Shown here: positions 1 through 64,000 of the stretch, in pieces | Numbering within the stretch: position 1 is the first letter of the stretch | How the letters are laid out: every line of letters starts with the position of its first letter | Assembly (NCBI GenBank): GCA_964535655.1 | Contig: CAZHTP010000003.1 | Span: 131,396 to 195,395 of the forward strand | Length of the DNA: 64,000 nucleotides | From: an uncultured Gammaproteobacteria bacterium | GTDB lineage: Bacteria; Patescibacteriota; Microgenomatia; JALYQM01 | Direction: 5' to 3' | Program-made: the position numbers and the translations under genes | The notes under the pieces: generated by a model | Seen by the model: the letters and a program-made list of their open reading frames with translations, nothing else | Database searches by the model: none | Told to the model about the DNA's origin: nothing

Positions 1-698
1 AGTTTAGTAATACTTTGAGGTGCGAAATATTGAATGTGTTCCGGAATCATATTATAGTTGTAGTCTTTACCAAAAATTTTAAAAGCAAGAGAATCGGCAT
101 TGGGAACTTCAACTATTACCTTTCCATTTTTGTTTAGTTTAGAGTAAATTATTTTTAAATCGGCGAGTGGATTTTGAACATGCTCAAGTACATGCCACAT
201 TGTTACAGCATCGAAAGTATTATCTATCTTTACTAAATCAGCTATATAGCCCGAATAAACTCTATCTTTCCCGATTTTCTCGGACGAATTCTGAACTGCA
301 ACAGGATAGGGATCCATGCCAAACACACTGTACCCTTCTTTTTTTAAACTGCTTAAAAACTCTCCGTTTCCGCAACCGATATCTAACAGCTTGCAGTTTT
401 TTGTGATATTTTCTTTCGTAAAATCCTGATAAGAACTAAAGATTTTGAACTGAAATAATTTAGTAATTACTTTGTTTGATGGTTTTTCAGCTAATTCTTG
501 ATAATATTCTTCCTTTTGATATATTTTGTTTATTTCTTCTGGTGATAATTTAGGATCAAGCAGATAGTATCCACAGTTTGGGCAGGAATAGTATGTAAAA
601 AATTCGTTCTTAAAATCTGCTGGTCGTTGATTGGGTATATCCACTATTTTTCTAAAATCATTTGTAGACTCACATACTAGACAATGTAATTTTTTCAT
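1..698 (-). CDS. class I SAM-dependent methyltransferase with N-terminal CxxC..CxxC zinc ribbon; 3' partial (C-terminus runs off the window start)
   Basis: Manual minus-strand translation from ATG at 698: MKKLHCLVCES...CPNCGYY...LLDIGCGNGEF (SAM motif I)...VIVEVPNADS. Frame is open to position 1. Paralog of the 2782..3630 product. Confidence 0.6.
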   Translation of the reverse strand, partial: MKKLHCLVCESTNDFRKIVDIPNQRPADFKNEFFTYYSCPNCGYYLLDPKLSPEEINKIYQKEEYYQELAEKPSNKVITKLFQFKIFSSYQDFTKENITKNCKLLDIGCGNGEFLSSLKKEGYSVFGMDPYPVAVQNSSEKIGKDRVYSGYIADLVKIDNTFDAVTMWHVLEHVQNPLADLKIIYSKLNKNGKVIVEVPNADSLAFKIFGKDYNYNMIPEHIQYFAPQSITK

Positions 699-699
699 A

Positions 700-1755
700 T
701 TATTTAAACCTATTTAATTTCTCATTTGTATCTTTATAACAATTATGGAATATTTCTAATAAATTACCTTTAACCATAATGGAATCAAAGATTCTTTTAT
801 CTGAAAAACCTCGAATACTTTGCATATACTTACGCTCCCTGAGAGTTGAAGGTAAGGTTGTAACAAGCCAAACAAAGGCTACAGGTAAACTAATTATGGG
901 ATAGATATTTCCATTAATTAAATTGATACATGCTCGAGCTATAAGTAGCATAATCCCCTGCGGAAGATACCATATTAGATTGGCTAATTCGTAATTTTTA
1001 ATTAGCATTCGTAATACCCGTATAGAGGCCATTTCCTGTTGAATCTTAGTTACGCTTTTTTTTCGTATACTCCAAGGTTTAACTGTTACATGATAGGTTA
1101 TAGAGGTAGGAACACTGATAATTCTATTTCCACTAACCCAAATTCGCCAACCAAGTTCTATATCATCAATTCTATCCATTTCTTCGTCAAAACCTCGAAG
1201 TTTTTGTAAAACTGATTTACGAACAAAGGTACCAACTGCGCCCATACTTACTTCCTGGGATTGAACTTTATATTCAAATTCTTTTTCAGCAAAACCTACC
1301 GCGGAAACCCACCCAACCTGAGGAATCAATTTAAGCCCTACTGCTTGCAATAATTCGGGGTGATCGATGTCTCTTACCTTACCACTAACTCCTCCAATTG
1401 TACTATCTGATTCGAGAATTTTTATTGCTTCTATCATCCAGTTGTGATCAAATTTCATGTCGGTTTCTGCCAGAGCAATATATTTACCTTTAGTTACTTC
1501 AATTGCTCTATTTCTGCTACTTGTTAATCCCCGTTTTTGCAGGGTATTAATAATTTTTATCCGTGGTTCATGTAACTCGATTTGTGCGAGATATTCTTTT
1601 GATCCGTCGGTTGATCCATCATCAACTATAATTACCTCAAAGTTAGGATAATTAGTACTTAGAAGACTCTTAAGAAAATCTTCAATATATTCTCTGGTAT
1701 TATAGTTGGGGATTATAACGGAGACGAGTGGAGAAGTAGATTCAGTTATTGCCAT
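700..1755 (-). CDS. family 2 glycosyltransferase (GT-A fold)
   Basis: N-terminal VSVIIPNYN...EVIIVDDGSTDGS signature, with DxD-containing Rossmann-like core. Confidence 0.8.
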   Translation of the reverse strand: MAITESTSPLVSVIIPNYNTREYIEDFLKSLLSTNYPNFEVIIVDDGSTDGSKEYLAQIELHEPRIKIINTLQKRGLTSSRNRAIEVTKGKYIALAETDMKFDHNWMIEAIKILESDSTIGGVSGKVRDIDHPELLQAVGLKLIPQVGWVSAVGFAEKEFEYKVQSQEVSMGAVGTFVRKSVLQKLRGFDEEMDRIDDIELGWRIWVSGNRIISVPTSITYHVTVKPWSIRKKSVTKIQQEMASIRVLRMLIKNYELANLIWYLPQGIMLLIARACINLINGNIYPIISLPVAFVWLVTTLPSTLRERKYMQSIRGFSDKRIFDSIMVKGNLLEIFHNCYKDTNEKLNRFK

Positions 1756-1775
1756 AGTCGATGTCTTTTATATTA

Positions 1776-2789
1776 CTAGCTGAAATACTCTTTGTAAATT
1801 GAGAGTAAACTTTTTTTAGTAAATACTTTATCCATTATTGCCTTGTCCGTTGTTTTTCTTATTTTAGCCTGAATATTATTCCTTTCCTGCAAGGTATTAC
1901 TCATATTGGCAATAGTCCAAATTAATCCTTTTGTAGTGCCCTTAATCGCAGAGATGTCTCTACTTCGTAAAAGAAGTAGTGCTCGAATTATTAATATAGC
2001 TATTGCAACGGGCAAATAATATATAACATTCTGCCATTCATAATTTTTAAGGATACTACGCAGAGAATTTTTTGCCAGATGAAAATATATCTTTTCTTTT
2101 GTAGCAAACATTCCTTTACGATCTGCCACTTTTTTTGTCCAGTGGTATACCTTTGATTGAGGTGCAGAGATAATTTCATAACCACTTAACCATATCCGAA
2201 AAGAGAATTCTATGTCTTCGGTATAAACACCAAGTAATTCATCAAAACCACCTAATTTTTCGTACAAATCTTTTCGCACTGACATGGCCGCTGATAAGGC
2301 AATTATATTTGTATTAATCAGTGGCCGCTCATCAACTTTTTTACCAGCGTATAAAGGAATTCCCCAAAACGTATGCGGAATAAGATGTGTTCCAATTAAC
2401 TGGATACTATCGCGATTAAGAAAATCTATTAATGTACTCTGTACTCCTCCCACACTACCCTCGTTCAATAGCGGGGTAATTAATGGATCTAACCAGTCTT
2501 GGTCAACCTCGGTATCGTTATCCAGGAATATGAGGATATTGGTGGTTGCTCTGCTAACTGCATGATTTCTGGTTGCTGCAGCTCCGAGATTAGAAAGGTT
2601 CTGAAGTAATACTAGTCGTGAATCTGTTCTCTGTATTTCTCGAATATATTCGAGAGACGAATCTGTTGAACAATCATCGCAGATAATCAGCTCAAAGTCC
2701 CGATACGTACTTTTGAGAATGGAAGGGATACTAACTTCAAGAAATTTTCTCCCATTGTAAGTTGCGATAATAATTGAGATTTTATTCAT
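1776..2789 (-). CDS. family 2 glycosyltransferase
   Basis: ISIIIATYNGRKFLEVSIPSIL...ELIICDDCSTDSS; C-terminal hydrophobic helices. Confidence 0.8.
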   Translation of the reverse strand: MNKISIIIATYNGRKFLEVSIPSILKSTYRDFELIICDDCSTDSSLEYIREIQRTDSRLVLLQNLSNLGAAATRNHAVSRATTNILIFLDNDTEVDQDWLDPLITPLLNEGSVGGVQSTLIDFLNRDSIQLIGTHLIPHTFWGIPLYAGKKVDERPLINTNIIALSAAMSVRKDLYEKLGGFDELLGVYTEDIEFSFRIWLSGYEIISAPQSKVYHWTKKVADRKGMFATKEKIYFHLAKNSLRSILKNYEWQNVIYYLPVAIAILIIRALLLLRSRDISAIKGTTKGLIWTIANMSNTLQERNNIQAKIRKTTDKAIMDKVFTKKSLLSIYKEYFS

Positions 2790-3630
2790 AGGATTGCCAC
2801 ACCTGTCTCAGAATATCACCTTTTTTTTGTTGTGATGCTGTCCACTGGATTTGAATCGATTTAAGTTTATTGCGCATTGTGTTTGTTGTTGCTTTGGCAT
2901 AGAGAAAAGGCATTGCAAATGGAGTCTCGGAGATAATAACCTTAAACCGGTTTTGTTCTGCCAGATACCGAAGAGAACTATCACTCCAATACGTAACATG
3001 TTCGGGAATTGAAAACCAGGGATATTTATTACCTGTTCGCTTTAAAACTTCAGATTCAGCATTGGGGACTTCGATAATAAAATATCCAGAAGGGATCAAC
3101 TTCTCTTTAATGCTCAGAATAAAATGATTAGGATCGGGGTTATGTTCAAGAACATGCCAGGCTGTTATACAATCAAATTTATGAGTCCACGGGAGATTAG
3201 GTATATCTCCGCTAAAAATAGTATCCAATTGTAATCGCTTTTTGGCTAAACCTGCGGCATACTCACTCCATTCAGTACCATAGACATCGACATTTCTGTT
3301 TTTCATATCAAAGAGAAAACTTCCGTTTCCACACCCAACATCCAGTAACTTTTGTCCACTTTTACAATAATTTGTGGTTGTCGTGATTCGATTTTTTGAA
3401 AGTAAATTCATTACTTTAGTGGGGAGATTGTCCGAGACATTTTCATAGAGGTTGTAATTTTCATTGTAGATCTTGGTTAAAATATCTTGGCCCGGAAATG
3501 GTTCGAGCATCCAAAGCTTACAGTTATTACATTCAAAATAACGATAAAAAGGATTACCTACCTTGCGAGGATTGGGAATGCCTTCAAGCATGGTGTGACC
3601 ATCGGTTTTATTACATACTACACATTTCAT
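2782..3630 (-). CDS. class I SAM-dependent methyltransferase with N-terminal zinc ribbon
   Basis: MKCVVCNKTDGH...FECNNCKLW (Cys4), LLDVGCGNGSF motif I, FIIEVPNAES. Overlaps neighbours by 8 and 4 nt. Confidence 0.75.
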   Translation of the reverse strand: MKCVVCNKTDGHTMLEGIPNPRKVGNPFYRYFECNNCKLWMLEPFPGQDILTKIYNENYNLYENVSDNLPTKVMNLLSKNRITTTTNYCKSGQKLLDVGCGNGSFLFDMKNRNVDVYGTEWSEYAAGLAKKRLQLDTIFSGDIPNLPWTHKFDCITAWHVLEHNPDPNHFILSIKEKLIPSGYFIIEVPNAESEVLKRTGNKYPWFSIPEHVTYWSDSSLRYLAEQNRFKVIISETPFAMPFLYAKATTNTMRNKLKSIQIQWTASQQKKGDILRQVWQSYE

Positions 3631-4508
3631 ATTTTTATTGTTAATCCTTCACCCACTCCTTTGAGAAAATCTCCAACGCCGGAGTATTTATGATATTTGA
3701 TTGCCAATTTAGAATAATACAAAAAAAACAGAGGGAGGAATATAAGAAAAACCATGAAGTGCGGACTATATTTGCGCATAAAAATAATTCTATTACGTGC
3801 AAGAAGTTTTGTCAGTTGTAAAAGTCGAATATTAGCTCGGTCTAAATCGTACGGTATTTTATGATAGGCAACCGCTTTTGGCGTGTAATATGTCTTGTAG
3901 CCTGCTTTTTTTACTCTTGTGCAATAATCGGTATCTTCATAGGAATGATAATAAATTGGGTCAAATATGCCTACTTTTTCAATTATCTCTTGCCTGGTTA
4001 AAAGTACTGCCGGTGCTACACCAACCTGAACAACTTGATCATACTGACCGACATCTTCTCCCCCTCGAAATAAATTCTGTCCGGTAGTTAAATTAATGTC
4101 TGTACCAGCAGACCAGATTATTTTCTTATTTTCCCAATAAAATATTTTTGGTGTGACGATGCCGATACTTGGATCGGATTCGGCTGTTTTCAGTAATTCT
4201 TCCAACATAGTAGGCTCGGCCACCATGTCGTGATCGAAAAAAAGTAAATAATCATAATCCGATGCCTGCTTAATGCCCTCATTTCTACCGCCAACAACAC
4301 CAGTATTGGTCGGAAGTTGAACCAATTGCATTAATCTGTTGGATGAATATTTTTGCGTTAAAAGATTAAAGGTTCCATCAGTTGAGGCATTGTCAATCAC
4401 TATTAGTTTAGCGCTCTTGACGGTTTGATTTAGAATAGAATCGATTGCTTCGCAAGCAGCTTCTTTTTGATTATAGGTAGGGATTATCGTAATAATTTTA
4501 TTTTCCAC
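3627..4508 (-). CDS. family 2 glycosyltransferase
   Basis: ITIIPTYNQ...LIVIDNASTDGT...FFDHD (DxD). Confidence 0.8.
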   Translation of the reverse strand: MENKIITIIPTYNQKEAACEAIDSILNQTVKSAKLIVIDNASTDGTFNLLTQKYSSNRLMQLVQLPTNTGVVGGRNEGIKQASDYDYLLFFDHDMVAEPTMLEELLKTAESDPSIGIVTPKIFYWENKKIIWSAGTDINLTTGQNLFRGGEDVGQYDQVVQVGVAPAVLLTRQEIIEKVGIFDPIYYHSYEDTDYCTRVKKAGYKTYYTPKAVAYHKIPYDLDRANIRLLQLTKLLARNRIIFMRKYSPHFMVFLIFLPLFFLYYSKLAIKYHKYSGVGDFLKGVGEGLTIKI

Positions 4509-4563
4509 GACTTGATTATACTATTTTAGTCGTTTATTATCATCCCACTTCAGGCTGAATTCT

Positions 4564-4818
4564 ATGCTTAAACAAAGGCTACGTTTTATTTTTTCCTCAA
4601 CACATATTTTTCCGTATCTTACTTTGTTTTTGATTTTAATTATTCTAACGTTAAGCGGTATATTTCTCTTCTATTTTTTTCTTAGGACAAAAAATAAATT
4701 GTTGCTATTGGGCGGTGGGGCACTCACCGGGGTCTTAGGTTTTTTGTTGTCACTTTTTTTACTTTCCTATGTGCTTAAACCTCCCTTTGGGATAGGCAAG
4801 GAACTCTTTATTCCGTAG
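4564..4818 (+). CDS. hypothetical small membrane protein (2 predicted TM helices)
   Basis: ORF in a 610-bp gap between minus-strand GT genes. Strongly hydrophobic, with a GGGALTG motif. No homology recognised. Confidence 0.3.
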   Translation: MLKQRLRFIFSSTHIFPYLTLFLILIILTLSGIFLFYFFLRTKNKLLLLGGGALTGVLGFLLSLFLLSYVLKPPFGIGKELFIP

Positions 4819-4869
4819 GACGAAGTTACGCAAAACCTACCTGATGATGAAAATAGTTTTTATTCCCTA

Positions 4870-5121
4870 ATGAAATCTATTCCTCAAAATTCGTCCGTGT
4901 ATGTTGATAATTTTGACTTCCCTGAGATTCGTCGAGGACTAATTTTGAGATTGTCACACACCAATTTATTATATGGCCCTGCCTATCTTCAAGCGGCACT
5001 GCAAAATCCAACTATAAAATACCTCTTTCTTAATCCTACCAACGTAACGGAACAAGTAATAGTAGCGTTTATATTCAAAGACAAAGTACGTGAAGTTGAG
5101 TTGTGGGAGATGAAGAATTAA
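4870..5121 (+). CDS. hypothetical protein
   Basis: ORF in the same gap; no recognisable domain. May be spurious. Confidence 0.2.
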   Translation: MKSIPQNSSVYVDNFDFPEIRRGLILRLSHTNLLYGPAYLQAALQNPTIKYLFLNPTNVTEQVIVAFIFKDKVREVELWEMKN

Positions 5122-6317
5122 TGACTATGCAAGTGTGCTAAGATACTTTCTGATCTTTTCCCCCAATCCCAGTCATTTTCTATTAAGTTTTTTGCTTGCT
5201 GTTGCACTTCTGCATACTTTTGCGGGTTAGTAATTAGTTCAACAATGGCATCGGCAAAAGCGGCAATATTACCAAAGGGAATTTTTATCATTCCTTGTGG
5301 ATAATATGTTTTTAATGCTTCAAGATCAAAGGAGATGGCGGGAATATCCCACGCCATGGCTTCTGCTGCCGCCATACCGCCACTATCGTAGACTGCAGGA
5401 TGGAGCGCAATTTTACTTTGCGAAAAATAGCGATATTTTTCTTCGCCGTCGAAAAGATAGCCCGTGAGAATAATATTTTTCTCTAAACCAAGAGAGTGCA
5501 CTTTTTCTTTTACTTCGGACATAAGTGGACCATCACCCATCATTACTAATTTTGCATTCGGCATGATGTCAGTAACTTTTTTCCAGATATCTATTAGCTC
5601 CAGAACACCTTTTTGCGGATGGAAACGTCCTAAGAAAACTGCCTCATATTTTTTGTCAACGATGCCAATTTTTTCTTTCCACTCGTTAATCTTTTGCAAA
5701 TCGACGCCACCTTTGATGATGAGGCAATGTCCCCGTTTGTCTTGAGAAGGAAAGCGCTTAGTGTCTGGATCGCTGGTGACAAAAATATATTCTGCATAAT
5801 TTTTGAAAAGCCAATAAATAGGTAGTTGTTGCATGAAATATACGATACCTTTTATGCTTGGTAGTTTAACTTTTCCTATTTCGGTGAATCCTTTAAAGGG
5901 ATTGGGGGCCGCGAGATAAAATGAACCAATTAGTTGCGCTTTCGGATAGCGGAATTTTAAAATAAGTGAAGGTATGGCATCCTGCCAAAAGTCCGAGCAT
6001 GAATAAATATAACTATGTTCTTCTGACAAGGGATATACCCGAGTGAACGCAAAATATACGCCTGAAAAAATACGATAAATATAGTTAATTATAAAGGGTA
6101 GTTTAGTTACCGGCCCAATAAACCATTTATTAAACGATATATTGGGCAGACTTTCAGTAATGCTTTCTCTCTTACACATTTCGTATCCATCTTCCCAGAC
6201 ACAAATCATTATCTTACTATTTTTATGTGACCAATTACGGGCAAGTTCCATAAAAATTCGATCAGAACCTGATAATCCTGAACCTACAGCAGCATTGGCA
6301 ATAAACACAAAGTTCAT
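5118..6317 (-). CDS. GT4-family (GT-B fold) glycosyltransferase
   Basis: C-terminal GGMAAAEAMAWDIPAISFD motif (E-X7-E-like region typical of retaining GT4 enzymes). Confidence 0.75.
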   Translation of the reverse strand: MNFVFIANAAVGSGLSGSDRIFMELARNWSHKNSKIMICVWEDGYEMCKRESITESLPNISFNKWFIGPVTKLPFIINYIYRIFSGVYFAFTRVYPLSEEHSYIYSCSDFWQDAIPSLILKFRYPKAQLIGSFYLAAPNPFKGFTEIGKVKLPSIKGIVYFMQQLPIYWLFKNYAEYIFVTSDPDTKRFPSQDKRGHCLIIKGGVDLQKINEWKEKIGIVDKKYEAVFLGRFHPQKGVLELIDIWKKVTDIMPNAKLVMMGDGPLMSEVKEKVHSLGLEKNIILTGYLFDGEEKYRYFSQSKIALHPAVYDSGGMAAAEAMAWDIPAISFDLEALKTYYPQGMIKIPFGNIAAFADAIVELITNPQKYAEVQQQAKNLIENDWDWGKRSESILAHLHSH

Positions 6318-7045
6318 ATTTTTTTGGCTTTCACTATTACAATGTAAGGAATTGATTCACTATCTTCTAATTTATAGGGAACAAGCTCTCCAGTGCAATT
6401 AATAAGTGTCTTGTAAGCCCGCCACATCTTTTGGACCGCCTTAGAGTTCGTCTTGCAGGCAATCCATCTCACCGATTGGATAATCTTCATGGAGGTACTC
6501 TCCTGGGCTACTATTTTCTCAATTTTGAAATGCTTACTTACAAGGTTTATGAACTGCTTTGTCGTAAATTCCTGGACATGAAAATGATTTGATGAAATCT
6601 CCCCTAAGGAAAACCCCATTATATCCGGACTTGAGATATATATTTCTCCATTTGACTTGAGAACTCTGGCCAGTTCTTTTAAATAGCTTTCTACTTTATC
6701 TATCGGTAAATGTTCAATAGTTTCAAAGGAAATAATTGTATCGAAGGTATTGTCCGGAAATTCAATCTGCGAGGCATCTCCTTGTTGAAAAATAATTTTT
6801 GGACTGACAAATTCTTTTTTGGCACTTTCGATGGCTTCATTTGAAATATCTATGCCAATTACCTGGCTTGCGGATTTTGCTAAAATATTACTTCCATACC
6901 CGGTTCCACAGGCAATATCTAAAACTTTAGTACCAACTCCCTCGCTCAGAGCAAATTGATACCGCTTTATATGTTGATTAATGGTTCCCTTATAAATCCA
7001 GGAAGTATTGTCTGGATGTATTCGTTCAAGAGGTTTGATCCACAT
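6314..7045 (-). CDS. class I SAM-dependent methyltransferase
   Basis: VLDIACGTGYGS motif I; 4-nt overlap with the upstream GT4 gene. Confidence 0.75.
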   Translation of the reverse strand: MWIKPLERIHPDNTSWIYKGTINQHIKRYQFALSEGVGTKVLDIACGTGYGSNILAKSASQVIGIDISNEAIESAKKEFVSPKIIFQQGDASQIEFPDNTFDTIISFETIEHLPIDKVESYLKELARVLKSNGEIYISSPDIMGFSLGEISSNHFHVQEFTTKQFINLVSKHFKIEKIVAQESTSMKIIQSVRWIACKTNSKAVQKMWRAYKTLINCTGELVPYKLEDSESIPYIVIVKAKKI

Positions 7046-7052
7046 AGGCGAA

Positions 7053-10000
7053 TTATATACGAAATCTTACCTCAATAGTATAGCTTCCTTTTTTATCTAT
7101 AGCCCAACTATTTGCATATTCGTATATTTTTGTATGCGACGTAAGAAGTTCCTTTCCGATACTGGCCTGCCAATTTTTATTAAATGTCTCTTTAAAGATT
7201 AACCTAAATGGACGATTACTGTCTTTAACTGTAACAGTATAAAACATTGGGGATTTTCTCTCGTATGAAATATTTATTCCCGCATCGGCAGTAATACGAG
7301 TATTTTTCTTCGCATCTGAATTAAGATATAATTCAAGATTTTTTTCTTCTTTTTCAAGTTTAATATTTGGATATAACTGCAATTTCTTTTTAACTTCTTC
7401 AGTTGAATCAACCCCAGTGGCTACTACACCATTATCCTTATGTAGAACAAGATATCTGACGTCCATTTCTTTTAACAATTCTTGGAAATTTTCTTTACCA
7501 AACGATTTGTATAATTGTAAATATTTTGAATCATAATAAGGCGTGCGGAGAATTTTAGAAATGGAAGGGTTATCGAAAAGGAATTCGCTCGGTTCTAATC
7601 CTGAATATTTACCGGTAGGCCATAGATACTCCATTCCGTCACCATTGACTATAGGCAAATGAACAATCCTACCATCAGAATGATCTTCACGTATCTTTTT
7701 ATTTATTATTTCATAGTCTATAGGAACTTTAACATGAGTATTTCCTACTCCTGCTCCATAAACAGTTCCTTTCCACATTGGCCAGACCAATATGCCAATA
7801 CACAGGAAAAATATTAAACCACTACTTACGAGAAGGATTGATCTATTTTTTATTCTAGAGAGGGCGATCTGCACACCAGCACCGAAAAATATTGCATAGG
7901 GAAAAAGAAATATGATCCCTGCCTTTTCATAAGAGTTCCGGAGAGACTGTGACGCTGGGATAGTTTGAAAAAGCCAAGAGAATAACTGTTCACCAAAAGG
8001 TGCATTGGTTCCTTTACTTATAATAAGTCCAAATACAAAAACTAAGAAAACAAATAGATATGACCTGTTTTTATGTAAGAAAAATACTCCCAATAAAACA
8101 AAAACCAATATTAGCCAGGAAATCCAATATGCTTCTGACGAGAGATACCAACCCCCATAATTGGTGGAAGAAAAAATAGCTGTTTGCCTTAATAAAAGAA
8201 TTTGAGATATCGGGAAAAACTGGCTTACTCCGGCCAAGGAACTTAAGTTTTCTTTTGATTGATTAATTGTTTCAAAAGAATTCGCCCCCATTTTAAGGTA
8301 TGGATATATCCACCAAGTGTTGGCAACAGTCCATCCTCCCCACGCTGCCACAGCTCTAGCAATTATTTTTCTGTTTTTCCCTAACGGAATTGTTAGGCTT
8401 GTGACGGTATAAATCCCGGCAATTAACCAGAGAACCAAAACTGCAGAGGGTTGCCCAAACGCATAGGAATATGGAATTGAGAGTAGCAAGAAAGAAAAAA
8501 AATATTTTTTCTGTCCCGTGGTTACCCACTCCATCCAGGTGAGTAAAAACCAAGGCAGATAAGCCCATAAAGTTGTTCCTGTTGTGAGTAGTCTCCCCCA
8601 AATTTGCGACATTGAATATATGTTGAGTAGGTAAAACAGCGCTATTATTAATGCCGCTTTTTCATCTTTTATGAGCTTTTTTGAAACAGCATACATCCCA
8701 CTTAAGCCAGAAATGAGAAGAAGCCAATAGATTATAGCCTGCGCTAAGAAAGGTTTTAAAAATGACGAAAAAAACCAGGCAATAAATAATAAAGGGACTC
8801 TTGGCTGGACAACTGGCATTGGGAAGCCAGTACCTGTTTCATACCATGGAGAGTTATATACCTGTATTATTCTTCCTGGATTAAAAAAAACGAGTGATTC
8901 TTCTCCACTTACTATTAACATTCTAGACCTAAACCAACTGATGCAAAGAATTGTAGCTAGCAGGAAAAAAATCGTATGAGGAGTTTGTAAGAAACTCACG
9001 ATCTGTTTATTATTTTTTTCAATTACATTTCCGGGAAGAATCTTTTCGTAATATATTGTAGGAACTTTTTCTTCATCGCTTGGAATAATTTCAGAAAACC
9101 TTTTTTTCTTTTGCACAAAGTACTCGAAATAAATGGAAAAAGGTTTTAAGAAATGTTCAGCAGGGTATTTTTTTTCTTGTTTATTAATTATCCTGCCTAA
9201 GATGATAGGAAGACCCTGTTTTAAGAAGATAGCATGCGCTTTGAGAACTGATCCTATATAAAAAAGCTGACCTTTTGTTAAATAGAATAGACAACTCACA
9301 TAATCCATCGCCATTCGAAGGGGGAGGACATAGAGTAAACGACTTATGGACATGTTTCTTGCAAGTAATAATAGATTATTTTTATGAACAAAGAAGACTT
9401 TTTTAGGTAAAATATCTTTTGAAGACCCTAAGCCTTTGTGATAAATAATAGATTTCGGAGCACAAACAATTTTATAGCCTAGATTTTTAATTCGCCAACA
9501 CAAATCTATCTCTTCATGATGGAAGAAAAAATCTGTTGGTAAAAGGCCGGTCTCAGCGAGGACGCTTTTACGTAGTAAAATGCAACTGCCGCTTGCCCAA
9601 AAGATTTCAACATTTGTGTTATATTGCCCCAGGTCTTTTTCCAGCTCAAAACCAACTCTTCCCCGAGCATATGGATATCCGAGCTTATCTATGTAACCTC
9701 CTGCGGCTCCGGCATACTCAAAATATTCTTGTTCGAAATATGAGCGGATTTTTGGCTGTAGTGCTGCTATTTTAGAGTCACTTTCAGCGACCTTTACCAG
9801 TTCATGAATCCAGTCTTTCTCGACTGTAGTGTCATTGTTAAGTAAAATTACGTACGGTGCATCAGACTCTTGAATTCCTCGATTGTTACCTTCGGCAAAT
9901 CCATAATTTATTTCATTGCGAATAATTTTTACTCTTGGATCCTTAAATTCTGATACTAATTTTGAAGCTTGATTCTCTTTCGATCCATTATCGATAACCA

Positions 10001-10103
10001 CAACTTCAAAATTGGGATAATCAGTTTTAAGAACAGAAGATATACACTCTCTTGTATCAAGTAGTCCGTTAAAATTTAAAATGATTACGGTTACTTTTGG
10101 CAT
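7053..10103 (-). CDS. GT2 glycosyltransferase fused to a large polytopic membrane domain and a C-terminal extracytoplasmic domain (1016 aa)
   Basis: N-terminus VTVIILNFNG...EVVVIDNGSKEN...LLNNDT (GT2). This is followed by ~12 hydrophobic segments, then a ~250-aa hydrophilic C-terminus. Confidence 0.65.
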   Translation of the reverse strand: MPKVTVIILNFNGLLDTRECISSVLKTDYPNFEVVVIDNGSKENQASKLVSEFKDPRVKIIRNEINYGFAEGNNRGIQESDAPYVILLNNDTTVEKDWIHELVKVAESDSKIAALQPKIRSYFEQEYFEYAGAAGGYIDKLGYPYARGRVGFELEKDLGQYNTNVEIFWASGSCILLRKSVLAETGLLPTDFFFHHEEIDLCWRIKNLGYKIVCAPKSIIYHKGLGSSKDILPKKVFFVHKNNLLLLARNMSISRLLYVLPLRMAMDYVSCLFYLTKGQLFYIGSVLKAHAIFLKQGLPIILGRIINKQEKKYPAEHFLKPFSIYFEYFVQKKKRFSEIIPSDEEKVPTIYYEKILPGNVIEKNNKQIVSFLQTPHTIFFLLATILCISWFRSRMLIVSGEESLVFFNPGRIIQVYNSPWYETGTGFPMPVVQPRVPLLFIAWFFSSFLKPFLAQAIIYWLLLISGLSGMYAVSKKLIKDEKAALIIALFYLLNIYSMSQIWGRLLTTGTTLWAYLPWFLLTWMEWVTTGQKKYFFSFLLLSIPYSYAFGQPSAVLVLWLIAGIYTVTSLTIPLGKNRKIIARAVAAWGGWTVANTWWIYPYLKMGANSFETINQSKENLSSLAGVSQFFPISQILLLRQTAIFSSTNYGGWYLSSEAYWISWLILVFVLLGVFFLHKNRSYLFVFLVFVFGLIISKGTNAPFGEQLFSWLFQTIPASQSLRNSYEKAGIIFLFPYAIFFGAGVQIALSRIKNRSILLVSSGLIFFLCIGILVWPMWKGTVYGAGVGNTHVKVPIDYEIINKKIREDHSDGRIVHLPIVNGDGMEYLWPTGKYSGLEPSEFLFDNPSISKILRTPYYDSKYLQLYKSFGKENFQELLKEMDVRYLVLHKDNGVVATGVDSTEEVKKKLQLYPNIKLEKEEKNLELYLNSDAKKNTRITADAGINISYERKSPMFYTVTVKDSNRPFRLIFKETFNKNWQASIGKELLTSHTKIYEYANSWAIDKKGSYTIEVRFRI

Positions 10104-10930
10104 AATGCATAGAGGGAAACTGAAGAAGCAGATAAAGGAACTTTATCATTAGGCTTATCTACTGTTTTAAATATCCAAAACCCCAATCGAATCAGCAGCG
10201 GACGCTGGGGAGTTTTCTCAGTCTCAAATTTACTTACGGATTCTTTCATTTCAGGAGACATTTTTCCACCATATAAAAGTCTCGCCATTATATTTAAGAG
10301 ATAATGTTGAAAGGGCAAGGAATAGTGAGTGATAGCTTGTTGATCAAGTACTTTAAACTTATGCTCTTCGAGCTTTTTGCGCAATTCGTCAACCTGATAT
10401 AAACGTAAATGACCATACCAAATTCCAGCAAAGAAATCATCGAACGGACTGTGCTTGATGGGATGATGAAAGATATTTTGCATGATCCAATTTAATGGAT
10501 CCCAGAGAAAGGGAAAATTGTAATTAGGAACTGTCATCGCTAACAAACCACCTGGTGTTAATACTCTGTAGAGCTCATCAAATCCTTTGCTTTCCAGAGG
10601 AACGTGTTCCATAACTTCTGTAAGAATTATTTTATCGAAAGAGTTGGCAGGATAGGGTATCTGGTGTACTGATCCTTGATCAATTTGAATATTTTTATCT
10701 TTCAAATTTACCCGTGCAGAATTAAGGGCATTTTCATCAAAATCATATAGAGTGATTTTGGCTTCAGAGAGCTCTGATACTAACTTAGAATAGTAGCCAT
10801 CTCCTCCCCCTGCATCAAGAACTGAGTCGGAATCTTTAATATCTAATGCTGTGAGAATAGTGCGAGCTCTTCTCTTTAATGCCATATCTCCAACATTATC
10901 GAGCATTTTTTCAAGTTTTTGTGTGTTCAT
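10091..10930 (-). CDS. class I SAM-dependent methyltransferase
   Basis: VLDAGGGDGYYS motif I; LLAMTVPN motif. Confidence 0.7.
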   Translation of the reverse strand: MNTQKLEKMLDNVGDMALKRRARTILTALDIKDSDSVLDAGGGDGYYSKLVSELSEAKITLYDFDENALNSARVNLKDKNIQIDQGSVHQIPYPANSFDKIILTEVMEHVPLESKGFDELYRVLTPGGLLAMTVPNYNFPFLWDPLNWIMQNIFHHPIKHSPFDDFFAGIWYGHLRLYQVDELRKKLEEHKFKVLDQQAITHYSLPFQHYLLNIMARLLYGGKMSPEMKESVSKFETEKTPQRPLLIRLGFWIFKTVDKPNDKVPLSASSVSLYALCQK

Positions 10931-10969
10931 ACTATGTATTTGTACCTAAGTAGCTACTAAAATGCAAGC

Positions 10970-12928
10970 TTATCTTTTTTCATATAGTTCAATCTGTGCA
11001 TTATCAAAGGTTTTTTTTACGTTTAAAGTTCCAATTTCATTGGAATAAAGCTCTTGCCCGAGGTAACGAGGAACTAAGATGATAGCGTTGTGGTCAATGT
11101 TTAAAGTCATAGGCTGATCTTTTTTCCGTGTATAGTACTGCCACTTAGTCTTGCTTAATTTCTCTGCCAAGTAAGACTTGGCGTAGATAAATGGTGTACG
11201 AGCGCGATATTCCACAGTTTGGTTGGGCGCCAGATAAATAACTTTTTTATGGGAGTTTCTTAGCTTCGTAAGTGCTTCGATTTCGTATGAAGTGAGAATA
11301 CTATTTTCAGGATCTTTTAGTTGCTGATACAGCCACATTGAGGGAATGATAATTACTAACAATGGAATAAGAGTTGCTAGTTTTTTATTCCCGGTTTTGA
11401 AAAGTACGACCGTTGTCGTTAGTAAGCCAAGAAGAATAAAGCCATACCATAGATTAATTACAATATTTCTTTTACTTTTACTAACAGATTCTTTCCAAGC
11501 TTTGAACTCTTTGCTGATTTTTTCTATTTTAAGCAGAACCTGTGCCTGTTGCGTGTACTGTAACTGCAGCGTATGGTTTTCTTTGTAATCAAATGGGAAT
11601 TCTTCGTCATTAACAAATAACTGCTTCGGAGCAAAGGTCACCAGATTTTTCTGACCGTCAAAAACAGTAACATAAATTCCCTCTTCTTCAATTCTTAGAA
11701 TTCCTGTATCTTGAGCAATTTGCTTTTCCTGCTGAGGGAACCTTACTGAATCTACAACTGCCTTGGTGTTAATTCTAAGTGATTTTTGTGTATTTGGAAT
11801 AACATTAAAATCTTCAGATGACGTGTTTTTATAATCTCGGACATCGAATAAATACACTTTATCTCCTCTTCTTTGAATGCCTGCCCGATAAAAGGATGAA
11901 TTATACCAAATGGTTTGATTGTTATTTTCGTAATCTTTGGAAATAAAATATGCTGTAGGTGGCAAGATCTGTTTTGCGTTTAAAAATTGTGTGGCATACT
12001 CCTTCATCGTTCGTAGTTGCAGTCGTCCTTCTTTCTCCCACCCTTTGGTTTGAGCAACTTGTTTTCCATAATCCCGATAGCCTTCTGGGATTATTCCCCC
12101 TTCAAGGCCAAAAACTAATTGATCTCCGGCTTTTTTCAGAAAAATATCCTGCAAATACTGAATATAGCGTAAGTCGTATCCTTTAGTGGCATAATCCTGC
12201 ATGCTGAAGGTGCTGTGAGTAACTGAATCACCATAGGCACGATTAGGGTCTCGCGGCGCCCATTGCATTACTACGGCTTTGCTACTTGATTCATAATCTT
12301 TTGCTGGGACGGTTGCATTATCTGGTCGGGAAAGATATGGGATGCTCCACGGAGTTCCCCAAATAGAATAGGCATCGGTATTAAATTGATCGGAGCACTG
12401 GAGAACAGCGGTTATTCCATATTTCTGTTTCATATACTCAATGGGTTCTGCACCTACCCACCACGCTCCAACAGATGTTGGATAGTATCCGAAGACCGAC
12501 TTGAACTTATTAAAAGTAGTATCGATTATTTTATGTCGTTCGTATAAATCGTAGGAGACGAGTAATAATCCATCGGAATGGTACCATTGATTTTTTCCCC
12601 GGTACTGTACTTCGGATTTTTGGGCAGTATTTTTATCTATTTCCAAAAATATTCCGTGCTCCTGGTTTTGCATTTCTGCTTTAGCAAGATTGGTCATTTG
12701 ATTGTTTTCTAAGGCTGAATATTGCCACAACCACGTCGCTGAAACTGAAGCATCTTTGGTATATTGCCATTGGGATTTAAGGCTGGCTACTAGGTCCTGA
12801 TTTTCCAACCCCAATTGTGGTCCGCGTAGAGGATTAACGATTGTGATGGTGCCCGAAGCAACGGCCTTGCTAGGATGTGTGAGTAAGAACAGAAACACGA
12901 AGATAATTATTGCGATTCGTTTATACAT
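10970..12928 (-). CDS. exported hypothetical protein with signal peptide and C-terminal pair of TM helices
   Basis: MYKRIAIIIFVFLFLLTHPSKAVASG signal; 650 aa, W/Y-rich ectodomain; no confident family assignment. Confidence 0.45.
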   Translation of the reverse strand: MYKRIAIIIFVFLFLLTHPSKAVASGTITIVNPLRGPQLGLENQDLVASLKSQWQYTKDASVSATWLWQYSALENNQMTNLAKAEMQNQEHGIFLEIDKNTAQKSEVQYRGKNQWYHSDGLLLVSYDLYERHKIIDTTFNKFKSVFGYYPTSVGAWWVGAEPIEYMKQKYGITAVLQCSDQFNTDAYSIWGTPWSIPYLSRPDNATVPAKDYESSSKAVVMQWAPRDPNRAYGDSVTHSTFSMQDYATKGYDLRYIQYLQDIFLKKAGDQLVFGLEGGIIPEGYRDYGKQVAQTKGWEKEGRLQLRTMKEYATQFLNAKQILPPTAYFISKDYENNNQTIWYNSSFYRAGIQRRGDKVYLFDVRDYKNTSSEDFNVIPNTQKSLRINTKAVVDSVRFPQQEKQIAQDTGILRIEEEGIYVTVFDGQKNLVTFAPKQLFVNDEEFPFDYKENHTLQLQYTQQAQVLLKIEKISKEFKAWKESVSKSKRNIVINLWYGFILLGLLTTTVVLFKTGNKKLATLIPLLVIIIPSMWLYQQLKDPENSILTSYEIEALTKLRNSHKKVIYLAPNQTVEYRARTPFIYAKSYLAEKLSKTKWQYYTRKKDQPMTLNIDHNAIILVPRYLGQELYSNEIGTLNVKKTFDNAQIELYEKR

Positions 12929-12935
12929 TTAAAAG

Positions 12936-14069
12936 TTAATACGAGTTAATTATTATTTCAGCATTTTTTTCACTAAATTTTTCTTCAGCATAGGCACGGC
13001 AGCTTTTATTTATCTGATCGTTATTTGTTACCCGCTGTTGCATGCTTTGAATCGCCTGAACAATATTTTCTGGAGTGATATCAACTAATTCTCCGACGGA
13101 TCGGTCGAGAATCTCAGGAATTCCGCCGCGATTTGAACCGATTACCGGGGTCCCACAGGATAAAGCCTCCATAATTACACGGCCGGCTCCTTCTTCATGA
13201 GTTGAAGGGATGATAAAAACATCGGTTGCCTGAAAATACTGTGGCAAGATAGTGTTTACGATTTTACCTATAAAATCGAGCCTTTCATTGCTTTGCGCTG
13301 CAATTTTTACTTTATCTTCAAGTGGCCCTGTTCCGGCGATATGAATTGTAACTTGATTGTTACTTTTTAATAATTCAGCTGCTTGGAGTAATTCGTTGAT
13401 TCCTTTTTTTTCGAAAATCCTGCCTACGAATAAAACATGGAATTGATTGGTATCCCAATGTAGAGATTGTTTTGCGGCTGATTTATCTTTGAGAATAAAT
13501 AATTCCTGATTTACCCAATAGATGTATGGTTGGATTTTTTTTGCTGACACTCCTAACTTAACTAGCTCGGTTTTAGAATGATTCAGGAGGGAAAGAATTT
13601 GGTCGGCGCGATTACATGTCCAACGGGTTATTTTGGCAAATAGTGATTCTCCCTGAAATTCGTACACTGCATGGGTGCTTATAACAACTTTTACTTTAAA
13701 TATGGGCTTAAGAAGTACTGAAATAAAGGCTGCGTTAATGCCTTGGGCATGTACGGTTTTTACATTGGGGTGCGTTAGCAGGAAGAAAAAGGATGCCCAT
13801 AATAGCCGCGGGGTTAGATAGAGAAAATCTAATGCGGGATACGGTTCGACTTTATAGAATAAACTACGAATCCATTCTATGCGATGAATTTCAACATTGC
13901 CTTTCGTTTCTATTTTGGGAGCAGTTATTTTTAACATTAAAGGCTGATATGTTAAGACGTATGAACGAAAGGATTGTTTATCCAAAACGTTAACTAGATC
14001 ATCTAAATGAGTTTCAACGCCACCAATATTGGGAGAAAAAAATGGAGTGAGAATTAAGACATCGGACAT
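12936..14069 (-). CDS. GT4-family glycosyltransferase
   Basis: EEGAGRVIMEALSCGTPVIGSNRGGIPE motif. Confidence 0.75.
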   Translation of the reverse strand: MSDVLILTPFFSPNIGGVETHLDDLVNVLDKQSFRSYVLTYQPLMLKITAPKIETKGNVEIHRIEWIRSLFYKVEPYPALDFLYLTPRLLWASFFFLLTHPNVKTVHAQGINAAFISVLLKPIFKVKVVISTHAVYEFQGESLFAKITRWTCNRADQILSLLNHSKTELVKLGVSAKKIQPYIYWVNQELFILKDKSAAKQSLHWDTNQFHVLFVGRIFEKKGINELLQAAELLKSNNQVTIHIAGTGPLEDKVKIAAQSNERLDFIGKIVNTILPQYFQATDVFIIPSTHEEGAGRVIMEALSCGTPVIGSNRGGIPEILDRSVGELVDITPENIVQAIQSMQQRVTNNDQINKSCRAYAEEKFSEKNAEIIINSY

Positions 14070-14127
14070 GGGTGTATTTTATCATTTTATTGCAGTAAGT
14101 GTTGCCAAGAGAGTTAACAGCAATAAA

Positions 14128-14323
14128 TTACTTTTTGTAATTGACTATGCAAAGGCTCAGGAGCTGCACATTGCGTAAAATTATCCCAGCAATTGACTTA
14201 TCTTCAAGTAATAATCCCATCATTATTCCGAATAGAGGAATCCCTTGAGCAAAATTACTTGTGCCATCAATCGGATCAATCACCCTTGATTAACTCATTT
14301 TGAATAAATCCTTTAAATTTCAT
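14128..14323 (-). pseudogene. remnant of an inositol monophosphatase (IMPase/SuhB/CysQ) family gene: ~65 codons in two frames, truncated
   Basis: Manual translation gives MKFKGFIQNELIKGD*. A frameshift then gives VIDPIDGTSNFAQGIPLFGIMMGLLLEDKS..., which contains the IMPase signature DPIDGT. The parent enzymes are ~260 aa. Confidence 0.4.
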
Positions 14324-14324
14324 A

Positions 14325-15380
14325 TTATTGACTCCATTTTGAACGGTCGTAGATTTCTTTTTTAACAAAGCTCTTGATTCGCTCTGTAGTATATACGTAG
14401 AGCGTTATTTCACAAAGAACGGGATGCATGAGCCATACCCAATCAGGTTTACGAAAAAAACCAATCACTGCCTGCGCAAGAAGTGGCAAAACAGTCAAAC
14501 AGGAGGCAATAAATAATACTAGTCCTGTAAAACTCGGACCGCCTGGATACAGTATTTTGAGAAAAATATTGCGCGTGTCGTGACTCACTCTGAGATTTTT
14601 TGACTGATAATACACATAATCACGCACACGACGCTGCTGCTTTCTTACAAATGTTTTAATGTCTGGTGTAAACAGATGTACCAGGCCAGTATCTACTTTT
14701 GCCATAAAACAGGAATTAGTATCGGGATTGTTTTGCATTAAAAGATTCATTACGTCAACATCAAAAAGATACTCGTCTTGTAATAGTGGCGACAAAAGGT
14801 TCCTTCTTACTGCAAAACCATTTGCACCAACCGTGGGTAATGGTTTATCTTTAAAAAGCTGGACTTTAAGATATCCTTCTTTTTTTTGCGTGGGAATATT
14901 AAGAGAAGTCCATTTATTAGTTATTACGCTAATATGATCATAATTTCCTAAAAATAGATTAATTGGATCGCCCATTCCCATATAGGCAAAATATCTTGTT
15001 AATGCGTTATCTGTTTTTCTTGAAAGAAAATATATCGACTCGGCGGCAACGATTTCTCCGTCATTAAACGGTTTTTGAAGCTTGGTTAACCAATCCGGAT
15101 CGATAAGAATATTATCGGAATCCAGAAAAATTACAAATTCACCTTGGGCCACTTTTAATCCCGCCATTTTACCGGCTTCACCTGTTTTTAAGGGATTAGC
15201 AACTATTTTTGTATTATATTTATTTACAATATCTAAAGTTTGATCTATTGATCCGCCATCGGCAATTATGATTTCGTATTCTTCCTTAGGATAGTTTTGA
15301 GCTACGACGTATTTTAAACACTCATCAAGTGTTCTCTGGGCATTTAATGTTGGAATTATTATTGAATATGTCATAGGCAA
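14325..15380 (-). CDS. family 2 glycosyltransferase
   Basis: YSIIIPTLNAQRTLDECLKYVVAQNY...IIIADGGSIDQT...LDSDN. Confidence 0.8.
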   Translation of the reverse strand: MPMTYSIIIPTLNAQRTLDECLKYVVAQNYPKEEYEIIIADGGSIDQTLDIVNKYNTKIVANPLKTGEAGKMAGLKVAQGEFVIFLDSDNILIDPDWLTKLQKPFNDGEIVAAESIYFLSRKTDNALTRYFAYMGMGDPINLFLGNYDHISVITNKWTSLNIPTQKKEGYLKVQLFKDKPLPTVGANGFAVRRNLLSPLLQDEYLFDVDVMNLLMQNNPDTNSCFMAKVDTGLVHLFTPDIKTFVRKQQRRVRDYVYYQSKNLRVSHDTRNIFLKILYPGGPSFTGLVLFIASCLTVLPLLAQAVIGFFRKPDWVWLMHPVLCEITLYVYTTERIKSFVKKEIYDRSKWSQ

Positions 15381-15424
15381 TATAATTAGTTGTCATTATA
15401 ACCTGAAGCTTCGTATGTTACAAT

Positions 15425-16189
15425 TTGAGTATGAAAGAGCTTGATAACAAAATTGCACTGGTGACTGGAGCAGCAAAAGGAATTGGTCGCGGGATAGCAC
15501 TGGAGATGGCCAAGGCAGGGGCTACTGTTGTTCTTGCTGATATTGATGATGCAAGCTTATTGCAAACGGAGCGAGCATTTGTGAATGAAGGGTATTCATG
15601 TGCCGCTCAGAACTCTGATGTTAGTTCGCGTGAGCAAAATGATTCGCTTGTTGATAGTATATTAGAAAAATATGGTCGCATCGATATTTTAGTTAATAAT
15701 GCTGGATATTACCAAGATATGCCCTTACTTGATGGTAATTTTGCTGATGTCCAGAAGATTTTTCTCACTAATATTATTGGTCCTTACTTTTTAACTCAAC
15801 GTGTTGCCCGTGAAATGATATCCCAAAAAACTCATGGCTCGATACTTTTTACCTCTTCCACTCATGCTCGAGTCACTATTATGCGGCCGGCGTATTCTTC
15901 TTCCAAAGCCGCAGTCGAGATGTTTGTACGGGAAACTGCATTGGAGCTGGCAGAATTTGGTATTCGGGTCAATGCTGTTGCGCCTGGCGCCATAGATATT
16001 TGGGCTATGGAAAACAGAAGATCTGAACATGTTCCGATGGGACATTTGGGGACTCCTGAAGATATAGGGCACGCCATGGTTTATTTAGCTAGTGATAAAG
16101 CTCTCTATATAACCGGGCAAACACTAACTGTTGATGGTGCTTTTTCATTGGCACATACCCATTACTGGGGTAAAAAAGGTAAACTGTAG
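15425..16189 (+). CDS. SDR-family oxidoreductase (3-oxoacyl-ACP reductase-like)
   Basis: LVTGAAKGIGRGIA (TGxxxGxG), NNAG, YSSSKAA (YxxxK). Probable true start is ATG at 15431. Confidence 0.8.
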   Translation: MSMKELDNKIALVTGAAKGIGRGIALEMAKAGATVVLADIDDASLLQTERAFVNEGYSCAAQNSDVSSREQNDSLVDSILEKYGRIDILVNNAGYYQDMPLLDGNFADVQKIFLTNIIGPYFLTQRVAREMISQKTHGSILFTSSTHARVTIMRPAYSSSKAAVEMFVRETALELAEFGIRVNAVAPGAIDIWAMENRRSEHVPMGHLGTPEDIGHAMVYLASDKALYITGQTLTVDGAFSLAHTHYWGKKGKL

Positions 16190-16254
16190 ATTCCAACAAA
16201 ATAGATATTGCAATTCGTCTTCTTTTTGAACTATAGTTTTAGAAGGGTCGTACC

Positions 16255-16812
16255 ATGTGTACTGTTGAAGGATTATTTGCTCGAGAATTTTCCGTACGTT
16301 TAGACCAAAACGGTCAAAGAAGAATTGCTTCACTTCTTGATATTCCACAACAAAATCCGAAATTTGAAGTTGTTTCTTTGGATGCTCATTCAATAACGCA
16401 TGTAGCGGTGAATATCGCTGAACCTTTAACTGAAATTCCAGTAGACCAGCTTGCCGATCCACAATTTCTAAATCGTTACTATCATCGTCATTTGGGGAAT
16501 TTAGATGGATTTAGAGCCGTAGTTGTTGACTCAGGTACATATGCACTCGTGCTTCGTCAAATTGAGCTTCACCATCCGGGGTTTTTACGAGATACATTTT
16601 TAATTGATCCGGACGGAAATAAAGGATTAAGTGGATTCCGCTGGATTGTAACGCAGGACGAACCACTGCGGTTACGCGACCCCCATGGTTGTACACTGAC
16701 TTATGCTGCGGTCCTAGCTTCACATAACGGCACAGATTTTTGTCTAGGACATCGGATGATTAGTTCCGGCGCCGCCGATATCGGGATACTTCCGGTTATT
16801 ATTCCTGAATAA
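16255..16812 (+). CDS. hypothetical protein, in a locally GC-enriched segment
   Basis: 185-aa ORF with no recognised motif. The region is noticeably GC-richer than its flanks, with competing ORFs on both strands. Confidence 0.35.
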   Translation: MCTVEGLFAREFSVRLDQNGQRRIASLLDIPQQNPKFEVVSLDAHSITHVAVNIAEPLTEIPVDQLADPQFLNRYYHRHLGNLDGFRAVVVDSGTYALVLRQIELHHPGFLRDTFLIDPDGNKGLSGFRWIVTQDEPLRLRDPHGCTLTYAAVLASHNGTDFCLGHRMISSGAADIGILPVIIPE

Positions 16813-16817
16813 ACTAC

Positions 16818-16841
16818 GGTAGAGAAAAACCTACCTTTTTA
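16818..16841 (+). terminator. putative intrinsic terminator
   Basis: GGTAG-agaaaaac-CTACC hairpin followed by TTTTT, between convergent genes. Confidence 0.35.
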
Positions 16842-16845
16842 ATTC

Positions 16846-19680
16846 TTACTTATATTGGAAGTACCCTCCACACATCAACCATTCTGATTGTTTGTATCCT
16901 TTGGAACATCCATTATCGGTAGTCCAGGTACCTGTTGAAAGCACTGAAGGACTGGCACTCATATAATCTGTTCCGTCAATATTGATTTTCTCAATGCGGA
17001 CATTACGATCCTCTCCTGTTGCAGAATTGAAATAGTCATTTAAGAATCTGACCCGAACTTGCTCCGGTACAATTTTATAGGTCGCGTTAAATACTTTTTC
17101 GACAAACTGACCAGTAACCGGATTACCGGCAATACCGGTGAATGAAGCAACCTGTCTAAAGCCAGCATTATTTATATTAACGTTTAATCCAATTGAGGGA
17201 TATACTCCTCGCACTGCGTTTCCTGCAGCATATATTGCTACTCGTGAGCCTGTTGAAACCAACGGTGGTGGGGTTATATTATTTATGGTTGTCGACGCAG
17301 GTGTTGCGGTTGGAACTAGACTTGGGGTCTTGTTTGGTGAAGGAGACTGTGTAATTGAACTTGTAGCTACTGGAGTTCCACCACTCTCAAGACCCATTTT
17401 CTGTTCAATAAACCAATAACTGTCATTGGCGCGCATAGCAGGGCTAATATATGAGGTGAAATTAGAAAATAGATCACGTGGTTGTGTAAATGTTGGTGCA
17501 TTATTTTTATCGTAATCGAGTTCGATATGGACGTTAAGGACATCAGTGCCGACGTTAAACATGAGCTGGTTCATTCCTTGAATCAGTTCTGCCGGATCAA
17601 TGTAGATTCCATCAGAATGCGGCGTATATGTTCCTACAATTTCCGTAATATTTTGTGATTGAATATTTAGTTTTGGATCTGGAAGTGGATATGTTTTACC
17701 ATTTACCACTACATTTTGACTTGAGTTCCAGGTATATGTCGAATTGCCAAATGGTTGCATTGTAAACATTAAACGAGCTTTACCGACTGGAGTACCAATG
17801 GGATCAGGAATTGGTATTTTTGTAGTTCTGTTACCTGATGGAACCGGGTTTGCCACTGTGCCGCGAGCAATCATTGGAGTTGTGCCTGTTGCTTCGCCGT
17901 CGATATAGTTATGTGTTACGATTGTCGGCGCAGGTCCATTGAACCCAAAATTATCCCAATGAAGCATGGAGGTGGTCGGACCAATAATTCCGTTATATTG
18001 TTTTCCGGTGTTATATGAGAATAGCGTTGAATGAATCTGATATTTATTTATATTTGCAAATAGCGCGGGGGTTGCGGCTTCAGCCATTAAAGCGCTATCT
18101 ATAAATAATTTTATTTTTTGAGGTGAATATTGTATAACCCAATGCCTTCGGACGTTAGGAACTGGGTTAATGGGTGCACTAATTTCAGCGATAGGACTAA
18201 ATCCACCGGTCTGTTTTCCGGCAATATTACAATCCTGAATAGAGGCTCCACCATCCCAGGTTGCGCTGGCCTGCTTAGTTTGGTTAAGGGAATGCGGATT
18301 ATTAGAAGCGTCATAATAGTGGAATACTATTTTATCCATATATTGGGTAATGCGAATCATTCTACCCGGATCTTCGTGATCGGCATCAAAGAGATCATTG
18401 TGGCTAGTGATATCAAGCGGCATACCATTTTTACGAGCGTCGGCAGGGATGATATCGATGTACCAAACATCTCTTGGCTGAGATACCCCGTCCATATCGA
18501 ATTCAATTTGCCCTGGGTTTGCTTCGGATTTACCTGTAATATCAAAGATCGCCCGTGGGCGTGCAACGTTTCCATCTCGGTCACAATTTGATTCAGTTTG
18601 ATTATGAGCATGGAATTGGGAGTTAATAAATTGCCCATCTTCACCTACTTTAACGCATGCGGTTGAAGCATGATTCCATTTTGCTTCATCAAACCCACCT
18701 GCTGAAATGTTGAAATCGTCAAAAAACCCGGTTAAACGTGATCGCATCGCGTCTACTCGAGCAGTGGTTGGGATAACTGAAGTTACAACCGGAAGAGACA
18801 CATTTCCATTTGCCACTGCGTAGGTATCTGAACCACCTTGTTCACTTGATGTTGGTATTGTATTGTATGATCCCTGTACCGATTGCACTTGAACAATATA
18901 TTTTACTCCATTTTCAAGTGGTTGAATTTGGGTAATGGGATGAATTGTTTGCTTCATATCGGTAAATGTTCCAAGACTTTCTTTGCCCCAGCGAACAACA
19001 TACCCTACCACATTTCCTCCACTTGCCGGATCCCAGGTAACGGTGGCAACTTGATCATCAGCAAAAATTTGTACATTTTTTGGTTGCGGAATACCTGAAA
19101 GTTCAGCAGCCATTGATTGATTAGCTCTACTAGCATTAAAGAGAGCTGCAACAATTGTTTTTTGATACGTAGCAATTGTTATAATAAAGGCAAAAACTAA
19201 GACAAACACAAGAGCATCGAATGCAAGCGTTTGAATATTTGTTTTCTTAACGGCTGGAGCATTTTTATTACTGATATTACCGTACAATGCTAAAGCAATT
19301 AATAATGCCGCAGCTGTTAACACTAAAAGAACGGTGGTTCCTGTTGAGGCTGAGAACCAACCAATCTGGGCAATATCTACGGTAAGTGGCTTCCCTTCTA
19401 ATTTTACGGTGTTATTATATGTTTTTCCATTATAAAAAGTTCGCAATGAATACTCGCCGTGAGGTATATCTTCGAAGGTCGCAAATCCTTGTGTATCGGT
19501 TTTTCTGCTTTGATCAGCAAGCGAAATATCCGTGTTTGGAAGAACTGCGGATTTATTGAGAACTCGTACTGTCGTAAACATTGGCATTGCCATTTGATGC
19601 TGGGAATAAACTGGTAGCGTAACCACTCCAAAAGATATTACGATGAAAGTAAGAAGCATGACTTTTAATTTTTTACGCAT
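16846..19680 (-). CDS. large cell-surface protein (944 aa): signal peptide, CarboxypepD_reg-like domain, two TM helices, fibronectin type III domain, ConA/GH16-like domain and C-terminal carbohydrate-binding-like module
   Basis: N-terminal signal. DTQGFATFEDIPHGEYSL (CarbopepD_reg-like). FN3-like VATVTWDPASGGNVVGYVVRW. DDFNISAGGFDEAKW resembles the GH16/ConA-like N-terminal motif. Cys-containing C-terminus. Confidence 0.5.
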   Translation of the reverse strand: MRKKLKVMLLTFIVISFGVVTLPVYSQHQMAMPMFTTVRVLNKSAVLPNTDISLADQSRKTDTQGFATFEDIPHGEYSLRTFYNGKTYNNTVKLEGKPLTVDIAQIGWFSASTGTTVLLVLTAAALLIALALYGNISNKNAPAVKKTNIQTLAFDALVFVLVFAFIITIATYQKTIVAALFNASRANQSMAAELSGIPQPKNVQIFADDQVATVTWDPASGGNVVGYVVRWGKESLGTFTDMKQTIHPITQIQPLENGVKYIVQVQSVQGSYNTIPTSSEQGGSDTYAVANGNVSLPVVTSVIPTTARVDAMRSRLTGFFDDFNISAGGFDEAKWNHASTACVKVGEDGQFINSQFHAHNQTESNCDRDGNVARPRAIFDITGKSEANPGQIEFDMDGVSQPRDVWYIDIIPADARKNGMPLDITSHNDLFDADHEDPGRMIRITQYMDKIVFHYYDASNNPHSLNQTKQASATWDGGASIQDCNIAGKQTGGFSPIAEISAPINPVPNVRRHWVIQYSPQKIKLFIDSALMAEAATPALFANINKYQIHSTLFSYNTGKQYNGIIGPTTSMLHWDNFGFNGPAPTIVTHNYIDGEATGTTPMIARGTVANPVPSGNRTTKIPIPDPIGTPVGKARLMFTMQPFGNSTYTWNSSQNVVVNGKTYPLPDPKLNIQSQNITEIVGTYTPHSDGIYIDPAELIQGMNQLMFNVGTDVLNVHIELDYDKNNAPTFTQPRDLFSNFTSYISPAMRANDSYWFIEQKMGLESGGTPVATSSITQSPSPNKTPSLVPTATPASTTINNITPPPLVSTGSRVAIYAAGNAVRGVYPSIGLNVNINNAGFRQVASFTGIAGNPVTGQFVEKVFNATYKIVPEQVRVRFLNDYFNSATGEDRNVRIEKINIDGTDYMSASPSVLSTGTWTTDNGCSKGYKQSEWLMCGGYFQYK

Positions 19681-19716
19681 AGGAATTACCCAGTAATTAG
19701 TGCTTGCACTAGCATA

Positions 19717-20847
19717 TTATATATTTTTTGAAGCTGCTAGAAGAGAAAGCGACTTCTCTGTAGCGTTCTTCCATGTAAACTGGTTACTCCAATCCTTAGC
19801 ATTGGACTGGAATTGTTTATACAACTCCTGATTGGACACAAGATCTGTAACTCCTCGAACAAAATCCTCTTCGCTTGAAACTACGAAACCGGTGCTATTG
19901 TTATTTACACTGTTTCTTAACCCCGCAGCGTCAAAAACTACCGCTGGAGTGCCAACTGCGTTGGCTTCAATTACAACTAGGCCCCATCCTTCTTTATACG
20001 AGCCATGGACTAACATTGTTGCTTTTTGAAGTAATTCAAATTTTTTTTCCTGGGATACTTTTCCATAAAAAGTTATATCGTTATGACATTCTTCAGACTT
20101 AACTTTATTAACTACCTGTTGTCCATACGGCAATGAATGATCTCCGACAACCCATAACTTGCAATTTGATATTTCTTTTTTTATCAATTTAAAAGCACTA
20201 TATACCCGATCAAATCCTTTCATTGGACGTAATTGACTCAAAAAAATAATAGTTGGTTCTATTTCTTTAGGATACGTTTTTAAGCCATTGGGGACGGTAA
20301 CGCCGTAGGGAATTAATGTAATGTTGTTTTTAGGTATACCGATTTTTATAAGATCATCGACGGTCGTTTGTGCTCCGGCGATGATCGGTACTTTTTGATA
20401 TGCCTTAAAAAATAATGGTTCGACAAGGTTTTGCATTATCCAACTGAGCGGAAACGGTACCGTTTTTTTCCAAATGTCCCCGGCAACTTCATGTATTATT
20501 ACTACTTTTTCTTTTTTGATGTAGAGTGGCGTAAGGAACGGAGGGCCATGAATTTCATCCACAACAAAATCAAATTCTTTGTGCCATTTTGTCATCCATT
20601 TGATAAAAATAAACAGGTGGATTAGACCTAAAAACCACATCCATTTTTTTCCGATATGCTCATATTCAACTCCATTTTTTGATGTTATTGAGGTGCTTCC
20701 TGGATAATTTATGCTTACCCAGTGAACTCGATGCCCGGCTTTAACCCAGGCAATGGCGTGTTGCTCACCCGAGATTTCTGCGCCACCAGCGTTGGGATTT
20801 GTTATATCTTTCCATGAAAGCCAAAGAATGTTCATATTATTCATCAA
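19717..20847 (-). CDS. GT4-family glycosyltransferase
   Basis: KEGWGLVVIEANAVGTPAVVFDAAGLRNSV. Confidence 0.75.
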   Translation of the reverse strand: MMNNMNILWLSWKDITNPNAGGAEISGEQHAIAWVKAGHRVHWVSINYPGSTSITSKNGVEYEHIGKKWMWFLGLIHLFIFIKWMTKWHKEFDFVVDEIHGPPFLTPLYIKKEKVVIIHEVAGDIWKKTVPFPLSWIMQNLVEPLFFKAYQKVPIIAGAQTTVDDLIKIGIPKNNITLIPYGVTVPNGLKTYPKEIEPTIIFLSQLRPMKGFDRVYSAFKLIKKEISNCKLWVVGDHSLPYGQQVVNKVKSEECHNDITFYGKVSQEKKFELLQKATMLVHGSYKEGWGLVVIEANAVGTPAVVFDAAGLRNSVNNNSTGFVVSSEEDFVRGVTDLVSNQELYKQFQSNAKDWSNQFTWKNATEKSLSLLAASKNI

Positions 20848-21613
20848 ATTGCTTAATTAACCAGTTTTCTTTGTTCGCGTCATCGTAATAATGTAGAATG
20901 TGCATTCTGTAAAAAACAGCTGCTGTATCCCACAACATATTTACGATCGCTTTGCGATTTATACTCGTATTTGAAAAAACATGTGTGAGCTCTACGGGAG
21001 CTTCGTAGACCTTAGTGTAGCCTAAGTGATAGGCTACGGCGAGCATTTCGATATCAAACGCCCACCTTTTGATTAGTAATCGCGGCATGACATCTTCTAG
21101 AACCTGACGCTTAAAAATCTTGAGTCCAGTTTGTGTATCTCGAATAGTTAATCCGAAAAGCATTTTGCACACTATCTGATACCCGAAACTGTATACTCTG
21201 CGCAACCACGGATATACTACTTTTGAAGCAGGATGCCTTTTAGATCCAACAATAATGTCTGCTTTGTACCATTCCATATGCTCAAGCAGCATCGACAGCC
21301 CATTTGGATTTAAATCCATTCCTGAATCTATGAATGCGATATATTCTCCCGTAGCTTTTGAGATTCCGTATCGAACGGCGTATCCTTTGCCGCGATTTTT
21401 ATCATACGAATATAACTTTACTTTTGACTTCGGAGAAGCAACCTCTTCCTTAAATTCCTCCATCTTTTGAAAAGTTTTATCTGAGCTTCCGTCATTTACA
21501 ACAATCATTTCATAGTCATAGCGCAATTGTTCTAACACTTTTTGAATATGATCTAGGTCTTCCACTATGGTTTTTTGCTGCTTATAGGCAGGAATTATAA
21601 CTGAGATTTTCAT
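20837..21613 (-). CDS. polyprenyl-phosphate sugar transferase (DPM1/ArnC/GtrB-like GT2)
   Basis: KISVIIPAYK...MIVVNDGSSDKT...NRGKGYAVRYGISKATGEYIAFIDSGMDLNP...IRDTQTGLKIFKR...FDIEML. This is the classic Dpm1/ArnC signature. Confidence 0.8.
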   Translation of the reverse strand: MKISVIIPAYKQQKTIVEDLDHIQKVLEQLRYDYEMIVVNDGSSDKTFQKMEEFKEEVASPKSKVKLYSYDKNRGKGYAVRYGISKATGEYIAFIDSGMDLNPNGLSMLLEHMEWYKADIIVGSKRHPASKVVYPWLRRVYSFGYQIVCKMLFGLTIRDTQTGLKIFKRQVLEDVMPRLLIKRWAFDIEMLAVAYHLGYTKVYEAPVELTHVFSNTSINRKAIVNMLWDTAAVFYRMHILHYYDDANKENWLIKQFDE

Positions 21614-22962
21614 AAAGCTTTCTTACGCATTGAAAAATAGAATTGTATTGTTAGGAGCATGTATATTACTACACAACTGCCTAATACTAGTATAGAGACA
21701 GTAATTAACTGCGTAATGGTTTGATGAAAGAAGAAAATTCCAACGGCTTGAATAATTGCGGCGACCATAACCATCCCGGCTGTTTTGTTTTTTCCAACAG
21801 ATAAGAAGAAAAATGAAAAAACATTAAGCAGTGCGTAAAATAATTGCGAAATACTAAACATGCCTACATAGGGAACTGCATCAATGAATTTCTGGCCAAA
21901 GAGCATGGATATAACTAGTTTCGGGAACAGTATGTATATGGTTGTCACAAACCCTGCCCCAGCAGTCACTACTCCTAATACAACTGCAAATAATGGTAGA
22001 AAATTTTTCTTCTGAGCAACTCTTTGTACAATTTGAGGAAACATTACAATAACCAATGGTTGCGTAAAGAAAGGGATAACTTTACAAGTTATGGCTAAAG
22101 ATGAATATAAGCCTGCTTCAAATGGTGATAAGAAGGATTTAGCTAAAATTACATCGACTTGTACAAGGCTTCCCAATCCCCAAGCATTTAAGGTTGAAAA
22201 CAAAGCAAAGACTAACAATTCTCTATCAATTTTGAACGATTTGGTGGGATCAACGTAGGGCACGAAAAGATATCGCAAGAAATTTTTAGACTTTTTGATG
22301 AACTGGCTCGAATTTAGGCTTGTTTGATGGACGATGTTATCGATTGCCACCCATGATAGAGTTATAACCGCAAAAGATGAAAGTATCATTGCGATTAATA
22401 CGCCATTAACTCTTAACCCTAGCATGATAAGGGTTATTGCAAGAATGATTCTTGATGTTACCAAAATTCCAGCATATACACTGGCTGTGGCAAATCGTTG
22501 TAAGCCGGTAAATGCTCCATTTAATAGTGTTTGAGGAAATGTTGTTGCAAAGATAATACTTATTAAGATTAGCGACCAGAAATCTTTTAGTTTTAAATTA
22601 CTTAGTATCTGATTTTGAAATAAAACAAGAATACACAAAAAAATCGCTGAAAATATCAGTGAATACTTTGTCATTATTATGAGGAGTGGCTTTATTTTTT
22701 GTAACTCACCTTTTGATGAATATAGTGCTACATATTTTGTAACCAGCGTTGCTAAAACATTTGATGGTACTGAGGATAAATATAAAATCGAGACGAGTGC
22801 TAAATATTCACCATACCCCACTACTCCTAACATCCTGCCAATAATGACATTAAAGATATAACTAAGAACATTTACGCCGAACGCTCCCACGAATGCGACT
22901 GCGCTCCCCTGAAAAAAAGGGTGTTTAACAATTTTAACTACCGATTCTTTGGAGAGATTCAT
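21610..22962 (-). CDS. Wzx-like polysaccharide/oligosaccharide flippase (MOP/MATE-like superfamily)
   Basis: 450 aa, ~12-14 hydrophobic helices, polysaccharide biosynthesis protein-like; sits within the GT operon. Confidence 0.65.
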   Translation of the reverse strand: MNLSKESVVKIVKHPFFQGSAVAFVGAFGVNVLSYIFNVIIGRMLGVVGYGEYLALVSILYLSSVPSNVLATLVTKYVALYSSKGELQKIKPLLIIMTKYSLIFSAIFLCILVLFQNQILSNLKLKDFWSLILISIIFATTFPQTLLNGAFTGLQRFATASVYAGILVTSRIILAITLIMLGLRVNGVLIAMILSSFAVITLSWVAIDNIVHQTSLNSSQFIKKSKNFLRYLFVPYVDPTKSFKIDRELLVFALFSTLNAWGLGSLVQVDVILAKSFLSPFEAGLYSSLAITCKVIPFFTQPLVIVMFPQIVQRVAQKKNFLPLFAVVLGVVTAGAGFVTTIYILFPKLVISMLFGQKFIDAVPYVGMFSISQLFYALLNVFSFFFLSVGKNKTAGMVMVAAIIQAVGIFFFHQTITQLITVSILVLGSCVVIYMLLTIQFYFSMRKKAL

Positions 22963-23995
22963 ACACTGAAACCGTTTCCTGTGTCATTTTTACCAATGAG
23001 AATTTCTTAGATTGCTCAAGACTTTTTTCTTGTAATGCTTTATAGGCTGCTAGATCTAGTTCAAACATTTTTTCAATTGCTTCTGCTGTTTCGTTTATAT
23101 CATATGGATTAACAAGAATACCCGAATTACCAACTATTTCTGGCTGGCTTCCCGTATTACCTGCAATTACCGGTGTACCACAGCTCATTGACTCTAGCGC
23201 AGTTAAGCCAAATCCTTCATATAAAGAATTATGCATAGTTGCCCGAGCTAAGGTATATAGGGATGACATATCTTCCGTTGGCACGAACCCTAATCTATGA
23301 ACTCTTTTACCCAGACTAAAATTTTGAATATCCTCAACTATTTCTTGTAGCTCTGGAATTAAGGGAGCACTTTGATCAAGTGCTCTTCCAACGAGTACTA
23401 GATGAAATTCTGGATTTGTCCTCGTAAGAGCATCGAATAAGGCGTGAAAGTTTTTGTGTTTATTGATGTCTCCCACGCGAATAATATATTTTTCGGGCAA
23501 GTTATATTTTTTCTTTATTTCTTGGAGTTTATCGGCATTTTTCTCACGATGATACACAGGGTCGCAGGCGAGATAGACTGTTTCTATTTTTTCTTTTAGT
23601 ATTCCAAGATGTTTAGAGATATCGTTTTTTGAACACTCCGAATCGGTGATTATTTTGTCTACTTTTTTAAGATTTCTTTTTTGAAAATGCAGTTTTATTT
23701 TTCCCTTAACACCAGGTGGAAATAACTTTGGTAACACGAGTGGTGTAACATCGTGCACGGTCACAACAACTGGAGTGTTTTTCCTTTCTGGTAAGGTGCG
23801 GAAAAAAAGATCGAAAAATGGATAATGAATAATATCCGGTGAGATTTTATTTAGCTCGGATTCATTTTTAACTTGAAGATATTCATTACCATCATGTAGA
23901 TTTTTCAAACCTTCAACTAATTGCCTTGTGTACATGCCTACCCCTCTTGCTGCATTAGCATTGTGTAATGGTGACGTGTCTATTGCGACTTTCAT
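22934..23995 (-). CDS. GT4-family glycosyltransferase
   Basis: YEGFGLTALESMSCGTPVIAGNTGSQPEIVG. Start re-assigned to the internal ATG (MKVAIDTSPL...) at 23995. The longer track ORF would overlap the divergent gene. Confidence 0.75.
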   Translation of the reverse strand: MKVAIDTSPLHNANAARGVGMYTRQLVEGLKNLHDGNEYLQVKNESELNKISPDIIHYPFFDLFFRTLPERKNTPVVVTVHDVTPLVLPKLFPPGVKGKIKLHFQKRNLKKVDKIITDSECSKNDISKHLGILKEKIETVYLACDPVYHREKNADKLQEIKKKYNLPEKYIIRVGDINKHKNFHALFDALTRTNPEFHLVLVGRALDQSAPLIPELQEIVEDIQNFSLGKRVHRLGFVPTEDMSSLYTLARATMHNSLYEGFGLTALESMSCGTPVIAGNTGSQPEIVGNSGILVNPYDINETAEAIEKMFELDLAAYKALQEKSLEQSKKFSLVKMTQETVSVYESLQRIGS

Positions 23996-24041
23996 AGAGC
24001 AATTATACATAATTGCGCCGATTTGATACAATTTTCCTGCT

Positions 24042-24977
24042 ATGAAAGATACTAAAGATATTGGGTTAACGGTTGCCCTTGCTGTTTTCAATGAAGAAAA
24101 TACTCTACAGGAATGCCTTGAATCCATAAAATCGATTGCAGATGAAATTGTAATTATAGATGGCGGTAGCACGGATAATACTATTGATATAGCTAAATCT
24201 TTTAATGCTGTTATTATTCAAACAGATAATCCAGCTGTTTTTCATATAAACAAGCAGAAATCTCTTGGCGCTTCGCACGGAAAATGGATTCTTCAACTGG
24301 ATGCTGATGAGCGAGTTTCACCTGAGTTGGCAAAAGAGATCCGTAAGATTGTTGAGAGTAGTGATTCTGAACTTGAGAATCATGATGTAGATGCAACGCG
24401 ATACGAAATGCTTAAGAAGCATATGGAGCTCCTTGCTGCTCGGGAAGGGGCGATCGGAACAGATGAAGGCCCGATTGTTGCCTTTTTTATTCCGCGTAAA
24501 AATTATTTCCTGGGCAGGTTTTTAATGCATGGTGGAGTATACCCGGATGGAACAATACGGCTGGTACGAAACGGAAAAGCAAAATACGGATTAAAAGATG
24601 TTCATGATCAAATGATCATTGATGGACAAGTTTCATTTTTGTCTAACAATTTAATTCACATGGCTGATCCTACTTTTGAACGGTATTTGACTCGATCAAA
24701 TAGATATACCGGCTTACAAGCAAAGCAATGGTTGGAGAATGTTGGTAAGAACGGCACTCATGGAGTGCTCGGTCCCAATGCTTCAGCTCCAGGAACTTCA
24801 TTTTTATCCATTTTTAAATATATGGTTGTTTTGCCTAAAATAACATTTTTATCTCTCTATTTCCGTCACCGGGGATACCGAGATGGCTTCCCTGGTTTTA
24901 TATGGGCGCTTTACTCGGCTTTGCATATTGCTTCCAGTTATGTTAAGTATTGGGAAATGCGAAGACGCGTTAACTAG
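24042..24977 (+). CDS. family 2 glycosyltransferase
   Basis: IGLTVALAVFNEENTLQECLESIKSIADEIVIIDGGSTDNT...QLDADE. Confidence 0.8.
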   Translation: MKDTKDIGLTVALAVFNEENTLQECLESIKSIADEIVIIDGGSTDNTIDIAKSFNAVIIQTDNPAVFHINKQKSLGASHGKWILQLDADERVSPELAKEIRKIVESSDSELENHDVDATRYEMLKKHMELLAAREGAIGTDEGPIVAFFIPRKNYFLGRFLMHGGVYPDGTIRLVRNGKAKYGLKDVHDQMIIDGQVSFLSNNLIHMADPTFERYLTRSNRYTGLQAKQWLENVGKNGTHGVLGPNASAPGTSFLSIFKYMVVLPKITFLSLYFRHRGYRDGFPGFIWALYSALHIASSYVKYWEMRRRVN

Positions 24978-24993
24978 TTAGATTCCACCTGAA

Positions 24994-25002
24994 TGATATA
25001 AT
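24994..25002 (+). promoter_or_regulatory. extended -10 promoter element (TGaTATAAT) for the tRNA
   Basis: TGnTATAAT match ending 11 nt upstream of the tRNA 5' end. Confidence 0.35.
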
Positions 25003-25013
25003 GACGCATAGAT

Positions 25014-25085
25014 GTCCCCGTAGCTCAATGGATAGAGCAAGGGTTTCCTAAACCCTAGATGCAGGTTCGATTCCTACCGGGGATA
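25014..25085 (+). tRNA. tRNA-Arg (anticodon CCT)
   Basis: Hand-folded cloverleaf: acceptor GTCCCCG/CGGGGAT. D-arm GCTC-AATGGATA-GAGC. Anticodon arm AGGGT-TTCCTAA-ACCCT (anticodon CCT). T-arm GCAGG-TTCGATT-CCTAC (one mismatch). Discriminator A; CCA not encoded. Confidence 0.8.
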
Positions 25086-25088
25086 CAT

Positions 25089-25122
25089 AAAAAAGATCCC
25101 ATTTTAGTGGGATCTTTTTTAT
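25089..25122. terminator. bidirectional rho-independent terminator
   Basis: AAAAA-GATCCCA-ttttag-TGGGATC-TTTTTT hairpin with an A-run and a T-run. It sits between the convergent tRNA (+) and the lipoprotein gene (-). Confidence 0.7.
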
Positions 25123-25136
25123 TATGACAATTATTG

Positions 25137-25688
25137 TTATTGCTTCATTACACCGGTTGAGGCTTTAGGTGCAGCTGACATCATAGCGCTACCCTTGGTG
25201 GCAGTTGACCAATCTAAATTTCCGCAGGAAACATATGTCTTTAGATCGGAACCTGATTTATGGATATTAATTGCTAAGGCCCCCATATCCTTTAAGGCAC
25301 TAACAGTAACCTCTGAAGGTAAGGTTGTTTCAGACTTTCCATTAACAACGTTTGTTAGCGTGTATTTAACATCACCGGGAGTTGGACATGAACCAGTGTG
25401 AATATGGGCTGGCTCTGCTGTAGTGACACCTCCTTCGACATTGAGGGTAACTTTGATTTTTCCATCGACCTCTTCTAGCGTTGCGGTTCCATCTTGTTTG
25501 GAGCTGTTAAGTGCTGCTAGCTTGAATGATAACGGACCAATAGTTAGCGTCTCTGTAGGTGATGCTTCGACCATTGCTGAGGCTACTGGCGTCGTTGAAG
25601 TAACAGGCTGATCGGTACTGGTTGCTTTTTTTTGTGTGCATGCTGTAAGAAGTAAAACTGCAATTGCGATTAGGGCAATCTTTTTCAT
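25137..25688 (-). CDS. CHRD-domain-like lipoprotein
   Basis: MKKIALIAIAVLLLTAC lipobox. AEPAHIHTGSCPTPGD resembles the AHIHxG motif of CHRD domains. Thr/Ser-rich linker. Confidence 0.5.
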   Translation of the reverse strand: MKKIALIAIAVLLLTACTQKKATSTDQPVTSTTPVASAMVEASPTETLTIGPLSFKLAALNSSKQDGTATLEEVDGKIKVTLNVEGGVTTAEPAHIHTGSCPTPGDVKYTLTNVVNGKSETTLPSEVTVSALKDMGALAINIHKSGSDLKTYVSCGNLDWSTATKGSAMMSAAPKASTGVMKQ

Positions 25689-25754
25689 GGTAGTTTCCTT
25701 TCGATTACTGATAGTAGTTACACTATATCAAGTGTTTTTTTATATAGCAAGACA

Positions 25755-27266
25755 CTATACTTTTTTTACTTCATGATAGGCACGATCGGTGTTAATATTT
25801 TCGAGATCATACTTTTCTCCCATAATATTTCTTGCGGCATAAAGCCCCATTTGAATGGAATGATCGGAATTATTATATTTAAAGGTTCCATTGCGGCCGA
25901 TAATTTGAAGATTCTTAAATCCCTTTAAATATTCTTTTATTTTTACAACTTTTTCTTTATAACCAATATCATAGACTGGGTATTCTTTTGGGACACGATG
26001 AACATATGAACCGACAATATTTTCTTTCTCAAAATAATGGAATTCATTAATATAATTAGTGGCAACCATTTCAACCAATTCATCGTCAGTCTTGTTCCAG
26101 GTTGTGTCGCCTTCTTGGCATGCTAACTCAAAAACGATGGACGTTGTACCTGCTGGGGATAGTCCTTCTGTCCAGGAATCCATCTCCATTAGACGGACAA
26201 AAATAAGTTTTGAATCCTGGGTATAAACCCAATTATCTGGTGTGAAGTGAGCTTTATTTATCATTAAGGTAACTTGCACTTCGTCTCGGAAAGACAGGCC
26301 GTGGGCCGCTTCTGTAACATCTTTGGGAGCTGGTGGATCCATTCTGATTACTAGTTCTGTAATAGGTATACTGGAGATGCAGTACTCCGGCTGAATTCTT
26401 GTCACACTATTTTCCTCGTTGTGGTTACTTGGAATAGCTTTATTACTTATTGTGATATTTTTATCGTGAATGTCACTTGCGTCTGTTGATGTAAGCGTGA
26501 TCGCAGATATGATTCTTTCTCCATTACTTTCTGACCATTCAATTTTTGTAACATCTTTTGATAATAAAATATTATTATCGGGTTTTGCGAGAATATCTTC
26601 TTCCATTTTTTCTGCTATTCGCCCAAACCCAGTTTTAGGGTATATAAATTTATCTATTAAACTAATCACATTTTTTGATTTAACAATTGAATCCTTAACG
26701 GCAGACCAAATGGAAAGTCCTTTCGATCTTTGCGATGCCCAATCTCCGGAGAGCTCAGTCGTTTTTCTTCCCCATAATTTTTCAGTGTAGAAATGGAAAA
26801 ATTCGTAATATAGTTTATATCCAAATTGATTAATGTACGCATCGGCGATGTTATTGACTTCTTTTTTGCGTAATCCGGTTTTTAATTGAATGCGTATCCA
26901 GGCATAGGATGAAATGGCCCAGATTGCGTTAAAAATCCCAAGATTACCTAACGCATTAAGCGGTTTTAAGGGGTAATAATAATATTTTCCTTTGTAATAA
27001 ATTCTAGTTAATCTGTTAACGTCGACCAGCTCTTCGTTTAGCAAATCTTTAAGCCAATTATTAATTTCATCAGATTTGGTAAACCAGCGATGCGGGCCTG
27101 AGTCAAATGAATAGCCGTCTTTTTTTAAAGTAACGGCTAACCCTCCAACATAGGGATTCTTTTCAGCTAAAATGACTTTTTTGTTGGACTTTTTTGTTAC
27201 TTCGTGCCCTGCAGCGAGTCCGGCCAGACCTGCTCCTAATATCAATACATCAGTTTTTTGTTCCAT
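25755..27266 (-). CDS. FAD-dependent oxidoreductase (amine oxidase / UDP-galactopyranose mutase-like Rossmann fold)
   Basis: VLILGAGLAGLAAGHEV dinucleotide-binding motif at the N-terminus; 503 aa. Confidence 0.6.
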   Translation of the reverse strand: MEQKTDVLILGAGLAGLAAGHEVTKKSNKKVILAEKNPYVGGLAVTLKKDGYSFDSGPHRWFTKSDEINNWLKDLLNEELVDVNRLTRIYYKGKYYYYPLKPLNALGNLGIFNAIWAISSYAWIRIQLKTGLRKKEVNNIADAYINQFGYKLYYEFFHFYTEKLWGRKTTELSGDWASQRSKGLSIWSAVKDSIVKSKNVISLIDKFIYPKTGFGRIAEKMEEDILAKPDNNILLSKDVTKIEWSESNGERIISAITLTSTDASDIHDKNITISNKAIPSNHNEENSVTRIQPEYCISSIPITELVIRMDPPAPKDVTEAAHGLSFRDEVQVTLMINKAHFTPDNWVYTQDSKLIFVRLMEMDSWTEGLSPAGTTSIVFELACQEGDTTWNKTDDELVEMVATNYINEFHYFEKENIVGSYVHRVPKEYPVYDIGYKEKVVKIKEYLKGFKNLQIIGRNGTFKYNNSDHSIQMGLYAARNIMGEKYDLENINTDRAYHEVKKV

Positions 27267-27311
27267 AGATTTTTAATGAAGATAAACTTGATACATATTA
27301 ACAAATAGCTT

Positions 27312-28928
27312 TTAGTATTGCGAGCCGATAATTCTAAAGACATCGGTCTTATTATCTGGTGTCCTGATTGTTTTAATACCTGGTTCACCTTCAGGAATTT
27401 CTAAATTTCCTCCTACTAACAAGGTTTTGTGAAGCAACCGATCCTGGGACCAATTTACCTTGCGAAATTCATATTTATCAAAGCCTTTATTGTACTCTCC
27501 GTTGTTTACCCATATTTTTGGATCATATTTTTTATAGTATAGAAAATAAATGTATGGTTGATCGTACGCAGGAGTAATAATCACTTTATCGTAATGAGGT
27601 TCAAGCATTGATACCGTTTTAACTAACTCACGATAACCCGTTTGCCATTCAAGCGCATATTCAAAATCCATTTGGGTGTAATACTGATTAAAATAATATA
27701 TGAGATTTATGCTATAGAGAATCAGGATTACAGCGATGGGATACACCATTTGTATTTTTTTATTTCGAACGTATTGAACTAATGCAAAGATTCCCACAGC
27801 AACAGCAATCTGCGGTATTGGTAAAAAAAGAATGCTGCGGATTGCGTGTGGAGTGCCTGTTGATATTGCTGCCGGAATTGGCGCAATGACCGCCCAAAAG
27901 AAATAGATAAATTTACTACTAAATTTGGCACGAATAAGCGCCATGATGCCGATAAGAATTAGCGGAAACTCAACTAAAAAGAATAAGCCAACATCGGGAG
28001 CATGGTGGCGTGCAACTACATCTCCTTTCAGGAACATATTGATCGGATTGAAATGATTTATATATCCTTCTGTAAATTCTTTAAGGTATTCAACTCGCCT
28101 GTTGTGTAAAAATGAATCCCAACGATTTAGTTGGTTATCCTGCCGTTCATATTCTAGCGGTCTTAATATTTCGGTGGACGGATTAAATATGCTTACTGAA
28201 GAGAATCTCTCGGCTGCTGTTCCGTGAAAGAGAACTACTACAAGCGGAAGAAGTATTATTATGCCAATCAAGGTTGGAATAATTATTTGTTTGGACCGCC
28301 TGAAAATTAATTTATGATATCTTAGCGCGATTCCTATAAGTACCAGTGGTACGATGAGACGCGCTGCGTGATAGGCATATAAAGAAGTGGCAAGAAGTAT
28401 TGCAGCTAAAGTAGCATCTCTCACTTTCTCAGATGAAAGCCACTTTAGTACGAAATACATTCCCCAGGTGACAAAAAAGACGGCAATATTTCCTTCAAAA
28501 GCAGCCCGGGAAAATTGCAGATGCCAAGGCGAAATGGCAAAAACTGACATTGAGAGTAACGCGATAGTTTCTTCGTGTGGAGAGAAACTCGATTTTCTAA
28601 AGAATTCGTAGGTAAGGAAATATACACCGAGAACTGTTAATGAACCAAAGAAAGCCGCAGGGAATCGAGTGCCGAATTCATTTAAGCCAAAAATTGCGGT
28701 GGGAATGATGTCTAGATAGGTATAGGCAGGCGGCTTGTAATCGTTGAATGAACGAATCGATAACGGCCAAGAATTGCCATACTCATCCGCTCCAGTTTGT
28801 AATAGTGTGTAGGCGTTGTAGCCAAGCGAGGCTTCGTCCCAATCAAGAGATGCGGGCACTGCCCCGAGTTTGTAAAAGCGCAGGAAAATGGCTAAGATGA
28901 AGATTGCACAGAATAAGTACTTTTTCAC
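27312..28928 (-). CDS. GT-C fold membrane glycosyltransferase, PMT_2 (GT39/GT83, ArnT/PMT-like) family, paralog 1
   Basis: FLRFYKLGAVPASLDWDEASLGYNAYTLLQTGADEYG (loop-1 DE motif). About 11 TM helices; C-terminal soluble domain. Confidence 0.75.
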   Translation of the reverse strand: MKKYLFCAIFILAIFLRFYKLGAVPASLDWDEASLGYNAYTLLQTGADEYGNSWPLSIRSFNDYKPPAYTYLDIIPTAIFGLNEFGTRFPAAFFGSLTVLGVYFLTYEFFRKSSFSPHEETIALLSMSVFAISPWHLQFSRAAFEGNIAVFFVTWGMYFVLKWLSSEKVRDATLAAILLATSLYAYHAARLIVPLVLIGIALRYHKLIFRRSKQIIIPTLIGIIILLPLVVVLFHGTAAERFSSVSIFNPSTEILRPLEYERQDNQLNRWDSFLHNRRVEYLKEFTEGYINHFNPINMFLKGDVVARHHAPDVGLFFLVEFPLILIGIMALIRAKFSSKFIYFFWAVIAPIPAAISTGTPHAIRSILFLPIPQIAVAVGIFALVQYVRNKKIQMVYPIAVILILYSINLIYYFNQYYTQMDFEYALEWQTGYRELVKTVSMLEPHYDKVIITPAYDQPYIYFLYYKKYDPKIWVNNGEYNKGFDKYEFRKVNWSQDRLLHKTLLVGGNLEIPEGEPGIKTIRTPDNKTDVFRIIGSQY

Positions 28929-30868
28929 TTGTTTTGATTATACCGTATTTGATAGAGGAACAATCCCTTTTTTTCTAATTTGTCCGCAATAAAATTATCA
29001 CTATTTTTACAATCTATTTGTTTTTCGCTTAAAAGGTATTTTGCATCCAATTTCTGCATGGTTTTTGCCGCCTGGTCTATCTGACATTGATCAGTGTAAG
29101 AATAAAGTTGGTCCAGATTTGCGAGGCGCGCTTTTTCTATGCCTCCGGCATCAAAAGGGGTACTGCTTTTTTCGTAATACACACTTCGGGCGCTTAAAGC
29201 AGACACATACGGTGCATGCGGCCAAATAATCTTTCCGCCTGGATCACGATTTGGAAGAAATACGATAAATTGGGATGGATCTACTTTATGATTAATTTCG
29301 TTAAGAATATCTAATTGTGGATATGAAACAACAACTTCCGGTTCCTTTAGGCCATTATTGCTGAAATCCTGCGCATACCCGACGAGTCCAGGAACTAACG
29401 CAATACATATAATAATTACTCTGACCAAGATGGATCTGTTTTTCTCGAGGAAGCTACCGACAACTATTCCTGTCGGTATTGATAATAAGGCTACGGCAAG
29501 CCATAAAAATTGACCGATATCAAACACTCCCTGGGATTGAATGAAGAAAGAAGGGATGAGAAGTGCTGCGACGGTAGAACAGAATAGTAGAATTGCCGCG
29601 CTACTTTGATATAGTTTTTTCTTGTGTAATTCATTTATTCCTAGAAGTAAAAGCACTCGACTTCCGATACTTAATGCCCAAAATAAAGTGACTGCCTGCA
29701 GGTACAACAGTAAAAGTCGCGCAAGATTGTTGTGTTCAAGAAAGATTGTTTTTTTGATATACCAGTGCCAACTATCAAATTTGTCCTGAGCTATGAAATG
29801 CTCATAATAAAGCCCTGGCGCCCAGACAAGACTTCCCTGCCCCCAATTTGATGGGAGGTAGGTGATTGCAGTGATAAGGAAGGCTGTTACTGTTACTAAA
29901 AATAGATTATATGTACTCACTATTTTTCTCGTACAAACAAGCTGCCAAAGAATGAGTGTTCCCATCCCTATTAGTCCTATAATCCCGGCATAGACTTTGG
30001 TTTGAGCAATCACTCCTATGAGCAATCCAGCGATTACTGCTTTTCGTCGATTAGATTCTTCAGATAGTACTACTGCCCAACCAGTGAGTAAAAAACTAAT
30101 GGCGAGAAGCCAGGAGGGATTATGAATTAGCCCAAGTGGGTCGACCACTCCGGTATATAAAAGCACACTATCACTTATGAGAGGAATAAAACTTCGACCA
30201 AAATAGGCCACTACTAAAACCCATAGTTTTTGTTTCTGACTAATTCTGAGGATACCGCCCAATAAGTAGAATGAAGCGCCATAAAGAAGAGATGTAAATA
30301 GGGCGAAATGACGGAATAATAAATCTATTGGGTTAAAGCCAAAAAACAATGAGAAACGACTTAGGAGGAACGGGTAAAAGTAATGATATCCGCGCATTTC
30401 GATTCCAGCTAACCCAGGCCTGGTTGGTGGAAAATGGTTTGTCATATTTTGAATGTAGGCTAAGAGAATAAACCCATCAACACTGTTTGTACCAAAAAAT
30501 TGAAGTCCTTTTGATGAGTAACTGCCGCTTTGAAAATCGAGAAATAGAAAAGCTAGCGATCCGAGCAGAATTATAAAAAGAGATTTACGATCGAGTGTAA
30601 TAAAGTTAATTTTTACTCGGTAGAGTCTGTATTTTAAGAAAATGAGTAACGTAATAAAAAGTAGTACTAATGGCAATTTTGTAACACCTGCCCACGCACT
30701 GAGATATGAAACTAATGTAAATACTGCAACTCCGAAAACCCATGAAAGAATAAACGATGTGCATTCTGAATATTTGACTCTTAATACCCATATTAGTAAT
30801 TTTCCGGGAATATAGAAACTGAGGTAAGCGAAGAAAAAGAATTGAAGAAGCTGTAGAAAAAAAAGCAT
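28925..30868 (-). CDS. large polytopic membrane protein (647 aa, >12 TM, C-terminal soluble domain); possibly another GT-C-like enzyme or polymerase
   Basis: Hydrophobicity pattern; embedded in and translationally overlapping the GT-C array; no motif recognised. Confidence 0.4.
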   Translation of the reverse strand: MLFFLQLLQFFFFAYLSFYIPGKLLIWVLRVKYSECTSFILSWVFGVAVFTLVSYLSAWAGVTKLPLVLLFITLLIFLKYRLYRVKINFITLDRKSLFIILLGSLAFLFLDFQSGSYSSKGLQFFGTNSVDGFILLAYIQNMTNHFPPTRPGLAGIEMRGYHYFYPFLLSRFSLFFGFNPIDLLFRHFALFTSLLYGASFYLLGGILRISQKQKLWVLVVAYFGRSFIPLISDSVLLYTGVVDPLGLIHNPSWLLAISFLLTGWAVVLSEESNRRKAVIAGLLIGVIAQTKVYAGIIGLIGMGTLILWQLVCTRKIVSTYNLFLVTVTAFLITAITYLPSNWGQGSLVWAPGLYYEHFIAQDKFDSWHWYIKKTIFLEHNNLARLLLLYLQAVTLFWALSIGSRVLLLLGINELHKKKLYQSSAAILLFCSTVAALLIPSFFIQSQGVFDIGQFLWLAVALLSIPTGIVVGSFLEKNRSILVRVIIICIALVPGLVGYAQDFSNNGLKEPEVVVSYPQLDILNEINHKVDPSQFIVFLPNRDPGGKIIWPHAPYVSALSARSVYYEKSSTPFDAGGIEKARLANLDQLYSYTDQCQIDQAAKTMQKLDAKYLLSEKQIDCKNSDNFIADKLEKKGLFLYQIRYNQNK

Positions 30869-30929
30869 TGTATGATTTACCCTTATTATTCCCTTACAAC
30901 TTGAAAAGTTATGAAAGTTGTGGATGTTA

Positions 30930-31439
30930 TTATATCTTTTTGTAACTATATTTACTTAAAATTGGCTCAAGATCTGCATAGGTTTTACCCTGAACCTGGG
31001 CAATAAATTTTTCCTGAGTTACGTCGACGAGACAAAAATCGGGCATTACAAATGTGTTTTTCTCTCGTTCGGTGGGAAATTCGCAATCGATCGAGACGAG
31101 CCCTTCTAGGGCGTCTTGGAACATATCTAATTCCATATTTAACCCATTATAGTTGTAAAAATATCTTATTTTGTGTAATTCTATACCTGGTAACTGCATT
31201 AGAACATTAAATTCATCCTCGTTAAGTTTGATAGTTTCTTCGATTTGAACTGAGGCATCTTCAGGATATTGTTGAGATTTTTTTGTTAGTTCGAATTTAT
31301 CGTCTTTCTTACGCAATCTTAATTTATGCGGAGAGGTGGTTTTGATGTATTTATCGTGAATATTTGTACGTTCGCATTCCTCGAGATTTTTAGGAAGATA
31401 TTTAGCCAAGTACGTTACTTCGATTTCAAGTTCGGACAT
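30930..31439 (-). CDS. CYTH-domain (triphosphate tunnel metalloenzyme) family protein
   Basis: N-terminal ELEIEVTY (ExE motif). Mid-protein basic residues. C-terminal LVSIDCEF resembling the terminal ExE motif of CYTH/CyaB-like proteins. Confidence 0.45.
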   Translation of the reverse strand: MSELEIEVTYLAKYLPKNLEECERTNIHDKYIKTTSPHKLRLRKKDDKFELTKKSQQYPEDASVQIEETIKLNEDEFNVLMQLPGIELHKIRYFYNYNGLNMELDMFQDALEGLVSIDCEFPTEREKNTFVMPDFCLVDVTQEKFIAQVQGKTYADLEPILSKYSYKKI

Positions 31440-31450
31440 ATTTTTAATCT

Positions 31451-33172
31451 TTAACTTTTAACTATATAGATAATTGGTTTACCTGATAAATCTAACATTT
31501 TTTCATCTGGTATAAGTTTTCCAGGAAAATCACTTGGTGATCCGATCATTAATGAATGAGGAATTTTACGCTGTTTTTCGTAATCGAAATTGTGGAATTT
31601 AATTTTTCCGACTCTGTTTTGGGTTTCTGAAAAGCCACCGCTCACTGTGCCCCCCTGAGAAAGATACTCTCGCGGGGAATAATTGCCATACCATAAGAAC
31701 CAGAGATATGACCAATCCAAGGAGAGTGACACCGTGATGCTATCGTAATTTTCTTTTTTGCTTTCAATAATTTGAACCGCTTCTTTTCTTCTATAGAGCC
31801 AGTACGCACTAAACTCCTTCGGAAGAAGGATAGTGTAAGAAATGAGATAGTGGATGACTGAAAATCCCATGACGATAAAAATTAAAAGAAATGAAACTTT
31901 AGGCCAGGTCCATTTAAGAAACTTATTAAACTTGTCATCACCGGTTTTTGCGGGAGGCCTGGTGTATGACTTAAGATCGTATCTTTGAATTTCTTTAATT
32001 ACAACCCACAAGCCTATTCCTGTTACTAATGAGAGAACCGGCAATAACAGTAAGGCACGGATTGAATGTGGTACTTGCCAGGTTAAGGCCGCTGGAATGG
32101 GAGCGATAAAACCTAGCCATAACGGAAGAAATGCATTTAATTGTTTTCTGTTGCGAATTAGGAACGTTATTCCGACTAGAATCAACGGTAATTGCCAAAC
32201 ATAAAGAAGCCCAAAACCTGGCACCTGGTGACGAGGTAGATCAGCAAAAACAAATAAGAAACTATAATTAAAATGCGATAAATAATTGGCCGTGACACTT
32301 TGCGCTATGGGAATACGGAAATTATGCACTTTTGAACTAAGCCATCCGTCACCGTTATCAAAATCTTCTTTAGCAAGCTTATTATTTCGAGCAAAAATTT
32401 CAATAACTTTCTTGCCTAAAATAGTAGTGGCGTTGTAGCGGGCTAGCCCGTCTCCCTGGTACATCTGTAGAAACAAAGGTATACACAGAAGTAACGCAAT
32501 AAACCCTCCGGCAATTATTTGCTTTTTAGCAGTTAGAAGTTCTCTTCCATAGGAAATCAGGTATCCTAGCAGGAAAAGTGGAATTAGGAGCCGAGCATTC
32601 GCATACGAATATAAGGCAAGTGTAAAGGCTACTACTGAGTACATTAGAGTTGTAAAATTTCTTTGTTGACTCCACTTTAATAGAAATAATATACCGGCTA
32701 ATTCCCAAAACAAAGCGATATTTGCTTCAAAAGCTACTCTGGAAAAATGGATATGCCAAGGGGAGATAGTTAGGATAGCGGCTGCAAATAGCGAAATATT
32801 GGCAATACGATTTTTCCAGATGGGAATGGTTGTTGTTGTGCGTAACATGTGTTGGCAGAGCAAATAAAATATCGGAATGGTTAACACTCCAAAAAAAGCC
32901 GAAGTAAACCTTATGGCAAATTCATTTTTTCCAAAAAGAAAAAGTGCTGCTGAGGTTAAATAAATATATAGTGGGGATTTATAATCATCGAATGAACGGA
33001 AAGTTAAGGGGAGATATGTCCCATATTCGTCTTTCCCAGTTTGTAGAATTGAATAGGCGTTCCAGCCAATTGCGACTTCATCCCAGTTTAGAGAAGGGGG
33101 ATTGCTTCCTAAGGCAATAAAACGAAAGAGCGCACCTAAAATAATGAGTATAATTAATAGCTTTAGACGCAT
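31451..33172 (-). CDS. GT-C membrane glycosyltransferase, PMT_2 family, paralog 2
   Basis: LFRFIALGSNPPSLNWDEVAIGWNAYSILQTGKDEYG. Confidence 0.75.
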   Translation of the reverse strand: MRLKLLIILIILGALFRFIALGSNPPSLNWDEVAIGWNAYSILQTGKDEYGTYLPLTFRSFDDYKSPLYIYLTSAALFLFGKNEFAIRFTSAFFGVLTIPIFYLLCQHMLRTTTTIPIWKNRIANISLFAAAILTISPWHIHFSRVAFEANIALFWELAGILFLLKWSQQRNFTTLMYSVVAFTLALYSYANARLLIPLFLLGYLISYGRELLTAKKQIIAGGFIALLLCIPLFLQMYQGDGLARYNATTILGKKVIEIFARNNKLAKEDFDNGDGWLSSKVHNFRIPIAQSVTANYLSHFNYSFLFVFADLPRHQVPGFGLLYVWQLPLILVGITFLIRNRKQLNAFLPLWLGFIAPIPAALTWQVPHSIRALLLLPVLSLVTGIGLWVVIKEIQRYDLKSYTRPPAKTGDDKFNKFLKWTWPKVSFLLIFIVMGFSVIHYLISYTILLPKEFSAYWLYRRKEAVQIIESKKENYDSITVSLSLDWSYLWFLWYGNYSPREYLSQGGTVSGGFSETQNRVGKIKFHNFDYEKQRKIPHSLMIGSPSDFPGKLIPDEKMLDLSGKPIIYIVKS

Positions 33173-33174
33173 AG

Positions 33175-34971
33175 TTACTTTACAAAAGGATTACCATTTT
33201 CATCGAGGTATCCCAACTCAATTAACGCATCAGCGCCGGTAGGAACTTTGCTTAGGATAAAAACCGGCTCGCCATTTAATCGGTTAATTGTCTCTTTGAA
33301 ATATTTTTTTGAAGTAAGTTCAGAAGGTGTCCCTACTAATAATACTTTCTCCCCTGCTTGCTGTTTGGAAATTTCGTTTCGCCAGTTAATTCCGCGAAAC
33401 TCGAATTTATTAAATCCGTCAACCGTGATGAATCCAAACCCAGTTTCGTCGGTGTGTGCTTTTCGTTCTTTTTGAAATAATGCTGGAGGATACTTTAAGT
33501 AAAATAGTGTTTCAATATACGGGCGTCCCTGACCATCAGTTATAATGATACGGTCGTACTGATCTTTTACCTTAGCTACTTCACTGATCATCTCTTTATA
33601 ACCATATTGCCACTCCTGAGAAGTCCAGTTTGAGTAATGAACATAATAATTATGTAAATAGTAATAGACTGTGGAAGTAAGTATTACTCCAGAAAAAATA
33701 ACCACTAAAAGTGAGCTTACTGTAAAATTACTCACTTTTTTATTGAGCACAGGCCAACCCCACTGCATTTTATTTAAACGATTGATTACATAAATGAAGG
33801 CATAGGCTTCAATGATTTGAAAAGTTGGTAAAATATTTAGACTTCGCAGTGCATGGGGAGTTTCCCTTGCAAAAGCCGCTGGAACTGGTGCTAAAAACAT
33901 CCAACCAAGAATAACTAGCTGTTCTGGCTTACGCCGGGAAAGGAATAGATACAGACCAATAAGTAAGAAAGGTAGCTCAATAATATACAATTCTCCTACA
34001 TCCTGGAGAGAAAAGCGCGGGTTTATATCTCCCGAAATAAATAAGAATTTTCCGGAAAAATGCTGAAAATAACCGTCAATCCAATTTTGAGCATAAATCA
34101 TGCGGCGATTATTTAAAATTTTAGCCCACCAGGTGTTACCTAAGTGCGCAATCCTTTCGTTGGACAGTTCGACAGGAAGAGGATCAGAAAAGATATTAAC
34201 CTCTTTGTATCGTAATTGGCCCTCGTGTGATGCTACATGTGGTACCAGAGGCAAAAGAATTGCCAAGGATATCAAGCTGGCAACAAGAAGTTTTAGCGTG
34301 CTTTTTTTATCATTAAATAACTGCTTACGGTAGATTATTGCCAGAAGAATGACCATGAGGGGTGTAAAGACGCGATTAGAATTGAAAGTGTAAAAGGTTG
34401 ATACAAACGAGATACCCGAAAGGACTAATAATAACGCTTTGTAATTTTCATTTTCAAGCGACTTAAAGAATAAGTAGATTCCCAGTAGTACTAGAAATAA
34501 CGCTACGTTAGCTTCATAGGCAACGCGAGATATCTGGGTATGCCACGGTGAGATAGCAAAGAGAAAGGCTGCAAGTAAAGCAATCCATTCAATTGTATTT
34601 TTGTGTAAGAATGTGGGCTCGTGACTGGCTAGCCTTTTAAGTAGTTGCAGTGTTATTAGGTAGGCTACTATAACTGAAAGCGACCCGAAAAAAGCTGAAG
34701 GAAACCGGGTAGTCCATTCGTTCAGCCCGAAGAGTTTAATCATTGGCACTTCGGAGTAAATATACACTGGAGGCTTAAAGTCTCCAAATGAACGAAAATA
34801 CTGGATTGGCATGAAGGCGCCTTCTTCATCCCGTGCGGTTTCGGAGATTGAATAGGCATTATAGCCAAGGGCTACCTCGTCCCAATACAGGGATGGAGGA
34901 TTAATTCCAAGATGATAAAACCTTAAAACGAAGGCGATACCAATAATTATGATTAAGAGAATTTTTTTCAT
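33175..34971 (-). CDS. GT-C membrane glycosyltransferase, PMT_2 family, paralog 3
   Basis: VLRFYHLGINPPSLYWDEVALGYNAYSISETARDEEG. Confidence 0.75.
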   Translation of the reverse strand: MKKILLIIIIGIAFVLRFYHLGINPPSLYWDEVALGYNAYSISETARDEEGAFMPIQYFRSFGDFKPPVYIYSEVPMIKLFGLNEWTTRFPSAFFGSLSVIVAYLITLQLLKRLASHEPTFLHKNTIEWIALLAAFLFAISPWHTQISRVAYEANVALFLVLLGIYLFFKSLENENYKALLLVLSGISFVSTFYTFNSNRVFTPLMVILLAIIYRKQLFNDKKSTLKLLVASLISLAILLPLVPHVASHEGQLRYKEVNIFSDPLPVELSNERIAHLGNTWWAKILNNRRMIYAQNWIDGYFQHFSGKFLFISGDINPRFSLQDVGELYIIELPFLLIGLYLFLSRRKPEQLVILGWMFLAPVPAAFARETPHALRSLNILPTFQIIEAYAFIYVINRLNKMQWGWPVLNKKVSNFTVSSLLVVIFSGVILTSTVYYYLHNYYVHYSNWTSQEWQYGYKEMISEVAKVKDQYDRIIITDGQGRPYIETLFYLKYPPALFQKERKAHTDETGFGFITVDGFNKFEFRGINWRNEISKQQAGEKVLLVGTPSELTSKKYFKETINRLNGEPVFILSKVPTGADALIELGYLDENGNPFVK

Positions 34972-36620
34972 TTTATTATTTTAAATAATATTCTTTGGTC
35001 ATCTTTTGCTAGAATAGTTTGATTACCAAATGCTGCCTCGGGTGAACCTATAACCAAGGAACTAGGTGGGAGCTTTAAGTCCTCAAAAGATTTATTTTTT
35101 GTATTTATTTCTCCAAAATAATACTTGCCACATTGTACCATCTCAGAACCGGCGATTAAGACTTTTGATTGCGAGCAGTGTTGATACTCTGCTGGGTCGA
35201 GTTTAGAATAAAAAGCATAATACATTTCGGTTTTGCCGTAATACCTGGTTATAAAAATGTGATCAAAGTTGTTTTCTTCGTTTCTTGCATAATTTATTGC
35301 TTCTTTTTGCATGCCATCGTACCAATAATTACCATACACTGGGTAGACATATATATAACGCACTAACCAATTTGAAAATGAGAACGCAAATAATATAAAT
35401 AACATTCTAATTGCTAAAGATTCTGATTTAGCTTTCTTAAAATAATCCAGAAAAAATACTATTCCATATGAAGCAAAGATCATAGGGATAGGTAAAAGCG
35501 CGATACTTCTCAATCCATAGGACTTTCCTACTAAAGCTGTAGGAAAAATTGAGATAAGAATCCACGCTGAGAGAAATATAAACAGTTTTCTATTCCTTTT
35601 GAAACAAACTAAAAGCCCCAATAAGAAAAAAGGTGCTTCGAGTATGTAAAACATTCCATGATTTCCAATGGCATAACGCAATGAACTGTCTCCCGCTACA
35701 TACCAGAATGAAGCCGAAAGATTATCTCCATAAAATTCGAGAAAATCGCGAAGCCAAATATTGGGTTTGTTAAATAAAAGAGAGTTGAGCGCCGGTGGTG
35801 CCAGGGACTGATTACGCATCATAATTACCCGTTCACTCACTTTTGGATCTGAAAATATATTAATCTTGGCAAAACGAGCCTGGCCATTAGAAAATATTGC
35901 CAAATACGCAATAGGTACAGACAGGAGCGCGAACAAGAATATGTATCTTACTGTGAAACGGATGTATTTTTTTGAGTCGAATTTTTTTGTTATCCAAAAT
36001 CCCCAGCTCCATAGCAATACAATGAGCATCGGAACAAAAAGCTTGGTTGTGTAATAGGTATACATCGCGAGAACAAATGAAAAGTTAGACAGTAAAAAAT
36101 GTCGCCATTTTTCAGTTTTGAGCCAGCAAAGGAAAAAATATACTCCTGCTAAGCCAAATGTAAGGGCCATATTAGCTTCATACCCTCCCCTACTTACTAA
36201 GATATGCCAGGGAGAAATTGCTAACAACGCTGCTGCTATTAATGCTAGGTTCTCGCTTCTGATATCGTTTTCTTTGTTCAGGTCAAAAAATGTTGCAAGT
36301 TGTTTTACTATCGCATAGGTAAGATACACTGCAGCGATGCCACTCAGTGCTGACGGCAAGCGAACTGCATAGGCCGATACGCCAAAGACTCTTTCAAATA
36401 TTAGTACGATATAAATATATGCGGGGTTTTTTTGATCTCCCCATGACTCAAACTGAATTGGTAATAGTTTAGAAAATTCATCTTTGCCGGTTTTAAGTAC
36501 CGAATAAGCATTATAACCGATGGAGATTTCGTCGCCATAGAGTGAGGGCATATGACTACCAAGAAAGAGTATCCTGAGTAGTGCGGCAAAAATAATAATT
36601 GTAGTTAGCCATTTATTCAT
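34968..36620 (-). CDS. GT-C membrane glycosyltransferase, PMT_2 family, paralog 4
   Basis: LLRILFLGSHMPSLYGDEISIGYNAYSVLKTGKDEFS. Confidence 0.7.
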   Translation of the reverse strand: MNKWLTTIIIFAALLRILFLGSHMPSLYGDEISIGYNAYSVLKTGKDEFSKLLPIQFESWGDQKNPAYIYIVLIFERVFGVSAYAVRLPSALSGIAAVYLTYAIVKQLATFFDLNKENDIRSENLALIAAALLAISPWHILVSRGGYEANMALTFGLAGVYFFLCWLKTEKWRHFLLSNFSFVLAMYTYYTTKLFVPMLIVLLWSWGFWITKKFDSKKYIRFTVRYIFLFALLSVPIAYLAIFSNGQARFAKINIFSDPKVSERVIMMRNQSLAPPALNSLLFNKPNIWLRDFLEFYGDNLSASFWYVAGDSSLRYAIGNHGMFYILEAPFFLLGLLVCFKRNRKLFIFLSAWILISIFPTALVGKSYGLRSIALLPIPMIFASYGIVFFLDYFKKAKSESLAIRMLFILFAFSFSNWLVRYIYVYPVYGNYWYDGMQKEAINYARNEENNFDHIFITRYYGKTEMYYAFYSKLDPAEYQHCSQSKVLIAGSEMVQCGKYYFGEINTKNKSFEDLKLPPSSLVIGSPEAAFGNQTILAKDDQRILFKIIK

Positions 36621-36693
36621 AAAAATGTTTGCTGGTAAGCCGTTGTAGCCTTAGTATACCATTCCAATCTCTTCAATGATAAACTCAACTTAA

Positions 36694-38430
36694 ATGAATT
36701 TACCGTTACGGCGATTGATACTTGTAAGTATTCTTGCTTCTATTGCATGTCGTTTTTTGTTTCTGGATCGATTCCCGGCAGGAATCTCCCATGACGAAGT
36801 AGAATATGTCTTAAGTAGTGCTTCTTACGCGTTCACCGGTACTGATTTATCGGGTATAGGATTCCCTTTAAGTTTATTTAAAACTGAAACGCATGGGCAT
36901 ATTAGCCCAATACCTCCATTATTTCTGGCTCCTTATTTCTACTTTATTCCAGTGAATCAATTTTCCGCTCGCTTGCCTTATATATTAATTTCTTTACTTA
37001 CTATTTTCGTTCTTTATACGTTGTGTGTATTACTTTTTAAAAGTTCGTCACTGGCTCTGGTTGTAACATTTATCTTTACTGTTTCGCCTTGGGGATTTTA
37101 TTTATCACGCTGGGCTGCAGATACTCCTTTTGCTCTTCTCTTCTTTTTATGGGGAATTTATTTCTTTCTCTCTGAAAATAAATGGAAATTTTCTTCATCC
37201 GTTCTTTTATTTATACTGGGATTTTTTTCCTACAATGGAGCTAAACTATTATTCTTTCCATTACTACTTTTTCTATTGTTTTATCGGTGGAAAATTAACC
37301 GAGCAGGATGGTTTAGTCGTACCATTTTTTTAAAGCTTATTGGCGCGGTCTCGATCTTTTTCTTTGGATATTTTGTAATCAGTTATCTTATACCGGGATC
37401 AATTGCCCAGGAACGCGACTCAGAAATTGTTTTTTTGAACTCAAAATTACTTCAAGAAAAAGTTAATTATCTGCGAGAGCAGGAACTAGAATTTCCACTA
37501 AACTATTTATTTATAAATAAATTTACTGTAGCTCTTCAGATTATGCTGGAAAAATATGTAAGCGCTTTTTCCGCAATTTCGTTATTTGCTACTGGTGACC
37601 CAGATATAGTGTACCGAACTGACCTGATTGGATTATTCCTTCCTTTTGAATTAGTTACGATTTTTGTTGGTATGTATTATCTACGGAGCCGGTATCGTCG
37701 CGAGGCATTCTTGCTTATGGGTCTCACATTGCTCGCTCCCCTTGCCACTACATTAAGTGGCAATTCCACTTCAATTCTGCAGCGTTCGTTTTTGCTTTTA
37801 CCGTTGCTTTCAATTTATAGTGGGGCTGGTATTTACTGCAGTTATCTTTTTGCTTCGCGCTCTATTAACTTCCGCATTGTTTCACTCGTTTGGGGAAGTA
37901 TTATTGGTTTATTTTTTATAACTTTTTTACATTTTTATTTCTTTCAGTGGCCGATGTTATCTTTGGAGGGATTTACCTTACAAGGTAGATTGGGAGCTGA
38001 GTATTTACATAGATTTCCAAAGAATAGTGAGATTAAAGTTATAGCAACAAATAGTCGGGGCGCTTATTTACAATATATATTCTTTTCAGAACCTGCTACC
38101 CAAAGGAAATTCTTTCAAAACCGGTTTGATGATTTCTTACATAAAAATTATTCAATCGAAACTTTACTTTTTACCGATCATTGTCCTGATTTTTCTGAAC
38201 CCGAGTTTTCATATTTAATTCAGCGCGAAGCATCACCGTGTAAGAGAATTGGCTTTCCGAATGCAGAAATCGTGAGCCAACGTGATTTAAAAATGTTATT
38301 GCAAATTCATTCCGATAAAGTTTGTGTTCGTCTGGCTTTGAATGTTACTAAAGCGCGTCCACGTTTATGGGATTTTGACTTTTTAGCTATGAGCAATGAG
38401 AGATTCTGCAGAACCTGGTTAAGTAATTAA
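36694..38430 (+). CDS. GT-C membrane glycosyltransferase, PMT_2 family, divergent paralog 5
   Basis: CRFLFLDRFPAGISHDEVEYVLSSASYAFTGTDLSG. Same architecture, but the most diverged member and on the opposite strand. Confidence 0.6.
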   Translation: MNLPLRRLILVSILASIACRFLFLDRFPAGISHDEVEYVLSSASYAFTGTDLSGIGFPLSLFKTETHGHISPIPPLFLAPYFYFIPVNQFSARLPYILISLLTIFVLYTLCVLLFKSSSLALVVTFIFTVSPWGFYLSRWAADTPFALLFFLWGIYFFLSENKWKFSSSVLLFILGFFSYNGAKLLFFPLLLFLLFYRWKINRAGWFSRTIFLKLIGAVSIFFFGYFVISYLIPGSIAQERDSEIVFLNSKLLQEKVNYLREQELEFPLNYLFINKFTVALQIMLEKYVSAFSAISLFATGDPDIVYRTDLIGLFLPFELVTIFVGMYYLRSRYRREAFLLMGLTLLAPLATTLSGNSTSILQRSFLLLPLLSIYSGAGIYCSYLFASRSINFRIVSLVWGSIIGLFFITFLHFYFFQWPMLSLEGFTLQGRLGAEYLHRFPKNSEIKVIATNSRGAYLQYIFFSEPATQRKFFQNRFDDFLHKNYSIETLLFTDHCPDFSEPEFSYLIQREASPCKRIGFPNAEIVSQRDLKMLLQIHSDKVCVRLALNVTKARPRLWDFDFLAMSNERFCRTWLSN

Positions 38431-38710
38431 CTTAGTGCTTTGATAATTTCTTTTCTTAACCACAACTTTTTTGTCTTACCAATATTTTCTTCGAAGGTAG
38501 CATCAATTTTATTAGTGAGTTGCGTTTTTACCAATTCGTCGGCGGTTTCTATCACAAAGTTTGAAAAATGTTTTGGTTCGGAGATATGCTAGGTAGTACT
38601 ACATCGGCTGGAATGTTTTTTAAGTCGCAGAGTTCTTTATAGGCAATCGCACAGGCATAGGCATCGATATCTGTATATTTATTCCCGGATGTAATAATTA
38701 ATTGTTTCAT
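38427..38710 (-). pseudogene. frameshifted N-terminal remnant of a DHH-family phosphoesterase (family II inorganic pyrophosphatase / NrnA-like)
   Basis: Manual translation: MKQLIITSGNKYTDIDAYACAIAYKELCDLKNIPADVVLPSIS. A frameshift then gives EPKHFSNFVIETADELVKTQLTNKIDATFEENIGKTKKLWLRKEIIKALS*. This resembles the first ~90 aa of PpaC-like DHH proteins (~310 aa). Its 3' end overlaps the stop of the convergent gene. Confidence 0.4.
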
Positions 38711-38712
38711 AG

Positions 38713-39147
38713 TTATTCTAAGTTGGTTGAGATATAAATTGGATCGCCTTTTTTTATTTTTCCTTCTTTAATAATGCTGTGATATGAACCTCTGCCCATC
38801 CGGACAACCGTTACTTTTTTACCAGATTTTTCTTGAATTTCTTTGATCATTTCTTCACTATCTACCGAAATACTACTTCCCTCTGGTGTTGTGACATGAA
38901 TTTCGGAATTTTTGGGATCGGAGGGATTGTATAAATATGGTTTATATTGCAGTAAGCCTGGAAATTTGATGGTGTCAATAAAATTAGGTGTTTCGGTTGA
39001 ATCTAATTCGTAAAATGCCCGAGTACGATCACCAACTACTGAGATAGATTTAAGCGTAATTTTCTCTTGTTCGATTCCTTGCATACCTTTTACCGGGTAG
39101 ATAGTAGTTTGAAGCACATGGCCGACGAGTTGTTGATCTGCATTCAT
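38713..39147 (-). CDS. MOSC N-terminal beta-barrel-like domain protein
   Basis: VLQTTIYPVKGMQG resembles the MOSC_N motif (YPIKSxxG); short, 144 aa. Confidence 0.4.
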   Translation of the reverse strand: MNADQQLVGHVLQTTIYPVKGMQGIEQEKITLKSISVVGDRTRAFYELDSTETPNFIDTIKFPGLLQYKPYLYNPSDPKNSEIHVTTPEGSSISVDSEEMIKEIQEKSGKKVTVVRMGRGSYHSIIKEGKIKKGDPIYISTNLE

Positions 39148-39148
39148 A

Positions 39149-39613
39149 TTATTTTGATTCGATAATATCTTTTAATATCTCCTGGGCATGGTTTTTGGGT
39201 GTTACTTTTTCGTAGATTTTAACAATTTTGCCTTCGGGGTTGATTAAAAACGTATTTCGTATAATACCCTCAAATAATCTCCCCATGAACTTCTTTTCGC
39301 CCCATGAGTTATATGCATGAATAACTGTTTTATCTGGATCGGAAAGTAACGGGAAGTTTATGTTATATTTTTGAGCAAATTTTTTGTGAGAGGCAACTGA
39401 GTCTTTAGAAATTCCCAAAATTTGGACATTTTTTGCTTTAAGTTCAGCAAAATCATCGCGAAAAGAGCATGCCTCGGTAGTACAACCGGGAGTATCGTCT
39501 TTAGGATAGAAATACACTACAACCCATTTACCAAGATAATCTTTTAATTCGCGTTCAATATTATCTTGACCTTTAAGGGAAAAATTAGGAGCGGGAGAAT
39601 TTAATTCAATCAT
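39149..39613 (-). CDS. bcp: thioredoxin-dependent peroxiredoxin Bcp
   Basis: FYPKDDTPGCTTEACSFRD (peroxidatic Cys, with resolving Cys five residues downstream). Confidence 0.85.
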   Translation of the reverse strand: MIELNSPAPNFSLKGQDNIERELKDYLGKWVVVYFYPKDDTPGCTTEACSFRDDFAELKAKNVQILGISKDSVASHKKFAQKYNINFPLLSDPDKTVIHAYNSWGEKKFMGRLFEGIIRNTFLINPEGKIVKIYEKVTPKNHAQEILKDIIESK

Positions 39614-40050
39614 TACTTTTGTCTTTCTAAAGCAATCTTTATCGCTTCTTTATACCCTTCTTCTATATAATGTTCGTCGGATTCATTACCTAACTTTTCT
39701 AATTCTTCTTTGCCAACCCAAAGATACCCTTCATGCTCTTCACTTACTTGGATATCTGGGATTTGTGCTTCTACACTATAAAACTGAAGCATGAGACCAT
39801 TCCCATCCTGGAGATTACGCGGAAGTTTATATATGTGTACTAAATCTCCTACTTTAATATTTTGAATTCCTGGTAACTCTTCACCTAATTCTCGTTTAAG
39901 CGTTTCCTGAATTTCTTCGCCCTCCCCCATGCGCCCGCCGGGAATATCCCAATACTTCTTTTCATTTCCTTTATCATCCATCAGTACCAGGACTTTATCG
40001 TTTATTTTGATAAGTCCTTTGATTCCTATGTAGAAAAGTTTCGGTGGCAT
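39613..40050 (-). CDS. NUDIX hydrolase
   Basis: Nudix box GGRMGEGEEIQETLKRELGEELPG. Confidence 0.8.
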   Translation of the reverse strand: MPPKLFYIGIKGLIKINDKVLVLMDDKGNEKKYWDIPGGRMGEGEEIQETLKRELGEELPGIQNIKVGDLVHIYKLPRNLQDGNGLMLQFYSVEAQIPDIQVSEEHEGYLWVGKEELEKLGNESDEHYIEEGYKEAIKIALERQK

Positions 40051-40051
40051 C

Positions 40052-40568
40052 GTGTTTTTATTTTACACTATCTACGGTAGAATTGAATCAATTACTGTTA
40101 GAGAGGTATTATCAATGATCGTACAGATTGACGAACTTAAACGAATTGTGCATAAAGCGCTTACAAAATATAGCTATAGTGAAGGCGAAATTGCAATTAT
40201 CCGCGAAGTGTTGATGTACGCACAGTTGCGCGGAAATAACCAGGGCGTTGTAAACGCTTACCAGTAATGGCGTTGCGCGAGCTGAGGTACCTGACGAGAT
40301 AAAAATTGTAAAAGAAACGAAACTTTCGGCTGTTATTAGTGGGAATTTACATTCAGGGATGGTGGTAATGGATAAGGGGATGCGAATGGCATTGCAAAAA
40401 GCATGGGAACATGGATTTGGAATTGTCGGGATGAATAATACCAATACTTCGACCGATGCCATTGGGTATTTTGCTCATGAGATTGAAAAAAAGGATTTAT
40501 TGGATTTGTTTATACAGGTTCTCTTGAGCCTCACGAATTGCGGCAGGAGAGATTGTTATAGAAGATAA
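40052..40568 (+). pseudogene. decayed malate/L-lactate dehydrogenase family 2 (Ldh_2) gene: N-terminal half only, with at least two frameshifts
   Basis: ELKRIVHKALTKYSYSEGEIAIIREVLMYAQLRGNNQGVVNAYQ*. A frameshift at ~40265 gives ...MDKGMRMALQKAWEHGFGIVGMNNTNTSTDAIGYFAHE. A second shift at the A7 run near 40491-40497 gives GFIGFVYTGSLEPHELR... before an early stop. The parent family is ~340 aa. Confidence 0.5.
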
Positions 40569-40618
40569 TTTATTTATAGCACTTAAAAAAGTTATTGGTG
40601 AGAAAGTGGAGTCACAAA

Positions 40619-41140
40619 ATGAATGAGAATATTGAGATAGTAAAACCAGCAGTTTCTGAATGGGAAGCATTTAAGGAAGTTCGATTGAGATCATTGAAGA
40701 ACTCTCCTACTGCTTTTTTAGCGACATTTGAAGATGAGATGCAAACTCCTGAAGAAAAATGGAAAGCCCGTATTGAAGGGAGTTTAAAGGGCGAAGCAGG
40801 GGTAACTTTAATTGCTAAACTGCAAGGTAAGGTGGTAGGGCTGGTTGGAGTACAGTTTATGCAGCATGCAAAAATGCGCCATGTTGCGCATATTTGGGGT
40901 ACGTATGTGGATCCAGATTTTCGAGGACTTGGTATTGGTAGAAAGTTAATGGACGGAATACTTGCGGCTGCGAAGAATCGTGCCGGAATAAAAAAGATTA
41001 AAATCGAGGTTGTCCCTGAGCAAATTAGTGCTTTTGAGTTGTATAAAAAACTGGGTTTTGAAGTGATTGGAATTTCTCATGGTGATTTGTTTGTTGAAGG
41101 AAATTATTATGACGAGATATTGATGGAGATGATGTTATAG
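40619..41140 (+). CDS. GNAT-family N-acetyltransferase
   Basis: VGLVGVQ...RGLGIGRKLMDGIL...FELYKKLGFEV (acetyl-CoA binding motifs A/B). The ATG at 40619 is preferred over the track start at 40595. Confidence 0.75.
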   Translation: MNENIEIVKPAVSEWEAFKEVRLRSLKNSPTAFLATFEDEMQTPEEKWKARIEGSLKGEAGVTLIAKLQGKVVGLVGVQFMQHAKMRHVAHIWGTYVDPDFRGLGIGRKLMDGILAAAKNRAGIKKIKIEVVPEQISAFELYKKLGFEVIGISHGDLFVEGNYYDEILMEMML

Positions 41141-41145
41141 CTAAG

Positions 41146-41391
41146 TCACCTTTTCTAATTATTCCTGGTGTCGGCAAAGCAGTTGCAAAAGACTTAGAAC
41201 ATTTGGGGTATAAAAACGTCGCTGACTTAAAAAATGAAGATCCGCAGCGGATGTATGATCGGTTGTGTGCGTTACAAGGAACCAAGGTGGACCGATGTAT
41301 GCTCTACACTTTTCGCTGCGCTGTGTATTATGCTTCAAATGAAACACATGATCCTACTCTACTGAAGTGGTGGAACTGGAAAGATCAATAG
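41146..41391 (+). CDS. small helix-hairpin-helix protein (Cdd1/PF11731-like, McrB-like HhH)
   Basis: Frame is open from 41113: ...SPFLIIPGVGKAVAKDLEHLGYKNVADLKNEDPQRMYDRLCALQGTKVDRCMLYTFRCAVYYAS. No ATG start; the track used TTG at 41203, which would cut the HhH motif. Start uncertain. Confidence 0.5.
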   Translation, partial: SPFLIIPGVGKAVAKDLEHLGYKNVADLKNEDPQRMYDRLCALQGTKVDRCMLYTFRCAVYYASNETHDPTLLKWWNWKDQ

Positions 41392-42067
41392 TTATTTGTC
41401 CTTTTTTAACCACTTTCCCCTGTGGGATTGCATTAAGTAAGTAATAATCTGCACTTACCGTATACGTATCATTCCAATGTGGCTTCGAAAAGTCCATATA
41501 TGCTACGTTTTTTGGCATTTTTAAGTCTACTTCTTTTTTAGATTCGCTATCATACACATGTAATCCGAGCGGTCCAATATCTGCATTGCGCGAGGTATAG
41601 GCTATATACTTACTATCATCCGACCACATTGCCTCTGCTCCCGGATCAATGGGAGTAACCATTCCACCCTCACACTCAACGAGAAATAATACTTCTGCAC
41701 TGATTGCTCCTTGAGCATGGATGAGAATCTTGGAATTATCTGGAGAGAAATCATATTTAGTAATTGTAAAAAGTGTGGATTTCTCCAAATCCTTATACAT
41801 TAATTCTCGTTTTTCTACTAAAAGCTGACTTCTTTGGGCTGTAGAAACTTTATATAACGAACCATCGATTATTGAGTATCCAATCTTATTGTTTTTTTGT
41901 AGATGATGACGAGACTCATGAGCCTGAATTTTATTTCTAACTAATCGTTGATACTCCAGCTTTGCCCCTAACCCAAACGCTAAACAGATACTCATAAAGA
42001 AAGCCCAAATAATGAGAAGAATAGTTAATACTTTAAGTGGGAATTTCATTTTTTTATCGTGGACCAT
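41354..42067 (-). CDS. membrane-anchored hypothetical protein with beta-propeller-like (PD40/TolB-like) repeats
   Basis: N-terminal TM anchor; D/W/Y-rich repeats. Confidence 0.35.
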   Translation of the reverse strand: MVHDKKMKFPLKVLTILLIIWAFFMSICLAFGLGAKLEYQRLVRNKIQAHESRHHLQKNNKIGYSIIDGSLYKVSTAQRSQLLVEKRELMYKDLEKSTLFTITKYDFSPDNSKILIHAQGAISAEVLFLVECEGGMVTPIDPGAEAMWSDDSKYIAYTSRNADIGPLGLHVYDSESKKEVDLKMPKNVAYMDFSKPHWNDTYTVSADYYLLNAIPQGKVVKKGQITIDLSSSTTSVE

Positions 42068-42125
42068 GCTTTTATTATTTCAGAAGTGAGTGGAAAGATC
42101 AATAAAAGTAATCTATGATTGATTT

Positions 42126-42773
42126 ATGAAAAACTTATATTGCTTTTTTCTACTATTTTTAGTTGCGACTTTATCATCTTGCGTTTCGCACCCCAGTGGA
42201 TCGGTCATGCCTAGCACTACTCCTTCTGCAACCCATTCTTCTGGAGATGAAATGCTTTCGGATGGAGACTATATGAATATGGCTGACCACGATTCATTTG
42301 AGTCTGCAGGTATGACTCATGTGCTTTCTTATACAAGTAAAAAGTTTCAATATATAGTGACTTTACCGCAACACTGGAAGTTTGATGATCACCCAGGAGC
42401 ATATTTGGGAGCCGAAGGAGATGTGGTTTTTTATCCTCCATCCATTAATTCAAATGATCCTCGTGCTCCCAAGATTATTATTACGTCTCCTGACACCAGT
42501 CCAAACATGAGTTCGCAGGCAGAGTTAGCTGCATGGATTGCTAAACCAATTTCTTCAACGAAAAGTAATGAGCCGTATAAGGTTGGCAATACTACCGTGG
42601 CAGGAATGCCGGCGGTACAATATATAACTCAAGGTCAAGTGTATCATTTAGTTACGTGGTTTCGAAAAAACGATCGTAATTTTTATATCGAGATTGAAGA
42701 CACTGAAGCGGATGCTACTAACTACCGAAAAGATTATGATCTTATGATTAGTAATGTCAGTTTTATTGAGTAA
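42126..42773 (+). CDS. hypothetical lipoprotein
   Basis: MKNLYCFFLLFLVATLSSC lipobox. Confidence 0.5.
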   Translation: MKNLYCFFLLFLVATLSSCVSHPSGSVMPSTTPSATHSSGDEMLSDGDYMNMADHDSFESAGMTHVLSYTSKKFQYIVTLPQHWKFDDHPGAYLGAEGDVVFYPPSINSNDPRAPKIIITSPDTSPNMSSQAELAAWIAKPISSTKSNEPYKVGNTTVAGMPAVQYITQGQVYHLVTWFRKNDRNFYIEIEDTEADATNYRKDYDLMISNVSFIE

Positions 42774-42827
42774 CTGCTTTTAATTGTAATCTATACCTGC
42801 TGATTTTATTATAGTATTATCTGGAGT

Positions 42828-43871
42828 ATGAACTACAGAAAACTTGGAAAAACTGATTTATCTATTGCTGAAGTAGGAATGGGAACTTGGCAGTTGGCTG
42901 GAGACCCCAACGCATGGGTTGGTTCTGATCTAAACGAAAGTTATAAAGCTTTACAACGATATGTAGATCTTGGCGGAAATTTTATTGACACTGCTTGGGT
43001 CTATGGTTATTCTGATGAATTCCCTGAGCGACACCCTTCTGAAGAGCTTGTAGGGAAGTTTATCAAGGAAACTGGTAAACGCGAAAACCTCGTAATTGCC
43101 TCGAAAGTCCCTCCGAAAAATTGGAATTGGCCGGCTTATCGCGGCATACCAATTTCCGAAGTATTTCCTTCTGAGCATATAGAAAAATGCGTTGATGAAT
43201 CATTACGCAGTTTGGGAATAGATTGCATTGATTTAATGCAGTTTCATGTCTGGCAAGATGATTTTGTCCATGATACTGGGTGGAAAGAGACAATTAGTAA
43301 AATAGCTCAAGCTGGAAAAGTGAAATACTGGGGTATTTCAATAAATGACTACCAACCAAGCAACTGTTTAAAAACTCTTGATACCGGGTTAATTTCAACT
43401 ATTCAGTTTATCTTTAACATTTTTCACCAAAAGCCTACTGAAAAGTTACTACCTTATGCAAAAGAACATTCGATTGGCCTTATCGCGCGAGTTCCTTTAG
43501 ATGAAGGCGGATTATCGGGCAAATTTACTCGTGATTCCCAATTTGAAAAAGACGAATTGCGTTATTCATATTTTGGAGGAGAACGACTGTCACAATTAGT
43601 TACACGAACCGATGCCTTGAAGCAACTTCTTAGTGAAGAAGCCTCTTCTCTGTCTGAACTGGCTTTGCGATATATTCTCTCTTTTGATGAAATTTCGACT
43701 GTAATTCCAGGGATGCGAAAAGTTGCACATGTAGGTTCTAATACTGCATTATCCGATGGAAGAAAGCTATCTCAAAGACTACTTTCCGAGTTAAAAAAAC
43801 ATACCTGGGAACGAAACTTTTATGGTGGTGCTGACCCGGCGATGAAAGATGAAAATTATATCGAACAGTAA
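42828..43871 (+). CDS. aldo/keto reductase
   Basis: MNYRKLGKTDLSIAEVGMGTWQLAG...IDTAWVYG; (alpha/beta)8 AKR signature. Confidence 0.8.
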   Translation: MNYRKLGKTDLSIAEVGMGTWQLAGDPNAWVGSDLNESYKALQRYVDLGGNFIDTAWVYGYSDEFPERHPSEELVGKFIKETGKRENLVIASKVPPKNWNWPAYRGIPISEVFPSEHIEKCVDESLRSLGIDCIDLMQFHVWQDDFVHDTGWKETISKIAQAGKVKYWGISINDYQPSNCLKTLDTGLISTIQFIFNIFHQKPTEKLLPYAKEHSIGLIARVPLDEGGLSGKFTRDSQFEKDELRYSYFGGERLSQLVTRTDALKQLLSEEASSLSELALRYILSFDEISTVIPGMRKVAHVGSNTALSDGRKLSQRLLSELKKHTWERNFYGGADPAMKDENYIEQ

Positions 43872-43885
43872 GCGAAGGAGCTTAT

Positions 43886-44338
43886 ATGGAACTAAAACAA
43901 CTGATTGAAGATTATTTAAAGGAAGCTCGAATGATGCAAGTTGCGACAGTGCAAGGTAATCAACCTTGGGCGTGTACTGTCTATTTTGCTTATGATCCTT
44001 ATTTTAATCTTTATTGGATTTCTTCTCCAGACAGGCGACATTCTCAAGATATTGATGCTAATAACATGGTGGCGGGTACGATTGTTCTTCCCCACACTCC
44101 TGGTGGTCCGGCGCGGGGAATTCAATTTGAAGGAACGGGCGAGGCTTTGCGCGAGAAAACAGCAGCGACTTTAGGAATGGAGTATTATGCAGAACGTTAC
44201 GATATGGATAGCCAACGAGCAAACGATGTTATTGAAGGCTCTGATGGACATATCTGCTATAAGATTAAACCAAGGATGTTTGTATTATTCGATGAAGTAA
44301 ATTACCCGGAAAAACCAAGGCAGGAATTTACTCTTTAA
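43886..44338 (+). CDS. pyridoxamine 5'-phosphate oxidase-like FMN-binding split-barrel protein
   Basis: MMQVATVQGNQPWACTVYFAYDP...LYWISSPDRRHSQDI pattern. Confidence 0.5.
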   Translation: MELKQLIEDYLKEARMMQVATVQGNQPWACTVYFAYDPYFNLYWISSPDRRHSQDIDANNMVAGTIVLPHTPGGPARGIQFEGTGEALREKTAATLGMEYYAERYDMDSQRANDVIEGSDGHICYKIKPRMFVLFDEVNYPEKPRQEFTL

Positions 44339-44345
44339 GGACTCT

Positions 44346-44783
44346 ATGTTTACTTTAGATAATTCTATCCCGTGCCCTGAATGTGGACGTTTTGCAAACC
44401 GCGGAGTAACTATCGATGCTGTAATAATTCGTGAAGGACAAATTGTACTTATAAAGCGGGGTGTTGAACCGTTTAAAGGGTACTGGGCGTTATGCGGAGG
44501 GTATGTCTCGTGGGATGAAACGGTAGAAGATACAGTTCGGCGGGAAGTTAAGGAGGAATTACAACTCGCTGTTGTCTCGCTTGAGTTTATTGGATATTAC
44601 AGTGACCCGGCGCGTCATCCCAAACAAACAATTAATTTTGCCTTCCTTGCTCACACTAACGGTAATCCGATTGCCAGCGATGACGCATTGGAATTTAAAT
44701 TTTTTGATCTCGATTCTCTCCCTGAAGAATTGGCCTTTGATCATAAAAAAATAATTGCCGACTGCCAAAGGAGATTTTTATGA
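44346..44783 (+). CDS. NUDIX hydrolase with N-terminal zinc ribbon
   Basis: CPECGRF; Nudix box GGYVSWDETVEDTVRREVKEELQL. Confidence 0.75.
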   Translation: MFTLDNSIPCPECGRFANRGVTIDAVIIREGQIVLIKRGVEPFKGYWALCGGYVSWDETVEDTVRREVKEELQLAVVSLEFIGYYSDPARHPKQTINFAFLAHTNGNPIASDDALEFKFFDLDSLPEELAFDHKKIIADCQRRFL

Positions 44784-45055
44784 AATTGAAGGATAAAATT
44801 GTAATTGTTACCGGATCTTCAAGTGGTATTGGAAAAGCTACGGCATTACTTTTTGCCCAGGAAGGTGCAACTGTCGTGGTTAACTCAAAATCCAGCGGGG
44901 CTCAAGGCATGCAAGTCGTTGAGGAGATCAAGAAGAATGGAGGAAACGGAATTTATGTTTCGGGAGATGTTTCTGTCACTTCAGATGTAGACGCTCTACC
45001 TAGCGCTGTTACTGGTGAAGTGCTCGTGGTTGATGGCGGATTTCAACTTAAATGA
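44780..45055 (+). pseudogene. SDR-family oxidoreductase remnant with internal in-frame deletion (91 aa)
   Basis: The N-terminal Rossmann KIVIVTGSSSGIGKATALLF...SGDVSVTSDVDAL is joined directly to the C-terminal SDR tail TGEVLVVDGGFQL. The ~160 aa in between, carrying the catalytic S/Y/K, are missing. Confidence 0.5.
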
Positions 45056-45056
45056 T

Positions 45057-45479
45057 TCAATAGCTTGTCAGATCGAACGCTGAAACAGCTTGTGTATGAG
45101 CATTACTTGGGCTAAAAAGCTTTACGCTGATAAGGATTAAGAGTACCAGCAAAGCTAATATGATATAGTGCATAACCATATCCGGGGAATATTTCTTGTT
45201 TTTTGGTTTTCGAAGAAATGGTAGTGAATGAAAAAGTGATTTATCTTCTTTGGATTTGTGTAAAACATATACATACACAAAGGTTGAGAGTCCTAATGAT
45301 ACGAGATTTAAGACCGCTTTTAATGAAGGTCCATTAGTAAAACCATCTAGAACCAGAAGGAAGACTCCGATGATATATAAGGCTAAAAATCCCTCATTAA
45401 TTTTTTTATCATGTCTAACGAGACGATAACATTCGATGCTCCAGGCTGCGATTATGAAAAGAAGTCCCGTTGTTGCCAT
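45057..45479 (-). CDS. small hypothetical membrane protein (3-4 TM)
   Basis: Hydrophobic profile only. Confidence 0.4.
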   Translation of the reverse strand: MATTGLLFIIAAWSIECYRLVRHDKKINEGFLALYIIGVFLLVLDGFTNGPSLKAVLNLVSLGLSTFVYVYVLHKSKEDKSLFHSLPFLRKPKNKKYSPDMVMHYIILALLVLLILISVKLFSPSNAHTQAVSAFDLTSY

Positions 45480-45523
45480 ATACTTACGATGACATGATTA
45501 CGACTCTGTTTCAAGAGGGATTC

Positions 45524-46831
45524 TTACAAAGTTTTTGAGAAAAATTGTTTGATTCGATCATCAAGGAGAATGTGTTTATACTGAATCGGTTTTTTGAGAA
45601 TGATGCCATTTAGGGTTCGACAGCGAGAGAGGGCAACATATACTTGCCCCGAGGCAAATGCTCCCCAGCCGATATCTATAATAACTTTATCGAAGGTTTT
45701 GCCTTGACTTTTATGGACCGTTATTGCCCAGGCTAATTTAAGCGGCATTTGGGTGTATGATCCGGCCGCTTCTTTTTCGATTTTTCCGGATTCCTCATTT
45801 ATTTTAGAGCGATAATTAGTCCAGGTGTGCGGGTAGACATCGACACTTGCACCGTCGTCTTTTTTTACTTCGACAATTGGCATATTGTCGTTGGCTTCGT
45901 CGGAATAAAAACCCATAACTTCGCCGAGTGTTCCATTTATCCAGCGCTCTTCGGGATCGTTGTTAAGAAACATAACTCGAGCACCCACTTTGAGGGTTAA
46001 AGTTGGATCTGTGGGAAGATTCTTTCCTTCAAAATCGCCTTTTATGTCTCCATAGAATATCTGCTCCTCGCCGAAGATTTTATCCAGGTTAGCTCGATTG
46101 ATTTCGTCGGCTTGTTTATTGGTCATCACGAGATAAATGTAATCTGCGGAGTGATCTTCGTCTCGACTTATCCGTTCGTTAAGAATAGCTAGGTTAGTGG
46201 AATGTAGTTCACGATTACGAATTCCGTTTAGAAGGGTAATAAATTCCTCATCTTTTTGTCGATAGATTTTTTCTAATTCGATATGTTCGTAAAATTCATC
46301 GTATCTGCTGATTCTTCGAAAGGAGTCTGAATCAAAAAAGTAGGGAGAATCATAGATTTGGGCAAATATTGCAACTTCATCTTTACCCACAACAGGAGGA
46401 AGCTGGTACATGTCTCCGATGAAAATCATCTGGATGCCACCAAAGGGTTCTTTAGATTGTCGCGCCTCTTTAAGAAAGGCGTCGACACAATCCAGCAGAT
46501 CGGCACGAACCATTGAAACTTCATCAATTACAATGGATTGCAGTTTTTTAATTAATTTTGTTTGCTGATTGGTTCTACCTAATCTACGTGCTTCGACTTC
46601 GGTTATATCGGGCATAAAATGAAAAAATGAATGGATGGTTTGACCACCTATGTTTACTGCTGCAGCACCGGTTGATGCTAAAACTACATGATTTTTATGT
46701 GACGTACCACGAAAATATGTTAAAAGCGTAGATTTTCCTGTACCAGCTCTCCCAGTTAAAAAAACATGCTTGTTGGTATTTTCCATTACATCGAGCGCGT
46801 GCTGGAATTTTTCGTTGATTTCGAGTGACAT
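45524..46831 (-). CDS. PIF1/RecD-like superfamily 1B DNA helicase
   Basis: Walker A VFLTGRAGTGKSTLL. DExx VIDEVSMV. PIF1-type motif III IFIGDMYQLPPV. AITVHKSQGKTFDKVII. Start set at the internal ATG 46831 (MSLEINEKF...) to avoid overlap with the divergent MFS gene. Confidence 0.8.
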   Translation of the reverse strand: MSLEINEKFQHALDVMENTNKHVFLTGRAGTGKSTLLTYFRGTSHKNHVVLASTGAAAVNIGGQTIHSFFHFMPDITEVEARRLGRTNQQTKLIKKLQSIVIDEVSMVRADLLDCVDAFLKEARQSKEPFGGIQMIFIGDMYQLPPVVGKDEVAIFAQIYDSPYFFDSDSFRRISRYDEFYEHIELEKIYRQKDEEFITLLNGIRNRELHSTNLAILNERISRDEDHSADYIYLVMTNKQADEINRANLDKIFGEEQIFYGDIKGDFEGKNLPTDPTLTLKVGARVMFLNNDPEERWINGTLGEVMGFYSDEANDNMPIVEVKKDDGASVDVYPHTWTNYRSKINEESGKIEKEAAGSYTQMPLKLAWAITVHKSQGKTFDKVIIDIGWGAFASGQVYVALSRCRTLNGIILKKPIQYKHILLDDRIKQFFSKTL

Positions 46832-46888
46832 AGCCCTTACTCTAGCATACTTACTAAATTGATTGTATAACGTATAATTGGCTTTACT

Positions 46889-48052
46889 ATGCGTATTCAT
46901 AAAAATATAAGGCTTCTGACTTGGTTTAATTTCTTTACTGACTTTAGGCCATACGCGCCTGTTGCGATTATCTACTTCTCGCAAGTAACTCATTCTTACG
47001 CACTCGGGTTGGCTGTCTTTTCTATCGAAATGTTATCCGCAAGTATTTTAGAGTTGCCAACGGGAGTTATTTCTGACCTCGTTGGGAGACGAAAAACAAT
47101 TATATTTGGGGCTGGAATGTCGGTACTATCCCTTATTTTTTATTCTCTCGGAACCTCATTTTCTATACTCGTAATTGGAAGTGTTTTTGCTGGGCTTGCA
47201 CGATCCTTTTATAGTGGTAATAATCAGGCATTATTGCATGATTCACTTAAAGAACATCAACAAGAAGAACTGTATGCTGAATACTCGGGAAAAACTAGCT
47301 CAATGTTCCAATTTGCGCTTGCCGCTTCGGCTTTACTTGGTGGATTACTCGGATATATTTCATTGCCACTCGTGCTGTGGATTTCGGTAATTCCGCAGGT
47401 AGTCTGTTTAGGGATTAGCTTCATGATATTGGAACCGCGCGCACGCGATAGCAATGATGAGACGAATATCTATAGTCATTTAAAGGAAGCTTTGCTAAAA
47501 TTTAAGGAAAATTCTAAATTACGGACTTTGAGCCTTGCGGTTATTTTAGACTACGGTATAAGTGAAACGATGTATCAATTTAGCACGGCGTTTATTTCAT
47601 TACTGTGGCCTGTCTGGGCTATAGGAATTGCTCGCATGCTTTCAAATTTTGGCGCGGCGATAGGAATGCGCATGAGTGGTACAGTTACAAAAAGGTTTGG
47701 TTACTTCAACACACTAGTATGGTCAAATATTTTTAGTACAATCGCAGGCCTTTTGGCGACAATCTTTCCGTCTGTCGTTTCTCCCCTTCTGATCTCGAGC
47801 ACCTCGTTTGAATATGGTATAAGTTCGATTGCCAAAGATACTTTATTCCAAAAAGAATTTACCGATAAACAGCGAGCGACAATGGGAAGTCTCAATAGTT
47901 TAGGTGGAAGTTTATTCTTTGCTGTTTTTGCGTATGCATTTGGAATGATTGCTGATAACCTTGCACCCAATCAGGCGATGATTATCGGAGAAGTGCTTTT
48001 ATTGAGTGTTTTATTTCTGTATTGGCGTTTGGTTAAAATTCATAGAAATTAA
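46889..48052 (+). CDS. MFS-type transporter
   Basis: About 12 hydrophobic helices; GRRKTI-like loop between TM2 and TM3 (DLVGRRKTIIFGAG). Confidence 0.65.
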   Translation: MRIHKNIRLLTWFNFFTDFRPYAPVAIIYFSQVTHSYALGLAVFSIEMLSASILELPTGVISDLVGRRKTIIFGAGMSVLSLIFYSLGTSFSILVIGSVFAGLARSFYSGNNQALLHDSLKEHQQEELYAEYSGKTSSMFQFALAASALLGGLLGYISLPLVLWISVIPQVVCLGISFMILEPRARDSNDETNIYSHLKEALLKFKENSKLRTLSLAVILDYGISETMYQFSTAFISLLWPVWAIGIARMLSNFGAAIGMRMSGTVTKRFGYFNTLVWSNIFSTIAGLLATIFPSVVSPLLISSTSFEYGISSIAKDTLFQKEFTDKQRATMGSLNSLGGSLFFAVFAYAFGMIADNLAPNQAMIIGEVLLLSVLFLYWRLVKIHRN

Positions 48053-48149
48053 TTATGTAATTGGCACTCGGCACATCGTAAAAGTTGTACTTGTAGACGC
48101 AAACTTATTTGGTCCCGAAGATACTCGCTTGATCTGGAAACTTGAAAAA

Positions 48150-49169
48150 TTAGCTTCTTAACTTATATATTCTTGCCTTTTTGCCAGAGATTAGAATATC
48201 GTACCGAGACTCAACTTTTAGCTTGTCTTTAAAATGATGGATTATCTGATCTGTTTCATCTTTTTGTCCTGTTAAGAGAATGATTATTCCATTTGGTTTT
48301 ATGACACGGATGAATTCGGTGAACATTTTTTCGTATAACTTAGGAATATTTATTGTTTGATCAAACTCTCCCCAAGGAGGATCCGTAATGATTTTATCTA
48401 TGGAAGCGCTTTTTATGGTATTTAAGTTGGTAGCATCACCCTGGGCAATTGTAATTTTTTTGTTCATTACGGTAACTGCTTCCTTTAGTGATGTTACAAG
48501 TGTTGGGTCTTTTTCGATGGCAATTATTTCAGTGTACTTAGTATTTGTTCTTTCAGTTGGTATCGCACCACTCCCAGCAAATGGATCGAGTACTACATCT
48601 GTTTTTTGAGGTTCTGAGAGAAAACATAACTGATGAGCAATTTCTGGAGATAATTCACCTTTTTGCAGTTCACTAGCGTTAAACGAATTTTTAGTAAGTC
48701 GTACTCCTATTAGACTGTATCCTTCGCTGCGAGTAAGAAACCAAAATTCGTTCTGGGGCATGCGGCGATTAGGCTTTAGATGTGATCGGTGGGAAAGTCG
48801 TTCTTCGAGTTGAGAAATAAGTGCTTGTGTAACTGACACCATATGATTTTCTTCGGATGTAACGATTCTGAAAGTGAATTGTTTTGGAGATATGCTTTGT
48901 ACAAGACTCTGCAAAATTTTAGGTTCACCTAATGCTTGTTTAATAAGCTTTTCAACTGGAATGGGCTGGCTATTTTTCATCATTTTAACCAGAAGAAAAC
49001 TGTTATTGATTCCTCGAAGTTGTTTGATGTCTTCAGGTTTTGATTCGGTATTGTAGATAATGAGTCCATCAAGCGAGGCGATGATAGATACATCGATTAA
49101 CTTTTCTTTTAGGATCTGCTCAATGATGGGATTAGTGCCACTAACTGATGTTGAAAAATATGAGTACAT
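48150..49169 (-). CDS. THUMP-domain class I SAM-dependent RNA (m2G/m6A-type) methyltransferase
   Basis: LDPFAGSGAIPTE motif I and DPPWGE (N-methyltransferase DPPW motif), preceded by a THUMP-like N-terminal domain. Confidence 0.7.
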   Translation of the reverse strand: MYSYFSTSVSGTNPIIEQILKEKLIDVSIIASLDGLIIYNTESKPEDIKQLRGINNSFLLVKMMKNSQPIPVEKLIKQALGEPKILQSLVQSISPKQFTFRIVTSEENHMVSVTQALISQLEERLSHRSHLKPNRRMPQNEFWFLTRSEGYSLIGVRLTKNSFNASELQKGELSPEIAHQLCFLSEPQKTDVVLDPFAGSGAIPTERTNTKYTEIIAIEKDPTLVTSLKEAVTVMNKKITIAQGDATNLNTIKSASIDKIITDPPWGEFDQTINIPKLYEKMFTEFIRVIKPNGIIILLTGQKDETDQIIHHFKDKLKVESRYDILISGKKARIYKLRS

Positions 49170-49193
49170 GTGCTGATTATATCATAAAAGAGG

Positions 49194-49811
49194 TTAAATC
49201 TTCGGTTCATTATCTAAACTCTTCCACAAGTAGCGGCTAGCGATGCTGCGGTAGGGACTCCACTTGGTTGCTAATTCGACAATTGCATTCTTATTTTCGC
49301 GGTCTATTCCATACCATTTACTCACAGCTGACCTCAACCCCAGATCTCCGATTGAGAAGACATCTGGTCGCTTTAGGGAGAAAATTAAAAACATTTCAGC
49401 TGTCCACCGGCCAATTCCTTTGACTTTAGTTAGCTGCATGATTACATCATCATTTTCAAGTTTGGAGAGCGAGTTAAGATCAAGTGTTTTATCCCATATT
49501 GCTTGAGAAAGTGCTTTAACATAGCGTACTTTAGCGTTGGATAACCCTGCACCACGTAATTCCATGTCGGGTTTAAGCAGAATCTCTTCCGGGCTGGGGA
49601 CAAGGGTCGTATCAAACAGATCCTGAAATCTTTTAAGAATCGTTGCTCCCGCTTTTACCGATAATTGCTGCGAAATAATGGCATCAAGTAGGTCGAAAAA
49701 AAGATTATTATCTGTTGACCAGACCGGTAACTCATTTGACTCAATTATTTTTTTCATTACCGGGTCACCAGATAAATGAACAAGCCCCTGATCAATTATT
49801 TTCTTATCCAT
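49194..49811 (-). CDS. DNA-3-methyladenine glycosylase II (AlkA-like, HhH-GPD superfamily)
   Basis: LTKVKGIGRWTAEMFLIFSLKRPDVFSIGDLGLRSAV (HhH-GPD with catalytic Asp). Confidence 0.75.
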   Translation of the reverse strand: MDKKIIDQGLVHLSGDPVMKKIIESNELPVWSTDNNLFFDLLDAIISQQLSVKAGATILKRFQDLFDTTLVPSPEEILLKPDMELRGAGLSNAKVRYVKALSQAIWDKTLDLNSLSKLENDDVIMQLTKVKGIGRWTAEMFLIFSLKRPDVFSIGDLGLRSAVSKWYGIDRENKNAIVELATKWSPYRSIASRYLWKSLDNEPKI

Positions 49812-49907
49812 AATAAGATGTATTATACTTTATATTAACGGCATTACCTACCTATGTTACAAAGCGGTACCAATAAAATTACTTTGACTACTTAAGCTCA
49901 GGAGAAA

Positions 49908-50024
49908 ATGGACTATCATGGCATTACTGTGCAGGATATCTTGATGGTGTTTAATTATCCGACGAGATATAAAAAAGCTAAATGGGGATACTCTTTAAAT
50001 TGTAGCCAGCTGAATATCTACTAA
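49908..50024 (+). CDS. possible small ORF (38 aa) with strong Shine-Dalgarno
   Basis: AGGAG-aaa-ATG. MDYHGITVQDILMVFNYPTRYKK... faintly resembles the N-terminus of BrnT/DUF497-type toxins. Overlaps the NUDIX 3' end by 30 nt. Confidence 0.2.
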   Translation: MDYHGITVQDILMVFNYPTRYKKAKWGYSLNCSQLNIY

Positions 50025-50504
50025 TCCAAACTTCCCATCAAATTTTGATGTTCCAACAAACATTTGATCGTCTTTAAGTTCAATAACTTTTTCAATAATT
50101 AATTTTAAGTCTTTGAATAAATTTAAATGATCTACATTGCGAGGATCGACCCACTCCAATTCTCCTTCGAGAGTGGATTTAAGGCCCTCGTCAGTTGTTT
50201 CTGCTTTAACTACAAATAACATGATATTTTTTCCGGCAAAGCTATTAACGTTTATTATCCCCCTGATTTTTGGACTGATAAGATTTACTCCTGCTTCTTC
50301 CATGGCTTCTTTTTTGGTGTTTTCGATAATATTTTCATTTTCCTCAATATGTCCGCCAATTGGATTATACATGTCTTTACGATCCTCTTTCTCCTGTGTC
50401 TGATTCTCGCCTTTACCAGAAAATTTCATTAAAAGCAGTTTTTCATTTCGGAATACGAAGATGAGTGTGCGAGGTATAACGGTATAGCGAATTTTTTCTG
50501 GCAT
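49995..50504 (-). CDS. NUDIX hydrolase
   Basis: GGHIEENENIIENTKKEAMEEAGV Nudix box. Confidence 0.75.
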   Translation of the reverse strand: MPEKIRYTVIPRTLIFVFRNEKLLLMKFSGKGENQTQEKEDRKDMYNPIGGHIEENENIIENTKKEAMEEAGVNLISPKIRGIINVNSFAGKNIMLFVVKAETTDEGLKSTLEGELEWVDPRNVDHLNLFKDLKLIIEKVIELKDDQMFVGTSKFDGKFGLVDIQLATI

Positions 50505-50512
50505 ATTATTTG

Positions 50513-50992
50513 TTACTTCCTTAATTCTTTTTCTTTTAAATAGGCGTCACGAGGGGTGTTGGCGAAGTTATTTTTTAAATCTTCTATGAGCCAATCGCGG
50601 ATTTCTAATGGGTAAAGTTGTAGCCCGGGAAGGGCTTTGATTAATATCCATTGAGGATAGTAGTGATTCTCTCCTTTTAGATTGTCTTGCAGTTCTTCTG
50701 AATCCTTATGGAGCTGTGGTTCACCAGAAAGGTATTGGCATAAAAAGAAATGCTGATCACTGAGAAATTTATCTTCATCGGTATAATAGTGGCTATATAG
50801 TTTTTTAATGATTTTTGCTTGAACGGTGGTCTCTTCGTTCAGTTCGCGAAGAGCGGCTTGCTCGATTATCTCATTGGCTTCAACGTGGCCGCCAGGAAAA
50901 ATCCAATAGTGCCTTCCATGGTTAATGCGTTCCATGAGCAAGATTTGATTGCCTCTAATGACGATTGCGGCGCTTCGAACTTGAGATAGCAT
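50513..50992 (-). CDS. NUDIX hydrolase
   Basis: PGGHVEANEIIEQAALRELNEETTV Nudix box. Confidence 0.75.
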   Translation of the reverse strand: MLSQVRSAAIVIRGNQILLMERINHGRHYWIFPGGHVEANEIIEQAALRELNEETTVQAKIIKKLYSHYYTDEDKFLSDQHFFLCQYLSGEPQLHKDSEELQDNLKGENHYYPQWILIKALPGLQLYPLEIRDWLIEDLKNNFANTPRDAYLKEKELRK

Positions 50993-51054
50993 GGAAAAAT
51001 TATATCATTTAGCAATGCGCGATGTTGATATGAGCACATGCTCACAGTAACAAG

Positions 51055-51690
51055 ATGGTGTATAATAGGCGCATGAAGCCTGCGAGCAAACAGAATGAAA
51101 TGCGTCATGAACCAATACAAGCTCGAAGTGCTCAACGAGTTGCCCATATCCTGGACGTGGCTTCAAAGTTAATTTCCGAAGTAGGATATGACCGAGCAAC
51201 CACTAATGATATTGCTAAACTGGCCGGGGTTCCTATTGGGTCACTTTACCAGTATTTTCCCAATAAACATGCCCTTTTGCATGCGCTTTCAACTCGATAC
51301 CTATCGCAACTAAGAGATTATTTTGTTGAGCAAAAGATCATTACTGATTCTATTCAATTGCATGAGTTTCTTTCTTCTATTATTGATACTTTAGTGGAAT
51401 TTAGGAAGAGCCACAGAAGCTTTAAACAAATGTTCCTTGGAATATATATGAACAACGAAGTGTCTATTGCAGCAAAAACAATGAATGAGGAATTCCGGCA
51501 AATAATATTGAAGAAATTAGAAATAGAGAAGCCTGAGTTAAGTGCAAAGCGGCGCGAGCGAGTTAGTTATGTGTTGTTTGGAATGATTCGTTCGGTATTT
51601 GTGTATCTTTCAGTTATTGATGACACGATGTGGAAAGAAATGAAAGAAGAGACTAAATTCGCAATACGAACGTATCTTTCTGCTGTTTAA
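51055..51690 (+). CDS. TetR-family transcriptional regulator
   Basis: HTH TTNDIAKLAGVPIGSLYQYFPNKHALL. Confidence 0.75.
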   Translation: MVYNRRMKPASKQNEMRHEPIQARSAQRVAHILDVASKLISEVGYDRATTNDIAKLAGVPIGSLYQYFPNKHALLHALSTRYLSQLRDYFVEQKIITDSIQLHEFLSSIIDTLVEFRKSHRSFKQMFLGIYMNNEVSIAAKTMNEEFRQIILKKLEIEKPELSAKRRERVSYVLFGMIRSVFVYLSVIDDTMWKEMKEETKFAIRTYLSAV

Positions 51691-51711
51691 TTAGAATTTC
51701 TGACTTATCTT

Positions 51712-54700
51712 TTACTCTTTCCTGAATTTTCTTTTTAATCCTTCCCATATATTTTTAGTTGTATTTGCATTTATTTTTATGGCAGCAATTATTAAACCTA
51801 AGCAAAGTACCACACTGGCAACACTTACAACAGCTTTTATTTTTGAACTTTGACTATTGGCAGGTAAACCAATCCAAGTAGAATTATTTTCTACTCGTAC
51901 TGGGTCTTTGCTGATAGTAATTGTTTCAGCAACTGATCTTCCATAAACTTCCGGAGCGTACATGAGTGAGGCAGTGGCAGGTGGCACTGAAAAGTTTCCT
52001 TCCGATACTACTCGAGCTTTGTAGGTAAACTTATTTTTCCCGGCAGTAATATTGTACACATTAAAAATTATGCCATTGAGCGTCATTTCTCGATCAGAAT
52101 TGTACATTGGGTTGTACGAATAAAGATCTTCTTCACGAGAAGCTACTCCTTGTTCGTTAAGGAATCGCTCGTTAATAGGCACCATCCCCGCTGGTAATTC
52201 ATCTTGTACAACGGCATAATTATTTTCACTGTTTATACCACTTACTGCTATTGTTACTCGAACGATATCCCCCGGTTTAAAAGAATATCCTGGGTTTGTC
52301 ACATTAGTATATGTTCTACCGACTGTTAAGGGATGGTTTACAGCTTTTGCATTTTGATCGGTATGATATTGATCGGCAACGAGCGTTGCATACATTGGCC
52401 CATTATTTTCAGCTTTAATTTCAATCTGCGGTACTGAATCCTTAAGTGGAATATTAATATCCTTAATTTTTTGAGCAGGGCTAGAAATTGTTCCACTGGC
52501 TACTACTTTATTATCTACTAGCACCGAATATCCATACTCAGAATTGGTTGTATTTTCGTATTGAGAAAAATCCGACAAAGCTCGGATAATCTGTGCTGTG
52601 GCAAAGGTGTTGGACCAATAATAATTGTTTCTTGTTTGCGTTAAGTACCTTACTGCTTTAGTCACTATGGAGGTGTCCCCTTTTGCTGTAAGAATGGCAT
52701 GAATAGCCATAGCTGTTGATGCATTGATTGAGCCAAAATGCTTTTTATCTCCAGCTGCCCAGAATAAGGAGTCTCCTTGCTGCTTGGCACTCGCGTAGAG
52801 CGAATTTAGTCCGTTGGTTTGAGGATTGGTGAATCCGTTTAAGGTATTGGCGAGTACTCCAAGGGCAATAATATCTGGGGTTTGAGACTGGAAATTGTAT
52901 TGGGTTAGTTCGCCCTTATTTTTTGTTGCTCCGGCAACAGTACTTGCATAGGTCTTAGATATCGTTTGATCAATGGTATATGGAATGTCTACAACTTTTC
53001 CAATAATTGAATCATAATAATTGGTTCCGGTAGAATCTAAGAAATATTTTGCCTTAGTGAGCATCGTGTCATCAACCGTAACCCCCAGTTGCTTTGCTTT
53101 CATGAGATATTCTATTACATACCCGGTGACAAAATAATCTGGTTTTGAATCGTACCACCAACTCCATCCTCCATTTGCAAGTTGAAGCATCTCTAAACGT
53201 GTTACACCTTTTGCCAGAATATCGTCGATGTCTTTACCTTCTAATGCATCTTTAAATAAGGCAGGATTAGACTTAGCAATTACTGCTGGGACAAATCTAC
53301 TTGTGGTCTGCTCAACGCAACCATACGGATAGTCTATTAGGTATTTGGCGCCACTTGGTACTGTTCCTACTAGACTTGGGGAAAGAGACAGGGTTAGCTT
53401 TGACTTACTTACATCTAAATCTTTTCCTAATACCGGAGTTAGTTTCCCTGGACTATTTGCAATTTGGCCGGTTTTTTCCAGAAAACTAAATGCTTGAACT
53501 GGAATTTCTGAAATTATTGTGTCGCTCAATTCTGCATTGTTTTTTTGGATTGCAGAGAATGTTAATTTGGATTTAAGATTCTCTTTATCTGGAGAAACTT
53601 CCCAGAAAAATTCTTTTCGTTCGTTAGCAAGTAGCGTTTGTTCTGGATACATTGCCTTAGTAAGTGACCCGGAATCGAAGCTTAACCCAACATCAACTGT
53701 TTGGGGCGCGTCGGTAAAGTTTTCGACAAACGCAGCAAGAACGGCTTTGTCACCTACACGCAAAATATTGGGTACAATGGGTCGTACTACAATGTCTTTG
53801 GTTACTCTTATTTCGGCAGTAGATTGCCCAACTTTTGCATCGTCGGTATTGCTTACTGCCGCTACGACCCAAGTTGTTAAATTATCTGGTAATTTAAAGG
53901 AAACTTTTGCTTTACCAGTACTGTCGGTATAAATACGAGGGTTCCAATAGGCAGTATCTTTAAATACGCTTCGTACCGACCCGCCGTCACCTTTTTGATT
54001 ATGTACCCAAATATTGTTGGCAAAAAATGTATGATATTTCTCGACTTCGAGATTATATACATCTTGCGTGCTAGCTTGGTATTCAATGGAGTTTACTATC
54101 TCTGTACTTCCGTCGGAATGAACTAGCGTATCGCCAATAGTGATACTACCTGCTGGTTTCCATGAAGTATTAACTGCAACAATGTGATCGGGGGTAACAT
54201 ACAAATTACTATTTAGAATTATTAAATCAGTGTCTTTAGCGATGTGCGTGGCTGTTACTTGTGCTGCAATAAGTTGCTTATCTGTAGGGCTAACTCGTGT
54301 CAAAATTTTATCGCCTGCTTTGATATCTTCAATATTCCTGGTCTGACCATTGGCCATTAATACTTTTGTACCTTTGGCAAAACATCCACCGCCACCCCCA
54401 AAAGGGTCACTGATAATTCCTTCGAGTGAGTGATCAGTTCGCGTTGCATCGTATCTTTCTGACCAGAACGTACTGTGGATATCTCCAAGTGTTGAAGTAC
54501 TTAATTCGAAGATTGCCTTATCCACGCTCCACAGCGCAGTCTCAGCGGCTATAGGTGTTCCCCTATAATCTGTCGTTTGGACAGTTACACTGACTGTATC
54601 TCCTGGACCATAGCTTTGGCGATCGGGAAGTACTTTGACCATGACTTTTTTAACAGCGGTATTAAGTGGGATTTTTATTCTGCTGTTGTTTAGATCATTG

Positions 54701-56838
54701 AGATTAAAGCTTAGCGCCTCAAGATACAGATTAGGTAAATCGGAGTCCTGGAGGGGAAGCTCAACATTTGCGGATGTTCCATTGAGGTGTACCACTTGAT
54801 ACCGATGTACATACTTTCTCTGAAAAGATAAGAATACGTCACGATCGGGAATTTTTGATGTAATAGCAAGCTGAACCGTGTCTGTTGGAAGATATTTCTC
54901 TTTATCTATACTTAGCGTTAGATTTTGTTCTGATGAGTTTTCCGTGTATATTGGTTCACCTTCTTTTCGAGCGTAATAATAAAATGAATTTGTTACATTG
55001 TTTCCGCGTGCGTCCTGGGTTGAAACGCCGATAGTATATGATCCACTTTTATTGGGTGTGAAATTGATACTGGCTTTGCCATTGCTATCTGAGATGGTTG
55101 ATGTCATAGGATAATCTTCGCTATCTTTTCGAAAGGAAGTATATTTTTTATCTGGTTCCTGATAAGGAATCCAAGTTTCACGATGGATGCGAACTATTAA
55201 CTTTATTCCACTTACTGTTCCGTTACCAATATGTTTGGCTAAAATGACTGGTAGTGATACCGGTGAATTAACCGTCGTGCTGTACGAATTATCTGTTCGA
55301 TAGATGCCGAATTCTCCGGGATAGACGAGTACATTTTTTCGCGCGAACGTAGAGGGCTGAGTTTTATCTGCGAGGCTTACTTCTATTCCAAATATTTTAC
55401 TTTTTCCGTCCGTAATTTGCCCTTTAGTTGCAACCGCTACTTTTGACTCACCATTTGCATCAAGCTTTGAAGTACTCTTTAGGATATCTTTACCTGACCA
55501 ATATCCGTACCGGTACGTGCTGTCTACATTACTGCCGGCATCAGAATAATAGCTGTAATCCCCGTAATCTGAAGCATTGATTTTATAATTAAGTAATTCT
55601 TTGGATAGTGGTTGTCCTGAAAAAAATAATCCTTTTAAGGTGAATGCTACGGTATCTCCTTGAATAAGTTCGGTAATGGGAGCTGCGATATCTAAGAAAT
55701 ATTCTGGTTTTTTGTAGAAATCTACTTGAATTGGAGTGCTACTTTCGTAATTGTAGGTGGTGTGATCGGTGCTTAATGACACCGAGACCATATAGTCTCC
55801 CGTTGCTACGTTTTTTGGTAGAGGGATTTGACCGAATACTGCACCTCTATCAACTGGGAAGATTTTATCGAAAACTGGGCTTTCCTCACTGTACGATTTT
55901 GTAATTTTTACTCGAGCTGTCCCCGTAGAGGCGGAATACATGGCATCATCATCATCGCGAATAATTGCCTTAAAATTGACCGCATCACCCGGTTTATATA
56001 ATGGTCTATCGGTAAAAACAAAATATTTTGTTGTTGGCTGTGATTTACTATATGAAATATAATTATAGTTCAGATTAAGATATTGCATGTTTAATGGGAT
56101 TAACGCGACATCGCCATCCACTTCAGCAAGGGCAATATCTGCGCCCGGAGTAATCTCAGCCTTCCCTACGCCTGAACTATCGAAGGTGCCACTTGAAGAT
56201 ACCGCTATTTGGTCTTTTAGGTTGTAGACTTTGATCGTCCCTGAATTTATACTCCGCTTAGTTTTAAAGCTTTGCCCCCAGAATAAGAACTCGTTCTTAG
56301 AATCTTTTACCGTTACTCCATATGTTGAACGTACAATCATTGCATCATGAAAGATATTCCCTGAGATGATGCGTACAAAATAAATCCCTCTCTCCGCTAA
56401 AGGAAGACTAACTTTTGTTCCATTTGTAAGATCCTGAGAGAAATTACTGATACGATTTAACTGTGATACGTCGGAGGTCGGATTTAATTGATTGGAATCT
56501 TTATCGTGGGTAAGATATTTTAATAGATAGTTTGTATCCGCCTCGTAGACAGAAATTTCTACCGACTTTTGGTTAGTTTGATCATTGATACTGATTGCTG
56601 GCTCCTGCGTGGAGTTCATTGATATTACCGAACCGCCAGAGAATTTACTTTTCTCAGCGGGAATCGTGACAGTATCGACGCGGCTTTCCCCCCACCAGCC
56701 TAAGACACTACTGCGAATGTAGAAGATGTTAAGTGCCGAGCAAGTAGCGAGCATAATTGCAAGCGCGGCTAGTGCTCCTGAAGTGTACAAAAGTGACTTA
56801 TTTGTCCATTTATTTTTGCGTGTTTTTCCTTTAACCAT
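51712..56838 (-). CDS. alpha-2-macroglobulin-family thioester-containing protein (1708 aa), membrane anchored, carrying an inserted Hint domain
   Basis: Thioester motif DYPYGCVEQTTSRF (Cys codon 53317-53319, ~residue 1174). N-terminal signal-anchor/lipobox-like IMLATC. C-terminal TM plus basic tail. Long beta-rich MG-like N-terminal region. Embedded Hint domain (separate feature). Confidence 0.75.
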   Translation of the reverse strand: MVKGKTRKNKWTNKSLLYTSGALAALAIMLATCSALNIFYIRSSVLGWWGESRVDTVTIPAEKSKFSGGSVISMNSTQEPAISINDQTNQKSVEISVYEADTNYLLKYLTHDKDSNQLNPTSDVSQLNRISNFSQDLTNGTKVSLPLAERGIYFVRIISGNIFHDAMIVRSTYGVTVKDSKNEFLFWGQSFKTKRSINSGTIKVYNLKDQIAVSSSGTFDSSGVGKAEITPGADIALAEVDGDVALIPLNMQYLNLNYNYISYSKSQPTTKYFVFTDRPLYKPGDAVNFKAIIRDDDDAMYSASTGTARVKITKSYSEESPVFDKIFPVDRGAVFGQIPLPKNVATGDYMVSVSLSTDHTTYNYESSTPIQVDFYKKPEYFLDIAAPITELIQGDTVAFTLKGLFFSGQPLSKELLNYKINASDYGDYSYYSDAGSNVDSTYRYGYWSGKDILKSTSKLDANGESKVAVATKGQITDGKSKIFGIEVSLADKTQPSTFARKNVLVYPGEFGIYRTDNSYSTTVNSPVSLPVILAKHIGNGTVSGIKLIVRIHRETWIPYQEPDKKYTSFRKDSEDYPMTSTISDSNGKASINFTPNKSGSYTIGVSTQDARGNNVTNSFYYYARKEGEPIYTENSSEQNLTLSIDKEKYLPTDTVQLAITSKIPDRDVFLSFQRKYVHRYQVVHLNGTSANVELPLQDSDLPNLYLEALSFNLNDLNNSRIKIPLNTAVKKVMVKVLPDRQSYGPGDTVSVTVQTTDYRGTPIAAETALWSVDKAIFELSTSTLGDIHSTFWSERYDATRTDHSLEGIISDPFGGGGGCFAKGTKVLMANGQTRNIEDIKAGDKILTRVSPTDKQLIAAQVTATHIAKDTDLIILNSNLYVTPDHIVAVNTSWKPAGSITIGDTLVHSDGSTEIVNSIEYQASTQDVYNLEVEKYHTFFANNIWVHNQKGDGGSVRSVFKDTAYWNPRIYTDSTGKAKVSFKLPDNLTTWVVAAVSNTDDAKVGQSTAEIRVTKDIVVRPIVPNILRVGDKAVLAAFVENFTDAPQTVDVGLSFDSGSLTKAMYPEQTLLANERKEFFWEVSPDKENLKSKLTFSAIQKNNAELSDTIISEIPVQAFSFLEKTGQIANSPGKLTPVLGKDLDVSKSKLTLSLSPSLVGTVPSGAKYLIDYPYGCVEQTTSRFVPAVIAKSNPALFKDALEGKDIDDILAKGVTRLEMLQLANGGWSWWYDSKPDYFVTGYVIEYLMKAKQLGVTVDDTMLTKAKYFLDSTGTNYYDSIIGKVVDIPYTIDQTISKTYASTVAGATKNKGELTQYNFQSQTPDIIALGVLANTLNGFTNPQTNGLNSLYASAKQQGDSLFWAAGDKKHFGSINASTAMAIHAILTAKGDTSIVTKAVRYLTQTRNNYYWSNTFATAQIIRALSDFSQYENTTNSEYGYSVLVDNKVVASGTISSPAQKIKDINIPLKDSVPQIEIKAENNGPMYATLVADQYHTDQNAKAVNHPLTVGRTYTNVTNPGYSFKPGDIVRVTIAVSGINSENNYAVVQDELPAGMVPINERFLNEQGVASREEDLYSYNPMYNSDREMTLNGIIFNVYNITAGKNKFTYKARVVSEGNFSVPPATASLMYAPEVYGRSVAETITISKDPVRVENNSTWIGLPANSQSSKIKAVVSVASVVLCLGLIIAAIKINANTTKNIWEGLKRKFRKE
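53998..54384 (-). other. Hint (Hedgehog/intein-like, BIL-type) autoprocessing domain, ~129 aa, embedded in the A2M-like ORF (residues ~819-947)
   Basis: Starts with GGGGG-CFAKGTKV (a G|CF junction as in Hedgehog/intein block A). Ends ...FANNIWVHN-Q (intein block G hVHN; +1 residue is Gln, not Cys/Ser/Thr). Mini-intein size. Confidence 0.65.
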
Positions 56839-56888
56839 AGACTCTGTTTAACTATGACAGGTGCTTAAACGTAGTGCAATACCTATTT

Positions 56889-57647
56889 TTATTGCGGTGA
56901 TGCTCCGAAGAATCTGGCAATTTGAAATGCTATAAGTGCCGCACCAATGCCAATGGCGACCATCTGGATTCCTTGTTTTTTCCAATCTCCAACGAGCGTT
57001 ATAGCTTGATACGCCCCTACCCCAAATAGAGCTAGCGAGCTTATTCCTAAAGAGGTATAAAAAGCTGGTCCGTCTGTAAAAAAGAAATAGGGGAAAAGTG
57101 GAATTAACGAACCAATAATCGCTGCAAAACCAACGATAACAGACGTTTTTAATACATCTTTGATTTCAACTTTCTCTAAATGCAACTCTTCTTGCATCAT
57201 TGTGTCCAACCAGACATGCTCATTGGAGGTTATTTTTTCGACGACTTTTTCTAATAATTCGCCCTCAAAACCTTTAGCAATGTAAATATCCCGAATCTCT
57301 TGTTTTTCAATTTCAGGGAAATTTTTTATTTCATCGATCTCTCTTTGGCGTTCTTTAACATAATGATCTCTCTCAGATAAAAAGGAGGTATAGGCTACTG
57401 CAGCCATCGAAATTGATTCGGCGAATGCTGCGGCAAGCCCTGCAGCAATGAGAATTCTTTTATCTTCGGTTGCTGCGGCGACTCCTAAAACTACGCCAAG
57501 GACGTTAACAAGGCCGTCCTGACCTCCGAGTATTACATCGCGTAAGGCCGTTGAAGATTTATGTTGTTCAGGATGCGTTGGTGCTATTTTTGTCATGGGT
57601 TCATTATATACCGCTTGAGCGATGGTTATTGCAAGTAAGTAAATCAC
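56889..57647 (-). CDS. VIT1/CCC1-family iron/manganese transporter
   Basis: LRDVILGGQDGLVNVLGVVLGVAAAT and a C-terminal TM cluster. Confidence 0.7.
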   Translation of the reverse strand: MIYLLAITIAQAVYNEPMTKIAPTHPEQHKSSTALRDVILGGQDGLVNVLGVVLGVAAATEDKRILIAAGLAAAFAESISMAAVAYTSFLSERDHYVKERQREIDEIKNFPEIEKQEIRDIYIAKGFEGELLEKVVEKITSNEHVWLDTMMQEELHLEKVEIKDVLKTSVIVGFAAIIGSLIPLFPYFFFTDGPAFYTSLGISSLALFGVGAYQAITLVGDWKKQGIQMVAIGIGAALIAFQIARFFGASPQ

Positions 57648-57657
57648 CGATTATGCT

Positions 57658-59508
57658 ATGGGCATGAAAAAACCACTTATGCTTTTTATAACGCTTTTTA
57701 TGCTTGTCTTTCCTGGCACGGTTGAAGCGAAAAGTTATTATTTTCCTTCAGTTTCAATCGAAGCACATATTAATCGCGACCGAAGTATGGATGTAGTGGA
57801 AACTAGGACTGCATATTTTGACGGTACATATCACAATATATATTGGGATATGCCGTTTACTGTTTTCAAAAAACCGAATTCAGTATCTCTTTCAGAAGTA
57901 CGATCTGGTAGCGAAATTCCCTATGTTGACAAAGTTGGCGATGTTAGCCCTGGAACTTTTTCAGTAACTCGAGGTGCTGATATTCTTCATATAGAGGGAC
58001 ATTACGAAGCATACAATGAACAAAAGCAGTTTATACTTCATTACTCTGTCGAAGGCGCGGCCTCAAAATATGATGATGTCGGTGAATTGTACTGGAAAAT
58101 GATTGGCGACGGCTGGGGAGTAAAAACCAATTCAGTAACCGTACGTGTTTACTTACCTGAAAGTGTAGCGGCAAATCAGATATACGTATGGGGACATGGA
58201 CCACTAAATGCTCAAGCAAAGATTATTGACGGACAGATGACTGAATTTACTTCAACTGGACTTCCTGCCAATACTTTTTTTGAAATCCGCGAGCTATTTC
58301 CATCTACTTTACTTGATGGTACTGCGCAATCTGGTCAGCATTTAGAAACTATTATAGCTGAAGAAAAAGCCTTTCAGGATAAAACTACATTTCAAGCCTG
58401 GCTTGTGATAATTGGTATTTTGTCTTTGATAGGTATTCTGCTGGCATGGGGGGTGGGGTGGTATTTCCTATGGCTTAAATATGGCAAGGAATATAGCGCG
58501 AGTGATGTTCCTGAGCATGTAACTTTCCCGCCTAGTAAGCTTGCTCCTGCACTTGTTCAGCAGTTAGTAAATCAAGGGACAGCAGTTGATACTAATGCTT
58601 TTTCAGCAACCATACTTGACCTTGCAAGGCGCGGATTTATTAAAATTGAAGAATCACCGTATACTAAGGAATCTTTTTTACATTTAAATGACACTACCGC
58701 ATTTCGTTATACCTTACATGAACAGGAAGATGCAGTTGAAAAAAGCAGGAATGAATTTTATCCATTTGAACATTCCTTACTTGGGTATATTTTTATGCGA
58801 GGTCCGGTTGTAGATATGGATACGATTCAAAAAGAGATGAAAGATGATCCCCGGGCAACTAAAGCTTTCTTTGATTCATGGAAGAAAATGGTTGAGGATT
58901 CGTCAGATCAAAATGCGTTTATTGAACCGCAGAGCAAAAATGTGCGGATGATTTTTTCAGTTTCAACAGTTGCGCTTATACTAGTAGTTATTTTTCTGTT
59001 TTTCTGGAAATCATTACTTGCATCGGGTGCGATCTTTCATTTTCTATTGTTTGGAGCATTCCTAGTATCTGTACCGGTGGGTTTTATTGGCAAGCTTTTC
59101 TTGCGCTGGGATAAGGTGTCGCGAAGGGAGGCTGCTGAGTGGACAGGGTTTTCTAATTATTTACGTGATTTTGGTCATTTTAAAGATACGGTTCCCCAGG
59201 CAGTGATCATTTGGGAAGACTTTTTGGTATACGGCACAGCTTTGGGGTTAGCGCAAAAAGTCTCAGGATATTTGCCTATGATTCTTGCTGCTGATCCACA
59301 AGCCGTGCATCCGGTCTGGTTTTATTCAAGTGCTGGCTCTAGTGGTGGTTCAATTGGAGATTTTAATGCTAATTTTGCGACAAGCATTTCGAATAGCTTT
59401 GGCTCTTTTTCTACCGCTATGAATTCTTCCTTCAGTACTGGTTCGGGAGGAGGATTCTCGGGTGGTGGAGGTGGCGGCGGCGGCGGTGGTGGTGGTGGCG
59501 CGAGTTAG
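57658..59508 (+). CDS. DUF2207-like membrane protein with C-terminal poly-glycine tail
   Basis: Signal peptide, extracytoplasmic domain, TM helices. The C-terminus FSGGGGGGGGGGGGGAS is typical of DUF2207 proteins. Confidence 0.5.
   Translation: MGMKKPLMLFITLFMLVFPGTVEAKSYYFPSVSIEAHINRDRSMDVVETRTAYFDGTYHNIYWDMPFTVFKKPNSVSLSEVRSGSEIPYVDKVGDVSPGTFSVTRGADILHIEGHYEAYNEQKQFILHYSVEGAASKYDDVGELYWKMIGDGWGVKTNSVTVRVYLPESVAANQIYVWGHGPLNAQAKIIDGQMTEFTSTGLPANTFFEIRELFPSTLLDGTAQSGQHLETIIAEEKAFQDKTTFQAWLVIIGILSLIGILLAWGVGWYFLWLKYGKEYSASDVPEHVTFPPSKLAPALVQQLVNQGTAVDTNAFSATILDLARRGFIKIEESPYTKESFLHLNDTTAFRYTLHEQEDAVEKSRNEFYPFEHSLLGYIFMRGPVVDMDTIQKEMKDDPRATKAFFDSWKKMVEDSSDQNAFIEPQSKNVRMIFSVSTVALILVVIFLFFWKSLLASGAIFHFLLFGAFLVSVPVGFIGKLFLRWDKVSRREAAEWTGFSNYLRDFGHFKDTVPQAVIIWEDFLVYGTALGLAQKVSGYLPMILAADPQAVHPVWFYSSAGSSGGSIGDFNANFATSISNSFGSFSTAMNSSFSTGSGGGFSGGGGGGGGGGGGGAS
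59461..59499 (+). repeat. (GGN)13 glycine-codon microsatellite
   Basis: ggtggtggaggtggcggcggcggcggtggtggtggtggc, encoding 13 consecutive Gly. Confidence 0.8.
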
Positions 59509-59517
59509 CTTCTCGTA

Positions 59518-59838
59518 TTAACTCGCTTTTAACTTTTCATCGACTAAAATCTCGATACGATCCGGGGTCATAACTTTATCGTTTCTAATGAGCAGCACAC
59601 GATCTAAAATAATGTTGTCGACTTTAATAAGAGGTAACTGTTTTAATGTTTGTAGTTCTTCGATTGTAGGTGATTTAATAAATCTACTTAACGATATGTA
59701 ATTTGTTTCATAATATATTAGCGGTACAAACGGTTTAATTTCTAATGCCTTCCAAACTTCCGTAGCCCGTTCTTTTAATCTCGCAATAAGACCATCTTCT
59801 TCGGAAAAGAAAACTCCCCTTAATGCAGGGGAATTCCT
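59518..59838 (-). pseudogene. open frame (~106 codons) lacking any ATG/GTG/TTG start; possible 5'-truncated gene remnant
   Basis: Manual translation: ...SEEDGLIARLKERATEVWKALEIKPFVPLIYYETNYISLSRFIKSPTIEELQTLKQLPLIKVDNIILDRVLLIRNDKVMTPDRIEILVDEKLKAS*. Protein-like composition; the only Met is 18 codons before the stop. Confidence 0.25.
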
Positions 59839-60066
59839 TTATTAGACGACGCAGATTCCATGGAAGTATTTTATCATGTAACTTACCTTCTTATTATTCA
59901 ATTCTCATTCTTTGCTCATGGAGTCTGCGTACCAAGATGCTCCGTGGCTGAAAGAACTTCAGCAAAATTTGATTACGGCTTCTTAATCACTTCTGATCTT
60001 AAATGCCACAGTTTTTTCTCCTATTCTTTGGATTTACAACCCGCTTCTTTGTGTGTTTATATTAGG

Positions 60067-60084
60067 GTGTTAGCGCGCTACCAC
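60067..60084. promoter_or_regulatory. 18-bp inverted repeat GTGtTAGCGCGCTAcCAC (perfect 10-bp core TAGCGCGCTA) upstream of the Hsp20 gene; candidate operator
   Basis: Read directly in the sequence; ~70 bp upstream of the hsp20 start; not a canonical CIRCE. Confidence 0.3.
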
Positions 60085-60155
60085 TTCCCTATTTTTTATT
60101 TCTACCGATTCTTAAGATGTAATCTTTAAGGAGCGGCAGAGAGAGGAGTGTTCGT

Positions 60156-60767
60156 ATGTCGAGTGAATTACTGCCTACCAACTCTTGGACCTTTCCGTTG
60201 ATGCGATTTACGAGCCTTGCTGATGATACGAGTTGGCTACAACAAAGTACGGTTCCCTCTGGTTTATCTATAACTGAAGATGACGAGTATGTGTATGTAG
60301 ATGCGGCCTTGCCTGGAGTAAAAACAAATGATATTGAAATTTCATTTCATAATGGTGTGCTTCGCGTAACAGGTGAAGTGCAAGAAGAAGAGAAGAAAAA
60401 ACGTAAGAGTTACCATAAAATGACTTCATCATTTTCTTACCAAGTGGCGGTACCTGGTGAAGTGGATTTAAATGCAGACCCTGAGGCTATGTGTAGCGAT
60501 GGAGTTTTGACCGTTATATTTCCTAAAGTAAAGGCTGCAGCGCCGAAAAAGATTGTAATTAGTTCTAAACTTTCGGCTAAATCTAAAAAAGCTACTGAAG
60601 AGAAGGTTGAAAAACCTGAGGAAAAGGAAGAAGTAAAAGTAAGTAAGAAAGAAGCACCGACTTTGGAAGAGAACACCATTCCAGAAACGTTAACTCATGA
60701 TGAGGAAATACCTGAAGTAACTGATGAACTGGATGAAGAGGTGGAAAGCGAGGTAGCTGAAAAATAA
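60156..60767 (+). CDS. Hsp20/alpha-crystallin small heat-shock protein with Lys/Glu-rich C-terminal extension
   Basis: Alpha-crystallin domain (...GVLTVIFPK...) followed by a KKATEEKVEKPEEKEEVKVSKKE low-complexity tail. Confidence 0.75.
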   Translation: MSSELLPTNSWTFPLMRFTSLADDTSWLQQSTVPSGLSITEDDEYVYVDAALPGVKTNDIEISFHNGVLRVTGEVQEEEKKKRKSYHKMTSSFSYQVAVPGEVDLNADPEAMCSDGVLTVIFPKVKAAAPKKIVISSKLSAKSKKATEEKVEKPEEKEEVKVSKKEAPTLEENTIPETLTHDEEIPEVTDELDEEVESEVAEK

Positions 60768-60778
60768 CGGGTGGTTTG

Positions 60779-60808
60779 CCGGCCGGATGAATTCCGGCCG
60801 GTTTTTTT
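60779..60808. terminator. rho-independent terminator
   Basis: CCGGCCGGA-tgaat-TCCGGCCGG 9-bp GC stem followed by TTTTTTT. Confidence 0.8.
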
Positions 60809-60823
60809 AGTCTGCGTTTTATT

Positions 60824-61402
60824 TTAAGATATTTTAATATCTAAACTGCGGAGTAAGGATAGAGCTTCAGGAATGGTAAAGGTGGCTTTGGCAATTTTAT
60901 TTACCTTAAAGTCGATGGCATAATTTGACGCGTTGGTAAAATCTGCTTTGTTGAGATTAGTATTATGGAAGGTGCTCTTTTCTAAATTGGTGTGCTTAAA
61001 ACTCGCTTCGTGGAGATCGGCATTAGTGAAATCTGTTTCTATAATTGTTGAATTTTCAGCAATAAATTTCTGAGTTTTACATTCAAAAAAACTGCAATAG
61101 GAAAGTGTACAGTTATTGAATGAAAGATAGTCTAAACTATCTGCATCAGTGAAGACTATTCCGGTTAATTTAACGTTTGTCATTGTTGTATCGCGAAAGA
61201 CAGTATTGGGTAGCTTGCAGTTTAAAAACTGGCAGTTAGTGAACCTACAGGTATCCAGGCGGCAACGATGCATTGATGTTTCACTAAAAATACACTTATC
61301 GAAGGAACATTTTTCAAAGGTGACGTCATCATATTCTTCATTTTCAAGCTGGATATCTTTAAATTTAGTGTCGTAATATTCTGATTTATCGAAGAAATTC
61401 AT
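60824..61402 (-). CDS. pentapeptide-repeat protein (Qnr/MfpA-like fold)
   Basis: Tandem A(D/N)LxX-type pentapeptides: ADLHEASFKHTNLEKSTFHNTNLNKADFTNAS etc.; Cys-rich N-terminal half. Confidence 0.7.
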   Translation of the reverse strand: MNFFDKSEYYDTKFKDIQLENEEYDDVTFEKCSFDKCIFSETSMHRCRLDTCRFTNCQFLNCKLPNTVFRDTTMTNVKLTGIVFTDADSLDYLSFNNCTLSYCSFFECKTQKFIAENSTIIETDFTNADLHEASFKHTNLEKSTFHNTNLNKADFTNASNYAIDFKVNKIAKATFTIPEALSLLRSLDIKIS

Positions 61403-63090
61403 AAGGTATCTGCTCCCTCACCAATAATTTTTTCGTTTCTTGAGAAAAAGAACATTGTCGGATTGCGGATTTCATTTTCAAATCCAACAAATAATATTTT
61501 CCGACCTTGTTCAGTATTTTTTTGCACTGATGAAATATCTTTGGTGAAATAGAATTTCCCAAATTGGCTCGTAAAATTTAATCCGTTTTGGTCCGGTGTA
61601 TGATTGGTTACCGATTGTGACTGGAAGACTTGAGGATCATAACGCATAAACCACGCATAAAAAATGTACATTGGAGCTTTGGAACTTGAAACTATTATCT
61701 GATCGTACTTATTTTGACTCTCAAAAGCATACTGCACTTCATACTTAATACCATCATTCCATTTTTCTGCAACATAGTGTGGAGTAACTGTAAAATATTG
61801 GTTGTAAAAATACCCAACATTAATAAGCACGAGTACCGATGCAATGGGAATTAGTATGACTGACATTTTTCGTCGAGGGAATTTTTCTTGAAACCATTGG
61901 TAGGCCACAAGGCTTCCGTACGCTGCAATAATTACTAAAGGAATAACCATGTTTTGAGCTCGTGAGATGCTGGGAGTGAAAATGGTAAAGGCCGAAGCAA
62001 CTGGACTGATTAAGAGCCAGCTTAGAATTAACCATATCCAGGGTGGTCTATTTTTTATACATGCATACATGCCTATGAGTGTTACGGGAAGTAATATCAA
62101 TGGGAGAAAACCAATTCCAATAATCTGAAAGATTTCAAACACATCGCCAATAACAAAAAGAAAATTAAAATCAAAGTGTGAGAGATAGCGTTTTGCATAA
62201 TCCATAAAATAGAATAAGGGTTTATTATGCAGAAACTGAGTTATTTTAACGGGTTGGCATGAATCGGAACGAATAGCGTCAAATAGCCTGGCATCTACGC
62301 CCTTGTCATAAAAAATACTAATATATTTAGCTCGTTGCGTTACTTCGGGGGTTCGAATGGCTTTTAGAATGGGTAGACAAAAGATAAACGCGAGAACCAA
62401 ACTTAAGCAAATAGTTATGAGCGTGGCCCGAGACTGCAATTGTTTCATAATTTCTTTGCGATAGATACCAATTAGACTGAGTCCAAATAACGGAACGAAA
62501 ACCCGCGCGGAGTTATATGCATAGAGAGAAAGAGCGAATGAAGTTACAGCTAACACATAGTATCCGCGAGAAAAAGCGGAACCTATTTTGGCATGAATGG
62601 CTTTTAGAAAAAATACGGTACCAATAGTTATATAAAATAAGGCTGGAGTAAGTTCCCATGTTCCTCGTGAGACAAAAATGTGGGCTGGGGTTATTGCTAA
62701 AAATAAGGCCGCTAGTAAAGAAAGATAGTCGTTTTCTTTTTCCCTTCTTAGCTCACGCATGAGTAAATATACTGCGACAATTGTACCTGTACCATACAAA
62801 ACTCCTGGTAAACGTGCGGTCCATTCGGATGCTCCAAACAACGCAAATGAGCCGACAATTGAATAGAGCATGACTGGTAATTTGAAATCTCCGAAGGCCT
62901 CTGCGGTTATAGGTAAAAAGACTCCGTGTTCGTCTTTACCGGTTTTTAAAATAGAGTAGGCGTTATAGGCGTAGCTTGCTTCATCGGAATAAAATCCGGG
63001 AGGATTGGCCTGTAATTGGTGCACTCTTAAGAAAAACCCAAGACAAACAGTTGCGACAAGTGGGTATATTTTGTTTTTCATTCTTGCCAT
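61399..63090 (-). CDS. GT-C membrane glycosyltransferase, PMT_2 family, paralog 6
   Basis: FFLRVHQLQANPPGFYSDEASYAYNAYSILKTGKDEHG. Confidence 0.7.
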   Translation of the reverse strand: MARMKNKIYPLVATVCLGFFLRVHQLQANPPGFYSDEASYAYNAYSILKTGKDEHGVFLPITAEAFGDFKLPVMLYSIVGSFALFGASEWTARLPGVLYGTGTIVAVYLLMRELRREKENDYLSLLAALFLAITPAHIFVSRGTWELTPALFYITIGTVFFLKAIHAKIGSAFSRGYYVLAVTSFALSLYAYNSARVFVPLFGLSLIGIYRKEIMKQLQSRATLITICLSLVLAFIFCLPILKAIRTPEVTQRAKYISIFYDKGVDARLFDAIRSDSCQPVKITQFLHNKPLFYFMDYAKRYLSHFDFNFLFVIGDVFEIFQIIGIGFLPLILLPVTLIGMYACIKNRPPWIWLILSWLLISPVASAFTIFTPSISRAQNMVIPLVIIAAYGSLVAYQWFQEKFPRRKMSVILIPIASVLVLINVGYFYNQYFTVTPHYVAEKWNDGIKYEVQYAFESQNKYDQIIVSSSKAPMYIFYAWFMRYDPQVFQSQSVTNHTPDQNGLNFTSQFGKFYFTKDISSVQKNTEQGRKILFVGFENEIRNPTMFFFSRNEKIIGEGADTL

Positions 63091-64000
63091 TCTCCTATTT
63101 TGAACCCAATTGAGTTGTTACTCATTTTAAGTTCTTGCGGATATTTAAACTGGTCTGGAGTTCCTTTCCATCCATTAATAACGACTATATCGCCGTTTTG
63201 TGGTTTAATAGGTGCGCTTTCCGTATAAAATATGTATCTTGAGTCTTTCGTAAAATTATTTTGCGATGCATTAAAAAACCGAATATACTCCATAGTCTTA
63301 GGATCTGCTTCTATCAGTATTTTTTTCTTTGTACTGTAGTCTCTTGCAATTACTTCACCCAAGAGCGTTTGGTTTTCTGCCCAATCCCAGGAAGTTTTAT
63401 ATACATAATGTTTGTAATAAACGTGTAGGTACGTAACAAACGAGAAAGTAAAAAGAATTACCAATGTAAACTGGAGTCCAATAATACTTACTTTTTTATA
63501 TGCAACTATATGTCTGTTGAGCCAAATAATACTTTCAGTAATTCCTACTGCAGTAGCTATTGTTAACGGTACAAGAAGCGGTAAGGAACGGAGAGCATGA
63601 GGGACCGGTGTGGCAAGACCAGCGGGGAATGGTGCAACAACTAACCAGAGTAAGAGCAGTTTGCTTTGTTGTGTTTTTTCGCGAGCAAGAATTATTAGGC
63701 CAATTACCATAAAAGGCAGCTGCGATAAAAACATTTCACCAACTTCGCGCACTGAATGACGAACTACAATATCTCCTTCGAAGAATAAAAAGTTAGCAGA
63801 AAAATGGGTTAGATATTTTTGTAGGACTCCTAACAAGGCTCCTAAATAATACTGTTTATTCTCTAGCTCAAATACTTCTCTGACCCGTGCTGATTCATTC
63901 CCAAAAACCGAACCTAGCAAGGCTGACGCTATTATGATAAATAGTATGCCAAAACTGACTGAAACAATTCGTTTATTTTCCAATAAAGATAATTTCTTCC
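63078..64000 (-). CDS. GT-C membrane glycosyltransferase, PMT_2 family, paralog 7; 5' partial (N-terminus beyond window end)
   Basis: The C-terminal half aligns with the other paralogs: FFEGDIVVRHSVREVGEMFLSQLPFMVIGLIILARE...PFPAGLATPVPHALRS. The frame stays open through 64000. The track M at 63983 is a TTG within the open frame. Confidence 0.6.
   Translation of the reverse strand, partial: KKLSLLENKRIVSVSFGILFIIIASALLGSVFGNESARVREVFELENKQYYLGALLGVLQKYLTHFSANFLFFEGDIVVRHSVREVGEMFLSQLPFMVIGLIILAREKTQQSKLLLLWLVVAPFPAGLATPVPHALRSLPLLVPLTIATAVGITESIIWLNRHIVAYKKVSIIGLQFTLVILFTFSFVTYLHVYYKHYVYKTSWDWAENQTLLGEVIARDYSTKKKILIEADPKTMEYIRFFNASQNNFTKDSRYIFYTESAPIKPQNGDIVVINGWKGTPDQFKYPQELKMSNNSIGFKIGEWQE

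Follow-up and report, generated by a model that had tools for sequence, protein, structure and literature searches.

A predicted mosaic surface-glycan gene cluster with interleaved methyltransferase genes in an uncultured Patescibacteria bacterium

We find that the window, the whole 64,000-nt stretch of DNA analysed here, holds a real and fairly ordinary surface-glycan gene cluster of a small-genome, uncultured Patescibacteria bacterium, the notable parts of which are four interleaved methyltransferases, a rare GT2–GT-C fusion and an uncharacterised outward-facing enzyme. With a probability of roughly 0.55 for both statements jointly, we read the region as a ~38-kb mosaic cell-envelope glycan-assembly locus of Patescibacteria (CPR) that works by the mechanism proposed below. 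An earlier note on this DNA had predicted a dedicated glycan-assembly locus working on a lipid carrier, and our analysis supports that prediction.

Results

Gene content and extent of the locus

Domain families, folds, topology, gene order, conservation and pseudogene relics are established features of the sequence. Pfam assignments above curated cut-offs gave, for positions 1–24977, (i) seven GT2 domains (PF00535; six single genes and the N-terminal domain of 7053–10103), (ii) four GT4-type genes (PF00534), (iii) four class-I SAM methyltransferases and (iv) one MOP flippase (Polysacc_synt). The earlier note had counted four GT4 genes and four methyltransferases correctly, but gave eight GT2. 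As it stated, the locus lies mostly on a single strand, with 17 of 20 intact genes on the minus strand, and its overlaps of 4–13 nt recur at six same-strand junctions (8, 4, 4, 13, 11 and 4 nt), to which the flippase/GT4 junction adds a longer one of 29 nt. The locus is not confined to 1–24977, as had been assumed, but continues beyond a tRNA gene to ~38430 (~38.4 kb), a stretch that encodes a UGM-like flavoprotein, an 11-TM protein and five GT-C enzymes of the PMT/PMT_2 type.

1–698, minus strand: MT_a, class-I SAM methyltransferase with N-terminal CxxC...CxxC zinc ribbon (Methyltransf_23, E=3e-26); C-terminus cut off by the window edge
700–1755, minus strand: GT2_a, GT2 with one C-terminal TM helix in the TM scan (PF00535, 95 bits)
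1776–2789, minus strand: GT2_b, GT2 with one C-terminal TM helix (PF00535)
2782–3630, minus strand: MT_b, zinc ribbon and class-I SAM methyltransferase (Methyltransf_23, E=2e-23)
3627–4508, minus strand: GT2_c, GT2 with GTG start (PF00535)
4509–5117, plus strand: decayed membrane-protein gene (N-terminal relic 4564–4818, C-terminal relic 4831–5115)
5118–6317, minus strand: GT4_a, GT-B of GT4 type (PF00534, 96 bits)
6314–7045, minus strand: MT_c, class-I SAM methyltransferase (Methyltransf_11/25)
7053–10103, minus strand: GT2–GT-C fusion, 1016 aa, GlfT2-like GT2 domain (PF00535) and AftD-like GT-C
10091–10930, minus strand: MT_d, class-I SAM methyltransferase (Methyltransf_11), 13-nt overlap with the fusion gene
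10970–12928, minus strand: unk652, membrane-anchored, extracytoplasmic, DUF3863-like glycoside-hydrolase/deacetylase fold
12936–14069, minus strand: GT4_b, GT-B (PF00534 and PF13439)
14173–14283, minus strand: IMPase (SuhB-type) remnant, ~37 codons
14325–15380, minus strand: GT2_d, GT2 with C-terminal TM helix (PF00535)
15425–16189, plus strand: SDR-family oxidoreductase (adh_short_C2, E=1.5e-56), divergent from GT2_d
16255–16812, plus strand: orf185, ORF of uncertain status
16846–19680, minus strand: surf944, secreted or anchored surface protein with fn3, large uncharacterised domain, linker and CBM60 (Pfam)
19717–20847, minus strand: GT4_c, GT-B (PF00534, 124 bits)
20837–21613, minus strand: GT2_e, TM-less GT2 of DPMS/GtrB/ArnC type
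21610–22962, minus strand: MOP-superfamily (Wzx-like) flippase, 12 TM in the TM scan (PF01943, 35.5 bits; cut-off 28.2)
22934–23995, minus strand: GT4_d, GT-B (PF00534), start revised to ATG 23995 (MKVAIDTS...)
24042–24977, plus strand: GT2_f, divergently transcribed GT2 (PF00535, 62 bits)
25014–25086: tRNA-Arg(CCT)
25755–27266, minus strand: FAD flavoprotein of the PRK07208 family (NF005548, 439 bits; cut-off 389)
27312–28928, minus strand: PMT/PMT_2 paralogue (Pfam)
28925–30868: mem647, 11-TM protein (TM scan), no Pfam match
30930–31439: orf169, within the GT-C array
31451–33172, minus strand: PMT/PMT_2 paralogue (Pfam)
33175–34971, minus strand: PMT/PMT_2 paralogue (Pfam)
34968–36620, minus strand: PMT/PMT_2 paralogue (Pfam)
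36694–38430, plus strand: PMT/PMT_2 paralogue (Pfam)

A GTG start for GT4_d (22934–24172) is less likely, since it would give a 131-nt overlap with the divergent GT2 gene.

All NCBIfam matches of the glycosyltransferases and methyltransferases score far under the curated equivalog cut-offs, which leaves their donors and acceptors unassigned. ORFs of at least 100 aa scanned across the 64-kb window include no initiating phosphoglycosyltransferase (PF02397, PF00953), Wzz, ABC exporter or LCP ligase, and the window holds no recognisable Wzy. Little weight attaches to these absences, since the remainder of the 232-kb contig may carry the initiating enzyme, a ligase and nucleotide-sugar genes.

Methyltransferases are interleaved with glycosyltransferases

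The interleaving of methyltransferase with glycosyltransferase genes is genuine, and the two are translationally coupled, overlapping by 4–13 nt (MT_b overlaps its neighbours on both sides, by 8 and 4 nt); relatives keep the arrangement, with four methyltransferases each in the contigs L001 and L002 and at least three in L084. The 'heavily methylated' glycan of the earlier note needs revision: we infer sugar O-methylation from gene context only, the methyltransferases matching just generic class-I SAM folds. MT_b and MT_d match only generic methyltransferases in the PDB, with no similarity specific to WbdD or other sugar methyltransferases. Given the resemblance of the methyltransferases to generic class-I enzymes only, their substrates could instead be lipids, proteins or phosphoethanolamine-type substituents.

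Transcription units

In five minus-strand genes a TATAAT box ends 6–14 nt ahead of the start codon (0.46 expected), and among the five is every one of the three genes preceded by a non-coding gap (starts 23995, 15380 and 4508). This pattern suggests at least three predicted minus-strand transcription units in 1–24 kb and argues against the 'one or two long operons' envisaged earlier. The box ends 6 nt before the GTG start of GT2_c, the start of MT_c and ATG 23995 of GT4_d, and 14 nt before the start of GT2_d, where it forms part of TTGTAA-17-TATAAT at 15423–15395. Probable unit heads are GT4_d (proximal), GT2_d (central) and GT2_c (distal), with a possible internal promoter ahead of 7045 (MT_c). 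Generic scans stayed at chance level for both promoters (72 against 67 expected) and terminators (16 against 14).

Conservation and mosaicism

Three other Patescibacteria contigs (L001, L002 and L084) keep the gene order at 46–85% protein identity, so the arrangement cannot be put down to chance. The 11-gene block from GT4_b to MT_a retains its order in L002 at 46–85% identity and mostly in L001. The triad GT4_b–unk652–MT_d is common to the window and all three contigs: GT4_b (71–78% identity) adjoins unk652 in every syntenic locus, the two together spanning 55–78%, and MT_d reaches 83–85% in L001/L002 and, in L084, where the alignment is partial, only 43%. Distally, MT_a shares 71% identity with the last core gene of L002 (35% with its paralogue MT_b), GT2_a has a 77%-identical counterpart in L002 and only a 30%-identical paralogue in L001, and GT2_b (33% to its paralogue GT2_a) reaches 64% in L002 and 45% in L001; values are 63–72% for GT2_c in both contigs, 78% (L001) and 60% (L002) for GT4_a and 69% for MT_c in L001. 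GT4_c is 66% identical in L001. GT2_d (74–80%) and the SDR gene (79–81%, position unchanged) keep their divergent pairing in L001 and L084, and a homologue of surf944 (53% identity) occupies the corresponding position in L084, whereas L001 lacks the gene. Six unrelated genes (PIG-L, EamA, MOSC, glyoxalase, AlkZ) separate the SDR–GT2_d module from the GT4_b–unk652–MT module in L084, so the modules may serve more than one product. Judged from these comparisons, the locus consists of modules, found apart in relatives, that form a mosaic and not one indivisible unit.

Two gaps hold gene relics. The '610-bp segment' of the earlier note exists (609 bp, 4509–5117), but its small plus-strand ORFs are relics of one decayed gene without a Pfam match: 4831–5115 matches residues 315–426 of a 432-aa L001 protein (44.6% identity, E=2.5e-22), and orf84 shares 60% identity with the N-terminal part of a paralogous L001 ORF and 37% with the N-terminus of a 751-aa L001 protein. 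The IMPase remnant noted earlier is real; its minus-strand frame (VIDPIDGTSNFAQGIPLFGIMMGLLLEDKSIAGIILR), flanked by stop codons within the 255-bp gap 14070–14324, matches SuhB/IMPase residues 88–124 (3luz, E=3e-6), and 30 further IMPase-family chains match. We rejected an IMPase assignment for orf185, which has no Pfam, NCBIfam or PDB match; it is missing from L001 and L084.

Membrane and surface components

The fusion protein comprises a cytoplasmic GT-A domain (aa 1 to ~340), a TM bundle (~366–777) and a beta-rich extracytoplasmic domain (789–1014), an architecture found in ~9 proteins among billions. Stand-alone relatives of its C-terminal half belong to PF11847, a model that the window protein itself fails, and near relatives of its GT2 domain (49% identity) occur joined to methyltransferase domains (P0009, P0013). 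Its invariant GEE (aa 400–402) lies ~9 residues past TM1 and would therefore face outward if the GT-A domain is cytoplasmic. In unk652, the fold is accompanied by a signal anchor, two further TM helices and an alpha/beta domain at the C-terminus; no histidine is invariant, which means that the CE4 His-His-Asp metal site has not been kept, and the enzyme is probably a hydrolase or transglycosylase rather than a metal-dependent deacetylase. The surf944 linker (aa 763–812, 50 aa, directly before CBM60) is 56% S/T/P, and CBM60 gave the sole PDB match of this protein.

GT2_e is a candidate polyprenyl-phosphate sugar synthase: its top PDB match is the DPMS 5mlz (E=1.3e-14, aa 1–206, the whole catalytic domain), followed by GtrB and ArnC, and its top NCBIfam matches are PgfS, ArnC and PpgS, all under curated cut-offs. 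Its gene and the flippase gene overlap by 4 nt, an order repeated in L001 (GT2_e 80%, flippase 67% identity). The downstream paralogues share 22–35% mutual identity and all keep a D-E pair just past TM1; GT-C enzymes in the window number seven. The flavoprotein's nearest solved relatives are UDP-galactopyranose mutases (1i8t, E=1e-11, over ~170 N-terminal aa), and it scores 62 bits against the UGM equivalog model, below the cut-off of 304.

Proposed mechanism

For the lipid carrier, donor sugars, acceptor, sugar methylation and flipping direction, as for the transcription units, we infer the following scheme. On the cytoplasmic face, GT-A (GT2) and GT-B (GT4) enzymes would lengthen a lipid-linked glycan, most GT2s being tethered to the membrane through one C-terminal helix, and the four soluble SAM methyltransferases, translationally coupled to them, would modify it, most plausibly by sugar O-methylation. 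GT2_e would load polyprenyl phosphate with a monosaccharide, and the overlapping 12-TM flippase would carry this donor, possibly also a primer glycan, across the membrane. Outside, GT-C enzymes, namely the AftD-like module of the fusion and the five PMT_2 paralogues at 27–38 kb, would draw on lipid-phosphate sugars, either adding length or branches to the glycan or glycosylating a surface protein, and unk652 would trim or remodel the product.

Discussion

The model of the earlier note was a classical Wzx/Wzy-type (or synthase-type) heteropolysaccharide locus, in which 11 GT-A/GT-B enzymes and the methyltransferases build an O-methylated repeat unit on cytoplasmic Und-PP that is flipped whole, then polymerised and attached outside, the GT-Cs only decorating it. 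The 12-TM MOP/Polysacc_synt flippase and the numerous soluble or monotopic glycosyltransferases and methyltransferases with overlapping frames fit this model; mem647, with 11 TM helices and no match to any family, could represent a divergent Wzy polymerase, and the L001 insert of paralogous polytopic proteins, of which 4509–5117 holds a relic, could be polymerase- or ligase-like. We nevertheless consider it unlikely. An initiating phosphoglycosyltransferase, Wzz and LCP ligase, and any recognisable Wzy, are missing from the 64 kb and from the 23-kb syntenic loci alike; translational coupling joins the flippase to a DPMS/GtrB-type GT2; and seven GT-Cs far exceed the usual need of side-chain decoration. 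On the same grounds the flippase, whose presence had been taken to imply a glycan on a lipid carrier, may by analogy with GacK transport polyprenyl-P-monosaccharide donors rather than a completed repeat unit.

PMT enzymes (GT39) are protein O-mannosyltransferases with polyprenyl-P-mannose as donor, and the locus might mainly serve protein O-glycosylation, its PMT-family GT-Cs moving sugars from polyprenyl-P-sugar to Ser/Thr-rich secreted proteins such as surf944 and its cytoplasmic enzymes building or elongating the glycan. Intact D-E motifs in six PMT/PMT_2 paralogues, the Ser/Thr/Pro-rich linker of surf944, the synteny of surf944 with SDR–GT2_d in L084 and the DPMS-like GT2_e speak for this reading. 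We hold it to be quite unlikely, however: PF13231 (PMT_2) also includes ArnT-like lipid/polysaccharide transferases, L001 lacks surf944 though the rest of the locus is kept, and the AftD-like module and DUF3863-fold enzyme suggest a polysaccharide acceptor. Very unlikely, in our judgement, is a reading in which several independent pathways, for glycolipid synthesis, decoration of wall polymers and protein glycosylation, have come together by chance in a variable region, with no single 'heavily methylated glycan'. Mosaic conservation such as that of GT2_a, the absence of surf944 and orf185 from L001, the split modules of L084, two gene relics at rearrangement points and at least three predicted transcription units would suit it, but the block order from GT4_b to MT_a persists, methyltransferase and glycosyltransferase genes overlap, and GT-A, flippase and GT-C are complementary parts of one known mechanism.

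Comparison with known systems

Methyltransferase-containing polysaccharide clusters include WbdD of E. coli O9a (PMC3482155), P. aeruginosa CPA (PMC3560663) and Klebsiella O-polysaccharide modules (PMC11231755). The common feature is that SAM methyltransferases lie among glycosyltransferases or are fused or coupled to them, and the relatives of the fusion's GT2 domain that are joined to methyltransferase domains add to this likeness; those systems have one or two, often for chain termination, together with an ABC transporter, whereas the window has four and no ABC transporter, kinase or coiled-coil ruler. Mycobacterial methylmannose/methylglucose polysaccharides are a further methyltransferase-linked example. 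BDI_3119 (DUF3863, PDB 3lm3) belongs to the glycoside-hydrolase/deacetylase (beta/alpha)7 superfamily (CE4, GH57, ArnD); unk652 shares the fold at 14% identity with no PF12979 match and, unlike 3lm3, carries the anchor, the extra helices and the C-terminal domain.

In the mycobacterial arabinogalactan machinery, AftD is a GT-C (PF11847; PDB 6w98/6wbx) with three CBMs and a bound ACP (bioRxiv 10.1101/2019.12.22.885152), GlfT2 (PDB 4fix) is a GT2 galactofuranosyltransferase, and UDP-galactopyranose mutase is the third part. Here, sequence identity of the fusion is just 14–16%, GlfT2 and AftD are separate proteins in mycobacteria, AftD is far larger (6wbx chain 1264 aa, against 1016 aa with a soluble C-terminal part of ~230 aa), the window has no UbiA/DprE1-type decaprenyl-phospho-arabinose pathway, and the fusion and the flavoprotein fall short of the PF11847 model and the UGM cut-off. 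The likeness lies in the PF11847 membership of stand-alone relatives of the fusion's C-terminal half and in the UGM-related flavoprotein 15 kb from the fusion.

The published framework of a GT-A polyprenyl-P-sugar synthase, a flippase (GtrA-, MATE- or Wzx-type) and a GT-C describes three-component transmembrane glycosylation by GtrA/GtrB/GtrC in Shigella/Salmonella, GacI–GacK–GacL in Streptococcus pyogenes and CsbB–GtcA–YfhO in Bacillus/Listeria (PMC8035078, PMC11127046), with GacK as the precedent for flipping polyprenyl-P-monosaccharide donors (PMC8035078). Unlike these systems, the window has seven GT-C genes instead of one, with one GT-C fused to a GT-A domain, adds eleven further GT-A/GT-B enzymes and four methyltransferases in the same locus, and shows no backbone-polymer pathway (ABC exporter or Wzy). 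Like them, it combines a DPMS/GtrB-type GT-A enzyme (GT2_e), an adjoining flippase of the Wzx/MOP type, as with GacK, and polytopic GT-Cs with an acidic motif after TM1.

Gene content and extent of the locus

We built a map of nucleotides 1-24977 from an ORF listing and Pfam scans, and the relevant genes do not end at 24977, where the earlier note had placed the end of the locus, but go on to 38430.

Genes and gaps of the locus, by coordinates and strand
<1-698, minus: MT_a, methyltransferase, truncated at the window edge
700-1755, minus: GT2_a, GT2
1776-2789, minus: GT2_b, GT2
2782-3630, minus: MT_b, methyltransferase
3627-4508, minus: GT2_c, GT2
4509-5117: 609-bp gap, non-coding
5118-6317, minus: GT4_a, GT4
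6314-7045, minus: MT_c, methyltransferase
7053-10103, minus: GT2-GT-C fusion, 1016 aa, GT2 domain at the N-terminus
10091-10930, minus: MT_d, methyltransferase
10970-12928, minus: unk652, 652 aa, no family match
12936-14069, minus: GT4_b, GT4
14070-14324: 255-bp gap
14325-15380, minus: GT2_d, GT2
15425-16189, plus: short-chain dehydrogenase
16255-16812, plus: orf185, no family match
16846-19680, minus: surf944, 944-aa surface protein, fn3/CBM60
19717-20847, minus: GT4_c, GT4
20837-21613, minus: GT2_e, GT2
21610-22962, minus: flippase, 12-TM Polysacc_synt (MOP)
22934-23995, minus: GT4_d, GT4
24042-24977, plus: GT2_f, GT2
After 24977: tRNA-Arg(CCT), then a CHRD lipoprotein
25755-27266: flavoprotein of the PRK07208 family, nearest solved relatives UDP-galactopyranose mutases
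27312-38430: five PMT/PMT_2 GT-C genes
28925-30868: mem647, 11 TM, no family match
61399-63090: sixth PMT_2 paralogue

Within 1-24977, seven proteins carry GT2 domains over the PF00535 cut-off (62-98 bits, cut-off 23.3) rather than the eight first counted from the sequence. The remaining counts hold: four proteins are GT4-type GT-B enzymes by Pfam (PF00534, Glycos_transf_1; 96-124 bits, cut-off 26.4), four are methyltransferases above Pfam cut-offs, and one is a Polysacc_synt (MOP) flippase (PF01943, 35.5 bits, cut-off 28.2). The gene overlaps, described as 4-13 nt, measure 8, 4, 4, 13, 11 and 4 nt.

Housekeeping genes begin at ~38.7 kb. We rejected an origin as a mobile element or island, since repeats, IS elements and integrases are absent from 1-40 kb and GC content is uniform across the locus (33-41%). 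Proteins of the window were also found in Logan run SRR8893623. Farther along lie four separate NUDIX hydrolase genes inside 11 kb (39613-40050, 44346-44783, 49995-50504 and 50513-50992) and a bacterial alpha-2-macroglobulin of 1708 aa (51712-56838, minus strand; domains MG2, A2M_BRD, A2M, TED and bMG10), the latter with a Hint/intein-like insertion at ~aa 818-947 (PT-HINT, Vint and Intein_splicing matches).

Relics and predicted transcription units

The inositol monophosphatase (IMPase) remnant reported earlier is genuine and sits in the 255-bp gap at 14070-14324, where a minus-strand frame, VIDPIDGTSNFAQGIPLFGIMMGLLLEDKSIAGIILR, matches SuhB residues 88-124 (E=3e-6). It retains the region of the WxxDPxDGT motif, with only ~37 codons left between stop codons on both sides and no full-length ORF, and is a pseudogene fragment. 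We rejected orf185 as the site of this remnant, since searches of Pfam, NCBIfam and PDB gave it no homologue. This ORF (185 codons, plus strand) lies where the locus is richest in GC (~41%), is absent from L001 and L084, two contigs of relatives with syntenic loci, and may not be a gene.

The gap at 4509-5117, described as a 610-bp segment holding small plus-strand ORFs, is present at 609 bp; the ORFs are rejected as real genes and are relics of one decayed plus-strand gene. Positions 4831-5115 correspond to 112 C-terminal residues of a polytopic L001 protein of 432 aa (44.6% identity, E=2.5e-22), which together with two paralogues holds the equivalent spot there, and orf84, a small ORF in the same gap, aligns with the N-termini of this paralogue family; its expression is still conceivable. 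Both interruptions are therefore scars at junctions between modules. In L001 the three tandem paralogous genes (14995-19799, minus strand; 751 aa, 432 aa and a third that is probably frameshifted) encode polytopic proteins without a Pfam match, for which a polymerase- or ligase-like role is conceivable.

Generic sigma-70 and terminator scans performed at chance level and were uninformative on operons, and Shine-Dalgarno-like motifs are almost absent. A TATAAT hexamer ends 6-14 nt ahead of the start codon in 5/25 minus-strand genes, against 0.46 expected: three of these are precisely those that follow gaps or divergent regions (GT4_d at 23995, GT2_d at 15380 and GT2_c at 4508), and the remaining two are MT_c (7045) and the gene labelled GTC_1 (28928). 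This placement is suggestive of mRNAs with a short leader or none, and of three or more minus-strand transcription units in 1-24 kb, rather than the one or two long operons proposed before.

Conservation in relatives

A search for orthologous loci in relatives showed that the gene order is kept in three other contigs at 46-85% protein identity (L001, GCA_964462765.1; L002/L003, GCA_030154765.1; L084, GCA_964403585.1), which bears out the cluster as real. A core of 11 genes is common to a few related genomes, and the triad of GT4_b, unk652 and a methyltransferase is the most constantly linked set over the window, L001, L002 and L084. In L002 the core is broken at 6739-9175 (minus strand) by genes for an amine-oxidase-like flavoprotein (439 aa) and for a polytopic protein of 374 aa. 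BLAST detected no similarity between this flavoprotein and the one in the window, so a flavoenzyme recurs in these loci, from differing families.

The GT2-GT-C fusion

The AlphaFold model of the 1016-aa fusion (pLDDT 83) comprises an N-terminal GT-A domain, a bundle of ~12 helices spanning ~aa 366 to 777 and a beta-rich C-terminal domain. Its GT-C fold is superposable on AftD by fold comparison, which was required here: a PDB search by sequence alone, using the profile of the fusion, returned GT2 matches only and did not retrieve AftD. The C-terminal module does not match the PF11847 (GT-C_AftD) HMM at E<=1, whereas 4/4 stand-alone homologues of the GT-C module (30-41% identical) do (best E 1.3e-19), so that membership of PF11847 is only transitive. 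GT-C enzymes carry catalytic acidic residues just after TM1, and the fusion has an invariant GEE (aa 400-402) ~9 residues past TM1. In AftD, D41 after TM1 is essential (bioRxiv 10.1101/2019.12.22.885152).

An exhaustive profile search for the GT-C module gave 7,727 representative relatives, nearly all stand-alone proteins of ~650-720 aa; among the top 150, an N-terminal extension is present only in P0233, P0004, P0003 and P0318, and a word-indexed search recovered only seven fusions of full length. In L084 the halves have only distant counterparts (32% and 23% identity), encoded separately within one neighbourhood: a GT2 protein of 349 aa and, three genes farther downstream, an AftD-like GT-C protein of 1132 aa. 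We found nothing in the literature specifically on CPR glycan loci or GT-A/GT-C fusions.

The GT2 domain (aa 1-340) has the signature EYFEYAGAAGG..DKLGYPYARGR. Its identity is 38-45% to GT2 domains that hundreds of genomes of Bacteroidota (loci L004-L082) join to riboflavin kinase/FAD synthetase (RibF), and 49-53% to those joined to PMT_2, methyltransferase or GT4 domains. This GT2 looks like a module prone to promiscuous fusion.

Ectoenzyme and methyltransferases

Neither Pfam nor NCBIfam has a match for the 652-aa protein unk652, and all of its 107 detectable homologues are annotated as hypothetical; those with organism names are from 'Candidatus Levybacteria' and 'Patescibacteria group', and on these names the source organism is placed among the CPR bacteria (Patescibacteria). 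In the model of unk652 (pLDDT 89) we distinguish a signal anchor, an ectodomain of 420 aa, a pair of TM helices and a small alpha/beta domain. We rejected an assignment as CE4 polysaccharide deacetylase: across the 21 family members compared, the invariant residues include several Glu and Asp, the Asp-His-His triad is not conserved and His is invariant at no position, which makes a CE4-type metal site unlikely. On its predicted structure, the family is one of well-modelled, uncharacterised ectoenzymes of the DUF3863 fold, and its predicted chemistry is that of a hydrolase or transglycosylase.

The four methyltransferases exceed the Methyltransf_11/23/25/31 cut-offs and have the class-I SAM-binding fold by Pfam. 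PDB searches gave generic methyltransferase matches only, and all NCBIfam scores lie far below cut-off, the best glycan-related one being MftM (37 versus 200 bits). Gene context and precedent suggest that they act on sugars; methyltransferases occur in the polysaccharide systems of WbdD (PMC3482155), CPA (PMC3560663) and Klebsiella modules (PMC11231755).

Proposed assembly route

By closest homology, GT2_e is a candidate polyprenyl-phosphate sugar synthase of the DPMS/GtrB/CsbB/GacI type. Its best solved relatives are DPMS 5mlz (E=1.3e-14, aa 1-206, the whole catalytic domain), GtrB 5ekp and ArnC; it scores under the PgfS, ArnC and PpgS equivalog cut-offs and has no TM helix. The 12-TM flippase overlaps it by 4 nt, in an order identical in L001. 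GT-C-fold transferases with a predicted extracytoplasmic acidic motif after TM1 are present, and the six PMT/PMT_2 paralogues (22-35% mutual identity) carry a D-E pair just after TM1 in 6/6 cases. The sixth lies 23 kb from the array and adjoins a 301-aa protein without a family match (63078-63983). The flavoprotein at 25755-27266, a member of NF005548 annotated 'hypothetical protein', was rejected as a UDP-galactopyranose mutase equivalog, since it reaches 61.9 bits against a TIGR00031 (UGM) cut-off of 303.75 and aligns over its N-terminal 170 aa only.

These observations speak for a pathway with much of its assembly at the outer face, where it would draw on polyprenyl-phosphate sugars, and in which the cytoplasmic GT2, GT4 and methyltransferase enzymes would build and modify a lipid-linked primer or chain. 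It is favoured by (i) the relatives of GT2_e, its overlap with the flippase and the layout that the pair shares with S. pyogenes GacI/GacK/GacL and other multi-component transmembrane glycosylation systems (PMC8035078, PMC11127046), (ii) seven GT-C enzymes and the ectoenzyme, and (iii) the absence from the 64 kb of an initiating phosphoglycosyltransferase, a recognisable Wzy, a Wzz, an ABC exporter and an LCP ligase. For the first of these, WbaP (PF02397) and WecA/MraY (PF00953) had no match in ORFs of >=100 aa across the 64 kb, nor in L001/L002; for polymerase and chain-length regulator, no protein of the 64 kb matched a Wzy or Wzz Pfam family. A backbone-polymer pathway is likewise not recognisable in the window.

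A classical Wzx/Wzy pathway is possible should the missing genes be located elsewhere, or should mem647, the 11-TM protein without a family match, be a divergent Wzy; the flippase is of the Wzx type, but the initiating transferase was not found in the 64 kb, though the genome could hold one elsewhere. The PMT paralogues make protein O-glycosylation plausible, and a candidate acceptor is surf944, whose linker is 56% Ser/Thr/Pro and which is syntenic in L084; against this reading, L001 keeps the locus without surf944. Such mosaic conservation makes it conceivable that the locus serves more than one product, as it may in L084, where six unrelated genes separate two modules.

The most far-reaching proposal unites the fusion of a GlfT2-like GT-A domain and an AftD-like GT-C enzyme with the flavoprotein resembling UGM, the DPMS-type synthase and flippase, the array of PMT_2 genes and all four methyltransferases in one larger system. 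It would make a methylated, furanoside-containing wall heteropolysaccharide of a monoderm CPR bacterium, an arabinogalactan-like polymer evolved outside Actinobacteria, with one polypeptide physically coupling synthesis of the chain in the cytoplasm to branching outside it. We regard this as a long shot. A donor pathway of the UbiA/DprE1 type was not found in the window.

Discussion

Patescibacteria are host-attached cells for which the surface is presumably the main interface; to our knowledge, almost nothing is known experimentally about their envelope glycans. The locus offers a concrete, conserved parts list with its 11-gene core, and the fusion could reveal how cytoplasmic steps are coupled with extracytoplasmic ones. 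If the product is indeed a methylated glycan, a hydrophobic surface polymer would be added to a lineage regarded as minimal in its biosynthesis.

At the level of annotation, the locus is a large but recognisable glycan-assembly cluster of a poorly studied lineage, and no new kind of system is established. It stands out by a rare GT-A/GT-C fusion, by a family of uncharacterised ectoenzymes with the DUF3863 fold and by four methyltransferases as a conserved load. Among known systems, the two halves of the fusion most resemble the two mycobacterial arabinogalactan enzymes GlfT2 and AftD; whereas AftD features three C-terminal CBMs, ACP binding and decaprenyl-phospho-arabinose, the soluble C-terminal part of the fusion comprises only ~230 aa.

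Follow-up and report, generated by a model that had tools for sequence, protein, structure and literature searches.

A putative membrane-peripheral polyisoprenyl-phosphate glycosyltransferase coupled to a Wzx-type gene in a conserved GT-C glycosylation locus of Microgenomates-type bacteria

A GT2 glycosyltransferase gene within the window (the whole stretch of 64,000 nucleotides analysed here) probably encodes a membrane-peripheral polyisoprenyl-phosphate glycosyltransferase (PI-GT) that supplies a lipid-linked sugar to neighbouring GT-C enzymes. The gene sits in a conserved operon of uncultured Microgenomates-type (CPR) bacteria. Several partly overlapping tests of sequence and predicted structure support its placement in the polyprenyl-phosphate class. 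The target gene and its neighbours are as follows, with the basis of each assignment in brackets.

16846..19680, minus strand: protein of 944 aa, secreted or membrane-anchored (fn3, CBM60-like), adjoining the GT4 gene on its downstream side
19717..20847, minus strand: GT4 glycosyltransferase, directly downstream of the target (Pfam)
20837..21613, minus strand: target GT2, putative member of the polyisoprenyl-phosphate glycosyltransferase (Dpm1/GtrB/ArnC) class, without TM helix (HMM, fold, tree, residue conservation)
21610..22962, minus strand: Wzx-type (MOP superfamily, Polysacc_synt) membrane protein, candidate flippase (PF01943)
22934..24172, minus strand: GT4 glycosyltransferase, upstream of the Wzx-type gene (Pfam and relatives)
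24042..24977, plus strand: second conserved GT2 of the block, not of the polyprenyl-phosphate class (Pfam, NCBIfam, tree)
27312..28928, minus strand: GT-C paralog 1, PMT / PMT_2 (Pfam)
28925..30868, minus strand: protein of 647 aa located within the GT-C array, having some 14 hydrophobic segments and no family match (Pfam, hydrophobicity)
31451..33172, minus strand: GT-C paralog 2, PMT_2 / PMT (Pfam)
33175..34971, minus strand: GT-C paralog 3, PMT, with PMT_2 just under cut-off (Pfam)
34968..36620, minus strand: GT-C paralog 4, PMT_2 (Pfam)
36694..38430, plus strand: GT-C paralog 5, PMT_2, on the strand opposite to the others of the array (Pfam)
61399..63090, minus strand: one more GT-C paralog, some 40 kb away from the target (470 bits against the GT-C profile)
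63078..63983, minus strand: further GT-C paralog, partial at the window end (profile positions 255-525 only)

The target ORF begins with ATG and encodes 258 amino acids. A preliminary description had reported a GT2 of this length with five motifs, and all of them (VNDGSSDKT, NRGKGYAVRYG, DSGMDLNP, IRDTQTGLKIFKR and FDIEML) were found in the translation. That description left the minus strand unstated; the plus-strand translation of the same interval is riddled with stops. On sequence grounds the ORF is a genuine gene and a chance ORF is excluded, because the product scores 96 bits with Pfam PF00535 (cut-off 23.3; E 3e-27) and has 5,763 homologues at E<=1e-10. Listed members of the target family are 255-288 aa long.

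In HMM comparisons only polyprenyl-phosphate GT2s aligned with the target past its nucleotide-binding half, while alignments with GT2s that are not PI-GTs ended at about residue 112-135. When the acceptor half was searched alone, PpgS and a Dol-P-hexose transferase were matched, plus one stray match, all weakly (E 7e-5 to 2e-2). The predicted structure (pLDDT 86) has GT-A topology, and PI-GTs were ranked highest in each of two fold searches. A neighbour-joining tree with limited reference sampling (three characterised PI-GTs) grouped the target family with ArnC, GtrB/YfdH and PfDPMS in 93% of 300 bootstrap replicates; this split set WcaA and WcaE apart from the group, together with the window's six other GT2s. 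The Dpm1/ArnC/GtrB-type assignment proposed earlier thus withstood the phylogenetic comparison with GT2 enzymes that transfer from nucleotide sugar directly to acceptor, and the HMM tests, fold searches and conservation of lipid-phosphate residues concur with it. With these few references, the target family is sister to DPMS, ArnC and GtrB and is not nested among them.

Scores against the NCBIfam equivalog models were far below every cut-off: 71.1 versus 500 for PgfS (NF047588), 51.7 versus 529 for ArnC (NF007986) and 43.9 bits versus 370 for PpgS (NF058614). The target therefore forms, by sequence, its own subfamily and is an orthologue of none of these three, so that their sugar specificity cannot be transferred to it. 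PpgS, a polyprenyl-phospho-N-acetylgalactosaminyl synthase, is short like the target (its model has 226 positions), and its match, although weak, spans almost the whole length (residues 4-212 on model positions 3-199). PpgS and mycobacterial Ppm1 supply GT-C enzymes and are not known to have TM helices. AglJ was also among the long NCBIfam matches of the target (residues 3-210).

Residue conservation was read from an 18-member alignment of the target family and mapped onto PfDPMS, the dolichyl-phosphate mannose synthase of Pyrococcus furiosus (PDB 5mlz). Residues R117, R131 and S135 of PfDPMS position the lipid phosphate (PMC5526996); their counterparts in the target, K125, R138 and S142, are invariant in 18/18 members. 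The DXD motif of PI-GTs, which serves metal and nucleotide-diphosphate binding (94DxD96 in GtrB, 89DADLQH94 in PfDPMS), is non-canonical here, with DSG..D in the target against DAD..Q in PfDPMS. While D96 (PfDPMS D89) is invariant in the alignment, the PfDPMS metal ligand D91 is replaced by G98 in the target and by glycine in 15/18 members, with DAD kept in 3/18, and D100, nearly invariant in the family, stands in place of PfDPMS Q93. The DSG..D sequence could be a putative shifted DxxxD metal site. The invariant D159 in the target's RDTQTGLK corresponds to D154 in the (D)xxxG(F) loop of PfDPMS, which would in turn be equivalent to the catalytic D157 of GtrB (PMC4728340). The PfDPMS sugar contacts H94 and K178 are replaced by L101 and D187. 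We therefore rejected these residues as a guide to the donor sugar, since the mannose contacts are not conserved and mannose specificity is not implied.

The predicted layout comprises a GT-A core, interface helix 1 (residues 136-153), a flexible acceptor loop (about 207-219) and interface helix 2 (220-239, with a modest hydrophobic moment of 0.23). The target thereby shares the PI-GT feature of two amphipathic interface helices and a flexible acceptor loop. No hydrophobic segment that could serve as a TM segment was found across the 258 residues, and the four-helix TM domain of PfDPMS is absent. The "textbook" signature attributed to the protein earlier was overstated in this respect and in the second DXD aspartate, which is glycine, although the quoted motifs themselves are present. 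TM topology varies among PI-GTs, human DPM1 relying on separate chains (PMC4728340), and PfDPMS with its TM domain deleted is still membrane-bound and active (PMC5526996).

The stop codon of the Wzx-type gene overlaps the start codon of the target gene (ATGA). Its product, described earlier as a Wzx-like neighbour, is indeed a Polysacc_synt/Wzx-type MOP protein by PF01943 (35.5 bits, cut-off 28.2) with about 12-14 hydrophobic segments; it had no match among PDB sequences. At the other end of the target gene, in-frame starts of the downstream GT4 gene (TTG at 20847, ATG at 20844) overlap the target stop codon. The true start of the upstream GT4 gene probably lies downstream of the listed GTG. 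Scanning 16-31.5 kb for promoters and terminators was uninformative, as neither count showed an excess relative to shuffled sequence (39 versus 50.4 expected, and 15 versus 12.1).

We compared 20-kb stretches from 80 related genomes. A Wzx-type gene lies directly upstream of the target homologue on the same strand in 63/77 loci, making the Wzx-GT2 pair the most conserved adjacency. A homologue of the GT4 gene 19717..20847 is found within 4 kb downstream in 47/64 loci, and one of the GT4 gene 22934..24172 is found upstream in 43/59. Five ORFs at 27312-38430, 5.7-17 kb upstream of the target, exceed the Pfam PMT and/or PMT_2 thresholds, and two more lie at 61399-63983, so the GT-C paralogs of the preliminary description do exist. 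One paralog searched against PDB sequences gave no match, and a profile of the five matched only ArnT, marginally (E 0.029). Co-occurrence with PMT_2-type genes, which that description had put forward as a check, was strongly positive: counted with an iterated profile of checked specificity, PMT-like GT-C genes occur in 40/43 fully flanked loci, with 109 such genes upstream and 9 downstream. This count supersedes the 36/59 of a single-sequence search, which was too low since that search overlooked divergent GT-Cs. In WWE3 genomes the Wzx-GT2 pair adjoins three PMT_2 genes with no GT4 gene between, and therefore the minimal conserved unit is synthase, Wzx-type protein and GT-C. The WWE3 module holds two Wzx-type genes.

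Other genes of the window were considered as donor-makers and rejected. The GT2 at 24042..24977 was a strong contender, since its homologue adjoins the GT-C array in most relatives, but it is not PI-GT-like; its nucleotide-binding half is nearest GmaR and SunS, which are protein/peptide glycosyltransferases. The orientation of this gene is inverted both here and in its three closest relatives (L002, L003 and L005). The best matches of the six window GT2s other than the target were PgaC, EpsD, TuaG, MftF, a rhamnosyltransferase type, or GmaR/SunS. Neither a GtrA-type flippase nor a small partner like GacJ or DPM3 was found among island ORFs of at least 80-100 aa. The gap at 4508-5118 holds a sole 84-aa hydrophobic ORF. 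Among the island ORFs scanned, Pfam recognised no initiating phosphoglycosyl-transferase of the WecA/WbaP type and no Wzy polymerase.

A close parallel, in its parts and system logic, is the GacI/GacK/GacL system of Streptococcus pyogenes (PMC8035078), the variant that has a cytoplasmic GT-A and a Wzx-type flippase. Both comprise a GT-A enzyme that carries no TM anchor itself, a candidate flippase of Wzx type and a GT-C, and in both the genes belong to a cluster for a polysaccharide or glycan. Of the parts of such a transmembrane glycosylation system with multiple components (PMC8035078), the locus holds a GT-A synthase, recognised by class membership only, the adjacent Wzx-type gene as flippase candidate, and five upstream PMT/PMT_2 proteins as GT-Cs. 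It differs in that no counterpart of the small membrane partner GacJ turned up among island ORFs of at least 80-100 aa, that translational coupling links the synthase and Wzx-type genes here, and that there are five to seven GT-C paralogs rather than one, in a CPR host. Enzymes of the GtrB/ArnC/CsbB/PgfS type, only 17-21% identical to the target, assemble as tetramers and end in two TM helices at the C-terminus (PMC4728340); the target has no such helix. Their usual partner is a GtrA-type flippase; the target's neighbour is Wzx-type.

From the fold, the class (by sequence, structure and tree), the retained lipid-phosphate residues, the operon structure and the conserved synteny, we infer a reaction, lipid, sugar, flippase and acceptor for the pathway as follows. 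At the cytoplasmic face the target would take a single sugar from a nucleotide sugar and attach it to the phosphate group of a polyprenyl phosphate, giving a polyprenyl-monophosphate sugar; the carrier would presumably be undecaprenyl phosphate. As the target has no TM helix, its interface helices would hold it at the membrane, or possibly it would dock on the translationally coupled Wzx-type protein. The lipid-linked sugar would then cross to the outer side, the leading candidate for its flippase being the adjacent Wzx-type protein, and there serve as donor for the PMT/ArnT-like GT-C array encoded just upstream, whose extracytoplasmic acceptor may be a surface protein or a polymer of the cell wall. 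A speculative candidate for this acceptor is the 944-aa protein at 16846..19680, which has an S/T/P-rich linker (residues 765-812, approximately) and whose homologue in L003 is in the same position. This sequence of synthesis, flipping and transfer had been presented earlier as complete. Candidates for its parts are present, the GT-A synthase by class, the adjacent Wzx-type gene and the GT-C genes, but Wzx-type proteins classically flip diphosphate-linked oligosaccharides, and use of one for a monophosphate-linked monosaccharide has a proposed precedent only, GacK (PMC8035078).

It is unlikely that the target makes the polyprenyl-phosphate sugar while the Wzx-type protein flips a different cargo, a diphosphate-linked repeat unit built by the GT4 and GT2 enzymes as the acceptor polymer. 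The monosaccharide-lipid would then cross by another protein or unaided, and adjacency would reflect a shared pathway without direct hand-off. Such a division of labour fits the classical Wzx substrate range (PMC8035078), the two Wzx-type genes of the WWE3 module and the unassigned polytopic membrane proteins in or near the block (28925-30868, an 8-TM protein of relatives, and DUF2079). It sits poorly with the translationally coupled Wzx-GT2 pair being the most conserved adjacency, with the retention of this pair where GT4 genes are absent, and with the island's want of a recognised phosphoglycosyl-transferase initiator or Wzy-type polymerase. In another reading the target would initiate a lipid-monophosphate oligosaccharide, with the flanking GT4 and GT2 enzymes extending it in the cytoplasm, the Wzx-type protein flipping it and the GT-Cs transferring or polymerising it outside. 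AglJ is such an initiating enzyme in haloarchaeal N-glycosylation, and its presence among the long matches of the target agrees with this, as do the tight operon placing the target after the Wzx-type gene and between two GT4 genes, the conservation of both GT4 positions among relatives, and the failure to recognise a WecA/WbaP-type initiator among the ORFs scanned. Oligosaccharide-lipids are, moreover, normal Wzx-type cargo (PMC8035078). We nevertheless regard this as unlikely, given that the WWE3 pair stands beside three PMT_2 genes without a GT4, and that several GT-C paralogs suit multiple single-sugar additions better than one en-bloc transfer. The PMT/ArnT-type GT-Cs characterised so far take, to our knowledge, single sugars from monophosphate-linked donors, and we know of no description of monophosphate-linked oligosaccharide assembly in bacteria.

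In its boldest form, this idea would have a complex of the TM-less synthase and the Wzx-type protein initiate an archaeal-style monophosphate glycan route in Microgenomates/WWE3 bacteria, with GT4/GT2 extension, Wzx-type flipping and GT-C delivery. We consider that quite unlikely; if true, it would represent a core envelope or surface-protein glycosylation route undescribed in bacteria. It is highly improbable that the target is an ordinary GT2 which uses a nucleotide sugar directly on a soluble, glycan or protein acceptor, and that its likeness to Dpm1, GtrB and ArnC is generic to the GT-A fold. GT2s outside the PI-GTs align over the first half alone, the acceptor half matches lipid-phosphate enzymes bar one stray match, and the invariant K125/R138/S142 triad, the tree split and both fold searches all speak against it. 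Donor supply to the GT-C array by a peripheral PI-GT is the reading we favour.

CPR/Patescibacteria are uncultured bacteria with reduced genomes and poorly understood cell envelopes. Within the literature collection searched, no description of the module in this group was found. The glycosylation module marked by the target gene occurs in at least 566 species-level genomes, with synthase identity of about 55-60% across orders. This spread and conservation suggest that the combination of lipid-phosphate-sugar synthase, Wzx-type protein and PMT-like GT-C arrays is an important surface-glycosylation pathway in the CPR lineage. Since the logic of lipid-carrier donors is already familiar in Gram-positive, Gram-negative, actinobacterial and archaeal examples, its appearance here would be an extension and no surprise. 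The assignment of a single donor-making enzyme offers a concrete entry point to the surface chemistry of CPR bacteria.

The 258-aa GT2 gene (20837..21613, minus strand) is clearly a real gene. Its open reading frame begins with ATG, the plus-strand reading of the same interval is riddled with stops, and every motif quoted in the preliminary description was found in the translation. The protein matched Pfam Glycos_transf_2 (E 3e-27, 96 bits; cut-off 23.3) and has 5,763 database homologues at E<=1e-10, the best 120 of which range from 255 to 288 aa. Named homologues (Daviesbacteria, Levybacteria, Woesebacteria, Shapirobacteria and WWE3) put the organism among the Microgenomates/WWE3-type CPR bacteria. 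Many TPA_asm loci of related genomes (L003, L005, L008, L013 and others) are MAG records titled 'uncultured Gammaproteobacteria bacterium'; they are syntenic with Microgenomates/WWE3 loci at 55-79% identity, and their titles appear to be placeholders or taxonomic errors.

We asked whether this protein, alone among the window's seven GT2s, belongs to the polyisoprenyl-phosphate glycosyltransferases (PI-GTs; the Dpm1/GtrB/ArnC class), and five partly overlapping tests concurred on that class. Against all PDB sequences the best match was the Dol-P-Man synthase of Pyrococcus furiosus (PfDPMS; E 1.3e-14, residues 1-206, improving to E 4.4e-22 with a family profile), followed by GtrB (residues 2-171) and ArnC (2-176/178), while alignments to chondroitin synthase, TarS, TagF and similar enzymes stopped at about residue 112-122, covering the nucleotide-binding half. 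Long NCBIfam matches were to PgfS, ArnC, PpgS, AglJ and the haloarchaeal Dol-P-hexose transferase. The acceptor half by itself (residues 116-258) was scanned, for six diverse family members, against 18,950 NCBIfam models. It consistently matched the Dol-P-hexose transferase (6/6) and PpgS (4/6), though weakly (E 7e-5 to 2e-2), and the sole other match was a stray in one member (E 0.035).

In PfDPMS, residues R117, S135 and R131 position the Dol-P phosphate (PMC5526996). A HMMER alignment placed these at K125, S142 and R138 of the GT2, all invariant among 18 aligned members (~60% mean identity); likewise, D154 corresponds to the invariant D159, the gate residue F177 to F186, and D89 to D96. The predicted model has the class-specific layout, with an internal interface helix (136-153), a second helix (220-239) and a low-confidence loop (~207-219) at the acceptor-loop position. 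For a tree, the family was combined with PfDPMS residues 1-196, the six other window GT2s and characterised references from E. coli MG1655 (ArnC and YfdH/GtrB versus WcaA and WcaE). The split uniting the family with ArnC, GtrB and DPMS appeared in 93% of 300 neighbour-joining bootstraps, so the protein did not group with nucleotide-sugar-to-acceptor GT2s, the placement named beforehand as contradicting its class. The proposed Dpm1/ArnC/GtrB-like assignment is thus supported by sequence, acceptor half, lipid-phosphate residues and tree, which place the protein in the PI-GT class. The six other GT2s were rejected as PI-GTs: they share the N-terminal half only with it (<=25 bits) and resemble polysaccharide-type or GmaR/SunS-like enzymes.

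To call the signature textbook, as had been done, goes too far: the DXD motif is altered, a hydrophobic-segment scan found no TM helix, and scores fall far under equivalog cut-offs (PgfS, 71 versus 500). The DXD motif reads D96-S-G98, with the metal-binding D91 of PfDPMS replaced by glycine here and in 15/18 members, and the near-invariant D100 occupies the position of the second metal ligand, Q93. Because the mannose-contacting H94 and K178 are replaced by L101 and D187, the donor sugar cannot be read from the sequence. A TM-less enzyme is tolerable for the class, since TM arrangements vary within it (PMC4728340) and PfDPMS still goes to the membrane and keeps its activity when the TM domain is missing (PMC5526996). 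In the neighbour-joining tree the characterised enzymes form the sister group of the family, which is a distinct subfamily.

Bases 700 to ~38430 of the window constitute a single large glycosylation island, nearly all on the minus strand, with seven GT2, four GT4, three methyltransferase and one Wzx-type gene, five PMT/PMT_2 GT-C genes (27312-38430), and several polytopic membrane proteins without family assignment.

Features of the window discussed here
7053-10103, minus: 1016-aa protein in which a GT2 domain at the N-terminus is fused to a large polytopic membrane region (~11 hydrophobic segments)
10970-12928, minus: 652-aa protein with three hydrophobic segments
16846-19680, minus: 944-aa secreted protein with hydrophobic N-terminal segments, fn3 and CBM60-like domains
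24042-24977, plus: second conserved GT2 of the block, nucleotide-binding half most similar to GmaR and SunS
25014-25086, plus: tRNA-Arg(CCT), mid-island
25755-27266, minus: FAD/NAD-binding amine-oxidase-family protein (NCBIfam PRK07208.1-4 passed, 439 versus cut-off 389)
28925-30868, minus: 647-aa protein with ~14 hydrophobic segments, inside the GT-C array
61399-63090, minus: further PMT-like GT-C paralog ~40 kb from the 258-aa GT2 gene, scoring 470 bits with the GT-C profile
63078-63983, minus: further PMT-like GT-C paralog at the window end, also ~40 kb away, 161 bits, profile positions 255-525 only

The adjoining Wzx-like gene was confirmed at 21610: its stop codon overlaps the GT2 start (ATGA at 21613-21610), and in-frame starts of the downstream GT4 overlap the GT2 stop codon. 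A scan for consensus promoters and terminators was uninformative. The family is present in 566 species-representative genomes, from which 80 loci were fetched. A Wzx-type homologue lay directly upstream on the same strand in 63/77 loci with sufficient flank, and a homologue of the downstream GT4 within 4 kb in 47/64. An initial GT-C count with single-sequence queries (36/59) was discarded as an undercount that had missed three PMT_2 genes in WWE3 RAAC2. With an iterated profile, which on the window matched GT-C genes only, at least one GT-C gene was found in 40/43 fully flanked loci, bearing out the expected co-occurrence with PMT_2-type genes. The 118 GT-C genes there were one-sided, 109 upstream versus 9 downstream of the GT2 homologue; with the downstream flank taken as internal background, the association is positional rather than a by-product of GT-C abundance. 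Across all loci counted, 95% of GT-C genes were on the GT2 strand.

In the complete WWE3 RAAC2 genome (L032:393-9993) the order is DUF2079, Wzx, three PMT_2, Wzx, GT2 homologue and GT2 (Pfam). Two Wzx-type genes and the DUF2079 membrane protein flank the three PMT_2 genes, and the two Wzx-type proteins raise the question of differing substrates. In 43/80 relatives a ~386-aa protein with 7-8 TM segments (L021:7568-8728; L039:7601-8764) lies between the upstream GT4 and Wzx-type genes. It had no Pfam match at E<0.1 and no homologue within the window; its topology and conserved loop motif (W-x-NFDGEHYLSIAxxGY) suggest that it may be another small GT-C-like enzyme.

Several other genes deserve mention. 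The window holds at least seven GT-C paralogs, versus five in the island. GmaR and SunS are protein/peptide glycosyltransferases; the GT2 resembling them is inverted in the window and its three nearest relatives (L002, L003, L005), and is co-directional with the operon in other relatives having it in the block. The upstream GT4 (22934-24172, minus), with its listed GTG start, overlaps this divergent GT2 by 131 nt; its true start is probably further downstream, since homologues in L021 and L039 are shorter (~358-365 versus 412 aa). The tRNA gene is on the other strand from the operons around it; its neighbours are the inverted GT2 and a CHRD-domain lipoprotein-like gene. The amine-oxidase-family protein, for which PRK07208.1-4 gives just 'hypothetical protein', weakly resembles UDP-galactopyranose mutase in its N-terminal part and may act in the pathway by modifying a sugar; its gene adjoins GT-C paralog 1, as it does in L002 and L003. 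The 647-aa protein gave no GT-C profile match, only DUF5518 (E 0.021) in a family search, and might act as a polymerase, a ligase or a transporter. The 1016-aa fusion does not resemble PI-GTs; it may work as a synthase-type or bifunctional enzyme. The 652-aa protein, without Pfam or NCBIfam match, shares its hydrophobic-segment pattern with a homologue (L039:10789-12819) having a signal-like N-terminal segment, a presumed extracytoplasmic domain (~480 aa) and two TM helices close to its C-terminal end. At least eight relatives have a homologue of the 652-aa protein inserted between the PI-GT and the downstream GT4; in the window it is ~8 kb away.

The analysis establishes class membership, operon structure and synteny, which support the logic proposed in the preliminary description, and the best-supported reading is synthesis, flipping and GT-C use. 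The peripheral PI-GT would make a polyprenyl-P-sugar at the cytoplasmic face, the coupled Wzx-type protein would most plausibly flip it, and the PMT/ArnT-like GT-C paralogs would consume it outside; we infer the reaction, lipid, sugar, flippase assignment and acceptor. For the last, the 944-aa protein is a speculative O-glycosylation candidate, having an S/T/P-rich linker (~residues 765-812) and a gene directly downstream of the GT4, as in L003.

The chief alternative readings differ in the middle steps. It is unlikely that the substrate flipped by the Wzx-type protein is another, diphosphate-linked one, and less likely still that the PI-GT initiates a monophosphate-linked oligosaccharide extended by the flanking GT4s, as in the AglJ pathway. 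The WWE3 module has no GT4 genes inside, which favours synthase, Wzx and GT-C as the minimal unit.

This synthase, flippase and GT-C arrangement matches a variant of the reviewed 'three-component' or 'multi-component transmembrane glycosylation system', in which a cytoplasmic GT-A, a Wzx-type flippase and a GT-C are exemplified by GacI(+GacJ)/GacK/GacL (PMC8035078). Unlike the Gac system, it has no recognisable GacJ-like partner among island ORFs of at least 80-100 aa, translation of its synthase gene is coupled to that of the Wzx-type gene, its GT-C array is expanded and its host is a CPR bacterium. In the literature searched, no description of the module in CPR/Patescibacteria was found. These results give the gene a soundly based functional annotation and offer a starting point for experiments on CPR envelope glycosylation.

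Follow-up and report, generated by a model that had tools for sequence, protein, structure and literature searches.

What does a row of strongly diverged membrane glycosyltransferase genes do in a bacterium of the candidate phyla radiation? The question is raised by a 64,000-nt stretch of DNA from an uncultured member of the Microgenomates, analysed here as a whole and referred to as the window, in which diverged genes for ArnT/PMT-type membrane glycosyltransferases stand in a row, joined by the gene of one unannotated GT-C-fold enzyme (28925..30868). Our literature search found no publication that deals with these genes in the candidate phyla radiation. An earlier note on this DNA had described five paralogs at 27312-38430, and the coordinates of all five open reading frames proved exact. 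The count of five holds for this segment, but the window as a whole carries seven PMT-like genes, and six GT-C-fold proteins are encoded inside 27312-38430 when the 647-aa neighbour is included. The row and the two further paralogs comprise:

27312..28928, minus strand: PMT/PMT_2-type GT-C paralog, 538 aa (Pfam PMT 42.6 bits, PMT_2 31.2 bits)
28925..30868, minus strand: orphan-family GT-C-fold membrane protein, 647 aa, with a 4-nt overlap with the next PMT-like gene
30930..31439, minus strand: CYTH/TTM-like cytoplasmic protein, 169 aa, with a profile match to NE1496
31451..33172, minus strand: PMT_2-type GT-C paralog, 573 aa (Pfam PMT_2 39.4 bits, PMT 27.0 bits)
33175..34971, minus strand: PMT/PMT_2-type GT-C paralog, 598 aa, the structure-modelled paralog
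34968..36620, minus strand: PMT_2-type GT-C paralog, 550 aa, opening the minus-strand unit (Pfam PMT_2 41.4 bits, cut-off 26.1)
36694..38430, plus strand: divergent PMT_2-type paralog, 578 aa (Pfam PMT_2 30.4 bits)
61399..63090, minus strand: sixth PMT_2-type paralog, 563 aa (Pfam PMT_2 30.2 bits)
63078..64000, minus strand: 3' part of a seventh PMT_2-type paralog, its frame open up to the window edge

The four minus-strand paralogs of the row are arranged head to tail, spaced by 4-nt overlaps or gaps of 2-61 nt, and a 73-nt spacer separates them from the divergently transcribed fifth. For the sixth, the gene caller sets the start at 63081, which gives 560 aa, and the called gene was located on a Logan contig; the seventh is present at full length on contig L085 (512 aa, with a PMT_2 match). 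Just past the window end lie a YfhO-family GT-C gene and a FAD_binding_4/ALO oxidase gene.

We consider it very probable that the locus encodes GT-C transferases of the ArnT/PMT type (CAZy GT83/GT39-like), as far as the enzyme class and the general mechanism are concerned. All five genes assigned to this class in the earlier note exceed the Pfam gathering threshold for PMT_2 (PF13231) and/or PMT (PF02366), with E-values of 1e-5 to 3e-12, as does 61399-63090. The paralogs are indeed highly diverged, their mutual homology being detected by BLASTP at 22-35% identity (E 1e-13 to 1e-104; 22-28% for 36694..38430 against the others), and they share 9-20% identity with solved GT-C enzymes, with Foldseek TM-scores around 0.3-0.6. 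For three of them, other species carry orthologs at 52-73% identity and in conserved order, compared with at most 35% between paralogs, which bears out the suggestion that they are not recent duplicates; judged from these identities, the paralogs are ancient. Orthologs of 34968..36620 (52-66% identity) occupy the same array position in the relatives' loci L005-L007, where 31451..33172 also has orthologs (57-65%), and 27312..28928 represents the commonest subtype in relatives, being the best match for 138 ORFs in 72 loci.

The catalytic signature was then compared residue by residue, with numbering (D31, E32, K66, R149, R254, R376) according to the 598-aa protein 33175..34971. The loop-1 motif that all five paralogs had been said to share is found in full, with substitutions, in four of them, whereas 36694-38430 retains only DE and TGxD of it. 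D31/E32, the DE of the loop that the earlier note took as the hallmark of lipid-linked-sugar-dependent enzymes, do not vary among the six full-length paralogs of the window or the 39 family members aligned, and their position right after TM1 provides the acidic residues of the first external loop that the GT-C class A fold requires. R149, R254 and R376 are invariant in the family alignment as well, and K66 (within KPP) is 97% conserved. The DE has its equivalents in the active-site pairs D55/E56 of ArnT and D77/E78 of Pmt1, and the EL1 lysine of ArnT contacts the lipid phosphate (PMC7801869). K66 aligns with this lysine in the HMM alignment, and would correspond to K85 on the assumption that the chain numbering is offset by 3. 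Among the individual paralogs, 34968..36620 retains DE, K66, SPW..SR and R376, and the loop motif of 61399..63090 reads NPPGFYSDEASYAYNAYS..TGKDEHG. The divergent 36694-38430 keeps D/E, SPW..SR, R254 and R376; PPSL, GYNAYS, the second E (E49) and the KPP lysine are missing from its alignment, with Ser at the position of K66.

The predicted model of the 598-aa paralog displays about 12-13 membrane helices, arranged as in GT-C class A enzymes, followed by a C-terminal alpha/beta domain, so that the soluble C-terminal domain postulated earlier is seen in the model. The statement that these domains differ between paralogs was not borne out: they align, with the shared motifs YD.I.IT and Y..LFY.KY.P and an invariant F, and by this alignment they are homologous rather than different folds. 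They are nevertheless the least conserved part of the proteins, their mean pairwise identity of 21% falling below that of the membrane core (26%) and of TM1 plus loop 1 (41%). Taken together, the agreement of family HMMs, predicted fold, DE and ArnT-aligned lysine supports assignment of the paralogs to the lipid-phosphate-sugar-dependent GT39/GT83-type enzymes. Since the paralogs appear to be ancient and have kept the catalytic core while the external loops and the C-terminal domain differ, the acceptor, the linkage or the donor sugar most likely varies from one paralog to another.

Which known enzymes come closest? ArnT (GT83; undecaprenyl-phosphate-L-Ara4N:lipid A transferase; 5ezm/5f15) shares with the paralogs the DE after TM1, the HMM-aligned EL1 lysine, the Pfam PMT_2 match, and a set of membrane helices with an extracytoplasmic alpha/beta domain C-terminal to them. 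It is the sole solved structure found by sequence (E 0.0045), and many homologs are named 'ArnT-like' by JGI, yet we regard it as highly improbable that the genes are ArnT orthologs adding aminoarabinose to lipid A or another lipid. The identity to ArnT is 12%, seven paralogs are present here, the equivalog NF009784 of NCBIfam was matched by one paralog only and at 16.5 bits (cut-off 567), and window scans found no ArnA, ArnB or ArnD-type genes; orthology to ArnT was rejected on the missed cut-off and the lack of Arn genes in the window. To our knowledge, candidate-phyla-radiation bacteria lack lipid A synthesis. The yeast Pmt1, Pmt2 and Pmt4 and actinobacterial Pmt (GT39), which have in common with the paralogs the Pfam PMT match, the DE (D77/E78 in Pmt1) and the occurrence of several paralogs per genome, are set apart by the MIR domain in a luminal loop. 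Pfam scans detected no MIR domain in the paralogs, and the model shows helical loops and the C-terminal alpha/beta domain instead, so we rejected a eukaryote-type protein O-mannosyltransferase of GT39. In further contrast to the GT39 enzymes, the donor here would be a bacterial polyprenyl phosphate sugar, and protein acceptors are putative.

A third relative raises the possibility that the paralogs, or some of them, translocate (scramble) polyprenyl-phosphate sugars rather than acting as transferases. Agl23 (TIGR03663), an archaeal PMT_2-like protein, tops the NCBIfam matches for four of the five paralogs (26.9-45.4 bits) and for the seventh (53.3 bits), the alignment starting at the N-terminus and spanning the first external loop. 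Agl23 has been proposed to be a hexose-P-dolichol flippase, and once purified it translocates M5GN2-PP-Dol in liposomes (PMC11182771); the missing loop lysine of 36694-38430 would also fit a translocator. However, these scores lie far under the family cut-off of 126.25 bits, for which reason membership in Agl23/TIGR03663 was rejected, and unlike the paralogs, Agl23 is about 435 aa long and devoid of the C-terminal domain. Given also that 39 sequences show full or almost full conservation of the catalytic-type DE, Lys and Arg, and that seven flippases are difficult to rationalise, we consider a translocator function improbable and return to transferases as the preferred reading.

For these transferases, we infer catalysis, donor class, topology and acceptor as follows. 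A cytoplasmic GT2 of the Dpm1/AglJ type would place a sugar on polyprenyl phosphate, and the lipid-linked sugar would be brought across the cytoplasmic membrane to its outer side. There, each paralog would bind it through the conserved Lys/Arg, which would hold the phosphate. The invariant Asp-Glu, located where the first external loop begins, would activate an extracytoplasmic acceptor, and the paralog would pass the sugar on to it. The following genes of the window bear on this scheme and on the possible acceptors:

10970..12928, minus strand: exported protein, 652 aa, whose large domain is fused elsewhere to the orphan GT-C domain (P0233)
20837..21613, minus strand: soluble GT2, 258 aa, candidate polyprenyl-phosphate sugar synthase with long NCBIfam alignments
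21610..22962, minus strand: Wzx-like (Polysacc_synt) flippase, 450 aa (Pfam Polysacc_synt 35.5 bits), with about 13 hydrophobic segments
24042..24977, plus strand: GT2, 311 aa, in relatives the most consistently array-linked GT2
25137..25688, minus strand: lipoprotein with lipobox LLTAC, S/T/P-rich linker and CHRD domain (Pfam CHRD 24.2 bits)
25755..27266, minus strand: FAD/NAD-binding oxidoreductase, 503 aa (NCBIfam NF005548 439 bits, cut-off 389)

The GT2 at 20837..21613, in which no TM segment was predicted, had been proposed as the donor synthase. Its longest NCBIfam alignments fit this proposal, namely those with PgfS (71.1 bits, cut-off 500), ArnC (51.7, 529), PpgS (43.9, 370), AglJ (38.9, 325) and a dolichyl-phosphate hexose transferase, but all scores fall far under the cut-offs, and true orthologs occur near arrays in only 4 of 80 related loci. 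Assignment to the Dpm1/AglJ/ArnC type was therefore rejected, no equivalog cut-off being reached; because only such synthases align past residue 150, a role as donor synthase for the arrays is plausible at most. A comparable pairing of a GT2 with large polytopic GT-C-type proteins is known from Streptococcus mutans Pgf (PgfS with PgfM1/PgfM2). PgfS is the top NCBIfam match of 20837-21613, and the YfhO-type protein past the window end weakly matches PgfM1, although both likenesses are far under the equivalog cut-offs (71 against 500; 28 against 1400) and PgfM1 is YfhO-type, whereas the window paralogs are PMT_2-type. Orthologs of 24042..24977 at 150 bits or more are found in 49 of the 80 loci, those listed being on the array's strand and mostly downstream; only its generic N-terminal GT2 domain is recognised by Pfam and NCBIfam. 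An AglJ/Dpm1-like GT2 of about 240 aa, matching AglJ best in NCBIfam (107-129 bits over almost the whole length), is encoded within 10 kb of the array in 48/80 loci, and no close ortholog of it was found in the window. The oxidoreductase 25755..27266, which adjoins the last PMT-like gene downstream, shows a weak match to UDP-galactopyranose mutase (61.9 bits, cut-off 303.75) and has orthologs in 4/80 loci.

The comparison set behind these counts consists of 80 related loci from Levy-, Gottesman- and Chisholmbacteria genomes. At least two paralogs are present in 79 of them (range 2-7, same-strand), 268 of the 275 paralog ORFs lie on the same strand, and the 598-aa type directly precedes another paralog in 70/80 genomes. 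Tandem arrays are thus the rule in Microgenomates, and for this lineage the earlier note errs in calling so dense a GT-C set unusual. As such rows are normal here, the cell-surface glycosylation locus of the window, though real, is a fairly ordinary one.

The orphan GT-C family, on the other hand, is unannotated. The 'second giant polytopic membrane protein' of the earlier note (28925..30868) is polytopic, but its predicted model (AF2 pLDDT 90.1, pTM 0.92) identifies it as a GT-C-fold protein itself. It has no sequence similarity to the PMT-like paralogs, no Pfam match even at E<=10 and no NCBIfam match, and the Pfam-less family counts 2,475 cluster representatives at E<=1e-3. Its invariant residues are D131, P147, P148, H162, K291, Y293, Q444 and Q453. 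The top 14 Foldseek matches are STT3, AglB, PglB, AftA and AftD (E 8e-8 to 2e-3, probability 1.00), at 10-13% identity and TM-scores of 0.42-0.51. Like these enzymes, the orphan is polytopic with a C-terminal soluble domain, whereas its first long external loop comes after helix 4 rather than helix 1. We rejected an STT3/PglB/AglB oligosaccharyltransferase, as the likeness is at fold level only and no Pfam STT3 match appeared at E<=10; with neither an STT3 nor an AftA match in Pfam, a WWDYG-type motif is not expected. Elsewhere, the orphan domain is fused to a Wzx-like flippase domain in P0279, and in P0233 the C-terminal half matches 28925-30868 (E 1e-24) while residues 29-451 match 10970..12928 (33% identity over 428 aa, E 3e-65, BLASTP). 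Because of these two fusions, the orphan probably belongs to a Wzx-type polysaccharide route and is not simply an eighth paralog.

As to the acceptor, we favour S/T/P-rich linkers of exported proteins and an envelope glycopolymer about equally. The array may, tentatively, serve protein O-glycosylation in the manner of actinobacterial Pmt or streptococcal Pgf, targeting Ser/Thr in S/T/P-rich linkers nearby. Such stretches occur in three exported window proteins, the 944-aa FN3/CBM60 protein (20/30 residues) and the lipoproteins 25137-25688 (16/30, positions 23-52) and 42126-42773 (16/30). The first of these lipoproteins, a candidate acceptor, closes the same-strand unit as its last gene; moreover, the Pfam PMT matches exceed the cut-off, and among solved structures the identity is highest for Pmt1, Pmt2 and Pmt4 (16-20%). 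The absence of MIR in the Pfam scans speaks against this reading, one sugar-to-Ser/Thr step hardly needs seven paralogs, and the suggested co-occurrence of arrays with particular surface proteins was not observed, the candidate acceptors being without homologs in the 80 related loci.

The array may instead be a line of enzymes that assemble an envelope glycopolymer or glycolipid outside the cytoplasmic membrane, a reading that we likewise hold to be possible though doubtful. Arrays of up to seven genes and a paralog order conserved across species speak for it. Like the Emb, Aft and Mpt enzymes of mycobacterial arabinogalactan/LAM or rhizobial RgtA-D, each paralog would contribute a single residue or linkage, with a polyprenyl-phosphate sugar as donor, and the orphan would act as a ligase, polymerase or oligosaccharyltransferase-like enzyme on a Wzx-flipped lipid-linked glycan. 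The large cytoplasmic GT2/GT4/methyltransferase/Wzx cluster at 700-24172, the fusion of the orphan domain to a Wzx-like flippase (P0279) and its closeness to STT3, AglB, PglB and AftA, and the YfhO-family GT-C and FAD_binding_4/ALO oxidase past the window end are consistent with this. Nonetheless, these organisms have no known glycopolymer, window scans found neither an initiating phosphoglycosyltransferase nor Wzy, and the DprE1-like match is weak and partial (54.9 bits, cut-off 500). More speculatively still, conserved and translationally coupled array neighbours might form hetero-oligomers like Pmt1-Pmt2, yeast PMT enzymes being described as acting as paralog dimers, and might, together with the orphan family, the fused 450-aa external domain and Wzx, build a Microgenomates-specific envelope glycopolymer on the outer side of the membrane from polyprenyl-phosphate sugars. 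We deem this unlikely, but if true, it would be to monoderm bacteria of the candidate phyla radiation what the arabinogalactan/LAM machinery is to mycobacteria.

The remaining gene of the row, 30930..31439, had been called CYTH, and this call stands in part. Similarity over the whole domain to a known CYTH structure was found, in that a profile of three orthologs matches Nitrosomonas europaea NE1496 (2fbl/3typ) with E 1.5e-7 (residues 5-145 against 5-142), a protein that we take to be a CYTH triphosphatase. However, no Pfam match, CYTH included, was obtained even at E<=10, and the N-terminal ExExK is absent, the site reading EIEVT with a Thr that is invariant in the three orthologs where NE1496 has Lys. 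Homologs are present in 2 of the 80 related loci, and in relatives they rarely stand beside PMT-like genes.

Five ArnT/PMT-type GT-C glycosyltransferase genes had been proposed between 27312 and 38430, and all five ORFs were recovered with exactly these boundaries. For the window as a whole this count proved too low, as two further PMT_2 genes lie towards its end, and the corrected annotation of the locus comprises seven PMT_2-type genes and one orphan GT-C gene:

36694-38430, plus strand, PMT-like paralog
34968-36620, minus strand, PMT-like paralog, 550 aa
33175-34971, minus strand, PMT-like paralog, 598 aa
31451-33172, minus strand, PMT-like paralog, 573 aa
30930-31439, minus strand, 169-aa protein
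28925-30868, minus strand, orphan GT-C, 647 aa
27312-28928, minus strand, PMT-like paralog
25755-27266, minus strand, flavoprotein (NCBIfam NF005548, 439 bits vs cut-off 389, a model named only 'hypothetical protein')
25137-25688, minus strand, lipoprotein with an S/T/P-rich linker
60824-61402, minus strand, pentapeptide-repeat protein, 192 aa
61399-63090, minus strand, sixth PMT_2 gene
63078-64000, minus strand, 3' part of the seventh PMT_2 gene, its frame open to the window edge (512 aa on the longer Logan contig L085)

Within the minus-strand run from 34968-36620 to 27312-28928, the genes overlap by 4 nt or are separated by gaps of 2-61 nt, and a 73-nt spacer lies between 34968-36620 and the divergent 36694-38430. 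A scan for consensus promoters and terminators returned no more sites than expected from shuffled sequence and is therefore uninformative on operon structure. A gap of 45 nt separates the last PMT-like gene from the flavoprotein gene downstream of it, whose product shows a weak UDP-galactopyranose mutase match and could have a bearing on the identity of the donor sugar. The sixth PMT_2 gene shares 4 nt at its 3' end with the pentapeptide-repeat gene, and the two are therefore probably co-transcribed; the gene caller's start for this PMT_2 gene lies three residues further in. The idea that the 301-aa ORF at 63078-63983 is a half-size paralog was rejected, since the frame continues to the end of the window and the complete gene encodes 512 aa. 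Upstream of this gene, beyond the window end (L085 1-10004), are a 318-aa GT2, an 883-aa YfhO-family GT-C, a GT4 and an FAD_binding_4/ALO oxidase, the last with a weak partial DprE1 match (54.9 bits vs cut-off 500).

Assignment of the paralogs to the ArnT/PMT-type enzyme class is well supported by Pfam, by fold matches and by motif alignment. All five ORFs of the array carry PMT_2 and/or PMT above the Pfam gathering threshold, and BLASTP between paralogs gave 22-35% identity with E values from 1e-13 to 1e-104. The acidic loop residues on which the earlier assignment hinged are retained: aligned with MAFFT, the paralogs show an invariant Asp-Glu pair following the first helix (D31/E32 in the 598-aa protein), and D48, SPW..SR, R254, N288, Y301 and R376 likewise do not vary. 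The loop-1 motif said to be shared by all five was found with small substitutions in four of them, while 36694-38430 retains only DE and TGxD and has a Ser in place of the loop lysine. The C-terminal domains, which had been thought to differ, are in fact mutually alignable with common motifs; this domain is the least conserved region, its mean identity being 21%, whereas TM1 plus loop 1 reaches 41%. Narrower family membership was not supported, as the paralogs contain no MIR domain and score well under the cut-offs of the ArnT equivalog (16.5 bits vs 567) and of TIGR03663/Agl23 (27-53 bits vs 126). In public annotation these proteins already go by the names 'glycosyltransferase family 39 protein', 'phospholipid carrier-dependent glycosyltransferase' or 'ArnT-like'.

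The 598-aa paralog, modelled from a 39-sequence alignment (pLDDT 92.4, pTM 0.92), is predicted to have about 12 membrane helices and a C-terminal alpha/beta domain, with helices also in the external loop region. In a Foldseek search of the PDB, the first 37 matches of this model were all GT-C-fold proteins, among them AglB, ArnT, STT3, PglB, Pmt4, ALG12, ALG9, Pmt1/2, EmbC, AftA, PIG-U, DPY19, AftD and ALG3. When the family profile was searched against PDB sequences, ArnT was the only match, a weak one, and the PMT structures were not matched. The EL1 lysine of ArnT aligns with the KPP lysine of the PMT-like family, and K85 of ArnT touches the lipid phosphate (PMC7801869).

We then asked how such genes are arranged in relatives. 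A scan of one genome per species yielded 446 encoded relatives; the best 80 loci, each of at most 21 kb, were retained, and their six-frame ORFs were searched with the family HMM. At least two PMT-like ORFs were present in 79 of these best 80 loci (median 3, maximum 7), 268 of the 275 PMT-like ORFs share the strand of their array, and in 70 of the best 80 another paralog directly follows the ortholog of the 598-aa protein. The earlier view that so dense a GT-C set is unusual therefore has to be reversed: density is the rule, and the arrays are a trait of the lineage that does not set this genome apart. In three other species the 550-, 598- and 573-aa trio recurs with its gene order kept, at 52-73% identity, so the duplications are old, in agreement with the claim that they are not recent. 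The genes of the window (GC content 33-41%) have close homologs in MAGs that carry the labels Candidatus Levybacteria, Gottesmanbacteria, Chisholmbacteria or 'Patescibacteria group', and identical proteins are present on contigs from run SRR8893623 and on a 232-kb NCBI contig. This places the window in an uncultured member of the Microgenomates, within the candidate phyla radiation (CPR). Although the closest matches of their genes are in Levy-, Gottesman- and Chisholmbacteria, many related assemblies, including those holding loci L005 and L007, are titled 'uncultured Gammaproteobacteria bacterium'; this taxonomy of third-party assemblies looks wrong or like a placeholder.

The second giant polytopic protein interleaved with the paralogs (647 aa) has no Pfam or NCBIfam match. 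Its model (pLDDT 90.1, pTM 0.92) matches STT3, AglB, PglB, AftA and AftD with probability 1.00, which makes it a sixth GT-C-fold protein inside 27312-38430. When the PMT-like alignment was compared, profile against profile, with the 647-aa protein, the orphan-family alignment and the 652-aa exported protein listed below, no sequence similarity emerged; the PMT-like family and the orphan protein are linked by fold alone. A profile search of 1.84 billion representatives returned 2,475 orphan-family members at E<=1e-3 and 1,032 at E<=1e-30. Some of these are fusions, which direct attention to two other genes of the window:

10970-12928, minus strand, exported protein, 652 aa, no Pfam or NCBIfam match
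21610-22962, Wzx-like gene

Fusions of about 1,150 aa, exemplified by P0233 from another organism, consist of an N-terminal exported domain followed by the orphan GT-C domain (E 1e-24); in P0233 the former is 33% identical to the large domain of the 652-aa protein over 428 aa (E 3e-65). A longer fusion, P0279 (1,639 aa), carries an extra Wzx-like Polysacc_synt_3 flippase domain at its front. These architectures connect 28925-30868 in function with 10970-12928 and with a Wzx-type route. Among the best 80 of the 446 loci, the orphan gene is present in 22, with a PMT-like gene immediately following it in 7 and an AglJ-like GT2 directly adjoining in 8. This sizeable unannotated GT-C family, with about 2,500 cluster representatives, offers, through its fusion links, concrete partners to test. 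The tail of the 652-aa protein, two TM segments and a C-terminal domain, also bears a weak likeness to the orphan-family tail (hhalign E 0.009).

The 169-aa protein had been described as a CYTH protein. Similarity to the Nitrosomonas NE1496 structure (E about 1e-4; with a three-ortholog profile, E 1.5e-7 over nearly the whole length) indicates that it is CYTH-like, but it has no Pfam match even at E<=10, and EIEVT stands in place of the N-terminal ExExK. Because its homologs adjoin arrays in only 2 of the best 80 loci, we regard it as a local passenger outside any conserved system.

All window proteins were matched against the same best 80 of 446 loci, and the GT2 genes that actually travel with the arrays have now been identified. 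The most consistent non-GT-C companion is the GT2 at 24042-24977 (plus strand), with orthologs of at least 150 bits in 49 of the 80 loci; among the matches listed, all lie on the strand of the array and mostly downstream of it. Only its N-terminal GT2 domain is recognised, and its C-terminal YRDGFPGF segment may resemble WaaE/KdtX-type GT2 enzymes. In 48 of the best 80 loci another GT2, about 240 aa long, is encoded within 10 kb of the arrays, and its top NCBIfam match, nearly full length, is the dolichyl-phosphate hexose synthase AglJ (107-129 bits). For the proposed donor synthase at 20837-21613, the only NCBIfam models whose alignments reach beyond residue 150 are those of polyprenyl-phosphate sugar synthases; the scores, however, fall far under the cut-offs, and true orthologs were found in 4 of the best 80 loci. 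The remaining GT2 genes whose products end in hydrophobic segments, at 700-1755, 1776-2789, 3627-4508 and 14325-15380, look like generic exopolysaccharide-type enzymes rather than polyprenyl-phosphate sugar synthases. Nor are the genes for the CYTH-like protein, the flavoprotein and the S/T-rich lipoprotein regarded as conserved partners, since they occur in 2, 4 and 0 of the best 80 loci.

With family, fold, motif conservation, duplication age and linkage to Dpm1/AglJ-like GT2 genes in relatives all observed, the best-supported reading is a set of putative polyprenyl-phosphate-sugar-dependent transferases, with catalysis, topology, donor and acceptor predicted: the paralogs would act on the external face of the membrane and differ in acceptor or linkage specificity. 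Two uses of such a set appear about equally likely. One is protein O-glycosylation, for which three exported proteins with S/T/P-rich linkers are plausible candidate acceptors:

25137-25688, minus strand, and 42126-42773, plus strand, S/T/P-linker lipoproteins, one with a CHRD domain
16846-19680, minus strand, 944-aa FN3 and CBM60 protein, 20 S/T/P in 30 residues (769-798)

One of the three ends the array's same-strand unit; however, none is conserved beside arrays in the best 80 of 446 loci. The other is stepwise assembly of an envelope glycopolymer. The order of the paralogs is conserved, a large cluster of cytoplasmic glycosyltransferase and Wzx genes occupies 700-24172, and the orphan GT-C occurs in fusions, all of which is consistent with this use. 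A minority possibility is that some paralogs translocate lipid-linked sugars as Agl23 does, which moves M5GN2-PP-Dol across liposomes (PMC11182771); for most paralogs the invariant catalytic-type residues speak against this.

These are enzymes of a known kind, in a lineage where tandem arrays are normal, and current understanding is not overturned; more original is the unannotated GT-C family, together with its fusion partners. A literature search on GT-C, PMT or GT39 in CPR, Patescibacteria or Microgenomates found no relevant paper. The genomes of CPR bacteria are very small, and these organisms rely on contact with other cells. That as many as seven or more large GT-C enzymes are nevertheless encoded next to one another in this lineage suggests a central place for surface glycosylation in its biology.

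Two further genes of the window deserve mention. Within the cytoplasmic glycosyltransferase cluster, 7053-10103 (minus strand) encodes a 1,016-aa protein of synthase-like architecture, in which about nine hydrophobic segments come after a GT2 domain at the N-terminus. At 51712-56838 (minus strand) lies a 1,708-aa bacterial alpha-2-macroglobulin with MG2, A2M_BRD, A2M, TED and bMG10 domains, in which a Hint/intein-like segment (about residues 818-947; PT-HINT, Vint, Hom_end_hint and Intein_splicing matches) separates the bait region from the A2M domain.
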